Of a DNA stretch of 64,000 bases, positions 1-64,000 are shown in pieces. Below the pieces are notes generated by a model. That model was not told the DNA's origin. It ran no database searches and worked only from the letters and a program-made list of their open reading frames with translations. This DNA comes from Macrotis lagotis (lineage: Eukaryota), in assembly GCF_037893015.1 (NCBI RefSeq), contig NC_133658.1, positions 742,210,877 to 742,274,876 of the forward strand, given 5' to 3'. The stretch's first letter is position 1; the number at the start of each line of letters is the position of its first letter. Position numbers and translations under genes: made by a program.

Positions 1-223
1 AGAATAGAAGAAATGGGGGTAGGGAGGAATAGAATGGAGGCGGGGATAAAGTTGGCAATAGCAATGTGGGAAAAAATATTGAAGCAACTTCTCTGATGTA
101 CTTATGATAAAGAATTCAATCCTTCTTAGAGACAGAGGTGATGGTATCTGAACACATCCTGAAGTACACTTTTTTCCTCTTTTTTTAAATTTTTCTTGAG
201 GTTTCTCTATTTTTGTGTGGTGG

Positions 224-244
224 GGAGAGAGAGAGAGAGAGAGA
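224..244. repeat. (GA)n microsatellite
   Basis: gagagagagagagagagagag read directly. Confidence 0.9.
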
Positions 245-419
245 TTACATTTATTTTTACAACAAGACTATTGTAGTAATGTGAAAATAAATAAATGGGA
301 AAAAAAGATAATTGAATAATTATATAAAGTGAGTACTATGTGCCAGGGACTGTGTTAAACACTTTAGAAACATCTTATTTAATCCTCACAGTAATCCTGG
401 GAGGAAGGTACTGTAAATA

Positions 420-560
420 TCCCCATTTTTCAGTTAAGGAAACTGAAGCAGATAGATTAGATGACTTTCTCAGAGGCACATAGCTAGTAAATTTCTGAGG
501 CTAAATTTGAACTCAGATCTTCCTGACTCCAAACTCAACATTCTGTCCACCTAGCTATCT
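420..560 (-). mobile_element. MIR-like ancient SINE fragment
   Basis: ...aatttgaactcagatcttcctgactccaaa... core typical of MIR/tRNA-SINE. Confidence 0.5.
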
Positions 561-599
561 CCAAGCTAACCTAATCCACAATTCCTTCAACTGATCCAC

Positions 600-1380
600 A
601 TTTTGCATGAATTCAGTGATCACCTTGATTGCCTTCCTAAGGATAATTTCCAGTTGATCAATATTTTTTTACTAAACAATGGCACCCAACAAAGCCAGAG
701 CAAGAGAAGACAAAGTAGCCTATAGCTTCCTAAGTGACAGAGGGAACAGAAACATGAATCTCATCTATGTCCAGAGAGGAAAAACAAAAGGAACCTTTCA
801 GAAAGCCTCTATGGATTCAGATAGCCCCAGAATAGAAATTTTGAAAGTGCTAGAGAACAGTGGTAACCAGTGCAATCAAATCTCAGAGCAAGACATTTCC
901 TTGGTTCTGATGTCCCTAAGATTCTTTCCACAGATGTCAAAGAGGGTACTGAAGAGCCAGCACCCTGAACCTCAAAGATTAAAGAGGTCTAAAGCCCTTA
1001 GGCTCTTAAGATAGAGATCATTTCAGGAAGTCAGGCAACTGTGAGCAAGATCAAACAGGATCAACCATTCTACCCCAAAGCAGGTAGAAAAATCTGATCC
1101 TGGCATAAAGTCACAATTCAGGAACTAAAGCTTGAAAGATGAGTAAATCAAAGAAAAAATTATTGCAAATTTAAAGATTCCTCAAAAGAAGGAACATATG
1201 ACTCCTACAACCAGAGACAAAATGCAAAAAGGTACTTTTAACAAGGATTACATGAATATCTAGAAGAAATGAAGCAAGGAATTTTAAAAAATTAAAAGCA
1301 CTTGAGGAAAGAAATTGGAAAGGGAATAAATATGTTAGAAGAGTAAGTGGTAAACAAGTAGTGGACTTCCTGAAAACCAG
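600..1380 (+). mobile_element. L1-like 5'/ORF1-type fragment (includes spurious ORF 679..1014)
   Basis: K/E-rich coiled-coil-like translation (..EEMKQGILKN.KHLRKEIGKGINMLEE..), abuts L1 3' end; weak. Confidence 0.3.
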
Positions 1381-2040
1381 GACAGATGATACAGATTTTT
1401 TTATTTTAAAGATTTTATTTATTTTGAATTTTACAATTTTCCTCCTAATCTTACTTACCTCCCCATCCCCCACAGAAGGCAATTTGTCAGTCTTTACATT
1501 GTTTCCATGGTATACATTGATCCAAATTGAATGTGATGAGAGAAAAATCATATCCTTAAGGAAGAAACATAAAATAAAAGAGATAGCAATATCAGACAAT
1601 AAGATATCAGTTTTTTCCCCCCTAAATTACAGGTAATAGTTCTTCGTCTTTGTTCAAACCCCAATTCTTTCTCTGGATACAGATGGTATTCTCCATCACA
1701 GACAGCCCCAAGTTGTCCCCGACTGTTGCACTGGTGGAATGAACAAGTCCATCAAGGTTGATCATCACCCCCATGTTGCTGTTAGGGTGTACAATGTTTT
1801 TCTGGTTCTGCTCATCTCTCTCAGCATCAGTTCATGCAAATCCTTCCAAGCTTCCCTAAATTTCCATCCCTCCTGTTTTCTAATAGAATAATAGTGTTCC
1901 ATGACATACATATACCACAGTTTGCTAAGCCATTCCCCAATTGAAGGACATTTACTTGATTTCCAATTCTTTGCCACCACAAACAGGGCTGCTATGAATA
2001 TTTTTGTACAAATGATGTTTTTATCCATTTTCATCAGATG
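1380..2040 (-). mobile_element. L1 3' end (ORF2 C-terminus + 3'UTR)
   Basis: minus ORF 1765..2034 = ...IFIAALFVVAKNWKSSKCPSIGEWLSKLWYMYVMEHYYSI..., matching the L1 ORF2p C-terminus (human ...MFIAALFTIAKTWNQPKCP...MEYYAAIK...). Confidence 0.85.
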
Positions 2041-2121
2041 ATGCAGATATTAATGCTTCTGTGAAATAGCAAGAAATATTAGAAAATCAAAAAACTGAAA
2101 AAAGTGGAAGAACATTAATAT

Positions 2122-2147
2122 CACACACACACACACACACACACACA
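2122..2147. repeat. (CA)n microsatellite
   Basis: direct read. Confidence 0.9.
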
Positions 2148-2534
2148 TGACCTAGAAGACAAGTCAAGGACAGATAATTAAAGAATCACTAGTCTTTCTG
2201 ATATCCATTATGACACCCAGCCCCCCCAAAATCTGGACATTATATTTCAAGAAACAGGAAATGAACACTGCCCCAGATGTACTGAACAAAATATAGAAAG
2301 AATCCATCAATTACATCCTGAAAGAAATCTCTAAAGAAAATGTCCCAGGAATGTCACAATTCAAATCCAAAACTCCCAAGTAAAGATAAAATACTGTAAG
2401 CAGACAGAAAGAAGCAGTTCAAATAGCAAGAGACCACTGTCATGAACACATAAAACCTGGAAAATTCTACCATAAACAAGAGGATAACTTTACCCTACAA
2501 AACTGAGTATAATGATAAAGGAGAAAGAGGAATC

Positions 2535-2697
2535 TTTTTTTTTTTTTCCTTTTTAGCTTTTGCAAGGCAATGGGGGTTAAGTGGCTTGCCCAAGGCCATA
2601 CAGCTAGGTAATTATTAAGTGTCTGTGGCTGGATTTGAACTCAGGTACTCCTGACTCCAGGGCCAGTGCTCTATCCACTGTGCCACCTAGCCACCCC
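2535..2697 (-). mobile_element. marsupial tRNA-derived SINE (copy 1)
   Basis: polyT then gcaaggcaatgggggttaagtggcttgcccaaggcc...cactgtgccacctagccaccc = reverse complement of the SINE seen >25 times in the window. Confidence 0.85.
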
Positions 2698-3440
2698 TTG
2701 AGAAAGATGAATCTTTAATGGATTAGAGGATTCCAAGCATTTCTGAGGAAAAGAGCAGAGCTGAGTAGGAACCTTAAAATATAAATACAAGAGTTAAGAA
2801 AAACCCAGGAAGGTAAATTTATTTGATCAACTGGAAGGAGGTGTATGATGATGTGTTAATATCAAATCGAAGAGAGATGAAGAAAAGACTTCAGACTCTC
2901 AATGTGTTCAAAGAGTACTGAAGGAGTTAAATGAGAAAAAACAGATGGGGGGATGGATTAATTTTGTTCAGAAGCAAATCAATTTGGTCTGTTGGTTTGA
3001 AGATTGGAAAGAGAAAGGTAGACCAAAGAAAAACAGAAATGGAGAAAGGAAAAAGGGGTGGGGGTAGAACTTGCTTTTTCTTATAACTGGATTTTGCAGG
3101 AAGAGTATAAAAATAAAGAGGAAGGGCTAGGAGGATCAGATGAGCTTCATTTTAATTCCAGTACTTAATGCCTTTTTGAGATTATTCCTTTATCTCTCTA
3201 ATTAGAGCTCCTCTAGAGTAAGGACTGTTGTTTTTTGCCTTATTTTATTTGTATTCTCTGCATGTGTGCCTGGCACATACAGTAGCTGCTTAATAAATAC
3301 TTAATGATTATTTCTCTCATATTAATACCTAATTATTGAATCAGAACCAAGGATTTCCCCTTTTCTACTTCCTCATCTAGAAATCAAACACTGTGGGAAA
3401 TCAAAGACTTAACCAGATTTTTTCAAAAGACTTTATAGTT

Positions 3441-3597
3441 GGGGCAGCTAGGTGGCATAGAGGATAAAGCACTGGCCCTGGAGTCAGGAGTACCTGGGTT
3501 CAAATCCAGTCTCAGACACTTAATAATTGCCTAGCTGTGTGACCTTGGGCAAGCCACTTAACCCCATTTGCCTTGCAAAAAAAACCTAAAAAAAAAT
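3441..3597 (+). mobile_element. marsupial tRNA-derived SINE with TSD
   Basis: ggggcagctaggtggcatagaggataaagcactggccctggagtcaggagtacctgggttcaaatcc... + A-tail; flanking direct repeat AAAAGACTTTATAGT on both sides. Confidence 0.9.
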
Positions 3598-3849
3598 ACA
3601 CAAAAGACTTTATAGTCAAGATTTAACAGCTTCAGTCTTGGCTATGAAGGGGACACAAGGCTGTCTAGGCATAGAAGACAGCCAATCAGCATAGCTAATT
3701 TTATCCTAGCACTCCAGAGCCTTCCAGTTAGCTAAGATTACCGAAGTGCATCATTATTACTTTGCTTATTTGTTAATCTTTTTTTTCTCTTGATTTTGAG
3801 GTAGGAGGGTTGGAGAGAAGAGGGGACAGTCACACACACACAGATGGAA

Positions 3850-4400
3850 ACAAGTTTTTTAAAAAATTTATTTATTTTGAATTTTACAATTTTCCCCCAA
3901 TCTTGCTTCCCTTCCCCCACCCCCCCCACAGAAGGTAGTCTGTTAGTCTTTACATTGTTTCCATACTATATATACATTGATCTAAGTTGAATGTGATGAG
4001 AGAGAAATTATATCCTTAAGGAAAAAAATAAAGTATAAGAGATAAGCAAAATTATGTAATAATGTTTTTTTTTAATTAAAATAATGGGCTTTAATCTTTG
4101 TTCAAACTCCACAGTTATTTCTTTGGATACAAATGGCATTCTCCATTGCAGATATCCTAAAACTGTGCCTGATGGAATGAGCAAGTCCATTAAGGTTGAT
4201 CATCATCCCTATGTTGCTATTAGATTGTAAAATGTTCTTCTGTTTCTGCTCATCTTGTTCAGCATCAATTCATGCAAATCCTTCCAGGTGTCCCTGAATT
4301 CTCATTCCTCCTGATTTCTAATAGAATAGTGTTCCATCACATACATATACCACAATTTATTAAGCTATTTCCCCAATTGATGGACATTCACTCAATTTCC
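3850..4400 (-). mobile_element. L1 3' end (second copy)
   Basis: 3'UTR motif ttttgaattttacaattttccc...cacagaaggtagtctgttagtctttacattgtttccat plus ORF2 C-terminal coding on minus. Confidence 0.8.
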
Positions 4401-5559
4401 AATGCAGAAGCAGTTTTTAAACTACACTGAAAAAAGCTCTGAAGGAAGCACAGATATACAGTTATACTTCTGAAAGTAAAATGTGGATTATAGACTTATT
4501 TTTAAAGCAAGCAACATGAAATGAAGATCCATAATTTTATATAGAATTCTTTTTGTTTTCTCTTGCATACATGGGAATGCTTTTAAAAAGCTTTTTGATC
4601 TTTAAATGTAGAATTTTAAAAATTAAAGATGCAAGACAACCAGTAAGAAAATGAGTCCAAGTCCTGGTTTGGTTTGCCAGAAGACACAGAGTGAATCTTT
4701 GCAGGGCCCAGATGAAATGTCAATTGCTTTATGCTTTTTTGAGGTTAAAGTATCAACTTCTCAGGGACACACAATTATGCACATCAATTACTGAATCCTC
4801 CTTTATGGATGCTTTCAGTAGAAGTTGTATGTATGTCTTTTGGGATTTCTTTTTACTGATTCATATTCTGCATTGATTCCTATTCTACTCCTCACTTTTT
4901 GTGAAGCCCAGGAACTAATTTTTTTTCTACAGTCATCTTTATTTAAATGGTAATTCACTCATGCATTTATAATCTCTTTCCTATACTTCCTTTGCTCTAA
5001 GTAATTTTCTTCCAGGGCATCCTGTAGGGAACTGAAAAATACAAGAAAATGGAGATGCGGCTCCTCCTGCACTTAATCAAGTAGGAACACACAAGTTTAT
5101 GTTGAAAGGGACTCCATGAAAAAGAGAGAGAGAGGGTCGGTCCCATGCCACAGGCCCTTGGACTGAGCACAGGTCTTACTTGTTAGACAGGGCTGTCTAA
5201 TGCAGCCCAGGACCACATTGGCTTTTTTTAATTCATTCATTGGCTTTGAAGTACACACAATCCTCCAAAAATAGTTTTTTAAAAAGCTGTGATGTGTAAA
5301 TATGATTTCATTGGTATAGGGAAAAGCCAGGTGGAAAGCTCATTCTGCCAATGCCTGTCAGCCTACAAATGACAGCCCTAGGGAGAGGCAGCATTGAGAA
5401 GTTAAGAGATTTGCCCAAGATCACATATCCAAGATGTATCAGAATCAGAACTCAAATTCAGGTCTTCCTAACTGATTTGAGATAGGCTCTCCAAAATTCT
5501 GGAAAGCCTTGCATTAATTAATGCTAAGTGAAGTGACAGTGCCAGGAGAACATTGTATA

Positions 5560-6730
5560 CAATAACAGCAACTTTGTGTGGTCAGCTATGATGGACTCAA
5601 CTCCTCTCAGTAGTTCTGTGAGCAAGGACAATTCTTAAAGACTTGTGATGGAAAATGCCATCCATATCCAGGTAAAAAATCTATGGAGTCTGAATGTAGA
5701 CCAAAGGATTCTATTTGTACTTTGTGAAACTTGTTTTATGTGTTTTTTCTTTCTCATGGTGCTTTTTCCCCCTTTAGTTCTGATTCTTCTTTCACAACAC
5801 AACTAATATGGAAATATGCTAAACGTGATTATATAAACCCACACATATATACATATATGTATATGTATAATCTCCATCAGATTAGTTGCTCTCATGGGGG
5901 GATGGGAGGGAAAGAAGGGAGGAGGTAGAAACATGTGGGACTCAAAAGCTTACAAAAAAGATGAATGTTGAAAACTATTTTTGAAAGGAAAATCATCCAT
6001 TTTGGAGGGGTTGTGGGAATGCATTATTGATGGAGTTGTGAATGGACCCAATTCTAGAGAACAATTTGGAATTAGATCCAAAGAGCAATAAAACCGTACA
6101 TATCCTTTGACCCAGTAATATCACTGCTAGGTCTGTATCTCAAAGAGATCACAAAAAAGGGTAAAAATCCCACGTCCAAAAATACCCATAACAGTTTTGA
6201 TTGTAAAAAATTGGAAACTGAGGGGGGAATGGCTGAACAAATTGTGGTATATGAATATGATAGAATTCTATTGTTCTATAAGAAATCATGAAGAATGGGA
6301 CTTCAGAAAAGCCCGGAAAGGCTGCATGAATGGATGCCGAGTGAAATGAACAGAACTAGAATATCTTTAACCACACTAGCAACAACATGGGGTGATGGTC
6401 AACCATGATGTTCATTTCAGTAGTACAATAATCAAAGACAATTCTAAAATACTTGGGATGGAAAATATCATCTATATTCAGAGGGAACTGAGCAGGTCAA
6501 AGGCAGACCAAAGTTTATTATATTCAATTTTTAAAAGTTATCTAATGTATTGTCATTTTTTCTAATTTTTTTCTTTCTTTTGGATTTGATTCTTCTTTCA
6601 AAATATGATTAATATGGATCTATATTTAGTATAAATACAGATATAGAACCTAAATTAGATTGCTTTCTGTTGGGGGGAAGGTGGGAGGGGAAGAAAGGGA
6701 GGGACAAACATGTAAAAATCAAAACCTTAC
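5560..6730 (+). mobile_element. two adjacent L1 3'-end fragments (ORF2 C-terminus/3'UTR)
   Basis: plus-strand coding for ...KNWKLRGEWLNKLWYMNMIEFYCSIRNHEEWDFRKAR.. type ORF2 tail, twice. Confidence 0.7.
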
Positions 6731-6745
6731 AAAAAATGATTTGCT

Positions 6746-6900
6746 GGGGTGGCTAGGTGGCACAGTGGAAAAAGCACTGTCCCTGTAGTCAGGAGTACCT
6801 GGGTTCAAATCCGGTCTCAGACACTTAATAATTACCTAGCTGTGTGGCCTTGGGCAAGCCACTTAACCCCATTTGCCTTACAAAAACCTAAAAAAAAAAA
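6746..6900 (+). mobile_element. marsupial tRNA-derived SINE with TSD
   Basis: ggggtggctaggtggcacagtgg...; direct repeat GATTTGCTG flanks both ends. Confidence 0.9.
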
Positions 6901-7324
6901 GATTTGCTGAAAAAACAAATAAATAAAAAATATTTAAATTGAAAAAACAAAAAACCCCAAAACTATCTTTGCTTCTAATTGGAAGGAATAAAATAAAATA
7001 GCATAAAAAAGGATAGGTGCTCTATCCATTATGCCAAAACCAGATCAGCAAAATCAAACTGCATAATACAATGATTACAATAATATGAAAGAAGAAAACA
7101 AGGCCAAAGATAGTGGAACTTTGGGTAGACCTATTAGTGGACACACACAAAAAAAAGTATAATAAAATTATTTATTTATTTATTTAGTGCTGCCTTGACC
7201 TTGTTAAATGCTAAAGGTTTATTAAAACAATATAATTTTCTTCATGTGTATGTTTATTTGATTATTTGTTTTTACTTGAGAGTTGTTGTTTTTTCATTTG
7301 TTGGTTTGAACTTTTGAACAAAAG

Positions 7325-7480
7325 GGTGGAAATCCTAATTCTACCACTTTTTTAGGACAAGTCACTCACCTTCTCTGAGCCTCAGTTTCCTTCTTTGCAA
7401 AATGGGAGTGATAGTTCTTGTATTACTATGACATAACTCAATAACTGTCATTGAGAGACAAATTAAATCATGTGAAAGTA
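7325..7480 (+). mobile_element. MIR-like SINE relic
   Basis: ...ctgagcctcagtttccttctttgcaaaatggg... MIR core-like. Confidence 0.5.
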
Positions 7481-7753
7481 CTGAAGAATTCTGAAGGTTC
7501 AGATCATTTCAAATGTCAAGTTTATTATATTCATTAAATTTGTGTACACAGAATGAAATTTTTTTATTCTCTAGTCCTTAATCCTAAATATGACATATTC
7601 AATATCCCTTTTCTAACTCAGAAAACAATAATTTCCTTTAGATGAACTAGTAACAACATAAGATGTTTATGTATTAAGATTAAGCATTTAACTACTCAAA
7701 ACACATCAAAATATCAAAGTTAAACACTAAATTTTCTATGTCATAATTCATTT

Positions 7754-7759
7754 TTTATT
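7754..7759 (-). other. PARP4: candidate polyadenylation signal AATAAA for PARP4 3'UTR
   Basis: plus tttatt about 150 nt downstream of the stop codon on the gene strand. Confidence 0.35.
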
Positions 7760-7906
7760 CTCTATATAATATTTGCTTATTATCAAGTAGTTTTTTTATC
7801 TGAATTTTAAGTGCCTGGCTTATAAAATGAATGTAATCATAATTTAAATTACATTTTAGTTACTTTTCATTTAAAGTATTTTACACACCCACACATGAAA
7901 AAAGAT

Positions 7907-8129
7907 TCAAACATAAGTTAACAAACTTAAGTCTTCATTATAATTAAGTACTTTGTGAAGAGGAGATCTGGTACTTAATGGCTGAATTCCCAACAGTTGC
8001 TTAGTGGCAAAGTCCCAGTCTTTACCCAACTCAAGTCGAGGGCAAAGAGATGGATATTGTGCTTCTGTTCTTCTTACCCATTTCACTGCTTTCTTTACTG
8101 AATCAAAGCTCCAGGCGCTGGCACAGGAT
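7907..8129 (-). CDS. PARP4: PARP4 terminal coding exon (C-terminal MVP-interaction-type domain), stop codon at 7907..7909
   Basis: acceptor tttattcttag|ATCCTG; translation (A)SCASAWSFDSVKKAVKWVRRTEAQYPSLCPRLELGKDWDFATKQLLGIQPLSTRSPLHKVLNYNEDLSLLTYV*; aligns to human PARP4 C-terminus ...NIPWAFEAIKQASEWVRRTEGQYPSICPRLELGNDWDSATKQLLGLQPISTVSPLHRVLHYSQG*; phase joins previous exon (AG|A = Arg). Confidence 0.85.
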
Positions 8130-8589
8130 CTAAGAATAAATGGAACTGTTAAACCTCAAAATTTAGCTATATAAGAAAATCAGACTTGTGACCAAGCATT
8201 TTACATTAGAAGAAATCAACATAAATGAAAACATTGGGAATACTACTTTCACATTGAATAAAAACAACTAATTCAGGCAAACAGCCAAATTCTTTTGCCT
8301 GTCCTTCATATCCCTTTATAATAACATATTTAAAAACCTTGTCCCTGGCATGGTTCTCATTTTCTACCATCTGTACCACTGCACAGAACATCCTTACAAA
8401 GTCTTTCTATTTCCCCACATCCTACCATCTTTCAAGGCCAAACTTAAATAACACCTCTATTATTCCTTTCCAGATTGTTCTAGTCCATATTGATCTCCTC
8501 CTTTTTCCTGAATTCATACTGCACTTGTAACCAGTAAGTATAACAAGCTTGCACTTAATTTAAGATGGTTTATTAGAGATAAAATATGG

Positions 8590-8780
8590 CTAATGGTAAA
8601 GTATATAACTGGAGTCAGGAAGAGCTGGATTCAAATCCAGCCTCTGAGAATTATTAGCTATGTGACTGTGGGCAAATATTTAATCTCGGAATATCAGATA
8701 GGGTAGCATTCTGTAGCACCTACCTCACAGGGTTGTTGTGACAAATGTATGTCAAATGCTTTATAAACTTTAAAATGTAA
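8590..8780 (+). mobile_element. MIR SINE
   Basis: ...cctcacagggttgttgtgacaaatgtatgtcaaatgctttataaactttaaaatg... = MIR core/3' end. Confidence 0.7.
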
Positions 8781-8884
8781 TAGAAATGTGTTATTATTAT
8801 TATGAAACATTTTATTTTGTTGGTACTCCTTCCCAATTTAGCTGTAGTTTTAACAGAACCAGCTTGGTTTTGAGGTAGATAAAA

Positions 8885-9085
8885 TACTAGGTCTGGAGTG
8901 AAGAAGACCTGTGTGAAATCCTTCCTCAGACACTTATTAGCTGTGTGACTCTGGGTAAGTCACTTTATCTCTGCCTGTCTCAGTTTCCTCATCTGTAAAA
9001 TAAGGTTAATAGCACCTATTTCCCAGGAGGATAAAATGACTTAAGATTTATTAAGCACTTTACAAACTTTAAAACCCTATAAAAT
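8885..9085 (+). mobile_element. MIR-like SINE
   Basis: ...tgtctcagtttcctcatctgtaaaataag...aagcactttacaaactttaaaaccc. Confidence 0.65.
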
Positions 9086-9560
9086 GGCTAGTTATTATTA
9101 CAAGACAAGTGTCCTAGTTTATACCATTTAAAAAAATTTCTGATAGCTTGGCACATATTAGATACCATAAATACTTGTTTATTAAAAACAATTTTAAAAC
9201 TCTAAAACATACTTTAAAAGTTCCCCTTGATTTTGGTTGCTTCAGTTGTTTCTTGCCCTTTGTTATCCAAAACAACCAAAAGAACACCACTAGGGTAGAG
9301 ATAAGTTACAGGTGTCTGACTGTGGCTGAGCAGAACAAAACAAGCTTAGAACGCTTTACGACAGGTCAGGCACAAATAGTGAACATCTGGGGTGGGTTCT
9401 CTAAACTTGAGCCTCTCCCATTTTCATTGAGCTGTTTCAATTCTGCCTTGCTTATAGAGTACAGCACTCTCTCAGATGAAGGCAGTTCTGTGCCAGGGTC
9501 TCCCATAATGCATAATCAATTCCAAATTCTTAATTTTTAAAAAATTTTAAAAAATTTATG

Positions 9561-9687
9561 GCAGCTGGGTTAAGTGACTTGCCCAAGGTCACACAGCCAG
9601 GCAATTGTTGTCTGAGGCTGGATTTGAACCCAGGGCCTCCTGACTCCAGGGTCAGTGCTCTATCCACTAGGCTACCTAGCTGCCCCC
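9561..9687 (-). mobile_element. marsupial tRNA-derived SINE, 5'-truncated
   Basis: ggcagctgggttaagtgacttgcccaaggtcacacagcc...ctagctgcccccc. Confidence 0.8.
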
Positions 9688-9946
9688 CAATTCCAAATTC
9701 TCAAGAGAGACCTTGAAAGTGTCCTTGTATCATTTTTTCCAACCCCTCTCTGAGCACTTGTCCTCTATGAGTTCTCCAAAAAATAGTCTCTTTGGCAAAT
9801 ATACCTTTGGCATTTGAACAATGTGGCCAGCCCACCCAAACTGTGCTCTCTCTAGCAGAGTTTGGATACTTGGTAGTTTAGTTCAAGAAAGGACCTCAGA
9901 ATCTTATCCTGTCAGCTGATCTGAAAAATCTTCCTAAGGCAATTTA

Positions 9947-10110
9947 TTTTTTTTAACTTATTTTTTTGCAAGGCAAATGGGGTTAAGTGACTTGCCCAAG
10001 GCCACACAGCTAGGTAATTATTAAGTGTCTGAGACCGGATTTGAACCCAGGTACTCCTGACTCCAAGGCCAGTGCTTTATCCACTACGCTACCTAGCTGC
10101 CCCCCCCCCC
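9947..10110 (-). mobile_element. marsupial tRNA-derived SINE with TSD
   Basis: polyT + gcaaggcaaatggggttaagtgacttgcccaaggccacacagctaggtaattattaagtgtctgagaccggatttgaaccc...; flanked by AAGGCAATTTA direct repeat. Confidence 0.9.
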
Positions 10111-10139
10111 CAAGGCAATTTAAATGGAAATAATTCAGT

Positions 10140-11160
10140 TTCCTGGCATGGCTGTCCAGATAGACTGGTGGACTATCCAGGTTTCACAGGCAAATAACAA
10201 TGATTACAACATAATGGCCCTGTAGAGCTTCAGTCTGGTAATCAGTCTAATACCTCTTCCATACTTTCCTTCAGAGCCTCCCCAACACTGAGCTAGCTCT
10301 GGCAATATGTGTGTCAATCTCATTTTCAATGTGTATCTCCCTGGAAAGTATACTGCCAAGGTAAGTGAACTTGTCCACAGTATTCAAAATTTATCTATTT
10401 GTTGTAATCAATGGTTTCACATATGGGTTGGGTGGTGCTGAATGATGGAGCACCTGTTTTCTCTTGGCTTTAATTGTTAGGCCAAAATTAGCACAAGTAG
10501 CAGAGGATCAATCCATACTCTGTTGTATCTCAGCTTCAGAGGCTGTACTGAGTATATAATCATCTGTAAACAGAAGATCATGCACCAACACTACCCTCCC
10601 TTTTGGTCTTGGCTTGTAGCCTTTTCAAGTTAAAAGAATTTGCCATTAGTGTGGTAACTGATGTGATGATGTCTTTTGATTCATGCATAAATTGAATTTA
10701 AATGATGCAGAGCTGCATGATGTCATAGGTCTCTCTCTTCCAGAGTCATCATGGTTCAGTGCTAGGAGTCGTCAAGACAACTGGTGACAGCTCTAGATGC
10801 AGTGGATGACTTTGGTGTCTTCAATGTCTAACCAAACTCTAAGCACTCCACAATGTCTGCTTCAGTTGCCTTTATGGCTGTTGGAACAAATTGCTCTTAC
10901 CCATCCATTCCATGAGGGGAAGCCTTCATATGTTTCAGGTAGACACTCCCTAACTCACCAACAAGTTTGAGACCCTCTTGGTTACCCACAACCTAGGATT
11001 GCCTGTCTGATGAAACAGTTTTCCAGGATGTGGCCACTGTGTATGCTATAGATTCTTGCAGTCACAGGTGAGAGTTAGATGGCTCAGGTGGATATCAAAG
11101 GTAGAAAGCAGTCCTCACACTAGAGATACTAGTCTTCCCTGAACACATCCTATACTGCCT
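10140..11160 (-). mobile_element. non-LTR retrotransposon fragment, RTE/BovB-like (or L2-like) RT C-terminal region
   Basis: minus-strand translation ...FGLTINTKKTQVL...VDKFTYLGSILSREIHIENEIDTHIARASSVLGRL.RKVW.R..L.LKTEALQGHYV... = conserved RTE/CR1-clade RT tail; interrupted by stops. Confidence 0.55.
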
Positions 11161-12479
11161 AAAACTGGCTGACTAAAACAATGAGTAATTTGTGTTTTTT
11201 CTTTACTGCCTTCTTAGTATAATGAATGGGAGTTCTAATATTATATTTAGAAAAGATCTTTGAAATAAGAGTGTATTGAAAGTTCTGTTTTCCTTTGGGA
11301 AAGGCTTAGGGGTCATGAGTAATTCAAGAATGTCAAACTTTTATACTCATAACATATAGATATATGCATACATATTAACTATATATTTGCAGTGTTTTAT
11401 ACTTTTCAACCTTCACAAAATCCAACTCAGTGCCTCACTTTGGTACAGAGTTGAGTCCAGGGTTCTTTAAATTGATGCCAGCAGAACAAAGCTACTTCTA
11501 TTATGCAGGAAAGGTTTGGTGTATGGTACAAGAACAGACTATATCTGCTCTGAGGACTAACCTAGCTTAGTATGAAAGGTTTATCCTCTCCTGTATGATG
11601 GCCATATGTGACCATTTTCTTTGGTAACCCATGAAATAGGAATATTTCAAAATTTAAATGGATCTGGTATTTCATTGATAAAGTCGCAGGCTACAATAGA
11701 AAATTAATAGCCAGATAAATAAGGAGATAAGTGGGCATCTAGCTGACTTTGGTGAATTCAAGTCTTCCAGCTCAGATAAACTCAATCCTGGGGTCTTGAA
11801 AGAAGTGGAAGATGTGATTGCTGAGCCACTGTTGGAATATTTGAAAGAGCACAGAAATCAGGAAAGGTACCACAGGATTAGAAAAGGAAAAATATCCTGA
11901 CTTTCAAAAAAAGGAAGCCTACAAACACTTGGCAAGCAAATTTGACATCTATTCCTGGGAAAATTGTAGAATGAATTATTGAAGAAACTGTTGATGAACA
12001 TTTAGAAAGGGACTTATACCAGACCGATATAATTTCCTTTGTTGATAGGATTATTATACTAGATGATGGAGATTTACTAGATTTTAGCACTGTTTTTGAT
12101 AAAAAAAGTATTCAATATTATTTTTGTGGAGAAGATGGAATTGACTAGACAAAAATTCAGTCCGCTAGATTAAGAACTGCTTACATAGTCTAAAGTTGTA
12201 AGTGGTTTCTGATGGAATGTCCTGCTGTATTTGGACTATGCTGTTTAACATTTCTATCAATGACTTGGTATAGGCAGAGAATGGTGAACTCATCAGATTT
12301 GCAAATGACACAAAGCTGGAGGGAATAACTAATATAATGGATAACATAATTAGGATATAAAAGGATTGTGATGGGCTAAAGTACTGGGCTGAATCTGTTT
12401 GATGATGAAATTCAATAGGGATAAATGTAAAATCCTGCTTTTGGGTAACAAAGGTCCTAATTAGATATAGCAAAAATTA

Positions 12480-13440
12480 TAATTATAGAGCATTTCCTTC
12501 CCCTGCCCCCAAACCTGTTTTGTTATTCAGTGTGTCCAACTCTTTGAGAGTCTATTTGGGTGGTTTTTTTTTTTGTGTTTTTTTTTTGCAGAGGGGGTTG
12601 GTTTTCCATTTTCTTCTACAATTCAATTTGGAGATGAGGAAACTCGAGGCAGAGTTAAATGATTGGTCCAGGGTCACAAAACCAGTAAGTGTCTGAGCTT
12701 GGCCAATCAGGAGCTTGAGTCTTCCTGACTCCAGACCCAGCCCTCTAACTACTGAGTCACTTAGCACCCCAACTTGAAGCATCCTTGCCCATAGAGTGCA
12801 GGTGGAGAGAGTGGACCCAGAAGACACATGTGACCAAACCAGAACTCAGCAAGTGCAGGGTTTGATGCTCCTATTCTCTCTAGGCTTCATGAAGGTCCCT
12901 GAAGGTTCCCCATGGGTTGGGGGGAGGGAAGGAGGCTGGGCAGGCTCCATGCAGGGTCTAGAATTTCAACATGACAGTGATCTCAGTGGGGTTTGCTTCT
13001 CTAGGATACTGTGTTTGGAGCTAAAGCCTCAGCTCATTTTTGATAGGCAGTTCTCATTTCTACCACCCCAGCCTCAGGTTGAGCTTGGGGCTACTGTGCT
13101 TCCTAGCTCGAACACTGCTGCTGTTGTCAGAGATCCTTGGTGGAGGGTCGGATGAAATCTTTTTGGGGTCTCATCTTTGGGGTCTCAGTTCTTCACTTTG
13201 CTTTCATCTCCCACCAGGGAGGAGGGACAGGACACCTTCTCCTATTTGGCAAATCTTCCTATTGCAGAGATCAGGTACTTTGGTGAAGGACTTTGACCCA
13301 CCTAAAGATAATCTGCATCTATGTTTCCCAAATTCCTGGATCTATGCAAATGAATGGTGGGGAACAGTTACCCAGGCTTTTTTGATTTTGGCTTCAAGAT
13401 TAAATCCAGGTTTTTCACTGACAATTGAGTACCTCTGATC
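12480..13440. other. GC-richer unclassified repeat-like block (contains ORFs 12552..12827, 12796..13155, 13040..13438 on both strands); possibly L1 5'UTR-type or other TE remnant
   Basis: local GC jump, overlapping ORFs on both strands with no recognisable domains, lies in the last PARP4 intron, contains MIR-like core 12585..12775. Confidence 0.3.
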
Positions 13441-13540
13441 CCCCAAAAAGTATAAAATGTTTTGTTTGCCACTGAAAGGGTCTCTGTCATCCATTTCACC
13501 ATCTCTAAATCTAAATGAGTATCAGAGATAGATGGGGGGG

Positions 13541-13665
13541 GGAGTTTTTTAAGGCAATGGAGTTAATTGACTTGCCCAAGGTCACACAGCTAAGTAATTA
13601 TTAAGTGTCTGAGGCTGAATTTGAACACAGATCCTCTTTCCACTGTGCCATTTAGCGGCTCCTTC
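13541..13665 (-). mobile_element. marsupial tRNA-derived SINE, partial
   Basis: aaggcaatggagttaattgacttgcccaaggtcacacagctaagtaattattaagtgtctgaggctgaatttgaac... Confidence 0.75.
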
Positions 13666-14819
13666 AGAGATAGATTTTAACAAAGGTCCCTGCTTATCTC
13701 AAGTCCAGAACTCTTTAAAGTACCCCATGCAGCTTACAAAGTCATTTAGTAACACAGGAGTATAAGAAAAATGTTTCAGTAAAAAAAACAGAAAAATATT
13801 TCACTAAAAAAGAAAAATCAATTTCAAAGACTGTAAAAGTACTCATTTACATAGTACGTGAAATGGGGCAATAGAATGTACCAATTCCCCAAAATTTATT
13901 GAAACACATTTCCAAAAACCTTGCCAATATTTACTGTCCCAGTCATTCTTATTACATCTGCAGCATGTCCTTGAAAGCTATATACCTGATTATTTTTAAA
14001 TATTACATAATTCAGATAGACTTTTACTGAATTAATTTTTTTGAGCACCTACTATTCATTCAGAGGTCAAAAAGGATGTGAACTAAAAAAAAAGGTTACT
14101 GGATTTGGCAATTTAGGACGTCAATGGTACTGTTTGACAAAGCAATTTCTGTAGAGAAGCCAGATTAGAATGGGGTTGAGAAATGACCAGGAAGTAATGG
14201 AAGCAACTCAAGAAGCTTTACGAGTAAGAGCAGAAGGAGGATGCTATTTAAAGTGAAAGAGTTGTTGTTTTTTAAGATTGTGATTAGCATTTATTAAATT
14301 CTATGAGCTAGACAATGCAAGTTGTTAGTCTTATTTTAATACTATCTTATGATTAGAGGTTGGGAAAGTAGTAAGGATAGAGGGGCTGGAAGTTTTCAAC
14401 TATTCATTGTAAAGCCTCTCTAGTGGAAGAACTACATGAGTATCAGATTTACATCTGGAAAGTCATTTAGAAGTCAACTAGTCCAGAAGTGTCAGGAAAA
14501 GAAAAGGATGAGGACAAATGAAACTTGACCAGCAGTGTATTGTTTCTTCTAACCATCTATTTGATGACCAACATTCAGTCACAGTACATATTTTCCAGAA
14601 GCAAGATGAGAAATCCCTCTCTATCAAAGACTTTTAAATGCTTGGGATTATAGTAAAGTTTCTGAAAGCTTCATTTAGTCAATGTTTAAATATAAAATTG
14701 AGTTACTTCTTGAGAGCAGGGATTGTCTCATCTTCATATTTGTATTTCTTAGAGCTCTTAGCAGGCCCTTAGTCAATGGTTTATTGGTAGACTACTTGAT
14801 ACTGTCTAATAAACCATAC

Positions 14820-14952
14820 CTGTAAGCAGCTGAATCATCTAATTTCATCAGTGATATGACTGCTACCCCTTCTGACTCCAGCTTAGTTCGAATGAGCTGT
14901 AGTATCAGAAATGTGGCTACCAGCTGTAATACATCTTCTTTTCCCTTGGAAC
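14820..14952 (-). CDS. PARP4: PARP4 exon, C-terminal domain
   Basis: acceptor cttttcttttag|GT, donor ACAG|gtatgg; (G)SKGKEDVLQLVATFLILQLIRTKLESEGVAVISLMKLDDSAAY(R) vs human LGVKGRECLLDLIATMLVLQFIRTRLEKEGIVFKSLMKMDDPSISR; phases join exons at 20271 and 8129. Confidence 0.85.
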
Positions 14953-17439
14953 CTAAAAGAAAAGTCCCTACAGTCATTTCCAATTCAGAATATTAATACC
15001 ACTAATAATATGAAGCCATAATAGTAGGCCATGAGACAATATACAGAACAGTGAAGAAATACTATTTTTGTCAAACACATTTAATGTCCTTAATATTAAA
15101 TAAAAGTAACATACAAAAGTAACACTCACTATGCTGCAGCACCACAAAGGCAGCTAAAGTTTAGGTTGATTTTGCCAAATTTGAAAGACTTTGATTATAG
15201 AACTGGTGATGGGTTTTAGTTGGTTGTGTTCAACTCATCTAGTTAAGTTCAGAAATTCCCATCACCCAAAAGGAGGCCACTAGGTGATGGTACTTTCCCC
15301 CCAGAAACTGAATATTAAGGAGGAATGGTTGTATACAAGCAGTACCCATACTGATTAAATCTCAGAACATTTGGAGAAAATTGTAGAAAAACCTGAGATC
15401 ATGAATGTATGATGAAGGGGCAGAACACTGAGTAATCATTCTGTTTGTTAATAAAGAAAGTCTTTTAAAAATGCCTAGGTTCCTACTGAAAGAGGGGGTT
15501 TCTTAAGCTTTTTGTAATCTAAAGAAGTTTTCACTTTAAATCAAAACAAAACTTTGTAGTAAAATCTCAAAAAATTATTTTTGAAAATGCCTACGTAGCA
15601 GTTTTTTCAATGTATTTTTCCTTGCTTTTTGCAACACATTTAATATAGAAATGTTAGGCATAATTTTACATATGTAATTCATATATTGCTTACCATCTCA
15701 ATGAATGGAGGAGAGATTGGAAGGGAGAGAATTCAGAGCTCAAAATTTAAAAAAATAATAAAAATTTTAAATAGCCATAATGACAATAATTAAAAAATAA
15801 AATTAGAAACCTGCTTCTCCAATATGTTACCCAAAAGCATGATTGGTGTATTTAAAAAAAAACCAAACTATTGAATATTTGAGCTGCTTTGATCTAATTA
15901 TGAAAAAAATCTTAAAAATATAAAGAATTTTTCCTTTCTTCCAATCGCAATCTTACTATATGGAAGTAAGAAGGGCTATTCTAATGATTATAGTTTTTTT
16001 CTTTCCTAATCAGACTTTTCCATAGGTCCAGTGAGCAGGAAGGATGAGGGTTCATACTTAAATGAGGCACTCAGTGTAGAAATGAAGGAGAGAGCTATTA
16101 ATTCTTTTTTCCTCTGTTGCCCACTTCGAGAGAGAGAGACTATTAAAGCCTAAAATCTGTTCCTTTTATGGTATGGTCAAATGTCCTCCAACAACACAAT
16201 ATTGTAGTCTCTCCTCATTGCCACAGTATAATTTCTAGTTTTCTTCAAAATTTAACCTCTCCTAGGGGTATTGTTCTCTATTCCAAATCACCTCATATTT
16301 CATATACTAATACATGTACATATTGTGATCTCCATAAAGATCATTTACTGTTTGGATCTCCAGTGCAGGTCAATTAGTACTTCCTACAAGAATGCTCCTG
16401 AGGGCTGGAGCACAGTCCCTCCCAAGTCACTTTATACTGGATTTACATATACTGGATCTGCATAAGCTTGTTCTCTATCCCATTAGAGTATATACTTAGG
16501 GAATAGGGGTTCTTTATGGCCTTGTAGCCTCAGTGGCCAGGACAGAGTCTGTCACACAGTAATTAATACATGGACATTATTTATTTCTTTCCCAAACCAG
16601 ATAAGGAGGACCAAAAACACAAGAACTATATTTTCTAAAACTCATATTGGTCCAACTATTCTGACAAAGGGCCTTTTTTTCTCATTTGTAAATGGGATAG
16701 AATATTTGAAACTGGGATAGGTCCAGAAAACCCAGGAGATTCAGTCACCGAAGCCATTAGATACTTAAAAGAGAGAAGCTGATAGGCAGCAGAAAATACG
16801 GAATTATTAAAGAGAGAAAATTGGAGGATGGAGGAAAAAGGCAAAAAAATGGACCTTGTGGAAGGGGGATGAAGCTAAGGGAATACTTAATAAAAGGACC
16901 AGCAGGGACAACAGAGGAAAAGTAGGAGTTTGTCCTGATTGTGCCTGAATTTTCATAATATCTGACAATTTTTGACTATAATAATATAAACAAAAAGAAC
17001 ACTAAATCAAAATGGACACAGGCATTATGCTGATCAGTCTTGCAAGAGTGGTTTCAAAGTGTCTCCATATCAATAGAAAAGATAGAAAAAACCAGGATGG
17101 AATGATTCATCTCACGTTATATTCTGGGCTGAGTTTTGTTTGACTTTTTTTGTGGGGACAAGTTGGGGTAAAGCAGTATATAATGCCTCATATTTAAAAA
17201 AAAATCAGGCTTCAACTAGCTAAGGGTCAAATGAGATGGCCTCCCCCACCCCCAGCTTCAAATCAGATGATTAGTTCTGGGTTATATCAGCAAAAGTTTG
17301 GAGAAAAATAGAGTCCAGGGCAAGACACACTGGTCTAACGTTGATAGCATGGTTTAGGAAGCATGGATATAATCACTAATAATAATATATAATTTTAGGG
17401 TTAGCAAAACACTTTTTATATAGGAATTCACTTGCTTCT

Positions 17440-17600
17440 TCACAACACTCTTATGATATAGGTGTTATTATTATCTCTATTTTACAGAGGAGGAAACTGA
17501 AATTGAAATGGTTAATTTGCCCACGGTCAGCACAGCTGATTGTCTGAGGAAAGACTTGAATTCTGGTCTTCCTGATTCCATGTCAGCCTTCTATCCCCCA
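17440..17600 (-). mobile_element. MIR-like SINE relic
   Basis: ...ttacagaggaggaaactgaa...ttgaattctggtcttcctgattcc... Confidence 0.5.
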
Positions 17601-18154
17601 TGGGAAAGAAATATGTAGGTGGGTCAAGATTCCTTGATGAACATGAGGGTGGTAGCAACATATAAAGGGTTGGGTTGAATTCAAGAATGTTTACTGGAGA
17701 GATCCTCAGGGATACAAGAGATGTTAAGTGATAAGGCTCTTGGTTAGGGTGGTCTAACTATAGTAATTTTCAGTATAGAATAATAAGGAATGGAAAAGAT
17801 GACAGCAGATAAAACTCAAAAAGCTTTGGTTGTAAAGTTCTGGAATCATATAGTCCCAGAATCTCAGTGTTGAAAGAACTTTGAGGTTTATCTGGTCTAA
17901 CACATACCTGATCAGGTAAATCTTCTATAACCGCCTAGGGAAGTAGTCCTTAAAAATTCCCTTGAACACCTACAGTGATGGGAAACTCATTTCCCTTCAA
18001 AGGCAATTCATTTCAGTTTTGGAAAACCCTGATTGTTAGATTTTTATCTATATCAAGTCTCAATCTAACTGCCTGCAACTTCCATCCACTGTTTCTTGTC
18101 CTGTCTGCTGACAGCAAGTAGAACGGGCTGAATCCATCTTCAAATTGATAACCT

Positions 18155-18540
18155 TTCTAATCCTTGAAGGGCAACAAGGTGGCATACGGATAGAGCACTG
18201 GTCCTTAAGTCAAGGTCTCTCATTGAATCCAGGAGTCTCCATTCATCCTGATTCTTATCTGGCCACTGGACTCATACTCCCCATACTCAAATTCAATTCA
18301 TATGCTTGTTATGGCATAACATCTCTGATGTCATGATCTTTGAGAATGTCGGATAAATGACAACAACAAATTAAGAAGTCATTGTCTCCAGTTTCAACCT
18401 GGTCTCAGACACTTACAAGTCATGTGATCCTTGGTAAATCACTTTGTCTCAGTTTTTTCATTGGTGAAATGAGCTGAAGACCCCAAATGAGGCCACAATG
18501 AGTAGAACATGACTGAAAATGACTCAACAACAACTAATGC
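18155..18540 (+). mobile_element. second marsupial SINE family (copy with ...ccactggactc...aattcatatgcttgttatggcataacatctctgatgtcatgatctttgagaatg tail) plus Mar1-like fragment
   Basis: same 3' module recurs at 42050..42345 and 50321..50620. Confidence 0.65.
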
Positions 18541-19720
18541 ATGAAGACAGTTATCACATTCCTCCTAAATGTTCTCTTGGTCAGGGTAAATATCCTCAGT
18601 TTCATTAGCTGATAACAGTGAAAGGCTTCTAATCACATAATTATTCCAGCTACTCTCTGAAAACCATGCTTGAACTTGTTAATATCTCCACTAAACTGTG
18701 GGAATAAGAACTGAAAATAATACCCCACCTATGGTCTAACTGTCTTAATGTATAATAGGACTACATACCATAAACATATATGATCATGATCACACCCTAC
18801 TTTAGGCCCTAATGAAGCCTAGCATACAGTATTGCAATAGTCTCCTAATTGCTCTTTTGGATCCTACAACTTTCCTTCTCTTAATTCATGCTCAACATGT
18901 CTTCTAAATTAACATTACTGACAACAACAGATTAGATAATATCATTTTCCTGCTCAAAAACTTCAGTGGCTTTCTATTTCTAGGATAAAATACAAGCTCC
19001 TCAGGCTGCCATTTTCTTTCTTTTGTAAATGTTTTATTGATACTTTTTTTTTAAAGATAACTGTCACTTCTCAGTGTCTCTCCATCTGTACCCTCAAAGA
19101 ACCTTCTCTGAATTCTTATTAGAATTTAGAGTCAAGCAAAGCTAACTTGTCCATCTGAAATTTAAAACACTTTCAATCTGGCTCCAGTCTATCTTTACAA
19201 GTTTATTCCCCTTCATTCACTCTACAATTGAACCAAACTGGTCCAATAGCTTTGTTCTCAGGACTTAACATTCTGGCTCTCATCTCTACCAAACACAGGC
19301 TGCCTATCTGCCTTGTCCTAGGCATCCCGAGATGTTATTTTCTTTTCGAGATTCAGTATCATTCCTGCAAATGTTAATACTTTCTTTTCTCAAGTGACCA
19401 TTCATTTACTTCTCTGCCCCAGGTTATAACCCATGCCCAGTAAAGAATTGTTTTATTTCTATATTTCCATCAATTAACTGAGTTTTGCATACAAGAGCTT
19501 AATAGATACTTATTTCCTAATCACAATTAGAGACATCAATTCAGATATCACTTTGGGCTATTATTTCTCAGCATTTCTCCATAAGAAGTGATGGAATTAA
19601 GCCAAAGTCTACATTTAGCTTGGAGACTAGTGGTTTGCCAGTTTAGCTTTATTAGCATTCTTTTGATCACAGGACTATAGATTTGTAGTTAGAAGGAACA
19701 TCAGAGATCATCTAGTTCTT

Positions 19721-19876
19721 TTTTTTTTTTTTTTTAGGTTTTTGCAAGGCAATGGGGTTAAGTGGCTTGCCCAAAGCCACACAGTTAGGTAATTATTAAG
19801 TGTCAGACCGGATTTGAACCCAGGTACCCCTGACTCCAGGGCTGATGCTTTATCCACTGCGCTACCTAGCTGCCCC
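19721..19876 (-). mobile_element. marsupial tRNA-derived SINE with TSD
   Basis: polyT + gcaaggcaatggggttaagtggcttgcccaaagccacacag...; direct repeat GATCATCTAGTTCT on both flanks. Confidence 0.9.
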
Positions 19877-19882
19877 GATCAT

Positions 19883-20015
19883 CTAGTTCTATTGTCTCAT
19901 TTTACAACTGAGAGAATTGAAGCCTAGAGAGATGAAGGAATTACTCAAGATCACCCAGGCAGTAGTTGCAAAGAATTTAAATCTAGATTCTTTTAACTTC
20001 ACTGTGCCATGTCTT
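19883..20015 (-). mobile_element. MIR-like relic
   Basis: ...ttttacaactgagagaattgaagcctagagagatgaagg... Confidence 0.45.
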
Positions 20016-20270
20016 CTCCCCAACTAAGGGCTTCTAGTTCAAGAGACAAAATTTTGAAGCTGTATCAAAATCTCCCACCTATCAATACAATCAGGATATC
20101 AACCATGTTAATCCTTTGATTAATCTCAAAGTATTTAACCATTTAAAGGTTTGAAAGGTAAGCACAAAAATATGTTTATTCTGAATGCAGAACATCAAAA
20201 AAAATTCCTCTATAGTTAACATAAACATAATTATTTCATTTGATGAATAATAGAAAGAAACTGAGTTTAC

Positions 20271-20370
20271 CTAGAGATTGAATGCCTTTTTGCACAAGAA
20301 AGATTTTTAAATTATTCACATTGAGGTTTAAAATGAGCCCAAGTTTAAGGTTAAGATTCCAAAAGCCTTC
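20271..20370 (-). CDS. PARP4: PARP4 exon, C-terminal domain
   Basis: acceptor ttttcccttaattttacag|GAAGGC, donor CTAG|gtaaac; EGFWNLNLKLGLILNLNVNNLKIFLVQKGIQSL(G) vs human EDGFWKLTPELGLILNLNTNGLHSFLKQKGIQSLG. Confidence 0.85.
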
Positions 20371-20717
20371 CTGTAAAATTAAGGGAAAAATAATGACAAT
20401 TAGAATTTCATCTCATAATAAAAAAAGTGTTGAATCGTATATATTTTAATTCATTCATTTCATATTTTAATTCAATCAAGATTTTTTTTAAAAAATTGTA
20501 TTTCTATGGTATTAAAATGCATGAATTCAATAAATTTCACTAATGAAAATATGATACCACACTGTAATTTTTTAATAACATAAAACTTAAAACTCTTTCA
20601 TAACTCATTATTAATAAAAAGGTAGGTCAGCAGTAAAGTTTGCTTAATGAACCTGAATTATAAAGAATTTTAGGTATATCAATATTTATACTGAAAACTA
20701 TATGTCAATTCAAGAAC

Positions 20718-20718
<1 letters not shown>

Positions 20719-20749
<31 letters not shown>

Positions 20750-20750
20750 T
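20719..20750. repeat. (TA)n microsatellite
   Basis: direct read. Confidence 0.9.
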
Positions 20751-20970
20751 TTAGAATTTCTGTCTCTTTCAAAAACTTATTTAGGAACAAAATATCAGCC
20801 TAGAGCTTCAGAAATGATGCCTTATTTCATGGCAGTTGCAATGATCCTAGTTTTTCCTTAAGAGCAACAACAATGTTCACTAGCACAGTATGTTGAGCAG
20901 CTGGGCCAGGCAGTTACTAGCAGAGATGGCACAGAGGAAAGGCAGATACCTCATTCTGAAGACTAAAAAC

Positions 20971-21051
20971 CTGAGCCCAAAACACCAAATTATCTTTAAT
21001 GCTTTTCAACCAACTCTCTCTGTCAGTTCCATCAGTCTGGTGTTTTTGTGT
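20971..21051 (-). CDS. PARP4: PARP4 exon (27 codons) between the proline-rich exon and the GFW exon
   Basis: acceptor ctttatctttgcctttcag|ACACAA, donor CTCAG|gttttt, phase 0-0; TQKHQTDGTDRESWLKSIKDNLVFWAQ vs human ..CTQHWQDAVPWTELLSLQT.. (weaker similarity). Confidence 0.55.
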
Positions 21052-21138
21052 CTGAAAGGCAAAGATAAAGGCAATAAAAGAACTGCATGGTTATACACAT
21101 TTTATTCAAGTCTATGTTTCCAAAACATGTTGCCTTAC

Positions 21139-22635
21139 CTTAGCAATTGATGGAGTCATATCCTGTGCTAAAGAACACTCCTGGGTGAGAATTGAAAAAG
21201 CTTCATTCACTACTTCTGATTGAGTATCTCTAGATGGAGAAAATGGAGGCTGATAGGCCTGTGGCAGTTGTTCATTATTGTTCCTTCCAAACATACGTCT
21301 GTGACTTGATGCAGGCCCTTGCATTTTTTTCTCACATATTGATGGGCGGATTCCACAAGCAACATCAGAAAGGGGGGCAAATTTCCTACCTATCCTAGAT
21401 CTTGGAAATGTAAGTAAGTTTAACTGAGACCTAGAGCCAAACAGGCCAGAATTAGGAAGAGGAGAAGGAGGAGGAAGAGAAGAAGAAGGAGAAAGAGAAA
21501 GAGAAGAGACAGTAATAGGACAAGGGGGAAAAGAAGAGACAGGAAGAGGAGGGGGAGGAAGAAGAGAGCTAGAAATGCCAGAAAAAGGACAAGGAGGAAG
21601 AGAGTCAGGAAGAAGAGATGAGGAATGTTCAGCGAGAGGAGAACAAGGAGGAGAAGGAGGAATAGAGGGAGAAGAGTATGCAAGAGGGGCATGAGAAGGA
21701 GGAGGAAGAGAGAGAGAAGAGCCAGCAGGAGGAGGAGGAGGAAGAGAAGAACCAGCAAGAGGAAAAGGAGGAAGAGAGGGAGGAGAGCCAGCAAGAGGAG
21801 GAGGAGGAGGAGGAAGAAGAGAAGAGCCTGCAAGAGGAGGAGGAGGAGAAGGAAGAGAAGAGCCTGCAAGAGGAAGAGGAGGAGGAGGAGGAGGAAGAGG
21901 AGAGGGAGAAGAGGAGCCAGTACCACAACAAGGAGTTAGGGAAGCTTTATGAAGATGAGAAGAAAGAGAACTTTTACCAAAAAGATAAGAAATTGGAGGT
22001 GGAGGTGGAGGTGGAGGTGGAGGACGAGGACCAGTAGAGCCCAAATCACCTCCAGATAGTTGGCCTAAATGAGGAGGAAAAGAGGAATTTGCAGAAAGAA
22101 AACTAGAAGTAAGTACAGTACCAGGGGATGAGGCAAAGCCTGAACTATAAGGAGAAAAGGAGGATTTGGAAATGAAAGAACTAGCCAGAGGAAGAGGAGG
22201 GGGTGGAGAAGGAACTGGACAGGAAAAAACGAAAGGGGTCATATGGTTTGAAACCTGTTTTTTATGTTTTTTAAATAAAACTGTTGTGTTTGAAACTTCC
22301 TCAGCTACATCTGGTACCATGGCATAGTCACCCAGGGTAGAAGCAAGGGTGAGTCTTTTTGGTAATGCATCAGAGGAAAACTCTAAAAAATCAACTGGTG
22401 GAGTAGAACTGAGTTTCATCATAGGAGAATCTGATGCTGGGAAGTCCTTAACTGTCTGTGAGAGCCTAATTTCTTTTTTTGACCTGCCCTGGAAAGGATG
22501 TTGTGCTGAATGTTTCCCTAAAGTAGCAATATCTGAAAAAGCAGCATTTCCTGATTCTACTGTAATAGCAGCTGTATTTCTAAAAACTTTATAATTCATT
22601 CTTCTGGCAGATTTCTGTAGAACCTGTGGCATTTC
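21139..22635 (-). CDS. PARP4: PARP4 giant exon (1,497 nt, 499 codons, phase 0-0): proline/serine/leucine-rich low-complexity region with tandem PPPPPPLAGSSL-type repeats and runs of up to 10 Pro
   Basis: acceptor ttccttttcttcag|GAAATG, donor GCTAAG|gtaagg, open frame throughout (ORF 21112..22668); N-terminal part (..KSARRMNYKVF..TVLFKKHKKQVS..) and C-terminal part (..SRDTQSEVVNEAFSILTQECS..) resemble human PARP4 region ..LSKRKHRKIPFSKRK..EPLFKKVSPWE.. and ..SSDTESDELSEVLQDSCFLQ..; central part is a ~33-36-nt GGAGGA-rich tandem repeat. Confidence 0.85.
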
Positions 22636-22689
22636 CTGAAGAAAAGGAATAAACAGAACAAAATACAAAATATCAGTCTTTTAAGCAGT

Positions 22690-24930
22690 TGAACAACCAT
22701 GTCCTCTACAAAGAACATCTGAAAGAAGTGACTTTCAAATAACCTAAATTAAGACAACAGGCAGCAAAACCACAAGGTACATAAGATAGAATTCAATCCT
22801 TGTAATAAAACTATATGAATAAGACATTAAGAATTTCCTTATTGTTTACTCCAGTAACTCTTTGGATCTTTTCCCCAGTTTTCCACTTTAACTTTTTATT
22901 TCTCTGCAAACTCTTTAATTTCAAGTAATCAAAATTGTCTATTTTATCTCCTATTATCCTCCTCTTTTTTGACTACTTATCCATAAATCTGACAGATAAT
23001 TTTTCCAAGCTCCTCTAATTTGTTTACATTACTTTTTATGTCTAAATCATGTACTCATTTTGAGCTTATCTTGGTATGTAGTAATATAATGTAATATTTG
23101 TCCTTCATTTTTGAAGACTACCACGACAAGCACATGAATTGGATTTGAGTGAGGGGATGCTGTGCTAAGTCACAAACCTCACTTCCTCCTTCAGAGCCAT
23201 TTGGGTCCAGAGACCAGATATGAATTGAGACAACTGGAAATGGTCCTGGATGTGAGGCAGTGAGGGTTAAATGACTTGTCCAAAGTCACACAGATGGTAA
23301 GTATCCAGTGTCTGAAACTGGATTCGAGCTCATGTCTTCCTGATTCCAAAGTCAGTGCTCCAAATCTGCCCATAACTCTGGTAAGAGATATTAGTCTATG
23401 CTTATGATTGTTTTTCAATTTTTCCAGAAGTTTCTGTTGAATAGTGAGCTATGCCCCAATAGCTTGGATCTTTGGGTTTATTAAACATTGGTTACTGTGG
23501 TCACATTTCTGTCTTTTGTATAACTAATCTGTTCCACTGATCAACACTGATCTCTTAACCAGTACCAGACTGTTTTGATTATTATTTGTAGTACAATTTG
23601 AGATCTGACAGTGCTAGGCATCTTTCTTAGAGTGATATTTTTGACCTTATGTTCCTCCATATGAATTTAACTATTTTTTTTTCTAGCTGTATAAGAAAAT
23701 TTTTTTGGTAGTTTGATATTCTATTAATAAGGCACTGAATAATCAGATTAATTTAGAAACTACTGTCATTTTTATTATATTGGCTAAGTTTGTCCATGAG
23801 CAATTAAGTATATATATATATATATATGTATTTATAAATGCTTATGATTTATATGGGTTTATTTTATATCTTGCAACATTGTCAAAGTTGTTAATTGTTT
23901 CAACTAGTCTTTTAGTTGATTCATTAAGTAGATCATCATAATTTTCCAAGAGAGATAATTTTGCTTCATCATTATCTATTCTTATTTCTTCAATTTTTTT
24001 TTCTGGACTTAACTGGGATAGCTAACATTTCTAATACACTATTGAATGATAATGGCCATCCTAACTTCACCCTGATCTTATTGAAAAGGCTTCTAGTTTA
24101 TCTCTTTAAAGCTGCTAGCTCTTGATTTCGCATAGATTCTAGTAATCATTTTGAGAGAAGTCATTTATTTCTATGCTTTATAGTGTTTTTAATAGGAATG
24201 GTGTTGTTTTTGTCAAAAGGTTTTTCAGCACCTAAGGAAAGAAGCATATAATTTGTTTTGCTTTTTTTAATCCTAGTATTGAATCACCTTGAATTTCTAA
24301 TGTAAAACCAAGCCAGTTATAGTGTATGATCTTTGTGATATATTACTCTAGTTCTCCTTCTAATATATTGTTTAAAATGTTTATATTGATATTCATTAGG
24401 GAAACTGACTTAAAGTCTTTCTTTGATTTTGCTCTCCCTGAGTTATGTTATCAAAACCACATTTGTGTCATAGAAACAATTTGGTAGGATTCCTTTACTC
24501 ATTTTTCCCAAAAGGGTTGTATAGTATTGGAATTAGTCATTCATTAAACATTTGATAAAATTCACTTGTAAATCCTACTGATCCTGGGAACTATTTCTTA
24601 GGAAGCTCATTTATGGCTTGTTCAATTCCTATTCTAAGATGAAATATTTAAGTACTAGATTTCTTCTTCTGTTAATCTGGTTTATATTAATATATTTATC
24701 CATTTCATTTAGATTTTCAGTTTTATTTATTTTTATTATTATTTTAGATTGTATTTCTCCAGTTATTTAGTTCTGTATTTATGTTAAAAGTGTTACATAG
24801 TCCATATAGTTTAATAATTAAGTTATAAAGTTCCTGTGATGACTTAGCAAGTCGACTAAAGTATTTCACATTCTCTTCAAGTATTTTAAGTGTAATTTCC
24901 TTTCTAATGTTTCCTGCTGAGTTTTACAGG
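22690..24930 (-). mobile_element. L1 fragment (ORF2 region), minus orientation, with MIR-like piece at about 23215..23400
   Basis: minus-strand translation ..KIDNFDYLKLKSFCRNKKLKWKTGEKIQR.. resembles L1 ORF2p ..KLDFIKIKNFCSAKDTVKRMKRQATDWEKIF..; plus strand shows the typical L1 antisense T-rich texture. Confidence 0.7.
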
Positions 24931-24934
24931 TCTT

Positions 24935-25030
24935 ACATTCAAATCTGGCCTCAGACACTTAATAATTACCTAGCTGTGTGGCCTTGAGCAAGCCACTTAA
25001 CCCATTGCCTTGCAAAAAAAAACCCCAAAA
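24935..25030 (+). mobile_element. marsupial tRNA-derived SINE, 3' half
   Basis: ..caaatctggcctcagacacttaataattacctagctgtgtggccttgagcaagccacttaaccc.. + A-tail. Confidence 0.75.
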
Positions 25031-25129
25031 ACTTTAAAAAAAAAAGACTGACTTCTGACCACTACTTCCTTTAAAATAAAACTCAAAACAACTCTAAGGT
25101 TTTACCACACATCCTAAAAATTGACAAAG

Positions 25130-25640
25130 ATGATAAAAATGCATATAGTCAACACTGGAGGGATTATAAAATGATAGGCATATTATTACCTTTTTGGTGA
25201 AGCTATGAAACCATAATCAGGTTGAAAAACAATTTGGAATTATGCAAGTAAAGTGACTAAAATATCCATATCCTTTGAACTAGAGACTCCATTATTAGGT
25301 TTATAATCCAAAGAAACCATCAATTAGAGGAAAAAAAGCCCCCATATACACCAAAATATTTATAGCAGTTGTTTTTGTGACAGAAAAGGATTGGAAACAA
25401 ACTAGATGCCCATCATTTGGGCATCCAGTTAATCAAATCACGGCATATGAATATAATGGAATAATTCATAAGAAATTATGTATCTGACAAATACAGAGAA
25501 TCTTGGAAAGATCTTCATGAACTAATGCTGTGTGATGAAGTAAGCAGTGTCACAAAAACAATATACACAATAACTACAACCATGTAAATCAAAGAACAAC
25601 TATACATTGAATGAATGTCACAAGCAGAAATTTATTTAAT
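25130..25640 (+). mobile_element. L1 ORF2 C-terminal fragment
   Basis: plus translation of ORF2 tail type (..KPHIHQNIYSSCFCDRKGLETN.MPIIWASS.SNHGI.I.WNNS..). Confidence 0.6.
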
Positions 25641-25645
25641 GGTGC

Positions 25646-25688
25646 ATGTGTGTGTGTGTGTATGTATGTTGTGTGTGTATGTGTGTAT
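25646..25688. repeat. (GT)n imperfect microsatellite
   Basis: direct read. Confidence 0.85.
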
Positions 25689-27135
25689 AGCATCACTGGA
25701 CCTGTGCTCTGGGAAAATCACTTTGGCAGTCAAAGGAAAGATGGATTGAAGTGAAGCAGGCAGACGCATCAGCAGTATATTGCAAGATTCAAGGTTTGAA
25801 GTGAGGAGGACCTGCACGAACCAGAGTGGTGGCAGTGTCAGAGGACAGAAGGAGGGTTATTTGATACATGTTGCAAAGGTGAAACCAACAGGCCTTGACA
25901 ACAGCTTGGATATGTAGGGGTGAGAGGGAGTAAGGGGGCTTGGATAACTCCTAGATAGTGAGCCTAAGGGACTGGAAAATGGTGTTGCCCTCTAAAATAA
26001 CAAGGAAGGTAAAGAGGTAGAGAGGGTTTAGGGGAAAGATAATGAACTCTGTTTTGGACATATCACATTTACAATATCCATTGAACAACTAGTTCAAGTT
26101 GGCTGAAAGGCAGTTAGAAATGCAAAAATGTAGTTCAGTAGAAAAGCTAGGGCAGGAAAGGTAGATTTGAAAATCATCAGTAAAGAATGGTAAGTAAATC
26201 CTTGGGAGGTGACAGATCACTAAGAAAAGTGCTACAAAAGGAGGAGGAAGAAGGTTGAACCTTGAGGGACACTTATAATTAGAGGGTGTGATTTGGAGGA
26301 GGATCCAGCAAAGAAAACTGGTGTGTGTCAGGTCTAACCAAATGAGAAAATGTTCACCTGGGTGGAAGACATTGCTCCTCTTTACAGAGGAGGCTAGAGA
26401 TCAAGCAAGAGACAATATGAAATGGAATATACTTGATAGATAGTCAGATGGGAGGCCCGATTTCACCACTCCACTCCAAAGTCTGGGATACCATTGTATT
26501 TATCTGTATCCTCTATACCAGGAAGTAATCATAACACTTTCATATTGTTATTTCAATGGTTCACACAAATATGCATATATATGTAATACATATACATATA
26601 TGCATAAAATATGTGTTTGTCGAAGTTCTTTGAAGGTGGGAACTGTTCTCATTTTTTCATCATTTAAAGCATCTGGCAAAGTTCAATGTATAGAAGAGGT
26701 TCTCAGGAGACAGTGACTGAATTGAATGGAGGATGTGGTCTATGTAAAAGCAAAGCTGTGCTATTTTCATTGTTGCAAAGAATTAAAAATTGAAAGGGGG
26801 AGCCTTTCAGTTAGGAAATGGCTAAACAAAGCTGTGGTGGATATTTGTATTATAATGTTCTTGTGCTATAGGATATGAAAAAGAGATGGTTTTAGAAAAA
26901 CCTAGAAAGACATTTTATTATTTGATGCAAAGTGAAGTGCACAGAACCAGAAAAACTGATACAATAACAACCATATTATAAAGACAGACAACTTTTAAAG
27001 ATTAGGAACTCTGATCAATACAATGGAACCAACCTCATGATGAAGTTCACCTATCTAGATAGAAAGGGGAAGGATTTAGGATGCAAATTGAAGCGTTCTT
27101 TTTGGATATGGTTAAGACAGGAATTTGTAGGGTGG

Positions 27136-27293
27136 GAGGCTAGGTGGCACAGTGGATAAAGCACTGGCCCTGGAGTCAGTAGTACCTGGGTTCAAATCTG
27201 GTCTCAGACATTTAATAATTACCTAGCTGTGTGGCCTTGGGCAAGCCACTTAACCCCATTTGCCTTGCAAAAACCTCAAAAAAACAAAAAAAA
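27136..27293 (+). mobile_element. marsupial tRNA-derived SINE, young insertion with 14-bp TSD
   Basis: gggaggctaggtggcacagtggataaagcactggccctggagtcag...; AGACAGGAATTTGT directly flanks both ends. Confidence 0.9.
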
Positions 27294-27562
27294 AGACAGG
27301 AATTTGTTTTGTTTGGATATATATTTATAATAATTTTTGGTTTTGCTTTATCAATAGTTAGGGGAGAGAAAGATGCTGGGAGAAAAATTTGAAACTAAAA
27401 ACAAAACTGAATTTTAAAAAAAGTAATGTGGTGGGAAAAGGACACAATTTGTGTGTGCATGCACATATGTGCACGCTGCATTAATTAACTTGGTTCAAGA
27501 AGAAAAATAATTATTTAACATAAAGGCAATATCATGAAGCTCTTTTTTGTATTAAGACTTAC

Positions 27563-27697
27563 TCTGGCTTGCATACTCTGGCTTGCATACTCTGGTTGTT
27601 CCAACTCCCAATCCATGTATGGCAGAAAGTCTATGTCTTCTGTGGTGATAAATTCCAAAATATTTGGAGTATGGGGATCCAGTGATTCATTGCCATC
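27563..27697 (-). CDS. PARP4: PARP4 acidic exon (45 codons)
   Basis: acceptor ttttttattcag|GATGGC, donor CCAGA|gtaagt, phase 0-0; DGNESLDPHTPNILEFITTEDIDFLPYMDWELEQPEYASQSMQAR vs human DENESPFPDIPKVSELIAKEDVDFLPYMSWQGEPQEA. Confidence 0.85.
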
Positions 27698-27879
27698 CTG
27701 AATAAAAAACAAGTGAAATTAGAACTGATTTTTATAATAAAGCTTTCATGATTCCACTGTCAGAACACACAAGATAATAATTCTCAAATTGGGAATACTA
27801 GTAGATTTAAGAAGATAATATCACCATCTAAAATGGAAGCTAATCTTCTCTGAGGTACCACCTCACACCTCTCAGACTG

Positions 27880-28700
27880 GCCAATATGACCAGAAAGGAC
27901 AATGATCATTGTTGGAAGGGTCCTGGGAAATCTGGGACACTATTACATTGTTGGTAGAGCTGTGAACTCATTCCACCTTTCTGGAGAGAAATTTGGAACT
28001 ATGCCAAAAGGGCAACAAAAATATGCATACCCTTTGATCCAGCAATATCACTTACTTGGGTCTATACCCTGAAGAGATGATGAAAAGGGTAAAAACATCA
28101 TTTGTACAAAAATATTTATAACAGTCCTGTTTGTGGTGGCAAAGAATTGGAAATTAAGTAAATGTCCTTCGATTGGGGAATGGCTTAGCAAACTGTGGTA
28201 TATATATGTCATGGAACACTATTGTTCTCTTATAAACCAGGAGGGATGGGAATTCAGGGAAGCCTGGAGGGATTTGCATGAACTGATCCTGAGTGAGATG
28301 AGCAGAACCAGGGGAACACTGTACACCCTAACAGCAACAAGGGGGTGATGATCAACCTTGAAGGAGTGGCTCATTCCATCAGTGCAACAGTCAGGGACAA
28401 TTTGGGGCTCTCTGCAATGGAGAATACCATCTGTATTCAGAGAAACAACTGTAGAGTTTGAACAAAGACCAAGGACTATTACCTTAAATTTAGAAAAAAA
28501 CCAGATATCTTATTGTCTGATCTTGCTATCTCTTTTACTTTATATTTCTTCCTTAAGGATATGATTTCTCTCTCATCACACTCAATTTAGATCAATGTAT
28601 ACCATGGAAACAATGTAAAGACTGACAAATTGCCTTCTGTGGGGGGTGGGAGTAAGATTAAGGGAAAAGTTGTAAAACTCAAAATAAATAAAATCTTTAA
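27880..28700 (+). mobile_element. L1 3' end (ORF2 C-terminus + 3'UTR), plus orientation
   Basis: ORFs 28133..28348 and 28358..28564 = ..VAKNWKLSKCPSIGEWLSKLWYIYVMEHY.. and the ORF2 tail; followed by 3'UTR reverse-matching 1400..1600. Confidence 0.85.
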
Positions 28701-29473
28701 TGAATAAAAATATCATTCAACCTTGAAAAATAAAATAAAATGGAAGCTAACAAAAAATCAATGAGATTAATCAGAGGCAAAATTGGATGAGTTATTAATA
28801 TAACTAGTGTGAAAATCTTACATTTCTGAAGAAAAATTGGTTTCTCAACTTCTCATTATGGAGTTATAAATCTGAATGTTGTCTCTGATTGTAAAAATGA
28901 CAATCTGCCAAGTCAAGATCATTTCTATTTTAATGTTGATATAGCCTGTGTCAATACTACCTGGTCAGCCTTGTAAGAGCACCAATAAATTCCTTTACCT
29001 CGATCAACAAATCACAAGATAAGAGACATGCTGGATGAGGAAAGAGAAATCTTGTGTTTATCTACAAATATCCCCTCTCCAGCCTAAGCAGGATTCTTAT
29101 CAATAGGAATTTGAAACAAATTTTATAATTTATGAGAGGATCATGATGTAGAACTATGTCATCTATATGAAATCTCATTGGTTGCCTAACTCAGTTTTAT
29201 GTCTCTTTGATTTTTCTGTACAAAAATGCCTCACAAATTTTACTTTGGGGTTGACTTCTTTAATGATGTCTTCCACCTATAGTTTTTACAGTCAATTTTA
29301 GAGAATAAAACTTCATGTATAACTTTTTGTTATTTCATTTTTAATCCAAAATAATTAAGCTTGACACTAGGTAGCTTTTTAAAAAAAATCAGGAAAATAA
29401 CCAAAATGTAGCAATAGTTAACTCATATCACCTAAGCTTTCATTGGTCACATATACACAATAAGGGCAAGGAC

Positions 29474-29522
29474 CCTGTCTAGATCAGAGAAAGACCTTGC
29501 CCTGTGGTCTTTTCCTGTATTG
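29474..29522 (-). CDS. PARP4: candidate small PARP4 exon (49 nt)
   Basis: acceptor cttcttcttaaaag|CAATAC; translation (x)NTGKDHRARSFSDLDR loosely matches human ..TTGTMIHKLAARALIRD..; donor gtcctt is weak. Confidence 0.3.
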
Positions 29523-30585
29523 CTTTTAAGAAGAAGCACAACAGATTTGGGATTGAAGGATTTGGGTGGTGGTGGTCATCATTACAAAACCCAGAGAACT
29601 CCTGGAGAGTTATTAGAAGCTTCTAATAATAGTATCTAAAAGGAAACTGGCTAGAAGCAGTTAAGCATTTGAAAATTAAATAGGGGTAACATGAACTTTC
29701 TTTCTCTAAATCAGAATGAAGTCTCTTGCAGAAAAGCTGCCCTTGGCAACCAAGAAATATTGTTCAAAGAATAGAGGAAAGCCTGAAGGCCTTAATTAGC
29801 TGGAGTAATCCTGGCTTGGTGATTCAAAGAGTTTGGAACTAGGGCAAGGAGTTTCTTTCTTGAGAGGGAAGGTACTCACATTAAGAAGGATCAGGAAATA
29901 TTCTTTTTTAGAGAGCAGGATTTTATCTGAGACTTGCAGAAAGCCAGGGAAGATTGGAGGCAGAAATGAGAAAGAGGAAAGTTCTAGGCATGGAAGACAG
30001 CCAGTGAAAATGCCCAGAGTTGGAATATGGAATATCTTGTTCACGGAACAGCAAGAGGGCCAGAGTCATTGGATCACAGGTTTATGTGGGAGGTGGGGAC
30101 AGAAGCCTGGAAAGATAGAAAGGGGCCAGATGATGGAGGACTTTAAAAAGTCAAACAGAGAATTTTAGGCTTGATCCTGGAGACAAGAGTCACTGATGTT
30201 GATTCAAAAGGGGATGACATGATTAAACTTGAGCTTTAAGAAGATCAATTAGATAGCTAAGTGTAGAATGGACTGGAATAGAGAGAAACTTGAGGCAAGG
30301 AGACCAACTGGGGACAGACAACTGCAATAGTCCTGGTGTGAGGTGATGAGGGACTCACAGGATTGTGATGATGTCAGAGAAGAGAAGTGGGTGTCATGCT
30401 GTGAAGATAGAAACAACAGGATTTGTCAAAATGATTGAACAAGGAAGGTAAGAGATTGAGGAGTCAAGGTGGACTCTGAGGTTATGTAAGGATAGTAATG
30501 AAGGGGAGGTTTAAGGAGGACAGATAATGAGTACAGTTTTGGACATGTTGAGTTTAAGATGTCCATGTGACATCTGGCTTGAAAT

Positions 30586-30892
30586 TTCTTTTTCTTTTTT
30601 TTTTTTTTTTTGGTTTTTGTAAGGCAATTAGGGTTAAGTGACTTGCCCAAAATCACACTGTTTTAAGTGTCTAAGGTCAGATTTGAACTTAGGTCCTCCT
30701 TACTCAAGGGCTAGTGCTCCATTCACTGTGTCACCTAGCTGCCCCTAGCTTGAAATTTTTTTTGGCTTTTGCAAGGCAATGGGGTTAAGTGACTTGCCCA
30801 AGATCACACAGCTAGTTAATTATTAAGTGTCCAAGGTCACATTTGAACTCAGGTCCTTCTGACTCCAGGGCTAGAGCTCTTTCCACTGTGCC
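30586..30892 (-). mobile_element. two tandem marsupial tRNA-derived SINE copies (30586..30745 and 30756..30892) sharing one target motif
   Basis: motif CTTGAAATTT occurs before copy A, between the copies and after copy B. Confidence 0.85.
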
Positions 30893-32377
30893 AACTTGAA
30901 ATTTCTAATAGCAGTTGGAGATGTGAGACTGAAGGTCAGAAAAGAGGTTAACTAGGATCAGGACAAATAAGTTTGAGACTTATTTGAATAGAAATGGTAG
31001 TGGAAGGGAAATGATGAGTTAAAAAATTGAAAAAAGAGGGAGAAGAGAAAAGAGCCCAGGCCAGAGTCTTAGAGGACATTCATGATTAATGGGCAAGACC
31101 TACATGAAGATTCAGGGAAGAAGACTAAGAAGGCATGGTCAAACAGGCACAAGGAAAACCAGGAGGGAATGTTGAGGAGAAGAGGGTGATTGAATTTCAT
31201 TGGTTGCCACCCTACTTATTGTGAGGAAGAGGGAGCACCTTCTTGGAGAATGCACTAGCAGTCAGAGCTAGAGAAGAGCTTGGCAGCCTCCTAGCCAGAG
31301 GAACTCTGCCCAACAGTGATTATGAGGTCAGTGAACTACTATCATGCAGAGGCTTTGTGGGACTACTCTAGAGCAGAATTAGCATAAAGAACACATTGGT
31401 AGACTTACATACAGTTCCAGGGGTATGACTTGTTTCCACATTTGGATATCACTACACATCTTTTCCCATGTATATGCTGGCCATGTGTGTTCCACATTTC
31501 CCACTAGTGTTGGAATTTGAGGGGGAAAAGTGGCCCATATTTATGTAGCAACTGTTTTTTTAGAAGGTAGGTAGGTGATACAGTAGATAAAACTCCAAAT
31601 GCCAAGAGTTAGCAAGATTTGAGTTTAAATCCAGCCTGAGACACTTATTACTAATATGACCCCAGGCAAGTCACTTAACTGCTGTCTGCCTCATATTCTT
31701 TATTTATAAAATTCTTTATTTTTATGGGAAAGTCTAGGAGACAAGAGTGAGCACAGGATGTTTTACCTTGCATTGGTTCAACAAATCCTTCAAGATTTAA
31801 TACATATTACCCAGTGTTTAATAAGAATCCCATCAAGGTGTTATTCTTCATATATTTTCATTCCATCAGATCATCCCATTCTAAGTATAATATAAGCTCA
31901 GAGCCAGTATTCTAGACAACCTCATAAAACTGAGGCAGCCAGATATGCAAAGATAATAATTAACAACAGATGAAAGCCCCAGATGGTCTTTATAATTGTC
32001 CACCATCTTAGGAATGGGCTGGCATATTTTACTAGTCCAAGTTGATATGTACCTATTACTGACCACTGGAGCCATGGGGATAGTCTATTACTTCTGCAGT
32101 GGTCAAGACATCAGCCTCAATCTTCAGATCCTCATTAACGGAGGAAAATATTTGCATTATCACAAAAGATTGTGTTGAAGAAAGCACTGGAAAACACTAT
32201 GGGAATGTGAGGTGTTGTAATTTACTATTAATAAAATAATAGTTATATAATTATTAATAATAGTTTGATGCTTTGCAATAGCCTTGAAGATCCTGGCTTT
32301 CTAGCAAAATCATTTAGTTTTTCCACTTTACTACGTAATTAAAGTTCATTAATAACAAATATAATCAACTATAATTT

Positions 32378-32532
32378 TCTTTTTTTTTTGGTTTTTGCAA
32401 GACAATGGGGTTGAGTGACTTGCCCAAGGTCACACAGTTAGGCAATTATTAAGTGTCTGAGGCCAAATTTGAACTCAGGTCCTCCTGACTCCAGGACTGG
32501 TGCTCTGTCCACTGCATCAACTAGCTGCCCCC
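32378..32532 (-). mobile_element. marsupial tRNA-derived SINE
   Basis: polyT + gcaagacaatggggttgagtgacttgcccaaggtcacacagttaggcaattattaagtgtctgaggccaaatttgaactc... Confidence 0.85.
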
Positions 32533-33699
32533 AACTGTAATTTAATAGCCCCAAATTTTGTATATTTTATTGTTTAAGACAATTAATACAATTTAATTAC
32601 CTATTAACAGCAATACTTACCCTCTTCTCAACTGCCACAAAACTTGTAAATTGTGTTATAATAGAGTTCTCCTTGCTGAGTTTAATAATCAGTGACTTCA
32701 AAATTTGTTTCTTCATCTAGGTTGGAACATTTTAAATGGATAGAAATTTTATACCCAACATATATTTTATATTTTAGGTGTAGAGATACATAATTCACAC
32801 ACACACACATACACATACAATATTCCTTTTTTTAATTTTTGGTTTTTATTACTCCTTAAATAGAAATTCTGGATAAGTCTATGTTCCCCTTTATATAAGG
32901 GAATATATATATGATCCTATATTCAGAAAGAACACTGGATTTGGAATCAGAAAATGTGAGTGCAAGCTTTGGCCTTTCCACATTCTTCAATATATCATTT
33001 AATGTCTCTTAGATTTAGTTTCCTCATCAATAAAATGATTATAATGCTACCTCCTTCTTATCTACTTCCCAGAGTTGTTGTGAGAATTAAATAAAAATGC
33101 ATGTGAAAATATTTTCTAAAGTGTAAAAGCTCTTCAAATGTAAGATTTTATTATTGTCATCTATGGACAAAATATATTTTTGTATTCAATATTTCAAACA
33201 AAACATACATGCAAAATTTTTTTTACATTTTTCACTTTTATAAGGTAGGTAGGTGATTTTATATCATCTACCTAAGAGACCTGATGTGATAAATCATATT
33301 TAAAGAAAGAAAAGACCTTGACAAAAATCAAATAAGGAAAACTACCTAATCCAAGAAAATCTTGAAAATAATTTATCAGTTTATCCAAAAGTCTAAAAAT
33401 ATTTAGTATTACATTAATTTAGGATCACTCTCCTTAAAAGCAACTTTAGCCTACCCATAGACTGGGACTTTGGATAAGTCAAGAAATCTGTTATAAGCTT
33501 TCACCTTTTGAAAGTAAAGTTATAAATCTGTAGCTTCATGAATTTAGGTGGGCAATCTCCTTACAATAATAAAAATCTTTTGTCAAATATTTGATAGGAT
33601 AACAGGCTCGAAAGGACTTAAAAGGTTCTCCTCTTATATGAGGATTTTATCCCACAGATGAGGAAATCCAGATAACTTAGATGACTTGTCCAAGATAAC

Positions 33700-35230
33700 T
33701 CTCAAATAAGAGCTCCTCCAAGTTCCACTCTCTTTTCATTGGAGTCTATTCCAGTTGTTCTTGCTGTTATGTTAGTTTTATAAAACTAGAAATCTAAATG
33801 AAAATGTAATAGAAGTGGAATTTTCTCTCCAAAAGAAATAAAAAGAGATGAAGAATATTCTTCAACATGTTGTCCTTCCATTCTGGCATGAGACTATCTC
33901 TAAAGGTCCTTCTAGTTCTAAATTCTATGATTTTATATAATTTTCTTTAAGGCAAATTCCTTTAGCCATATACATTACACATAAATATATGTACTTTTTA
34001 AATTTTATTTTTTCCAATTATATTCAACATTTATTTTTGTAAGATTTTGAGTTACACGTTTTTCTCCCTCCCTCTTTTCCTTCCCTCCCTCCTCTCCAAA
34101 ATGGCAAGTAATCTGATATAGATTATACACATACAATTAAATATACTTATTTCTTTATCCAAATAACCTAGCTTCACATGTTGTTGGCTATATCAATTTA
34201 AGGAAGATTTTCTAAAAATCAAAGTATACTTTCTATGGAAAGGACAAACCTCATGCTTTGTCTCATCTTCATGGAGTATTCCATCTTCATAATCTCTGAT
34301 GACAGCTCTAGCTGTTAGCTTGTGAAGCATCTACATTTCATGGGCAAAAGAAAACAACTGTAACTTTTCTTTGATTACCACTTTATCTCCTCAACTTTTA
34401 AAAGTCATTAATCAATTTCCTTAGTTGCCTAATTTCTTTTTTAAAAAAGTAGCAGGTTTGTCCCTCTGATTCCCACCCAGTACTAGGAGGAGGTCTCAAT
34501 AACATGCTTGGAGGAAAGAAAAAATATTGTAATCAATAGATTATTCATAAAAAGAATTGATCTTAGGAAATGACTTACGTGACCCTTTATCTGTTTCTTT
34601 GTTTTGTTTTGATTTCAAACTAATAATCTGCTTTTACTACTTTTAATTAAAATTTATTTTTAATCATCAAAAATCTGCCTTATCTCCTCTCACCTTCACC
34701 CCTCCAAACTGAGAAAAAAAGAAAAGACAAATCCTCTATTAATATATATTTTATAGTCAAGCAAAACAAATTCCTGTACTCGTCAAGTAAATAAAATGTT
34801 TATGTTCTCTCTATCAGGAGGTGGGTAGTGTATTTAATCATGGATCCTATGGAATCATGATTCTTTATTGCACTGATCAGAGTTCCTAAATTTTTAAAGA
34901 TTGTTTTTTTCAATTCTGCCATCATTGTGTAAAACAGTCTCTTGGTTTTGCCTGCCTCACTCTGCATTGGTTCATATAAACTGTCCTAGGTTTCTCTGAA
35001 ACCATTCTCCTTCAACAATTCTTATACCACAAGAGCATACCATTACTATTAAAATCATAATATCTTTAGCCATTCCCAAACTGGGGAAAAATCTTCAATT
35101 TTTTGTTCTTACCACCACCAATCAATTACTACAAATATTTCTGTACATTTTTAGACTGTTTTGTGTTGGCCTACTCTATCTCTTAAGTTCTCACCTCTTT
35201 CCTTCTGGCTTCCCTATTGAATGCAAAGTA
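33700..35230 (-). mobile_element. L1 fragment (ORF2 C-terminal region/3' part), minus orientation
   Basis: plus strand 34900..35140 is homologous to the L1 antisense segment seen at 1790..2040 (..gcattggttcatataaactgtcctaggtttctctgaaaccattctcc.. vs ..agcatcagttcatgcaaatccttccaagcttccctaaatttccatcc..). Confidence 0.55.
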
Positions 35231-35370
35231 TTCCTATACACAACTGTGTATGTGATCATATGTGTATGTATTTTTTCCATCCTTTGACTAGTTCAAATGA
35301 GAATGTAATTCAAAATTCTTTGCTCTTCTCTCTTTTGCCTTTTCTTTCCCTCATTTTCCTGGTGTATTTC

Positions 35371-35431
<61 letters not shown>
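35371..35431. repeat. (TG)n microsatellite, ~30 units (source of fake ORFs 35221..35448 and 35293..35493)
   Basis: direct read. Confidence 0.95.
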
Positions 35432-35433
<2 letters not shown>

Positions 35434-35625
35434 TTTACCTTCTTTTGATCTGTTCAGATGAGAATGAGTTTCAAGTATCAACCACTTTCCCATCCTCTCC
35501 TCATTGTTTGTATTGACTTTTATTTCTTTATCTCAATTATATGAGATAATATCTCCTATTCTTTCCTTCTCTTCCTGCCTATATAATTCACCTCATTTTC
35601 CATTCTTCCTTTAAGATTGCTAAAA

Positions 35626-35770
35626 TCGGGGCAACTAAGTGGTGCAGTGGATAGAGCACTGACCCTGGAGAAAGGAGGACCTGAGTTCAAATGCAACTTC
35701 AGACACTTAATACTTGCTTAGTTGTGTAACCTTGGGCAAGTCACTTAATCCCATTGTCTTAAATAAATAA
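35626..35770 (+). mobile_element. tRNA-derived SINE, divergent subfamily
   Basis: ggggcaactaagtggtgcagtggatagagcactgaccctggagaaaggaggacctgagttcaaatgcaacttcagacacttaatacttgc... Confidence 0.75.
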
Positions 35771-35861
35771 AAATGTTTTAAAAAGGGATTGCCAAAATTT
35801 AAGAGAACCATTCCTAGGTGCTCTGTCTAATTTGACTCCTTCTATGACTTTTGATGGACTA

Positions 35862-36105
35862 GTAGGTGGCACAATAGATAGAGTAGCAGGTCTGAAGTCT
35901 AAAAGACCTGAATTCAAATCTTGCCTCAGGAAATCACTAGCTATGTGACCCTGTGCAAGTTATTTAATTCTATTTGCCTCAGTTTCCTCATCTGTAAAAT
36001 GAGCTGGAGAAGGAAATGGCAAATCACTCCAGTATCTTTGTCAAGAAAAATCCTAAAATGAGTCAAAAAGGGTCAGGATTGAAACAACTGAGAAACAACA
36101 ATCTG
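35862..36105 (+). mobile_element. Mar1/MIR-type marsupial SINE
   Basis: ...gcctcagtttcctcatctgtaaaatgagctggagaaggaaatggcaaatcactccagtatctttgtcaagaaaaatcctaaaatgagtcaaaaagggtcaggattgaaacaactgag... = diagnostic marsupial MIR-like consensus. Confidence 0.85.
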
Positions 36106-36129
36106 AATGATGAATGAAGTCTTAGGGGA

Positions 36130-38900
36130 CACCTATATCATCTCCCTATATTAGAATATAAACAACTGATCTATTTTAAGTCTTTTATTATTTCTCACTA
36201 ATGTTTGCCTTTTTGTCTCTTACCTCCTGTTATTGCACTTCAAATTCTCTTTAGAACTCTAAGTTTTTCATCAGTGATATGTGAAAAGTTCTTTATTTCA
36301 TTAGAATTCCATTTTTTTTTCTCCCATAGGATTATACTCAGGATTTCTGGATAAGTTATTCTTGGTTGTATGACTATATTTTTTGTCTTATGTAATATTG
36401 TATTCTAAGCTCTCTATTCCTTTGTAAATCTTGGTTGTATGACTATATTTTTGTCTTATGTAATATTGTATTCTAAGCTCTCTATTCCTTTGTAAAGGTG
36501 GCTTCTAAATGTGCGTATTTTCTGACTGTGGCTCCAAGGTGTGTAAGTTTTTTCTGGTTGTTTGTAGTTTTTGTTTTGACCAATAACCTCTGGATCTTGG
36601 CTATGGTGTTTCTGGGAGTTCCCATTCTGAATTTTTTTATTCTTTTAGAAAGTGACTGTAGATTCTTTCTACTTCTATTTTGTCTTTTGTTCCAAGATAT
36701 CTAGGAAAGTTTTTCTTTTATGATTGCTTTAAATATGATGTTCAGGCTACATTTTTTTCTTGGTTTTCAGGTACTCCAATCATTGTTGAGCTGTTTTTGC
36801 TATGAGATACATATTTTATATTTTCTTCTATTTTCAGTCTTTTTGACTGTTTTAATATTTTTTATTGCCTCAAAGATTAATTAATTTCTCCTTGGTCTCT
36901 TATAATTTTCAGCAAAGTTTAATATTTTGTGTGTCAAGCCATTCATTTCCCATTTCCATTCTTTCTTCTATAACTCATTTCTTTTCTCATGCTCTTATTT
37001 CTTCTTCTTTTTTTTTTTTTTAGCTTTTTTTGCAAGGCAAATGGGGTTAAGTGGCTTGCCTGAGGCCACATGGCTAGGTAATTATTAAGCGTCTGAGATC
37101 AGATTTGAACCCAGGTACTCCTGACTCCAGGGCTGGTGCTTTACACTGCGCCCTAGCCGCTCCTCATGCTCTTATTTCATTGATAATAAAAATTTAAACT
37201 ACTAAACCTCTTGCTTCATCTCTTGAAGGAATTCTACTTGAATTTCCCCTGTGCCAAATTTTTCTTTGAGACTTTGCTTGTAAATATTTTAGAGGTAGTC
37301 TCTTTTTCTGAGTTTTTATATTAAGCATCACTATCACTATATTAAACATATAAATCTCTATATTTGATTTTTATGGTGTAATTTTTTTTTTTTTTTAGTC
37401 TACTCAATTTTTCAATCTACTTCCTGAATGTGGGCTTTGGGTTAGGCCAGGCTCTGTGCCTTCCAGAGAGAATGACCTCTGGTCTTGTTGCTGCTTTCTT
37501 GGGGTACTAGGTTATTCCAGCAACAGCTTGTGCTGGGGAACCGCAAGCTTCCAGTGCAAACCACTGCTAGATTGTACCGCTGACAACCAGAAACTGCCAG
37601 TTCAGAGGGAAGCAAGTGCTCCTTGGGCTTGGGTTCTTGTCTTGATTAGTCAGCACAAGCTTGACTAGGAGATGGGGGTCAGGGCTAAGACCTTGCTCTC
37701 TCTTCATGGATCAGTCACATGGCTGTGGCTGGTCCAGGCCATGAACAGTGGGCAGAGGGCATGCAGCCTCTTCTGATCCAGGAAGGCCGTCTGGAGGCAC
37801 AGGCTTACTTTTTGAGTTAGTCCTGGCTTCAGGACCCAGGCCTAGATGGTGAGCCACAAGGCACTCAGTCACCATTTCTTCTGGCTCTTCACCAGTCTGG
37901 CCCACTCTGTGATTTGAAGTCTCTCATGGCCTCAGTGCAGAGCTTCTCTGGGCCAATACTCTCTGTGGCCATTTCTGGCCAGACCTCTTTGTGTATCCCT
38001 CTTAAAAAAATGACTCACTCTCATTTTTCTTGGATTTTCCAATCAGAACTCAACAATTTGGTACATTTCCTATGGATGGGGTTGGGGAAGCCCAGGTATA
38101 TTGCTTTCTGATATTCTACCTTCTCCAGAATCTGCTTTCAATAAAATTTCAACTCTTGCCCCTTCTTAATATCATGGTAGTTAAAAAAGGATAGCTGTAT
38201 AAATAAAGTTTTACTTACCAATAATAAATAATTACTACATTACATAGATTATTAATGGAAAGAAATTTGCCTAATACTTTTTATTAGGCAAATATGATAT
38301 TAATTTTAAAACCTGATAAAGATAACACTAAAAAAACCCCAAAAATCAATTTCTCTAATGAATATACAAAAATACAAAAAAAATTAATACAGCAACATAT
38401 TAAGAAAATTATTTATCATGATCAAGTTGGTTTTATATCAGGCAAGAAAACCAATTTCTGAGTTTTGGTTAGATAATAATAAGAATACTACTTTGACTCA
38501 AGAGAGTTTTTGTGAACATACTTTATAAACCTTGAAATATAATAAAAAGTGAATCTTTCTTATACTATTCTAAATAAAATTTAATTTTAATTCAGAAAGT
38601 CTGTAAATTAATATCAGAGGCAAAATGGAAATGAATTTCACCTAAATAGGTGAATAAAATATGTGTGTTACTCAATATACCATTATTTAACTAAATGTTT
38701 ATAGGAGTAGAAAAGTGAGTTCATCTATCCAGACAATTACTTCCCTGAGATTCTTAGATTTTAGTATAACACTGAAATAAAAATATTAAGTACAGAGTAT
38801 ATATAACATGACTAAGAATGTGTTTATTTAAATATAAAATTATGAAAATTGATCATCAAAGATATATATATAATATATATATTTTATATCTGAAGTCTTG
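36130..38900 (+). mobile_element. L1 element fragment (5' portion through N-terminal ORF2/RT), interrupted by a SINE insertion at 37005..37166 (TSD CTCATGCTCTTATTTC)
   Basis: 38280..38470 translates to ..ILKPDKDNTKK.PKINFSLMNIYKNT.KINTATY..SSWFY.RQENQF.. = L1 ORF2 ..[59 protein letters not shown]..; 36355..36497 contains a ~70-bp internal tandem duplication. Confidence 0.7.
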
Positions 38901-39244
38901 AATCTTACAGTTCCAGTTGTTTTCTGTAGTTCAGTAGTTGATACCATTGTGTCAAATTCTCTGTCTTGAATTAAAGCATTTAGGATGGCCTGAAGGACAT
39001 TAAAAAAAGAGATATCTGATTACTTTTTTCCTACTTCACATTCCCAACCTCTTAGCCACTAATCACTTTAGCAGTGATTATCTCAATGATTAACAATTAA
39101 CAATCCTCTAGTGAAGATAGAGGCAGAAACACTTTCCCTTAGTTGGAAAACATATTCAGCAAAGGGTAGGATTTAAAAGCAAGTTATGAATTAGTTGGAT
39201 AAGATTCAGATATACAACTTATGCTTCTTTGGATCAATTCTGAC

Positions 39245-39415
39245 CTGTGTACAATGAGGAATGAATCCATACACAAGCAGTCTATCATTGTTAAATAAGG
39301 CCTGGATTTGTGTGGGAGCCTGCAGGGGCTCAGGTGAATTTAGATTCAGTTGTTGCCATTTGACAGATATAGAGCTGCATCCTGGAGAAAATACTCTTGT
39401 CATTTGGTCTTCAAT
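39245..39415 (-). CDS. PARP4: PARP4 exon (57 codons), post-vWA region
   Basis: acceptor ttttttctttgtaaacag|ATTGAA, donor CACAG|gtcaga, phase 0-0; IEDQMTRVFSPGCSSISVKWQQLNLNSPEPLQAPTQIQALFNNDRLLVYGFIPHCTQ vs human IEDQMTRLCSPSCHSVSVKWQQLNPDVPEALQAPAQVPSLFLNDRLLVYGFIPHCTQ. Confidence 0.9.
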
Positions 39416-39879
39416 CTGTTTACAAAGAAAAAAGGTGGATTATGTCTTATGTCTTGATTTTACTTCACGAAAAAAAGAACTTTTATCTTAATTTAAAACA
39501 TTTATATTCTCATGATTTTACAGTTTTTCCTTCTTGTTCTATACAGAAGGAAAACATTGGAATAAATTTGACAAATATCCTTTAAAATTTAATATTACAG
39601 TATCACTGTTACCCACTTTCCATCTGCAAAAGTCATTGCGGTGCCTTCATTAATTTCCCTAGTATGTAATCTTCACAGTAGCTTTCAGTTACAATATTCA
39701 TTCTAATAATACAGGTTTAATAACATTTAGTGTGGTGATTGTTATAAGGAATTTTATATGCTTTTTACCTATTATTTGCAGGGTAAATGACAAAGACTAC
39801 AGGGGAAGAGTTCTGGACAAGTAGTTTGGAGAGAAGGGGTCTAATTCTGACTCTGTGTCCTGGCAGGTATTTCCAGATA

Positions 39880-40060
39880 CACTGAAGATTAAGGAATAGA
39901 TAGAATGTGAGAAGTCATCTCTAGTTCAACCCCTTCATTCTACTGATTGGGAACTAAAGGTTCGGTTAAATGACATGTCCAATCACATAAATGACAGAAG
40001 GATTTGAACCCAGCTCTGGTGATACCCAATCAGTTATTTTTCCACTGTATCCCGAGTTGG
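39880..40060 (-). mobile_element. MIR-like relic
   Basis: ..ggatttgaacccagctctggtgatacccaatc.. Confidence 0.45.
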
Positions 40061-40559
40061 AAGAAATGACTACTATGGTTCTTTCTGGACTTAAATTTCT
40101 GTGTTGCAATGACAGGTGATTCAGGGAATTCACCTAGGGACTATTCTGCCCCCTTTCAAATTTTCTTTTCATTCTTTATGCTACAGTGAAAAAAGAGAAT
40201 TTGATTAACCTTTATTTTTCTGAATAGTAATCCTGAATGGTCTCTGTTTTACTTAATTCTTCTCTTAGGCTTATCCTGTTCTAAATGCACACAAAAAAGA
40301 ACATTTTGCTTTTCAAAACACAAAAATGAATTTTAAATTGCAATTTATTTTTATACATAACATGAGTAAAAGAGCTCAAACTTCTAAAATTGGAAAAGTG
40401 ATCCTACTTATAGCTATATTAATTTATATAATGATTTGAGACTGATAAAATGCTTATCTTACAAGATCCTTTAAGTTCTATGGTGCCCATTTTAATGAGT
40501 TTACACACTATTAAGTCTGGAATTCAATGCCAGGTCTTCAGATCACATGATTATAGATT

Positions 40560-40760
40560 TTAGTAAGAAGGTGGTTTCAGAAGTCATCTAATCCTTTTTC
40601 TTTCATATGGAAATTAAGAATGGTAGATATAAAGCTGAAAGAACTTTAGATACCTTCTAGTCTAACCCCTTCAGTTTTACTCTAAGGAAACTGAGGTTCA
40701 GGAAGTTTAACTAACTTGTACAAAGTCACTTTGGTAGTACCAGGCTCCCTAAGTCAGAGT
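40560..40760 (+). mobile_element. MIR-like relic
   Basis: ..ggaaattaagaatggtagatataaagctgaaagaactttagataccttctagtctaacccc..ggaaactgaggttcaggaag.. Confidence 0.5.
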
Positions 40761-41404
40761 TCTCTCCATCATACTACAAAGCATCCTTCCTAGTATTGCA
40801 TTATTCATAGTCAAGGTCTTAATTACACTAATTACAATGGACTCCAGAGTCCTTCCTTGCAGTTTATAGTAGTTACTGAGTAATGAAACTGATTTTTAAG
40901 AAACATAGAACAATGATTGCAATAATAATAATGTCACCAATATATTGCTTTAAGGTTTGCCAAGAGTTTTTATATGAACACCACATGTGGTTCTCAAAAC
41001 ACCGCCAAGTAATTATTATTCCCTTTGTATATATGAGAAAATTGGGGTTCAGAGATCAAAGCTTATCTAAATTTTATCTTCTCCAGGTCTTAGCACAGTA
41101 GAGATAACATAATAAACCTTTATAGAATAGTGAATTAGTATTTGTCTATGAAATTGAAAGGAAATCTTTAGAATAATGTCAGAAAACAAAATTAAGAGTG
41201 AAAGACTTACATGAATGATATTTGTGGGCATTTTTGTATTTATTAAGGACTAAAATGAAGTGATTTACTATGATTATATAATTAGAGCCCAGAGACTCAT
41301 TTCATTATCTGTTGTTTAAGATATAAAAATACCCATAATAGTTGTAATATTTTATATTTCTGTAGGTAATCTGAAAAAAAAGAATGAAAAGTGAAGAAAC
41401 TTAC

Positions 41405-41504
41405 CTGTTTTTTCCAACTATATTTAGATTTTGTATTAAAGTATTCAAATGCTCCAGCACCATACTGGGACAAAGCCCTCAGGATATGACGATTTGCTGT
41501 GGAC
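41405..41504 (-). CDS. PARP4: PARP4 exon, C-terminal part of vWA domain
   Basis: acceptor tttgatcag|GTCC, donor AAACAG|gtaagt; (G)STANRHILRALSQYGAGAFEYFNTKSKYSWKKQ vs human STANRHVLRILSQCGAGVFEYFNAKSKHSWRKQ. Confidence 0.9.
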
Positions 41505-42049
41505 CTGATCAAATTTTAAAGATTAAATTTTCAAAGATTCATGAAAATAATTTCAAGTGTATTTACAATGGAGCATGCCAAAGCTCAAAATGTCAACAAA
41601 AGAAAGCACATGGCATCAGCAGATGGTGTTGTGCCCCTATGGGTGGGTGGTTTTGGGATTTGCAATTCAAAGGAAATAAACCATATTAGGGAAAATATAT
41701 GTAATTTGAATTCTTCAGACTAATGGATGTACTGATCTTTCTCACCAAAGCAACTGGAAAGAGGTAATAACAGATGGTCTTTTGAGATCATACTTCTTTC
41801 TAAATAGGGACCAGTCTGTTTTATATCTGGAGATATAAGCTACCACTTATATCTATTCCTAACTAATGTCTATGCTTAACACAAATAGCAAGGGAAAACA
41901 AATATTTCTCCTTCCTCATCTTCTGTAACCCTGATCTCTCCAAGGTCTTCTCCAGCCTGACTCCTCCTTTTTAGGTTTCCCTTTGATGATTTGCCTCCCA
42001 TCAAAGAACAGCCTCTATTTTCTATCTTTCCAGCTTTCACTGATTCCAT

Positions 42050-42345
42050 AAGGGCTTTGTGGATAGAGCATTGTCCTTGGAGTCAGGAGGAGGGAATCTG
42101 ACCTCAGACTGGATGCTTACTAGCTGTGTGTCCTTGGCTAAGTCACTTAATCCTGACTACCTTGCATCCAGGACCATCTCCAGTAGTTCTGACTCATATC
42201 TGGCCACCGGACCCAGATGGTTCTGGGGAGGAAAGTGAGGCTGGTAACTTAGCACAGCCCCCTCATTCACATCCAATTCATGTGCTCGTTATGGCATCAG
42301 CTCCCTGATGTCATAGTCTTCTTTGAGAATGAAGGACAAACACTG
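42050..42345 (+). mobile_element. second marsupial SINE family copy
   Basis: ..ccagatggttctggggaggaaagtgaggctggtaacttagcacag...aattcatgtgctcgttatggcatcagctccctgatgtcatagtcttctttgagaatgaaggac, same module as 18155 and 50321. Confidence 0.65.
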
Positions 42346-42897
42346 ATTTCTTTACTTTTTGGAAGATATCTGTGAAAACCATCAATTTTTATCCTAATTC
42401 CCTAAATTTCAGTCCTGTGCCACCAACTGCCTGTTGGTCATCCATCCTTGGATTTCCTATTTACAAAATGATTTTTCTTGCACTTACCCAATGCCACATG
42501 TAAATAGGCGGGTATGTCTAACATTTCTTTTTACAATCTGCAATGTCAGGGATTCATTCTGGATATGCCCATCAGATATAAGAAGTATGTTGCGCATCCC
42601 TTGAGAAGGGTAAAGTAAGTTTAAAAAGTGCAGGGTTTTCCAGAAGTCGGTATTTCCCATAGTAGGTGTAGCAGACTGGAAAAAATTAAAAGAAAGTGGA
42701 TTTTATTCACCTTTGTAAACTTGCTTAAATGTTTCTTCTTTTAAGCATGTTCCCTTCTTTAGAGAGAGACCTCTTATTTTTTCACTGAATAATGTTTGCT
42801 GATATATCTGCTACTGTACTTACTATCATTCCATTTCTGTACTTTGAATTTATAAAAAAAGAATCCTCATATTTCCTTTTAGATAACTAGAAAACAG

Positions 42898-43063
42898 GGG
42901 TGGCTAGGTGGCATAGTGGATAAAGCACCGGCCCTGGATTCTGGAGTACCTGGGTTCAAATCCGGTCTCAGACACTTAATAATTACCTAGCTGTGTGGAC
43001 TTGGGCGAGCCACTTAACCCCATTTGCCTTGCAAAAACCTAAAAAATAAAAAAATAAAAAAAA
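42898..43063 (+). mobile_element. marsupial tRNA-derived SINE, young insertion with 18-bp TSD
   Basis: TAGATAACTAGAAAACAG present immediately before and after the element. Confidence 0.92.
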
Positions 43064-43282
43064 TAGATAACTAGAAAACAGCATTCTTTTTAAATATTAA
43101 ATTAAATGAGAATGTGTCCTCTTGTTACTATTTGTTTTTAATAGATCACTACACACTTAACTTTAAATGTCCACAAAAACAATTAAACTTACATTTACGC
43201 TAATTAAACTTTTTACTAAAATGTAAATTTATCTTTTCTTCAACTTATAAATTGTCCCATTAATATCCTCTACAGCTACTAC

Positions 43283-43441
43283 TTTTTTTTTAGGTTTTTT
43301 TTTTTGCAAGGCAAATGGGGTTAAGTGGCTCGCCTAAGGCCACACAGCTAGGTAATTGTTAAGTGTCTGAGACCGGATTTGAACCCAGATACTCCTGACT
43401 CCAGGGCCGGTGCTTTATCCACTACGCCACCTAGCCGCCCC
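43283..43441 (-). mobile_element. marsupial tRNA-derived SINE
   Basis: polyT + gcaaggcaaatggggttaagtggctcgcctaaggccacacagctaggtaattgttaagtgtctgagaccgg...; flank CTACTACTTT repeated. Confidence 0.88.
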
Positions 43442-43537
43442 AACTACTACTTTTTAAAGACAAAACGAAAGAGTTCCTATCAAATGCTATTTTTACTTGC
43501 TTTGTGGTTGCTCTTGTGGATGCAATCTTATTCTTTT

Positions 43538-43700
43538 TTTTTGCAAGGCAATGGGGTTAAGTGACTTGCCCAAGGCCACACAGCTAGGTAATTATTAAGT
43601 GTCTGAGGTCGGATTTGAACTCAGGTACTCCTGACTCCAGGGCCGGTGGTCTATCCACTGTGCCACCTAGCCGCCCCTACTGCACCACCTAGCCGCCCCA
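43538..43700 (-). mobile_element. marsupial tRNA-derived SINE with internal micro-duplication at its 5' (tRNA) end and TSD CAATCTTATTCT
   Basis: ...cactgtgccacctagccgcccctactgcaccacctagccgcccc (terminal ~17 nt duplicated); direct repeat on both flanks. Confidence 0.88.
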
Positions 43701-43826
43701 ATCTTATTCTAAAGTAAGAAAATAGGGAAAAAGAATTTCCCTTGAATAAAAGTCACAAGAGCTCTTTGTGGTTGTTAGTCTCAAGTTATAGACCAGGTGT
43801 TCAGGTCCCTTGTTTAATTGGCTTAC

Positions 43827-43885
43827 CTTTCCATCTGTGATTGACTCTGTAAAAATTATCTTGTTGCTATCTTCCAAATTTCTGA
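43827..43885 (-). CDS. PARP4: candidate PARP4 vWA-domain exon (3' end defined, 5' end uncertain)
   Basis: donor GGAAAG|gtaagcc; ..NLEDSNKIIFTESITDGK loosely matches human ..GSRNILLVSDGHLQD..; no clean phase-0 acceptor found. Confidence 0.35.
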
Positions 43886-44129
43886 ACTCTGCCTTCCTAT
43901 CTACCTTCCTGTGTCTATATAACCTTTCTCTCTTTCCTACCTCTTTATACAATGGTCACTGTCACAAACTTGGAAAAACCAGCTTCAAAAGTGTAAAAGC
44001 TACAGAAGTAAATGGGAGCAGGCAATTTAACAAAAACAGGGTTGTATGCCCAGGGCCTCAGAGACACAAAAGTGCTAAATACTGTCATTGAAATATCATA
44101 GGCAAAGATTCAGACATTAAGAAAGAATG

Positions 44130-44197
44130 TTTTACTTACCATAATGAACTCTCTCAGTTTAGGATTATTTATGAAGTACCGAGGATATAAAAATAAT
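44130..44197 (-). CDS. PARP4: PARP4 exon, vWA domain
   Basis: acceptor cattacacag|GT, donor ATTATG|gtaagt; (S)YTELFLYPRYFINNPKLREFIM vs human (G)YKELFSYPKHITSNTMAAEFIM; phase joins exon at 46763. Confidence 0.85.
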
Positions 44198-44549
44198 TCT
44201 GTATAACCTGTGTAATGAAATTAGTTTGAAACTTTTGTTAAATAATTATTTCAGTAACTTCTAGCACAGTTCAATTATATGGTTCTAGTTTTGTCATTTA
44301 AAAGTATCTTACATATTTGTTTATATACATTTATTTGATTGGATCTCACATTTAGAAAATTTTATATACATATATGGCATGAGGGCCTGTAGGTATGTGT
44401 ACAGAGGACCCATGGAGATCTGGTGAATCTGTTTCTAGAAATTCGTGATGATTTGGGGCTGAGCAAGAACTGGGAGATCATACAAAAAACCCTAAGACAA
44501 AAATTCATTTGTTTCCTTCCCACTGGCCTTGAGACATAGGGATGAGCCA

Positions 44550-45400
44550 TTCGTGGGGGGGTAGGGGGGAGATGTCCTTTTCTCTTCAGACTTCTATAGC
44601 AAGTCTCTTTCTGGGATGGGCTATTTCTTGTTTATTTTTCCTATCCATTGGTACAGGACTTTTTTGAGATTCTGAAAGGACCAGAGGTCTAGTGACAGAC
44701 TGCCCTATCCAAGTGTGCTGGCCCTGAGCTGGGCACCAACTCTGTCCTGAGGAACAACAAGCCTCAATCCAGTGGCAAATGTAAACATCCTGCAGGGAGG
44801 CTTTCCCTGCAACCCAACCCGAGCTGAAGGGTCCAGCTGGTCTTATCTTGAAGTAGTTGCCTCATTCTACCTAGACATGCATTCAGCAATAGCAGCTACC
44901 ATTTCTAGTGGGAAGCCAGCACAGACACCAGGTAACTTCACAACTAATCCCAGCAGAAGACTGAAGGGAGGTGATTCCACCTCCACTGAGCTGCTGGTGC
45001 CTCTGGGAAGGGACCAATCCCTCGTTCACCTCCTGGCCCACCCGCCACAAACCCTGAGAATGCCCTCCAGCAAGAAGACAGGCTCCAGAGGTCCAGATCA
45101 TGTTTTCAAATCATGTTACTCTTTTTCTCTTCTCCCCAAATTCTGGATAAAGTTGTGGAACAAGGTGTCCCCAATATGGGCTTTGTAATGATTGTCTTTG
45201 TGACGTCATTTGACTAAAGAACTGAGTCCAGTGGCTAGCTGTTTAAGGGAGAATCCACCAGGGGAGGCACTCTGAAGGCAGAGAAGGAGGCTCTCTGCCC
45301 AGAGGGGGTTCCTCCTTGAATCCTAAAGTATTAGGGTACAACCCTGTGGAGTTCCAACCTGCCAGAACCTGTGTGAATTGAGCAAGTGAGACTTTAGAGG
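44550..45400 (+). other. unclassified GC-richer element, possibly solo LTR or other TE remnant (hosts spurious ORF 44772..45188)
   Basis: abrupt composition change; contains perfect CRE palindrome TGACGTCA at about 45203..45210 and ..gcattaaaaaa just before a (GA)n tract; no splice-consistent coding. Confidence 0.3.
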
Positions 45401-45409
45401 CATTAAAAA

Positions 45410-45414
45410 AGTAT

Positions 45415-45469
<55 letters not shown>

Positions 45470-45810
45470 TGTTTATGTGTATGTGTGTGTATGTGTATAT
45501 AACAGAGAGATAGAGAGACAAAGATACAGAGAGTATGTGAGTGTGTGTATGTGAGAGTGTGTGACAGAGTGAGTGTGTGTCTGTGTGACAGAGAGATAGA
45601 GCATGTGTGTATGTATGACAGAGTATGTGTGTGTGACAGAGAGAATGTGTGTATGTGCATGTGACAGAATGTGTGTATTTGTGACAGAGAGAAATATAGT
45701 GTGTGTATGTGACAGAGAGAGCGATACAGAAAGGGAGTGTTGTGAGTGTATCTATGTGAGAGAGAGGTGGGGTGTGTGTGTGAGACAGAGAGAAATAAAT
45801 TAGGGGGTGG
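45410..45810. repeat. compound (GA)n then imperfect (GT)n/GACAGAGAGA satellite-like repeat
   Basis: (GA)~25 followed by repeated gtgtgt...gacagagaga units; ends with ..gacagagagagcgatacagaaagggag.. which recurs at 50778..50808; source of fake ORFs 45243..45813. Confidence 0.85.
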
Positions 45811-46762
45811 CAAAAGGATTCACCCTAGGATCCTTTCAATAAACAATTTTGTCAACACATTTATACCACAAAATCACTAATTTAGAATTATTTTGTAAAA
45901 CAAGATGTTTTAATGTTAAGTTTAAATGGCTCATTATGTTTCTGTTAAAGTAGTAGGACCCCCACTTCCCCCTCTGATCCTCCTCACTGCTCAGATTACT
46001 TGGCAAACACTAAGGCACAGGAGAAACTACAGGAACTCTGCCTCTTTCAAAGGAATGGGTATACAGATTGATGGAGCATAGAATTCCACTCTCTACTGGT
46101 CCATGCTGCTTGCCTCCTCTATAAAGTTTGTACCTGATCCTCTTTTTCTTATGACTCTTTTTTCACCATCCCCACCTGGTGTAGGCGATCTGGTTACAAA
46201 TCTTTTAATAGCATATGTTCCTCAAATAAAACTACAACTTCACGGTGTCCAGAGGTTGTTAACCTTTTTTTGGTCACACACCTGTATGGTATAGATTTTT
46301 GAAGAAATCTATGGAGCACTTCTTTGAATAATGTCTTTATATAATGGAAGGAAAAACTAAATTTAAATTAAAAATTAGTGAAAACAAAAATGTGATTTTT
46401 CTTTTTCCCATTTTTCATAGATCATCAAATTTATCCATGGACTCCAGATTAAAATTCCCTGTGGCATAGACCCAGAGAATCCCAGGGCTGGAAGAGATCA
46501 TGGTAGTCCTCTTGGACCTGAACCTGGACAGGAGTGTTCTTTATAATATACTCCATTCATGTTTCTAGTTAAGAGCTCCAATAGCAAGAACCCCCACTAT
46601 CTCTTGAGGTAGCACACTACACTTTCTGATGACTCTAATACTTGGGCAATTTTTCCCTTGTGAATTTACTTGTCAAGATAATTCATATCCTTACTTTTTA
46701 TTATTTTTACCTTTTTAATTTTAGAAAATCAAACTGTCAGAGCCTAAAATAACAAAACTTAC

Positions 46763-46958
46763 TTGTGCCAAATTTGATGATGTTTACTTTTTGCTTCTCA
46801 TGGACAAGCGACAGAGCATGTAAGGCAATTTGCTTTGCTTGCAGTAATTCTGAGCCCTCCATAGAATTGGAGCAATCCAAACAAATAATTACTTCACTTG
46901 TATGGACCTCCTCTGGTAGTATATTACTGAAATCTGGATGGAAGACAAGCATGCAGGC
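46763..46958 (-). CDS. PARP4: PARP4 exon, N-terminal part of vWA domain with MIDAS motif D-C-S-N-S
   Basis: acceptor ccctcttccttctag|GCCTGC, donor GGCACAA|gtaagt; ACMLVFHPDFSNILPEEVHTSEVIICLDCSNSMEGSELLQAKQIALHALSLVHEKQKVNIIKFGT vs human ACMLVFQPDLDVDLPDLASESEVIICLDCSSSMEGVTFLQAKQIALHALSLVGEKQKVNIIQFGT. Confidence 0.92.
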
Positions 46959-48342
46959 CTAGAAGGAAGAGGGAGACAACAACTGAAATGTAACAAGTGC
47001 ATCTGCGACTGGAGAAGAAATTATTTTACTACTAATAACCAATTATTAAATTGGTATCCAGACTTTTCTTCTTTATTTCTTATTTAAGACCAAGCTCTTG
47101 CAAAAAGTCAGTCTCTGAAGGACATAACTGATGGATGATATTGCCTAGCCCTCAAGGAGAATGCTCTTCAACTCAGGCAGGATCCCTCCCAACTAGGAAA
47201 CTTAACTTCTGTTTAAAGTGTAAAGAGAATTCATTCAGGGCCAGTTCTTATTCCTGGGAAATGGGGTCCTGTCCTTGTACCCCTCCATTAGAGTTTAGGG
47301 AGACTCAGCTCATGAAGGAGAGAGGTTTGAATGGAGACAGATTCTCCTGTCCAGACTGCTGGGGGCAGCTGAGTCTTATGATCAACTGTGCTGAGAGCAG
47401 GAGATGCTAAAGACTCCTAGCCCACATCCTCACTAAACATCTACCAATCAGAATTCATTTTTTCTTGTCAAGAGCATTCCCTTTTACAAATAAGGCACTC
47501 ATCTCTCCATTGGTTTGTCATTAGTTATCTAGAGAAATTACTGACCATTAATTAATGATTGCCAGCTAACTTAATTCATTATTAATTATGCAGAAATTCT
47601 GTCCCTTGGGTTTTTCATTTGTTAACATTATGACTTTCAGTTGGTATTCCCTTTAAAAATGAAAATAAATTTTACCTTACTAATTGAGGTATTGAGTCCA
47701 TAAAATTTCATTTTAAAGAATTGACAGAATACCACTTTTAAGTTCCAAAATGAAAAAGGAAAAACTAAGCTGAGCAATATAAGAAAGAAAAGAATTACAC
47801 AATAAAAATACCAGAGCAAAGTGACCAAAACCAGAATATGAGAAATTATTTCTCTCTTATTTAACAACTAATTATTAAATTAGGACCAAGGTTTTTCTTC
47901 TTTTCTCCTTCCTCATCCAGAAACCAATTGGGGTGGTTTATGTCTCCTAAAGATTTACTTAAAAATCTAAAAAAGGCAATAAAATAAATTCTAAGTTTGA
48001 ACTAATAGATATAATCAGTTTCTATTGTCTGGGAAAATATGGATACTCCCTTTTGTCAGACAAGTGATAAGAAAATTAATAAGACAAGATTAGGGTGACA
48101 TAGGTCACTACTCCAAGACCTCATTTTAATATAGCACACCTCCTCTTATAATCTTTATTCTCTTGTTGAAGAATCAGAGCTGATTTTTATACTCAGATGT
48201 GCCCTTTTTTAAAAAGACTTTATAAATATTAAATGTATAAGAAGTTTGGTTTCTTTTGGCTACTGAAGTGATTGAGCCTACTTTTTAGGTGTAGTCAATA
48301 AAATTTATTTTAAATTACCCAAAAACTTGATCTTGGAACTTT

Positions 48343-48467
48343 TTTTTTTTTTTAGTTTTTGCAAGGCAAATGGGGTTAAGTAGGTAATTATTAAGTGTCT
48401 GAGGTCAGATTTGAACCCAAGTACTCCTGACTCCAAGGCTGACGCTCTAGCCACTGTTGCCCCAATC
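48343..48467 (-). mobile_element. marsupial tRNA-derived SINE with internal deletion and TSD ATCTTGGAACTTTT
   Basis: ..gcaaggcaaatggggttaagtaggtaattattaagtgtctgaggtcagatttgaaccc.. lacks the ..gacttgcccaaggccacacagc.. segment; flanks repeated. Confidence 0.85.
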
Positions 48468-48841
48468 TTGGAACTTTTGAATCAATAGAACAACAACATT
48501 ATAAAGAGAAAGAATCCAAAAATTTAGAATTCTGAGCAATTCAATGACCAACTATGATTCCTAAGGCCTGATGAAGCATGGCACCTTCCTTCTATAATAG
48601 AGGCAATGAACTCAAGATAGACAATAACACATAAAATTTCTGGATGTGAACAATTTGGGGATTTGTTTTCCTTAACTATGCACATTTGGTGGGGTCTTCC
48701 CTACTCCCAGTGGAGAAGTGAAAAGCAAAAAGAAAAAAGTTTTTAAACAAAAAAAAACCAAAAGCAAAAAAAAAGAATTGAAGGCAAAGATTGGTTTTAT
48801 TTTGTTTTTGTTTTTTACTTTTTATCCCTATCATGTCTTTA

Positions 48842-48994
48842 TTTTTTTTAATTTTATTTAAGGCATTGGGGTTAAGAGTGACTTGCCCAAGGGTCACACA
48901 GCTAGGCAATTATTAAGCATCTGAGGCTACATTTGAACTCAGGTCCTGACTCCAGGACCAGTGCCCTATTCACTGCACCACCTAGCTGCTCCCC
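48842..48994 (-). mobile_element. marsupial tRNA-derived SINE
   Basis: ..aaggcattggggttaagagtgacttgcccaagggtcacacagctaggcaattattaagcatctgaggctacatttgaactcagg.. Confidence 0.8.
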
Positions 48995-50320
48995 TATCAC
49001 TTTCCACAATACTTGGCACATAATGAATGTTAAATAAATACTTGTTAGTGGATTGATGAATATAGTGGAATATTACCAAACTATAAGAAATAATGAAGAA
49101 GGATTTCAGAGAAAACCTGGGAAAATGCCCAAACTGAGGCAGAGGGAAGCAAACACAATGACCACAAAAATATAAATAAAAATATAAATAAAAAGAAGCC
49201 AAGTGTTGTATAACTGCAACATTCTTTCTTGGACTACAAGAAGAGTTGCAGAAATATGACTAATTTCTATGGAGAAAAGTGAGGTTGTAGATGGGAAATG
49301 TGGTATCTGTTGCCACACAATGCTGCTTTGCCAAGTGGTTTTACTCAATTACTTTTCTTTGTTACAAGAAAAGGCTCATTGGGTAGTTATCTCCAAAAAT
49401 GGGTACCATATGAAAAAAAAAGTTACCAAGAAAATTTTTAAAAATTAATAAAGCAACGGAGTTGAGATTAGATCGTCGGTAAGTACCCTTTCCCCCCCAA
49501 AAACCTCATCAATTATTCAAGTAATATGACAGGAGTTTCTTGTTAATATGAAGAACAAGAGATAATTGTTTAATATATTAAGTGACAAAAAAAATCTTCA
49601 ACATCAAGAGTTCCCCACAATCTTACTGAACCAGAACCAGAAAGGACTTTAGAAAAGAAAACACTGAGTCAGAGGAATCACAGAATTTAGAATTGGAAAG
49701 AATCTTATTGATCACCTCATATTTTACAGCTTAGGGAAAAAAAGTCTTAAAAGCTATTCCTCTTATGTTACAAATAATGGAATTGGATTCAATATATCTG
49801 AAAATATATTTATTAAATGTCTACTATATGGAAAATTATAAAAGGTAATGGAGATACAAAGATAAAAATAAAACAGTTCTTGCTTTCAAGGAGTTGATAG
49901 TTCACTGATATCCTGGGAGCAAAATGATACCAGAGATACATATCCACTAGCAGAGACAGGATCTGAATCCAGAATTAGAATGTGCTCTGTCCCAATAATT
50001 AAATGCGTATCTTTATACAAAGATGAATTCAGAATGGGAAGGAACCTTGAAAACCATCCAATTCAAAGCCCTCATTTTAGAGTTGAATGACTTTGTCCCT
50101 GGTCATTTGCTGCTGTTTGTCTTTCTTAAAAGAGGACCATTATGTCTGGAAGGTAACTTGCAAACAAATTAGATTGTGCAAAATCATCAACCTCATTTTC
50201 TTTGGGTCCAGTAGCCAAATATGGTTCAGGATGACAGGATATATTCATGGGTGATTTTGATCTTTTTTTTACTGAGACAAGGCCCATTCAGTGATTAGCC
50301 TAAGTAACAAATGAGGCAGG

Positions 50321-50620
50321 AACAGCTAGATGGTGGAGTGGATAGCACCAGCCCTGATCAGCAGGATCTGAGTTCAAATTTGACTTCAGACACTTGATAC
50401 TTATTAACTGTGTGACTTAAACCCTGACTCCCTCACGTCCAAGGTCTTCTCCAATGGTCCTGATCCAAATGCTGTTTAGTGGACCCAGATGGCTCTGGAG
50501 GAGAAAGTGAGGCTGGTGACTTAGCACAGTACTCCCTCACTCAAATCCAATTCATATGTATATCATGGCACCACCTCCCCAATGTCATGGTCTTTGAAAA
50601 TGAAGGACTAACAACCAAAA
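50321..50620 (+). mobile_element. second marsupial SINE family copy
   Basis: ggaacagctagatggtggagtggatagcaccagccctgatcagcagg... + ..aattcatatgtatatcatggcaccacctccccaatgtcatggtctttgaaaatgaaggac. Confidence 0.65.
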
Positions 50621-50720
50621 CAAGAAATGAGGCAAAGAATGGTCCTTTTTAATCTAATCAAAAAAAAAATCAATCTGGAGAAGACCCTCAGGACTTCTAA
50701 CCAAAGCAGAAACAACTGCT

Positions 50721-50726
<6 letters not shown>

Positions 50727-50779
<53 letters not shown>

Positions 50780-50808
50780 CAGACAGAGAGAGAGATACAG
50801 AAAGGGAG
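50727..50808. repeat. (TG)n microsatellite followed by gacagacagagagagagatacagaaagggag motif
   Basis: direct read; same tail motif as at 45718..45745. Confidence 0.9.
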
Positions 50809-51277
50809 CTGATCAGGGCTCAAACAAAGATAAGTGGAGCTTGGACTAGGACCTATTGTTGGTCAAGCATAGAGAGCCAGAGCCATTCTATTCATTAAAT
50901 GAATTAATTCATTAAGTTCATTAATGAACAGAAGAGCTGAGAGATGAATCCAAGTCTTATGACTTCAATTACTATCATACTCCATACCTAAATTTTCACC
51001 CTCTTTCTTAAATGGTCAGTATTAAGGTCAAAAGAACTAACATATAATTAGATTATATATAATTACTCTAATTGTGTTGAGAAATCACTACTATTCCTTT
51101 TTTTATAGGTTTAACATAGAAGAATGTCACAGATATGGCATATTTGATTTTTTAAAAATCATTTGTTAAAATGTAAAGATTAACAAACTGTCTTTTGTGG
51201 GGGGTAGGGGAAGGGAAGCAAGATTAGGGGGAAAAATCACTTGTTAAGAAAATTAAATATTTTTCCAATTAAAAAAT

Positions 51278-51432
51278 ATATTTTTCGGGGTTTTTTGCAA
51301 GGCAAATGGGGTTAAGGGGCTTGCCCCAGGCCACACAGCTAGGTAATTATTAAGTGTCTGAGACGGGATTTGAATGCAAGTACTTCTGATTCCAGGGCCA
51401 GTGCTCTATCCAGTGTGCCACCTAACTGCCTC
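51278..51432 (-). mobile_element. marsupial tRNA-derived SINE
   Basis: ..gcaaggcaaatggggttaaggggcttgccccaggccacacagctaggtaattattaagtgtctgagacgggatttgaatgc.. Confidence 0.85.
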
Positions 51433-52447
51433 CAAAATATTTTTAAAAAATAAAAATCACTTGGCAAAAATATCCAGTGTTATCTATGTGGATTAGATGG
51501 TGAAACAGGGGCTAAGTTATATTACAGTTAAATATATTTACAGAATTAAATTGATACACCAGAAGAACATTAATTCAAAAATCATTGTCAGCCTAGATAA
51601 AGGCCTGCAGGGAGAAACCACAAAATTGTGTGCTTTTTTTTTCAGTCTACAATTTAGCTTCATTTTTTGTTGACATGTACACCAAACTAAATTGCTCTAA
51701 TTAAGAAATTGTCTAATGTTTGCAGTAGCAGGAAATATAAACCCTTCAGTACTTTCATTGATAGACTTCCTTTTGCCAAGAGGAGTGAAACAAAATGAAC
51801 CAAAGGATGTTTCCGGAAAGGATTAAGAAATCTGCTTAATCACAGGAAAGCTATGACTCAGTTCTTAGGTGTGTATAACTTCCAATATCCTAGGAGTTTT
51901 AATAATAAATGCAAAATATATTTTTTCCATTATTAGTCTGCTTTAAGGAGTCATTATTCCTTTTTGGCACAAGTCAGTATTGGGCATTAATTTGAGAAGT
52001 AAGGATGGCTATATAGATGGTTTGATGACTCCATTCAGTGTGATGTTTATCGCAATAAGGACTGTGTAAATTGTCATGTGCCAATAAAATGCCATAAGTG
52101 GTAAAAAGCTCAATGATTGGCCCAGATTTCTGTATGACTTGTCAATCACAAACAGCACATGCTTACCGATTTTGCAAATATATAAAATATAAAAATATAG
52201 CTCACACAATAGCTGACAGAAAAAAAGATTCAAAATTATCTCAACAGGTTAGAAAAGAAAGAAGAAACTTGCCACAAATAGGAATATTGTAACAAGATTA
52301 ATGGAGGCCAATAACCCAATATTTTAAATAGACCATTTTTCTTTTGGCAGTTTTAGAGCTTGCTGGAAGGGAAATTTTGTTATCCTCCATGACAAGAGTC
52401 AACCTTAAGGATCACAGGAGAAGAGGCAAAATATTGCTATTTCCAGA

Positions 52448-52450
<3 letters not shown>

Positions 52451-52518
<68 letters not shown>

Positions 52519-52524
52519 GACAGA
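52451..52524. repeat. compound (GA)n(GACA)n microsatellite
   Basis: (ga)~16 then (gaca)~10, direct read. Confidence 0.95.
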
Positions 52525-53059
52525 GAAAATCAAGCAATTTATTTAAAAAAATCAGAAACAAAAAATAATAAAGATTTGCTTTGTTTGAAAGGTATAGATT
52601 AAATATTTATTATATAAAATGACTTCTAGGAAGAAGAGGGACACTAGGAGAAATACTGGTGATATAAAAAAACAAAAAATATCAAAATTTATTTTAAAAA
52701 AGTAAATTAAAAAAATACTAAAATTTTTTCTCTTGAAATACCCTGAAATTGAATTATTTTTATTCAAATGTATTTATATTGATTTTGATGTTCATGGAAA
52801 TTTCTAGACCTTTTTCATTTTCTTTTTTAATTTAATTTTATTTATTTTGAGTTTTACAATTTTTCTCCTAATCTTCCTTCCCCCCCCTGAAAAACTAAAA
52901 ATTTTGAAAAATTAAAATAAATTTTAAAAAAGAAAGTTGCAGTTTGGATAAAAGGTTAAGTGCAATAACACTGGATATCAAGGATGGGAACCAATATCTT
53001 GAAATGGAAATATGGTGGACAATATTTGAGTGAAGATCAATGGAAAGAGAAACTAGAAG

Positions 53060-53285
53060 TATTGTAGTTGGGATAGAGCACCAGCTCTGAAGTCAGGATG
53101 ACTTGAATTGCAAAGAAACTTATTAGTTATGTGATCCTAGGCAAGTCACTTAACTGTTTGCCTCAGTTTCCTCATCTGTAAAATGAGCTGCAGAAGGAAA
53201 TGGTAAACTACCTCAGGATCTCTGCCAAGAAAACCCAAATGGAGTCAAGAAGAATTGGACATGACAAAAATGACTGAACAATAAA
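53060..53285 (+). mobile_element. Mar1/MIR-type marsupial SINE
   Basis: ..gcctcagtttcctcatctgtaaaatgagctgcagaaggaaatggtaaactacctcaggatctctgccaagaaaacccaaatggagtcaagaagaattggacatgac.. Confidence 0.85.
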
Positions 53286-53930
53286 AACTACTATTGTGGG
53301 CTAAGTACTACAAAATTAATTGCTTTTTTACACTCTTCCAATTCTTTAAAGATAGTTGTTGAAGACAAAGATCACATATTTGTGAGAGTTTTCTTTGCTC
53401 TAGGTTAAACAATCCTTTGCTGAATCATCATATAGAATTATTTCAAGTTCCTTCACCATTCTGATTGTTTCAGGTTCATCCATGTCTAACTAGTGCCAGA
53501 ACTGGTGATGACGTTCTCAGTGTCATTTGATCAGGGCAGTGTCTAGTCACATCATCACTTCCCTTGCTCTCAGCAGGGATCTTCTACTAATGCAGCAGGT
53601 CACATTAGCTTTTCTGGCAGCCACTTCACACTAATGTTTCATTTTGAGCTCGTAGCCCACAAAAATCCTTATGTCTTTTTCATATGAACTACTATGTAGT
53701 CATGTCTTTTCATCCTTTGTACAAAGTCTAAGTATAGACCTTTGCATTGATCTTTCTTCAATTTCATCTTCTAAGCTTTTAATTCTGCTCATCACCATTC
53801 TAATCTGCTGAGTTTTTTTAGCCCTTGTATCATTTATCCCTCACAGCTTCATTTTATATTAAAATTTGAAAAACATGCAATTTGTGCCTTCATCCTTTTT
53901 AATTAAATCACTGATAAAAATTATTTTAGG

Positions 53931-54083
53931 GGCGGCTAGATGGTGCAGTGGATAAAGCACCGGCCCTAGAGTCAGGAGTACCTGGGTTCAAATCTGGTTG
54001 CAGACACTTAATAATTACCTAGCTGTGTGGTCTTGGGCAAGCCACTAAACCCCATTTGCCTTGCAAAAAAATACCTAAAAAAA
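53931..54083 (+). mobile_element. marsupial tRNA-derived SINE with TSD AAAATTGTTTTA (approx)
   Basis: ggggcggctagatggtgcagtggataaagcaccggccctagagtcagg... Confidence 0.88.
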
Positions 54084-54381
54084 ATTGTTTTAATTGAATT
54101 AGACTGTTACTACAGTAAAAATTTTCTTTTCTTTCAGGTAGATATCAATATATTAGTTAATATTCTTTAAACTATTATATAAAACCAAATAATACTTACC
54201 CCAAATGTTATTTAGCTAGCACAAGATTGCCAATTTTTGTATTTGATGGCGCCATAAATAGTGTCAAGTGACAATGAATTCAAATGAAATTGAAATGAAT
54301 CTGGTCATTTTTTTCTTTCAAAATATTCTTGAAACAGTTGTATTAGTTAATAACCTTTTTTTTTAATGAAAAGGGAATTAC

Positions 54382-54519
54382 CTCACTTTTCTTGTTTGGG
54401 TGCTTTTCAACCCACATTCTTGGAAGATAAGCCTCTCCTATATGGATCTGGAGAGAGAAGCCTCTGTTGTCTAAAGAACTGTCATCCAAAGTGCTGATTA
54501 CAGCTTTGCAGTCTGTTTT
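54382..54519 (-). CDS. PARP4: PARP4 exon (46 codons), VIT-vWA linker
   Basis: acceptor ttttgctatatag|AAAACA, donor AGTGAG|gtaatt, phase 0-0; KTDCKAVISTLDDSSLDNRGFSLQIHIGEAYLPRMWVEKHPNKKSE vs human RTDCKAVISTMEGSSLDSSGFSLHIGLSAAYLPRMWVEKHPEKESE. Confidence 0.92.
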
Positions 54520-55184
54520 CTATATAGCAAAATAAAAATAACATTTGATTTAACTCAATATTGTCAATTTTTGCCAACATCATTTCTAAAGCAAGGTTTA
54601 AAAGAAAGATAAAAATAAGTTCTCAAGTTATAGGTTTCCGATCTCTTGAAAGATAGGAATTCTTAGGGCAAGACTAATTTTATTAACATTCATGAATATC
54701 ATGAAATCAAAATTTGTAACAATTTTCAAAGCCAAACCAAAGTAGAAAACAACACTTCAAATTAAGTTATTGTTTGAAGTAGACTGTCCTCTAACATGTT
54801 TTTCCTTGAATTAGCTAGTCTGGTTCAGAATACACTGATAGTTACATTTTTAAAATTCTTATAAATCTTACAAATTTAAAATTTTATAAATGAGTCTTAT
54901 TGATGGCAAAATCACTAACAGACATTTCTACAAATATGAAATGACTTTTAAATATAGATAATAAATGTTTAACATGATTGTATATGAAAAACATACATCA
55001 TATTGTTTGCTATCTTGAGGAGGGGAGAAAGGAAGGGAGAGAGGAAAAAGTTGGAACTCAAAATCTTACAAAAACGAATGTAGAAAGTGATCTTTACATG
55101 TAACTGGAAAAAACAAACTATTAAATGTAAAAATTTTAAATTAAAAAATAAAAATATAGAAAATAAACTTTTAAAAAGACATAC

Positions 55185-55262
55185 CTTAATTTTGAGTTTA
55201 TGCGTATCACTGGTAATAAACTCAATTATATGTGGCATCTCAATTGATATATTTAAAGAAAA
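55185..55262 (-). CDS. PARP4: PARP4 exon, VIT-vWA linker; 3' end firm, 5' boundary uncertain (could extend to about 55290)
   Basis: donor ATTAAG|gtatgtc; ..FSLNISIEMPHIIEFITSDTHKLKIK vs human ..SFSLTMSIEMPYVIEFIFSDTHELKQK; the upstream human residues DTVEKICIKEIGTKQ are not found in frame (stop about 25 codons upstream). Confidence 0.7.
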
Positions 55263-55687
55263 TCTATCAAATATGAAAAAAAGAATCTCAATTTAATATT
55301 CAGACATTAATTTCCTTTATATACTCTTCATATAAAACAAAATAACCTTTAAGTTGTCCCTCAGATTTGATATACTAACTACTAATGCTCTTCAAATTTA
55401 CCTAGCATTAATTTTGAATAAATTTATATGTGAAGTTGTCTTAGTGTAAGCTCCTTAAGGGGGAAGGACAATTTCCTTTTGATCTTAGTATCCCCAAAAG
55501 GCAGTACTTAGCCCCTACTAGTTGTTTAATAAATGCTTGTGACCTGAACATCCAATTTGAATGTACAATCTCCTAAACCATTACAAAAATCTTCATTACT
55601 CCTCAGAAGGCTCATCAGCTAAGTCGCCATCTCCTTTGCAGAATTCCCTCTATCTGAATGTATTCTCTCCTTTTCTTTTCCTTTTTT

Positions 55688-55834
55688 TTTAAAATTTTTC
55701 AAGGCAATGGGGTTAAGTGGCTTGCCCAAGGTCACACAGCTAGGTAATTATTAAGTGTCTGAGGTCGGATTTGAACCCAGGTACTCCTGACTCCAAGGCT
55801 GGTGCTCTATTCACTGTGCCACCTAGCCGCCCCC
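55688..55834 (-). mobile_element. marsupial tRNA-derived SINE with TSD ATGTATTCTCTC
   Basis: ..caaggcaatggggttaagtggcttgcccaaggtcacacagctaggtaattattaagtgtctgaggtcggatttgaaccc.. Confidence 0.88.
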
Positions 55835-56796
55835 CATGTATTCTCTCTTAAAGTTTTGCTAGGACAACTCTGGAGTTTTTCTTTGCTCCTATAACACGCT
55901 GCCTTGTATTAAATATTTATGTGTCTACCCTGAATTTCAAATGGAACTTTAAAATGTGAAACCCTTGCCCATGAAAGTCAGACTGAAATATGAAGTTTTA
56001 TTTCTATTTTAGGTACTTACTGTTGTTGCATTCCTACTTCCTTAACACAAACTTTCTGCACTGTATCCTGCCAAAAATAAGAATATTATCATGTATTTCA
56101 GGGTGGATCTAATATAACTACTGAAATATAAAGGAAATGTGAGGCCACTGAATATACTCACAACAAGTAAATTTCTGGCAACATAAATAATGCTGTTAGT
56201 TTTCAACTATACCCAAATGCAAACATTTCCATGGTATGCAAATGTCATGTATTTTTACTTTGTGCAATAAGAGTCACTTTCAATTCAATTAATCTTTGAG
56301 TCTTATATTCAGAAAAGTTAATGAAATACAACTAATGGCCAGTGTTTAATGGAGAGATTATCTTGTGCTAAACACTTAATAATTATCTCATTTGATCCTC
56401 ACAACTTCTTTGGGAGTTAGGTGCTTTAATTATCTCCATTCTACAGACAAAGAAAATTATGTGAATAGGCTAAGTGACTGGAAGAGTATCATATAACTAC
56501 TAAGTATCTCTGAACAGATTTAGAATGAGGTCTTTCTGACTCCTAACTCTATCTGATACTCTCTCTGCTGGGTCATTCTAGCAACCTCTAATATCTACGG
56601 ATAATCAAAAGAGGACAGCTGAAAACAATTTTTCCCCATTTTTTCCATTAGCATATATACTAAATACTGTTATCTTTAGGAAACATTATCTATTTATTCC
56701 AAGGACATCAGATGACTTTTCATTTAAATTAATTAATTTAATTTAAAACGATAACTCTAAAAATATCAATTAAAATGTAATATTAAATACACAAAC

Positions 56797-56961
56797 CTGC
56801 AAGTTTTCATTTAAAGCTTTGTCTTGTTGCCATGGTGCAACAGTAGCAGGCATGAAGAAGTTGGCACATCCACGATAAAAACTGAGCTCAGTGATATAGG
56901 TAATTTTGATAAGAACTTTGGCTTGTGGTGGTAAGTTTCCAATGCTCACAGTAAAGACATC
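56797..56961 (-). CDS. PARP4: PARP4 exon (55 codons), C-terminal half of VIT domain
   Basis: acceptor ttcccatttcag|GATGTC, donor TTGCAG|gtttgt, phase 0-0; DVFTVSIGNLPPQAKVLIKITYITELSFYRGCANFFMPATVAPWQQDKALNENLQ vs human DVFTVSVGNLPPKAKVLIKITYITELSILGTVGVFFMPATVAPWQQDKALNENLQ. Confidence 0.93.
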
Positions 56962-58711
56962 CTGAAATGGGAACAGCATTCACTTTACACATATAAAACC
57001 TATCTAGTCCAAGTTCATCATTTAATGTTCTACATTAATAACTAATCCAAATAAAGACATTATGCTTAGCTTCTGGAAAACTTCTAGGAAAATGGGGATT
57101 GTTTTTAAGCTTATTTTGAAGATTCACAATTTTGCTTAGGTTGGCACTCCTTTCATGAATTCAAACTTTGATATTTCTATGGCTTAGTAGATGAATTACT
57201 ATAGCCAAAAAAAATTCATCACTTGCCAATGTAGTGTTAAGCCTTTCTGCATGAAGTCTTTCTAGCTTGGTAGGACTTGCCAAAATTTCTATTCTAGTAA
57301 TATGACTGTCTTAATCCTTATAATTTTTTAGCCTCAATCAAGACCTTGTCCTGAATCTTGGTGAACTCACTTACTGTATTTTCTTTTTAAATGAAGAAAA
57401 GGACCTATTAATCCAAACTGGACAGTTTGAATCTTGCCTAATATTCTTCACATCCAAAGTTTCCAACCAGTTGAACAATGTTTATTCTATCTGAGAAGCT
57501 GATGAAAATATATTCCCACTACCACAAAACACAGATTAAAGGAAGATTATCCTTTATCTTTAGGTATAATTCACCTCTCCAAAATTCTGGTGCAGTTGAG
57601 GAGTCTGCTCCTCAAGTCAAAAATTCACTGAATTTCATCCTTTTAGCCATAGACTATAATTATTTTGTGTTTCTAGTGACCATGTCTTTTGTGTACTCCT
57701 CTTTTAAAAGTATGAACTTTTTATGAACAAGACCAAAAATTTCACCCCCATTAAAGAACTGGATTTATTGCCCTGTTGAGCTAAGACCAACATACACTGT
57801 CAATGTTGATGGAGTAATGCAATCTCAATTTCCAAAGAAAAGGTGGGTTTTGTATTTTGCCTCTATAAGTGTTTTGATCACACATCTGAGAATGATTAAA
57901 TATCCCAGAATGTAGCAATTTGGAAAAGAAAATATAAAGATTCTCATCTTCTAACTATTTTGTCTGGCTTATCATCATCTGTTTACTAGATACTTTTAGT
58001 CCAGATCAGTGACCTCTTTGGACAATTTAGACAAACTCTCTTAATAGAACCAGATAGGAAACTCATATGTCAACTACTGTCTTCATGGCTCACCTAAGGG
58101 CACTAAGAGGTGAAGTCACTTTTCCACGAGCTCTCAGAAGTAGTATGTGCCAGAAGCAGCCCTTGAACTCAGGTCTTCCTAACTACAAGGCCAGCTCTCT
58201 TTCCACTTTTCACTACCTTTCAGAAACTTGATTATTAGAAAATTACTTCTTCCATACTCAGATTTCCTGTTTGTTTTTCACCCATTCTTCTTACCATAAA
58301 GTAACATTAATAGACATAAGGGAGGAGTAGCATTCATTCTAATTTCAATTAACACTAGAATTGTAATCATAAAGTTGCATGGTCCTTTAACAAAAACATA
58401 TTTCTTTTAGTTTTAGCTTTCCAATAATACCATTTTGCTACTATCTTAATATAACTCTTAATAACAAAAGAAATTCATTATTTTCAGAGACTACATTAGG
58501 CAACCAGCACAAATCCGCAGAAGACATACCAAAGAACACTAGACATGCAAAACTCTTAGGCAAGGTTTCTCTCTGATAATACAAAACAGAGGGTTTTGTT
58601 CAAATATTCTAAATTTTTACTTCATAATAGTATTATATTTTTAATGAATTTAAAACTTTTTTCCATTTCTGATTAATATAGTAGAGAAACAAATTAATAG
58701 CAATGTCATAC

Positions 58712-58798
58712 AGGACTATCCTGATCCATCAAGTAGGCTCCATGGCCTTGACTAATAGCTTCTCTGTACTCCTGATGGGCTTCTTCCTTTTCCTTGAC
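58712..58798 (-). CDS. PARP4: PARP4 exon (29 codons), VIT domain
   Basis: acceptor gctcttttccag|GTCAAG, donor AGTCCT|gtatga, phase 0-0; VKEKEEAHQEYREAISQGHGAYLMDQDSP vs human IKEKEEAQQEYLEAVTQGHGAYLMSQDAP. Confidence 0.92.
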
Positions 58799-59069
58799 CT
58801 GGAAAAGAGCATTTTAAAATGTTATGCGATATGTGGTGACTTCATTATTTCATGCAGGAGAGCTAATAATTCAAACTCAAATCCTAGGAATGATCATTTC
58901 AGAAATAAAAAAAGAATCTGGAAAATTTTTTTTTAAAGAAACTGAAATAAATGTAAATTTGAAAAGTAGCCAATATGTGTAAAATCACTATTCAGAAACC
59001 CATTACACCAGATAAATAAAAAAGGGTGTATCTGCAGAGGAAGCAGAAAAAATAAGTATACAATGATAT

Positions 59070-59201
59070 TATTCTTTACCTCTCCTATTATATGCTTGCC
59101 ATTGATGAAAGCTTCAAATCCACACACAGCAGCTTTGTCATCCAAGGGAAAGACATATTTTGTTTCAATAGGCATATGACTTATATTGGTATAAGTTTGA
59201 A
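59070..59201 (-). CDS. PARP4: PARP4 exon (44 codons), N-terminal part of VIT domain
   Basis: acceptor tctatttccag|ATCATT, donor GGAGAG|gtaaag, phase 0-0; IIVFQTYTNISHMPIETKYVFPLDDKAAVCGFEAFINGKHIIGE vs human VIVFQTYTNKSHVPIEAKYIFPLDDKAAVCGFEAFINGKHIVGE. Confidence 0.93.
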
Positions 59202-59509
59202 AAACAATGATCTGGAAATAGAACAAGTTCCACTTTGTTAATAAAATGCTTTTGAAAAATATTTTTCTAAGAAGTGGCCAACACAAACTGCATATTTTGG
59301 GTTTAAACTGTGCAGGTCTTAAGTTCTGATATGTGCCTTAGTTTTCTCATGAGCCCTATAAACTGAGGGCATACACATCTGTAATGCAGAACCTGAACCA
59401 GTCACATGTAAAAGTGTAGTCTGCTCTAACTAAGCATGCTAACTAACAAGATCTTATCTCCACAGAGCTAATACAGTGATAATAGCATAATTTTGATAGA
59501 ACATTATTT

Positions 59510-59664
59510 CATTTTTTTTAGGTTTTTGCAAGGCAAATGGGGTTAAGTGGCTTGCCCAAGGCCACACAGCTAGGTAATTATTAAGTGTCTGAGACCGGAT
59601 TTGAACCCAGGTACTCCTGACTCCAAGGCCGGTGCTTTATCCACTACGCCACCTAGCCGCCCCT
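59510..59664 (-). mobile_element. marsupial tRNA-derived SINE with TSD ATTATTTCATTTTTT
   Basis: polyT + gcaaggcaaatggggttaagtggcttgcccaaggccacacagctaggtaattattaagtgtctgagaccggatttgaaccc... Confidence 0.9.
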
Positions 59665-59882
59665 ATTATTTCATTTTTTAAAAAAGTATGACTTTGTGGG
59701 GGAAAGTATTGTATATAAATGAGATCTTTAAAAATGAGTTGAACTCTGATTAATGTAAAACCAACAATGATCTAGAGAACAGATTTATATGTGTAAGTAT
59801 GTATATATGAATATATATTTCAAAAACATATATTGTCAAATATAATTTTTGAGTTTGGATCTCCTTATCTTGCTTGCTTGAT

Positions 59883-60024
59883 TTTTAGTTTTTACATGGC
59901 AATGGGGTTAAGTGACTTGCCCAGGGTCACACAGCTAGGTAATCTGTCTGAGGCCACTTTTAAACTCAAGTCCTCCTGACTCCAGAGCCAGTGCTTTATC
60001 CACTGCGTAACCTAGCTGCCCCAA
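59883..60024 (-). mobile_element. marsupial tRNA-derived SINE (diverged)
   Basis: ..catggcaatggggttaagtgacttgcccagggtcacacagctaggtaatctgtctgaggccacttttaaactcaag.. Confidence 0.8.
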
Positions 60025-60537
60025 AATCTCCCTATTTTGCCCAGGCTGCAAGTGTGTAGCCTCTGATCATCCTGACCCCATTATTGACCAACAGCAAAGT
60101 TCTGTTCTGCTCTCTTTTGAACTAGAACCAGTTCCACCCTCTTATAGCAGGTTGGTATTCTATCATCACCATATTGGTGACTGGATTTAGTTTAACTTTA
60201 ACTCTACTGCAGCTAAGATTCAGGCTCCTCAGCAGCAGGGATTATAAGTGTACATAGAAGTCTGTACCACCATGCTCAGTTAATTGATTTTCTTTGTTGA
60301 GAGAAGGGATTTAGAAATGACAGTGAAGACTAAAGGAATTAAGAAAACTTTTTTTTTTTTTAAGAAAAAGACTACCATGATTCTAAGTCTACCTCTGTTA
60401 CTTGCTACAACTGATTGAACTAAGTCAATTCAAAAATCTGAGGATCAGTTTTCTCATTTATAAAATAATATGTTTGGTCTAGATAGATGAGATTTAAGAT
60501 TCTGTCTAACTAAAAATATACCATCTTCTATATACTT

Positions 60538-60538
<1 letters not shown>

Positions 60539-60588
<50 letters not shown>
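60539..60588. repeat. (TA)n microsatellite
   Basis: direct read. Confidence 0.95.
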
Positions 60589-60590
<2 letters not shown>

Positions 60591-60674
60591 TATATTCATC
60601 CTAAATCCTATATATACTTTCATCATAGTTTGAAGGGCCTATCTACTACTAAATGAACCTATAATTGCTACCTA

Positions 60675-60823
60675 TTTCTCTTTTTTGAAAGGTAATGGGG
60701 CTAAGTGACTTGCCCAGGGTCACACAGCTAGGTAATTATTAAGTGTCTGAGGCCAAAATTCAACTCAGGTCCTCCTGACTTCAGGGCCAGTGCTCTAACC
60801 ACTGTACAACCCAGCTGCCCCAG
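60675..60823 (-). mobile_element. marsupial tRNA-derived SINE
   Basis: ..aaaggtaatggggctaagtgacttgcccagggtcacacagctaggtaattattaagtgtctgaggccaaaattcaactcagg.. Confidence 0.85.
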
Positions 60824-60849
60824 CTAACTATTTCTTGAGGCAGTTTTAA

Positions 60850-60965
60850 AACTTTAAATCATGAACTCTATTATGTAGTACAGTAAAATACCCCACTGGA
60901 ACTCTAGAAGGTAGAATTTTACGATTCCTCAGAATATAGTTTGAAAAATCCTTGCCTAAAGCATC
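60850..60965 (-). CDS. PARP4: low-confidence candidate PARP4 exon 5' of the VIT domain (linker after the catalytic domain)
   Basis: open frame ..FIISSNILVLDALGKDFSNYILRNRKILPSRVPVG with possible acceptors (gtttgtgcag| or gatgctttag|) and donor (GTGGG|gtattt); only loose resemblance to human ..YIIKFSMPGDQIKDFHPSDHTELEEYRPEFS.. Confidence 0.25.
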
Positions 60966-61639
60966 AAGGACCAAGATATTTGAGGAGATGATAAAAACAC
61001 ATCTGGCTATCATTAATGGATTCAAGTTACCCGCTCTGCACAAACTACATTAAGAGTACTGAAAGAACAGAAGGATGTTATGGCTGTTATGGCTGAGCTC
61101 CCATCCTTGATCCTTGAAAATTTATGAAGGTCAAAGAATATAAAAATGAAGTTTTCCCTCCCTTTCATTTTTTAAAATAGTATTCTATTTTTTCTAAATA
61201 TGTGTAAAGACAAATTTTAACATTCATTTAAAAATTCTGATTTTTTAATTTTCTTCCTTCTTTATCACTTTTCCTAAGATGATAAGCAATTCAATACAGA
61301 TTATATATGTTCAGTCATGTAAAACATATTTCCATATTAGAAATTAGTAGTCACATTAGTTATGAAAGAAAAATCAAAGCAAAAGAAAACACTCACAAAA
61401 AATGAAGTGAAAATACATTTGTTTTGATCCACATTGAAATTCCATCAGTTCTTTTTCTGGATGTGAATTGCAACTTTCCTCATGAGACCTTTGGAATTGT
61501 CTTAGATCATTGTATTTTGGGGAATAACTAAGTCCTTCATAGCTGATCATTACACAATGTTGTTGTATGTTGTATAGTGTCTGGTTCTGCTCACCTCACT
61601 TTGAATCAGTTCATTTAAGTCTTTCTATGTTTTCTGAAA

Positions 61640-61785
61640 GCCGCCTACTTTATAGTGCAATACTATTCCATTATATTCACATACCACAATTTGTTCAGCC
61701 ATTCCTCAATTGATGGACATTCCCTCATTTTCCAATTCTTTGCCACTTCAAAAAGAGCTGCTATAAATATTTTTGTTAAAATAGA

Positions 61786-61790
<5 letters not shown>
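61640..61790 (-). mobile_element. L1 ORF2 fragment
   Basis: plus-strand antisense reading ..HSSIDGHSLIFQFFATSKRAAINIFV.. is the marsupial counterpart of the human L1 antisense ..SPIDGHLGWFQVFAIVNSAAINI.. Confidence 0.7.
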
Positions 61791-61872
<82 letters not shown>

Positions 61873-61873
61873 T
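61789..61873. repeat. (CT)n microsatellite (source of fake ORF 61655..61876)
   Basis: direct read. Confidence 0.95.
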
Positions 61874-62599
61874 TAAAAAAATTTCTGTGGGAATTGCCTA
61901 GAAGAGGCATTGCTGGGTCAAAACTTATGCACTATTTGATTGCCCTTTGGGTACAGTTCCAAATTGCTCTCCAGGATGGTTGGATCAACTTACACTCCAC
62001 CAATAGTGCATTAATGTCCCAATTTTCCCACATTCCCTCCAACATTTATCATTTTCCTTTTCTGTCATATTAGCCACTCTGATGGGGTGAGGTGGTGCCT
62101 CAGAGTTATTTTAATTTATACTTCACTCATCAATAATAATTTAGACATTTTTATATGAATACTTGATAGCTTTGCTTTTTTAATCTAGAAGTAGCCTGAG
62201 AAAAAGAATTTTTAAAAAGAAATATAAAAGATCAACAACCACATTAAAAAATGTTCCAACTCTCTAGTAAGAAGAGTATTGTACATTAAAACAAGCCTGA
62301 AGTTCTCTACTTTATATCTATCTGATGGAGAAGGATGACAGGAGACAAGAATGGCAAATACTGGAGAGGCTGTAGGAAGACAGCCACACTTATGTACTGA
62401 AGGAGGAAATCTGTCCAACCACTCTGGAAAAGCACTTGGAATTTTATGCTTCCCAAATCACTAAAAATGTAGGGGTGCTCTGACCCAGTAATTCACTATT
62501 TGTTGCTGTGTAGTCATTTTCAATCATGTCTGAGTCTTCAGGTTCTGTATCGGATTTTTTTCTTGGCAAAGATATTGGAGAAGTTTGTCATTTCTTCCT

Positions 62600-62748
62600 C
62601 TGGGTCATTTTACAGATGAAACTGAGGCAAACAGGGTAGTGACTTACCCAAGGTCACACAGCTAGTAATTGTCTGAAGCTGAATTTAAACTTAGATCTTC
62701 CTTATTCCTGGCCCTGAATTCTATCCCTGATGCCACCTAACTGCCTGA
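62600..62748 (-). mobile_element. older tRNA-SINE/MIR-like copy
   Basis: ..gacttacccaaggtcacacagctagtaattgtctgaagctgaatttaaacttagatcttcc.. Confidence 0.65.
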
Positions 62749-63096
62749 AACCACTAATAGCCATATATAAACAAAGAAAGCAAATATGGGATAAAGGAGC
62801 TACATGCAAAAAAATCTAAGAGAATTTTTTTGTAGAAGCAACAAACTGGAAGGAAAGCAGGGACTGTCTTTTGCCTTTCTCTTTATCTCCAGCCTATAGC
62901 AAAATGTCTGGCATATAGTAGGAGATTAATAAACATTTATTGACTGATTGACTGAAAGTATATGCCCCCTGATTTGGAAATGGGTGAACAAATTATAACA
63001 TGTGAATTTGATAGAATGCTATTATGCTGTATGTTTCGAGGAATATTAGTAATTTAGAGAAACTTGGGAATACTTGTTTGAAATGATAAAAGGTAG

Positions 63097-63240
63097 GCAG
63101 CTAGGTAGCACAGTGGATAGAGCACAGGCCCTGGAGTTAGGAGGACCTGAGTTCAAATCTGACCTCAGACACTTAATAATTACCTAGCTGTGTGATCTTG
63201 GGCAAGCCACTTAACCCCAGTGTCTTAAATAAAGAATTAC
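63097..63240 (+). mobile_element. tRNA-derived SINE (subfamily of 35626)
   Basis: ggcagctaggtagcacagtggatagagcacaggccctggagttaggaggacctgagttcaaatctgacctcagacacttaataattacc... Confidence 0.8.
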
Positions 63241-64000
63241 AAAAAGTGAAATGATAAAAGGTGATGTAAAATCAGAACTAGAACAATTTACCCAATATCC
63301 ACAATAAAGTCAAACAAAACAATATTGAAAAATCCAGAACTTTGATCATTGCAATGACCCATCATTACTCCAGAAGACTGATGGGCCAAAATGCCTCCTA
63401 CCTTATGACAGAGAAGTGATGAACTATAGGTGGAAAGGGGATATATTTCAAGATTTGGTCAATATATTGATGTGTTTTGCCTGACCATACTTAACTGTTA
63501 CAAAGTGGGGAGTGACAAAGATGGAGTTAAAGATGGGGAGTGACAAAGATGGCTGAAAAAAAGAAAGTAATACTGATAAATCTTTTTTTTTTTGAGGCAA
63601 TTGGGGAAAAGGCCTTTTTTTTAAAGAAAAGAAAGACTCATGGAAAATGGGAAGAAAACCCCCAAACATTCCAGTTATAATTTATGCCGAAAGACATCAC
63701 TTGAAGAGGGAAAAACATGACCCTGATTTTCAAAAAGAGAAAGAAATCAAAGGGTTCCAAAGGAAGTCACTGTTTTACTATCTAGTCCACAGTTGCTCTA
63801 CTAAGAATAGCCACAGTTAGCCCTACTTCCAGTAAGTCTACATTTGGATCACTCCTGGTTGCTTTTCCTTATACTTCATTCACTCCAAAAACAGTACTTA
63901 CCCTTGACCTGTATTTGATGGCTCTGCTTTGCCAACCAAGCATTTACAACGGGCATTTAATATAGTTGTCCTACTTGTATAATTCTCATGCATTACTATC

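Follow-up and report, generated by a model that had tools for sequence, protein, structure and literature searches.

The stretch of DNA analysed here (64,000 nucleotides, referred to as the window) carries on its minus strand, from 59211 to 7907, what is almost certainly the 3′ two-thirds of an intact PARP4 gene, as judged from its conceptual translation. PARP4 encodes the vault poly(ADP-ribose) polymerase (vault PARP, VPARP). The in-window model has 20 exons with consistent phases and no internal stops, all 19 introns are GT–AG, and the 3819-nt coding sequence specifies a 1272-residue product terminating at a TGA at 7907–7909. When this product was compared by phmmer with the protein chains of the PDB, it matched human PARP4 (1724 residues, which we take to be UniProt Q9UKK3; chains 11jf_P of entry 11jf, 9bw6 and 9bw7) with 1193 bits and E = 0, whereas the second-best chain was ITIH4 with 32.6 bits. 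Model residues 1–600 align with human residues 639–1239 (1006 bits, 74.3% identity over 599 residues) with gaps of one residue only, and this near-gapless alignment validates the first 15 exon junctions. Using tblastn, 15 partial PARP4 orthologues match the window collinearly with E values down to 6e-29, and among 78 database relatives those with names are all PARP4, with no instance of VWA5A, VWA5B or ITIH. The PARP4 comparison gave 78% for window–human, 76% for window–camel, 83% for human–camel and 69% for window–gecko. Taken with the SINE copies described below, these values point to a non-eutherian mammal as the most likely source of the DNA, probably a marsupial.

Exons of the VIT, vWA and ITIH-like region

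All exons are on the minus strand and are numbered from the 5′ edge of the in-window model. Exon 1 (59080–59211) encodes model residues 1–44, within VIT, in phase 0, starts at the equivalent of human PARP4 residue 639, has an acceptor ttgttctatttccag/ATC at 59211 and a donor GAG/gtaaag, and is 72–82% identical to six orthologues by tblastn. The VIT domain continues through exon 2 (58712–58798; residues 45–73) and ends in exon 3 (56797–56961; residues 74–128, DVFTVSIGNLPPQAKVLIKITYITEL…), both found by tblastn. Exon 4 (56021–56067, DTVQKVCVKEVGMQQ) is a 47-nt mini-exon detected only at low stringency, and the human alignment runs across it without a gap; it is followed by exon 5 (55185–55263; residues 144–170), placed by tblastn and the human alignment, and by exon 6 (54382–54519; residues 171–216), placed by tblastn. 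Pfam recognises VIT (PF08487, 114.7 bits) over model residues 3–95 and profile positions 19–111 of 111, the first 18 profile positions being encoded outside the window.

The vWA domain begins in exon 7 (46763–46958; residues 217–282), in which the MIDAS motif DxSxS is present as D-C-S-N-S at model residues 244–248. It extends through exon 8 (44140–44207; residues 282–304; tblastn and human alignment) and exon 9 (42488–42675; residues 305–367; tblastn) to its end in exon 10 (41405–41504; residues 367–400, STANRHILRALSQYGAGAFEYFN; tblastn), and model residues 238–391 are matched by the VWA, VWA_2 and VWA_3 families (PF00092 for VWA, with PF13768 and PF13519). The rest of the ITIH-like region follows in exons 11 (39245–39415; residues 401–457), 12 (38909–38989; residues 458–484), 13 (34250–34330; residues 485–511) and 14 (32621–32716; residues 512–543, 94% identical to human), all detected by tblastn, and in exon 15 (27563–27697; residues 544–588), where the human alignment continues over the exon 15/16 junction. 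At the 3′ end of exon 15 a 14-nt tandem duplication (27595–27568) creates two GT donors, of which only the distal GTAAGT, after 27563, preserves the frame. Other splice sites that we considered in the model, a GC donor at 27569, acceptor candidates at 22677 and 22614, and a set of weak ones at 21013–21019, gave either a lower orthologue score or a broken frame.

The N-terminal 638 residues (human numbering) lie outside the window. We did not find the exon for the preceding 30 or so VIT residues (…AGLQD…IIDFVAQ) in 59212–64000, where Smith–Waterman scores peaked at 33, inside the 30–37 obtained with shuffled sequence; low-stringency tblastn found no upstream PARP4 exon in the same interval, and no BRCT, WGR, HD or ART (PARP catalytic) domain was detectable there. 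Four orthologues (P0040, P0048, P0069 and P0074) have PF00644 directly upstream of the sequence that matches exon 1, and the BRCT–WGR–HD–ART catalytic part would have to be encoded upstream of the window.

These data bear on an earlier sequence-only reading, which had assigned the locus to PARP4 on the minus strand, and the scores of the concatenated exons agree with that assignment, as does the proposed check on whether the best hits are VWA5A, VWA5B1 or ITIH, since the best hit is PARP4. Of the twelve peptides quoted in that reading, eleven occur letter for letter on the minus strand, in the order claimed (DVFTVSIGNL… at 56884–56961, EVIICLDCSNSMEG at 46854–46895, STANRH at 41486–41503, IEDQMTRV at 39392–39415, and WVRRTE, CPRLELG and ATKQLLG within 7988–8080); the twelfth, VSVKWQQLN, reads ISVKWQQLN in the window, a slip towards the human residue. 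Its extent of 7907 to 59201 is right at the lower end, but the upper exon edge is at 59211 and 59201 lies 10 nt inside the exon; likewise, a VIT domain is present as proposed, but the gene enters the window within VIT, at Pfam profile position 19 of 111, rather than at its start. The claimed chaining of phases, including that of the terminal exon, holds across the complete 20-exon model, and a tblastn check of the kind suggested, made with the partial orthologues, gives the collinear matches described above.

The large Pro/Ser-rich exon

Exon 16 (21139–22635; 1497 nt, residues 589–1087) was placed by splice signals (acceptor ttccttttcttcag/GAA, donor AAG/gtaagg) and reading frame. Its product contains 19.8% proline and 18.8% serine (39% together) and presumably forms a disordered linker. 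The open stretch around it spans 522 codons, whereas in 30 shuffled versions of the window the corresponding length averaged 129 and never exceeded 154. An exact-sequence look-up of the exon 16 open reading frame returned no record. By phmmer there is no alignment of exon 16 with human PARP4 past roughly the first dozen residues, and among the 20 exons strong divergence is confined to this one. Tandem repeats at 21648–21899 are in frame, with periods of 36, 75 and 111 nt, each divisible by three, and encode four Pro-rich units anchored on LAGS, each some 12 residues long (typical unit LAGSSLPPPPPP).

Exon 16 corresponds to 'exon 30' of human PARP4, the largest exon of the gene, which evolves rapidly, varies in length and encodes a divergent disordered region between the ITIH-like part and MINT (PMC4038475). 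Values of dN/dS above 1 have been reported for this exon in primates and bats. Measured between the anchors EDxDFLPY and GFWxL, the linker is 552 residues here and 376 in human, and it ranges from 190 to 381 residues in the other credible orthologues compared. One interpretation, to which we give about even weight, is that exon 16 has undergone a lineage-specific in-frame expansion in which the four LAGS Pro-rich units, together with other poly-proline tracts, lengthened the linker to 552 residues. Such an expansion would give a longer PARP4 tether inside the vault, and the proline-rich exon would be one more example of the known length variability of this PARP4 exon. Daugherty et al. reportedly proposed that this fast-evolving exon serves as a surface for recognising pathogens; if so, exon 16 would represent a proline-rich version of such a surface, of unusual length.

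The MINT domain, the 3′ end and the rest of the window

Intron 16/17 is just 87 nt (21138–21052), and exon 17 (20950–21051; residues 1088–1121, …VFWAQVFSLQNE), with acceptor ctttatctttgcctttcag/ACA, contains the start of the MINT domain, also designated MVPID. The 3′ boundary of exon 16 and the 5′ boundary of exon 17 were set by splice signals and reading frame only, because no orthologue aligns there. MINT continues in exon 18 (20271–20370; residues 1122–1155) and exon 19 (14820–14952; residues 1155–1199), and exon 20 (7907–8129) is the terminal coding exon, encoding residues 1199–1272 and the stop codon. The coordinates of this last exon were given exactly in the earlier reading; its acceptor is ttccatttattcttag/ATC at 8129 and its TGA is at 7907–7909.

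Model residues 1108–1264 align with human PARP4 residues 1569–1723, in the MINT/MVPID domain (human 1570–1724). The match scores 206 bits, and over the 154 residues compared (human 1570–1723) identity is 62.3%. In human PARP4 the contacts with the major vault protein (MVP) are made by S1614, K1618, Q1682 and R1689 (PMC12280208), and all four are conserved here, as S1153 (codon 20277–20275, exon 18), K1157 (codon 14947–14945, exon 19), and Q1223 and R1230 (codons 8059–8057 and 8038–8036, exon 20). The vault-anchoring interface, defined structurally in the human protein in 2025, is conserved in what is most likely a non-eutherian mammal. Database relatives that we found, for example P0031, carry PF26156, the PARP4 MVP-ID C-terminal domain; when the C-terminal half was used as a database query, proline-rich low-complexity words dominated the search, which returned one match, a fragment annotated solely with PF26156. 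The first AATAAA after the stop codon, at 7754–7759 on the minus strand and 147 nt downstream, is a candidate poly(A) signal by motif match, and further AATAAA motifs are located at 7568–7563 and 7526–7521 on the same strand.

The window also contains an A-tailed short-CORE SINE in about 28 copies, which probably resembles a marsupial SINE; a search of the literature and supplements gave no sequence match to it. The short-CORE layout has been described for the marsupial SINE1_Mdo/WSINE1 (PMC3403934). Searches of the whole window with Rfam and ARAGORN found nothing, L1-like and other long open reading frames outside the gene have no Pfam match, and a CpG-island scan of the window for the promoter of another gene found none.

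Identity, architecture and comparison with known systems

What the locus contains is an already known gene, an ordinary PARP4, and nothing here is new; the value is chiefly one of annotation, in the form of a clean 20-exon model of the C-terminal 1272 residues of PARP4 from a genome that is probably marsupial. Two other readings deserve consideration. If Pfam is taken by itself, just VIT and vWA are seen, and these are common to VWA5A, VWA5B1/2 and the ITIH heavy chains, so that the locus could be imagined to be one of these paralogues, and ITIH4 is indeed the second-best PDB match. However, the ITIH4 score of 32.6 bits compares with 1193 for PARP4, Pfam does not find the ITIH C-terminal domain in the product, and 0 of the 78 relatives are named VWA5 or ITIH. 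The C-terminal 155 residues moreover match MINT/MVPID, at 206 bits, and this domain is without a homologue in other human proteins (PMC10450202); since MINT is unique to PARP4 among human proteins, VWA5A, VWA5B and ITIH are ruled out, and we regard a paralogue as effectively refuted, its probability being close to nil.

It is also conceivable, although very unlikely, that the window holds a PARP4 copy without function, either a duplicated or a unitary pseudogene. Points in favour are that the N-terminal half of the gene is outside the window, that exon 16 has diverged strongly and contains expanded repeats, and that the exon 15 donor carries a 14-nt duplication. Yet all 20 exons are open, their splice sites are canonical and their phases fit, the MIDAS and the four MVP-contact residues are conserved, and the presence of introns means that this is not a processed copy. 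The divergence is limited to the exon that evolves fast in functional PARP4 genes (PMC4038475), its repeat periods are all multiples of three, and the duplication leaves a strong in-frame GTAAGT donor intact. An intact PARP4 gene is much the better explanation.

For the product of an intact PARP4 gene, the predicted order within the window is most of VIT, a vWA domain with MIDAS, what remains of the ITIH-like region, then a long linker, rich in Pro and Ser and supplied by a single 1.5-kb exon, and a C-terminal helical MINT/MVPID. By homology, the protein would be anchored in the vault cage through MINT, which would make electrostatic contacts with MVP repeat domains 3–5, and a flexible linker would give the ITIH-like part and the catalytic part access to the vault lumen. 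Both vault binding and enzymatic function are extrapolated here from the human protein.

VWA5A and VWA5B have a VIT plus vWA architecture without the long linker and MINT, and they are set apart from the present gene by the names of its relatives and by MINT rather than by pairwise alignment. The VIT and vWA core fold is likewise common to PARP4 and ITIH1–4, and the central region of PARP4 is termed 'ITIH-like' (PMC10450202), although the ITIH proteins differ in that the ITIH4 match is weak and that MINT is present here in place of the ITIH C-terminal domain. Human PARP4 has the same domain order as the product described here, with VIT, vWA and the ITIH-like remainder, a disordered linker in a large exon, and MINT. 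The exon layout here, with the largest exon followed by four small ones, is consistent with exon 30 of 34, which we take to be the human total. The two linkers cannot be aligned with one another, and the one encoded here contains the Pro-rich tandem units. At the C-terminus the alignment stops at human residue 1723 of 1724, and the protein encoded here runs on for about eight residues past that point (model residues 1265–1272, DLSLLTYV).

Exon structure of the minus-strand gene

Searching the window by tblastn with 15 partial PARP4 orthologues (from mammals, birds, reptiles, amphibians, fishes and a shark) yielded minus-strand matches in strictly collinear order between 59223 and 7934 (lowest E-value 6e-29); at low stringency, three further short exons came up near 56070, 20985 and 20391. 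Human PARP4 segments similarly gave 16 collinear exon matches. We enumerated GT or GC donors and AG acceptors for each adjacent exon pair and scored the in-frame joins against orthologues, with ambiguous boundaries inspected directly. The resulting model has 20 exons on the minus strand: exons 1 (59211-59080), 2 (58798-58712), 3 (56961-56797), 4 (56067-56021), 5 (55263-55185), 6 (54519-54382), 7 (46958-46763), 8 (44207-44140), 9 (42675-42488), 10 (41504-41405), 11 (39415-39245), 12 (38989-38909), 13 (34330-34250), 14 (32716-32621), 15 (27697-27563), 16 (22635-21139, 1497 nt), 17 (21051-20950), 18 (20370-20271), 19 (14952-14820) and the terminal exon 20 (8129-7907), which ends at the stop. All 19 introns are GT-AG; in most, the donor is a strong one of the GTAAGT type and the acceptor is rich in pyrimidines. 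The phases chain through a 3819-nt coding sequence with no internal stops that closes with TGA at 7907-7909. Candidate poly(A) signals, recognized as motifs on the same strand, lie 147, 338 and 380 nt past the stop codon.

Two junctions have unusual sequence. Exon 15 carries at its 3′ end a perfect tandem duplication of 14 nt (two copies of CCAGAGTATGCAAG, 27595-27568, minus strand) that abuts the donor and gives two GT donors, a frame-shifting GTATGC after 27577 and an in-frame GTAAGT after 27563; with the distal GTAAGT donor, the human alignment passes uninterrupted over the exon 15/16 junction. The minus-strand intron between exons 16 and 17 (21138-21052) is unusually short at 87 nt, exon 16 ending as AAG/gtaagg after 21139 and exon 17 beginning as tttgcctttcag/ACA at 21051. 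Its boundaries are predicted from just the splice signals and the open frame ending at 21115, directly below which an in-frame stop (21112-21114) lies inside the intron.

The window picks up the gene part-way through the VIT domain, since the VIT match starts at profile position 19 (the human alignment starts at residue 639) and the VIT-start exon (…AGLQD…VPLE.VHI.GRIIDFVAQ) was not detected in 59212-64000, where its best score was 33 against 30-37 for shuffles and low-stringency tblastn was likewise without a match. The BRCT, WGR, HD and ART exons would sit still further upstream, outside the window; in orthologues with a PARP catalytic Pfam domain, that domain directly precedes the sequence to which exon 1 corresponds.

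The sequence-only reading had proposed a minus-strand PARP4 gene at 7907-59201, running from the VIT domain to the stop codon. Both its observation and its interpretation hold, needing minor adjustment only at the upper boundary and in the wording 'from the VIT domain': the lower end stands, but 59201 sits 10 nt within the exon starting at 59211, and the VIT domain is present but already under way where the gene enters. The terminal exon is identical to the one predicted, the claimed phase chaining extends through the complete 20-exon model, and 11 of the 12 quoted peptides occur exactly, on the minus strand and in the order given, from 56961 to 7988. The exception, 'VSVKWQQLN', reads ISVKWQQLN in the window, V being the human residue.

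Identity as PARP4 and the MVP-interaction domain

A rough 433-residue concatenate of the clearest exon pieces has Pfam VIT and vWA domains, and against a 5.8-billion-protein database it retrieved 78 relatives. All of those with a name are annotated as PARP4 or 'poly [ADP-ribose] polymerase 4', and none is VWA5A, VWA5B or ITIH. Against the 1724-residue human PARP4 chain in PDB (11jf, 9bw6, 9bw7), the 1272-residue model scores 1193 bits (E = 0), compared with 32.6 bits for the second PDB chain, ITIH4, which bears out the PARP4 assignment made earlier. Model residues 1-600 correspond to human 639-1239 with gaps of one residue each only, and because a wrong junction would give an indel, the first 15 splice junctions are independently validated. 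Residues 1108-1264 align with human 1569-1723. Judged by the human residues printed in the alignments, 74.3% of 599 positions are identical in the first segment and 62.3% of 154 in the second. The full model matches Pfam VIT at 114.7 bits (profile 19-111 of 111) and three vWA families, and the vWA contains the MIDAS motif DCSNS. A single conserved segment, used for every comparison, is 78% identical between window and human, 76% between window and camel, 83% between human and camel, and 69% between window and gecko, which places the window gene outside eutherians and closer to mammals than to sauropsids.

A VWA5A, VWA5B or ITIH paralogue is excluded by the C-terminus. No other human protein is homologous to the helical MVP-interaction domain (MVPID, PARP4 1570-1724; Suskiewicz et al., NAR 2023, PMC10450202), and the model matches this domain at 206 bits. 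A 2025 cryo-EM study of the vault-PARP4 complex identified S1614, K1618, Q1682 and R1689 as the residues contacting major vault protein (MVP), whose binding is abolished in the double mutant S1614A/K1618A (PMC12280208). All four are kept, on the minus strand, as S1153 (codon 20277-20275), K1157 (14947-14945), Q1223 (8059-8057) and R1230 (8038-8036), and by homology the encoded protein would dock to MVP repeat domains 3-5 as human PARP4 does. PARP4 is a well-studied gene, and the locus is the orthologue one would expect.

Repeats and the remainder of the window

The window is AT-rich (35.6% G+C) and extremely depleted in CpG (161 where about 2022 would be expected, an observed/expected ratio of 0.08), and across 1-64000 no 300-bp window qualified as a CpG island, leaving no promoter-type island for another gene. 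Neither Rfam families nor tRNAs were found in the whole window, and the long ORFs tested outside the gene gave no other protein-coding signal. A SINE of about 160 bp is present window-wide in about 28 copies (29 BLAST HSPs, 76-97% identical; for example 2535-2691, 3441-3598, 9881-10200, 43284-43441 and 59523-59663), all intronic or intergenic and none overlapping exons. Its tRNA-like head is followed by a truncated CORE (…GGGCAAGTCACTTAACC…) and then a poly(A) tail, and its sequence presumably resembles an opossum SINE; among marsupial short-CORE SINEs, SINE1_Mdo and WSINE1 are described with this layout (PMC3403934). Taken with the identities to human, camel and gecko given above, the SINE makes a marsupial source likely. 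Two adjacent copies score as a 160-bp intronic tandem at 30604-30890. Open stretches containing …IFIAALFVVAKNWK..CPSIGEWL.KLWY… (1768-2049, minus; 28073-28345, plus; 61666-61821, minus) gave no match in a Pfam scan, and we take them to resemble the C-terminal part of LINE-1 ORF2.

Other intronic repeats are a 68-bp unit present twice at 98% identity (36360-36496) and a TG/TC-rich low-complexity block of about 580 bp (45246-45824), and a (TC)41 microsatellite (61790-61872) lies upstream of the modelled exons. Locally G+C-richer stretches at 12778-13435 (plus) and 44365-45185 (both strands) hold open frames of 90-145 residues; they may be old repeats, and the frames at 12778-13152 and 44751-45185 (both plus) gave no Pfam match. 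Plus-strand GC skew is sustainedly positive over 20001-32000 (+0.135 to +0.165 in 4-kb windows; introns 14-15 and exon 16), contrary to the transcription-coupled asymmetry expected for a minus-strand gene, for which the orientation of inserted repeats and the GA-richness of exon 16 may account.

Divergence of the large exon 16

Between about residue 601 and residue 1107, a region encoded almost entirely by exon 16, the model does not align to human PARP4. Pro makes up 19.8% of the exon 16 product and Ser 18.8%, and no entry turned up with exactly the sequence of the exon 16 ORF. In-frame tandem repeats at 21648-21899, with periods of 36, 75 and 111 nt, give rise to four Pro-rich units, each anchored by LAGS, about 12 residues long and typically LAGSSLPPPPPP. 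The surrounding open stretch of 522 codons is far above chance (shuffles: mean 129, maximum 154). Around these repeats, which are purine-rich on the plus strand, several frames are open on both strands (21423-22034); the Leu-, Ser-, Arg- or Glu-rich ORFs of 105-171 residues there are low-complexity artefacts, not genes.

Such divergence could be that of a non-functional PARP4 copy, which we regard as very improbable: the locus has introns, its 20 exons are open with canonical splice sites, the MIDAS and MVP-contact residues are conserved, the exon 16 repeat periods are divisible by three, and divergence is limited to an exon whose rapid evolution is also seen where PARP4 is functional. In PARP4 a disordered region of about 360 residues comes wholly from the largest exon, human exon 30, which is under positive selection and is 'highly variable among vertebrates' in sequence and length (Daugherty et al., PLoS Genet 2014, PMC4038475). 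With EDxDFLPY and GFWxL as conserved anchors on either side, the linker has 552 residues here, 376 in human, and 381, 218 and 190 in fish, snake and shark fragments, respectively; the window linker is thus the longest among those compared, yet lies within the variability described for PARP4. Four small exons come after the large one both in human PARP4 and in the window model, an arrangement consistent with exon 30 in a human gene of 34 exons. The expanded Pro-rich large exon is the one unusual feature of the locus, and it falls within the published variability of PARP4.

Follow-up and report, generated by a model that had tools for sequence, protein, structure and literature searches.

A proline-rich tandem coding repeat in the largest PARP4 exon of the marsupial Macrotis lagotis

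A 1.5-kb open stretch crowded with proline codons lies on the minus strand of a 64,000-nt piece of the Macrotis lagotis genome (GCF_037893015.1 NC_133658.1:742210877-742274876). This whole piece is called the window in the following, and all positions are counted from its first letter. The open stretch raises the question of which gene it belongs to, whether its repeats are more than a reflection of base composition, and how such a segment could have arisen within a protein. The original prediction described it as a single PARP4 exon with a greatly expanded tandem coding repeat. The reading preferred here, with good confidence, is that the exon is the marsupial orthologue of human PARP4 exon 30 and encodes a disordered tether in which a CT-rich stretch was amplified in frame and then decayed. 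The features are collected in Table 1.

The window is AT-rich eukaryotic DNA with a GC content of 35.5%. In a protein search, the concatenated open stretches of its minus strand matched 410 PARP4 proteins, and the closest matches listed are PARP4 of Notamacropus eugenii, Sarcophilus harrisii, and Monodelphis domestica. The conserved exons are 87–89% identical to the three marsupials and 73% identical to orangutan and rat, which indicates a marsupial source without a close relationship to any of these three. With wallaby PARP4 as the query, tblastn located 19 colinear exon pieces running from 59.2 kb down to 7.9 kb and covering wallaby residues 633–1397. Pfam detected VIT (E = 6e-13) and VWA_3 (E = 2e-9) on the concatenated window exons; these VIT and vWA (ITIH-like) domains are encoded upstream of the large exon on the same strand, by colinear exons between 59.2 and 38.9 kb. 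The last four exons (20.9, 20.3, 14.9, and 8.0 kb) match residues 1570–1723 of human PARP4 with E = 1e-57 (PDB 9bw6, 9bw7, and 11jf), and the C-terminal MVP-interaction (MINT/MVPID) domain of PARP4 is present. The window begins inside the gene at approximately wallaby residue 633, and the 5′ half (BRCT and PARP catalytic region) lies outside it; the PARP4 orthologues matched here carry both of these domains. Hence, the gene is PARP4, and the large exon sits between the vWA and the C-terminal domains, as had been predicted.

The frame of the large exon, EMPQVLQ...MTPSIAK, is free of stops by direct reading of the minus strand and by an ORF scan, in which the surrounding ORF spans 21112..22668 (518 aa). 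With slashes marking exon boundaries, the minus strand reads ttccttttcttcag/GAAATGCCACAG across the exon start at 22635 and ATTGCTAAG/gtaaggca across the exon end at 21139. Both the acceptor and the donor are strong and near consensus. Since the upstream exon ends with GCC AGA and the downstream exon begins with ACA CAA, both ends of the large exon are in phase 0, which bears out the claim of one open exon of 499 codons. The upstream exon carries DFLPY, a conserved motif, and the downstream exon directly precedes the exon with the GFW motif. The C-terminal part of the downstream exon aligns with the start of the human MVP-interaction domain structure (from residue 1570). Herein, the large exon takes the position of human exon 30: it is the single largest exon and leads from the ITIH-like region to the MVP-interaction domain.

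Two peculiarities of the neighboring sequence may be described at this point. At the 3′ end of the upstream exon (27568–27595, minus), a 14-nt tandem duplication, CCAGAGTATGCAAG twice, is followed by CCAGA/gtaagt. It creates three nested CCAGA/GT donor-like sites, of which only the last (donor 27562) gives phase 0, and adds the residues SQSMQ compared with the wallaby junction (...EQPEYAMME). The intron that leads from the large exon to the downstream exon (21052–21138) measures 87 nt and has an in-frame stop (GTA AGG CAA CAT GTT TTG GAA ACA TAG), so its retention would truncate the protein ahead of the MVP-interaction domain.

Table 1. Features of the PARP4 large exon and its surroundings in the window (aa, residues of the 499-residue exon translation).
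Feature	Position	Strand	Details
Largest PARP4 exon, counterpart of human exon 30	22635..21139	minus	1497 nt, 499 codons, phase 0/0
3′ splice acceptor (cag) with polypyrimidine tract tgttctgtttattccttttcttcag	22636..22660	minus	direct read
5′ splice donor AAG/gtaaggca	21131..21138	minus	direct read
Upstream PARP4 exon, 45 codons, ...DIDFLPYMDWELEQPEYASQSMQAR	27697..27563	minus	phase-0 end, GCC AGA/gtaagt
Downstream PARP4 exon, 34 codons, TQKHQTD...FSLQNE	21051..20950	minus	starts ACA CAA
Lone outlying unit PSPPPPLPLAS, aa 142–152, upstream of the array	22180..22212	minus	unit reading
Perfect (CCTCCA)x5, ten Pro, aa 205–214, then ISYLFGKSS	21994..22023	minus	TRF, 100% matches
Five well-preserved units, 30–54 nt, aa 241–305	21721..21915	minus	consensus S-S-L-(L)-P4-6-L-A-G; TRF and shuffles
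About six decayed units, aa 306–397, e.g., SSLSLPPPSHAPLAY, SSPSIPPSPPCSPLAE, ISSSLLPPPPLPVS	21445..21720	minus	unit reading and TRF period 69
Sole predicted secondary structure in the exon, helix aa 469–490 (RDTQSEVVNEAFSILTQECSLA)	21166..21231	minus	pLDDT ~60
Four overlapping nongenic ORFs	21420..22037	both	from polypurine/polypyrimidine tract
E-rich ORF	21678–22037	plus	ORF scan
R/K-rich ORF	21625–21939	plus	ORF scan
S-rich ORF	21629–21931	minus	ORF scan
L-rich ORF	21420–21926	minus	ORF scan

The human counterpart is well described. The exon 30 region of human PARP4 is the largest exon, comprises approximately 360 aa, and is disordered; this largest exon is highly variable in sequence and length among vertebrates, and positive selection has acted on it recurrently in both primates and bats (PMC4038475, Daugherty et al. 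2014). The disordered segment forms the connection between the ITIH-like region and the MVP-interacting domain (PMC10450202, Suskiewicz et al. 2023). The MINT domain consists of human residues 1562–1724, and it was the only part of full-length PARP4 that could be modelled inside the vault (PMC12280208, Lodwick et al.). For the exon described here, AlphaFold2 with single-sequence input, which yields low confidence for many proteins, gave a mean pLDDT of 40.5, with 428 of the 499 residues below 50. This agrees with the earlier suggestion of an intrinsically disordered linker. The one predicted helix (Table 1) was considered as a conserved C-terminal motif and rejected because the cross-species alignment is too weak.

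Similarity searches with the exon itself remained empty. The whole exon gave no matches against an index of 5.8 billion proteins or against the PDB, as low-complexity words swamped the candidates in these searches, and the nonrepetitive exon flanks by themselves gave none either. HMMER, run exhaustively over 1.84 billion representatives, returned 0 matches, no significant similarity was detected between the exon and human PARP4 in the PDB, and a metagenome scan for host-derived marsupial DNA yielded 97 pattern matches, 0 of them related. The exons flanking it are 73–97% identical to wallaby, and a contrast of this kind, with an unmatched exon among such neighbors, is known from the literature as the hallmark of the largest PARP4 exon. 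It has been published before that this very exon is hypervariable in length and sequence, so the phenomenon in general is known. Neither PMC4038475 nor PMC10450202 describes marsupials or proline repeats, and a literature search for PARP4 combined with proline-rich found nothing relevant.

The repeat was examined with Tandem Repeats Finder (TRF). On the exon, TRF reports a period of 36 nt with 5.6 copies at 21693–21899 (80% matches, score 237), of 75 nt with 2.2 copies (86% matches), of 111 nt with 2.3 copies at 21648–21899 (score 304), and of 69 nt with 2.3 copies at 21472–21625 (74% matches). Each of the periods within the core is divisible by 3. The best score, 305 within 21440–22030, compares with maxima of 191 in 200 dinucleotide-preserving shuffles and 229 in 200 codon shuffles. 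Since it lies above all 400 shuffles, the long-period repeat exceeds what a CT-rich composition gives. With head-to-tail units of at least 10 nt that stand out above composition, the array resembles a coding minisatellite in this respect, and the predicted tandem coding repeat of roughly 33–36 nt with an additional run of ten prolines is thereby confirmed.

The clean units are, in order, SSSPSPLPPPPPPLPLAG, SSLPSPPPPLAG, SSLLPPPPPPLAG, SPPSLPPFPLAG, and SSLPPPPPAG; decayed units follow toward the C terminus. The Pro10 tract precedes the array, with aa 203–223 reading PRPPPPPPPPPPISYLFGKSS, and appears on the plus strand as (TGGAGG)x5 at 21994–22023. Copies within the array are 77–86% identical and differ by 4–13% indels, and perfect tracts in the exon are limited to (CCT)4–6 and (CCTCCA)5, the longest being 30 nt. 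The likeliest places for length variation would be (CCTCCA)5 and the two (CCT)6 tracts at 21877–21894 and 21796–21813. An array whose copies are only this similar and carry indels is judged to be old. The proneness to VNTR behavior suggested in the original prediction appears weaker than implied, given diverged, indel-bearing copies and perfection only in short tracts.

The same divergence bears on the reliability of the assembled repeat length. The coding strand of the core is approximately 90% pyrimidine, and a polypurine/polypyrimidine tract of about 450 nt, the type handled poorly by short-read assemblers and some polymerases, could have been mis-expanded or collapsed. Such an assembly artefact is scarcely credible here: units that differ at many positions (77–86% identity) can be anchored individually, the reading frame is intact through all repeat units, and the longest perfect tract is merely 30 nt. 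The tract itself extends over ~21465–21915, and polypurine/polypyrimidine sequence of this kind can form triplex (H-DNA).

Codon usage points to the level at which the array was generated. In the exon, CCT encodes 73 of 99 prolines, compared with 9 of 28 in the remaining PARP4 exons of the window, where CCA is commoner than CCT; TCT accounts for 61 of 94 serine codons and CTT for 32 of 54 leucine codons. Together with the head-to-tail structure, this bias indicates amplification of one short CT-rich motif at the DNA level. At the protein level, the proline share reaches 20% in the exon and 29% in the core, and aa 241–397 contain only two charged residues.

The course of events in the preferred reading would be as follows. 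A CT-rich stretch (Pro = CCT, Ser = TCT, and Leu = CTT) within a tolerant, rapidly evolving segment would have undergone in-frame amplification, probably through slippage during replication or through unequal exchange. The product would be approximately 11 S-S-L-Pn-L-A-G units, which later underwent mutational decay, and the separate perfect (CCTCCA)5. Such an amplification would have been tolerated because the segment is disordered, while selection preserved the frame.

Coding capacity can be deceptive in such sequence. Because the ~90% pyrimidine core cannot spell stop codons on either strand, four overlapping ORFs arise in it (Table 1); all four had been noted earlier and regarded as spurious, and this composition explains them. 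The frame of the exon does not depend on the core alone: the 235 nonrepeat codons of ordinary composition would stay open by chance with a probability of ~5e-8. Compared with the 499 codons of the exon, the second-longest open stretch in the window has 193 aa. This stop-free stretch (45246–45824, minus) is of the SLSLSL/HTHTH type and lies inside a PARP4 intron; as an exon it was rejected, being a simple-sequence (TC/CA-type) tract.

An open frame could still be largely invisible to selection if the large exon or its repeat core were usually removed from the mRNA, by skipping or as an exitron. Isoform X2 of wallaby PARP4 in NCBI (P0001) indeed joins ...EQPEYAMME straight to TQKHQTD..., which is a clean in-frame skip, and the segment is absent from beaver X2 (P0010) and a dingo model (P0007). 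With 1497 nt and phase 0/0, skipping keeps the frame. In addition, two repeat units contain an acceptor-like cctcttgcag/GC at 21864 and 21828 (minus). Use of these internal sites would shift the frame, however, since they are in phase 1, and the exon has no GTRAG donor-like site. Both of its own splice sites are close to consensus, the 235 ordinary codons have stayed open against a chance of ~5e-8, the name X2 implies a longer X1, and rodent transcripts (P0023, P0038; L001) include the homologous exon. The devil and opossum models without the exon (P0002 and P0003) are mis-modelled, with intron translated instead. Regular removal is thus considered very improbable. Rather, the strength of the splice sites, the phase, and the upkeep of the frame argue that the exon would be included in the mature mRNA, and the in-frame skip of wallaby X2 suggests that a shorter PARP4 isoform may be common.

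The devil and opossum UniProt models were rejected as evidence for skipping because they translate intron sequence at this point. In one example of translated intron, VNEILILIFFLILQ/EGFWKL, the sequence corresponds to a pyrimidine tract within the intron at ~20371–20412. The acceptor-like sites at 21864 and 21828 arise where Leu-Ala-Gly is spelled CTT GCA GGC, which gives a pyrimidine tract followed by cag/G and resembles a strong 3′ splice site; later repeat units have GCT in place of GCA and are without the AG.

To compare lengths across species, the linker was taken as the stretch between DFLPY in the upstream exon and GFW in the second exon after the large one. It spans ~552 aa here (18 + 499 + 34 + 1). 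Among the other species, it comprises 462 aa in Sigmodon hispidus (P0008), 460 and 444 aa in two muroid transcripts (P0023 and P0038), 377 aa in Camelus (P0004), 371 aa in Pongo (P0016), and 252 aa in the turtle Chelydra (P0019). Their linkers contain 11–14% proline and runs of at most 6 prolines, versus 10 here. The margin over primates is roughly matched by the repeat region (~157 aa) plus the P10 segment. The description as greatly expanded therefore holds against primates and camel (~1.5x) but not against muroid rodents (444–462 versus ~552 aa, ~1.2x). The earlier figure for the human segment, some 300 residues with a modest proline content, is approximately right, as orangutan has 371 aa with 11% proline and PMC4038475 gives ~360 aa. 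The comparison draws on the 7 of 120 listed PARP4 matches that span the linker. No PARP4 longer than 1433 aa was among the matches listed in the protein search, compared with 1724 aa for human PARP4; full-length isoforms with the large exon seem to be missing from the searched protein index, which limits the comparison.

The muroid linkers contain a repeat of their own. Sigmodon hispidus (P0008) reads ...THLPPPPPLSG SHPPPPPLLG SHPTPPPLLG SHPPPPPLLG SHLPSPP..., with four units of the SHPPPPPLLG type, and P0023 reads GGTHPPPPLPLP DGTHLPSPLF GSTHPPPPLF GGTLIPPPSSLF GGTHLPPPPP. In the transcript contig corresponding to P0023 (L001, Logan SRR16085586), TRF finds a period of 30 nt with 6.0 copies at 1580–1771 and the consensus TCTTCCTCCCCCTCTCTTTGGTGGCACCCA; it encodes LPPPLFGGTH units in the homologous exon, with CCT or CCC as the proline codons. 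At the corresponding place, orangutan (LPPPQFPGG), camel (PPPVPAAG), and turtle (PPCPPPCPPEFSQG) show one degenerate unit or so. That muroids have so similar a unit at this position implies that the motif is ancestral or recurrent and not unique to this lineage. Units are more alike within a lineage than between lineages, which fits independent amplification or concerted evolution. The simplest reading would be a single ancestral proline-rich unit that underwent separate amplification, or homogenisation, in the muroids and in the present marsupial lineage, a comparison that rests on low-complexity sequence.

The recurrence of one unit invites the alternative that the repeat is a selected, multivalent polyproline module resembling formin FH1, amplified independently in marsupials and muroid rodents. 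Its binding partners would be profilin, WW-group-II/III, or EVH1-type proteins, or else a factor of a pathogen. The basis of this alternative is the shared [ST]-[SH]-(L)-Pn-L-x-G pattern of the muroid L-P-P-P-L-F-G-G-T-H (30 nt x6) and Sigmodon SHPPPPPLLG (x4) units at the same relative position, the 3 PPLP and 4 [FWYL]PPPP motifs and 7 proline runs of at least four residues (one of them P10) in the exon, a weak Drf_FH1 match in rodent P0023, and the positive selection on the exon in primates and bats (PMC4038475). The Drf_FH1 match, however, amounts to 19.6 bits against a cut-off of 40 bits and is probably driven by composition, and the exon of the window matches no Pfam family at E ≤ 0.01. 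With only two charged residues in the array, canonical class I/II SH3 ligands are essentially absent from it; one of each class occurs in the whole exon and 0 in the array. Over half of the repeat units are visibly decaying, and the presence of at most one degenerate unit in orangutan, camel, and turtle indicates that such a module is dispensable for PARP4 function. The module is therefore judged unlikely. Membership of formin FH1 (Pfam PF06346 Drf_FH1) was rejected, as there is no significant profile match and PARP4 has no adjacent FH2.

A more specific form of this idea, in which the S-S-L-Pn-L-A-G array is an FH1-like ligand amplified separately in the marsupial and in muroids from an ancestral unit under host–pathogen selection, is quite unlikely. 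If true, the array would recruit profilin, WW, or EVH1 partners or decoy a pathogen factor at the vault, and the ancestral unit would remain visible in primates, camel, and turtle.

In the preferred reading of a disordered tether, the exon would connect the catalytic and ITIH-like body of the vault PARP to the MVP-docking C-terminal (MINT) domain inside the vault. The net outcome of the amplification would be a linker ~90–180 residues longer than in the sampled eutherians, nearly uncharged, and rich in polyproline. Hence, the length and stiffness of the tether would differ between lineages; the expansion would mainly alter these properties and probably confer no new activity. With this locus, the published variability of the exon gains a marsupial case and an explicit mechanism, in which a CT-rich unit is amplified in frame. 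The original prediction was largely correct but went too far in places. New are the anatomy of the repeat in a marsupial and the parallel in muroids with a near-identical proline-rich unit. The understanding of PARP4 or of vaults is unchanged by this case, which is real yet fairly ordinary. Unit counts across species offer a handle on neutral slippage versus selection at an interface that is an antiviral candidate.

Compared with exon 30 of human and other primates, the exon belongs to the same gene, is likewise the single largest exon at the same position, and is predicted to be disordered; that it cannot be aligned across orders fits the published hypervariability. It differs from great-ape exon 30 by its length (~499 versus ~340–360 aa) and from orangutan by its proline content (20%, and 29% in the core, versus 11%) and by the arrangement of its excess as a tandem repeat where orangutan has the one degenerate unit LPPPQFPGG. 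With formin FH1, it shares repeated proline runs, short Gly/Ser/Leu spacers, and a disordered segment, a likeness that is compositional. Coding minisatellites and VNTRs resemble it in their head-to-tail units, a period that is a multiple of 3, and the location in a tolerant segment, whereas the present array, read from one haplotype, has diverged, indel-bearing copies and looks old. The muroid repeat is likewise a CT-rich coding repeat of 30–36 nt at the same relative place in the exon, with the common unit architecture [S/T]-[S/H]-(L)-P4-6-L-[A/L/F]-G. Herein, the rodent units feature His and Phe/Leu and number ~4–6 (~60 aa), whereas the marsupial units feature Ser-Ser and Ala and number ~11 (~157 aa), to which the P10 is added.
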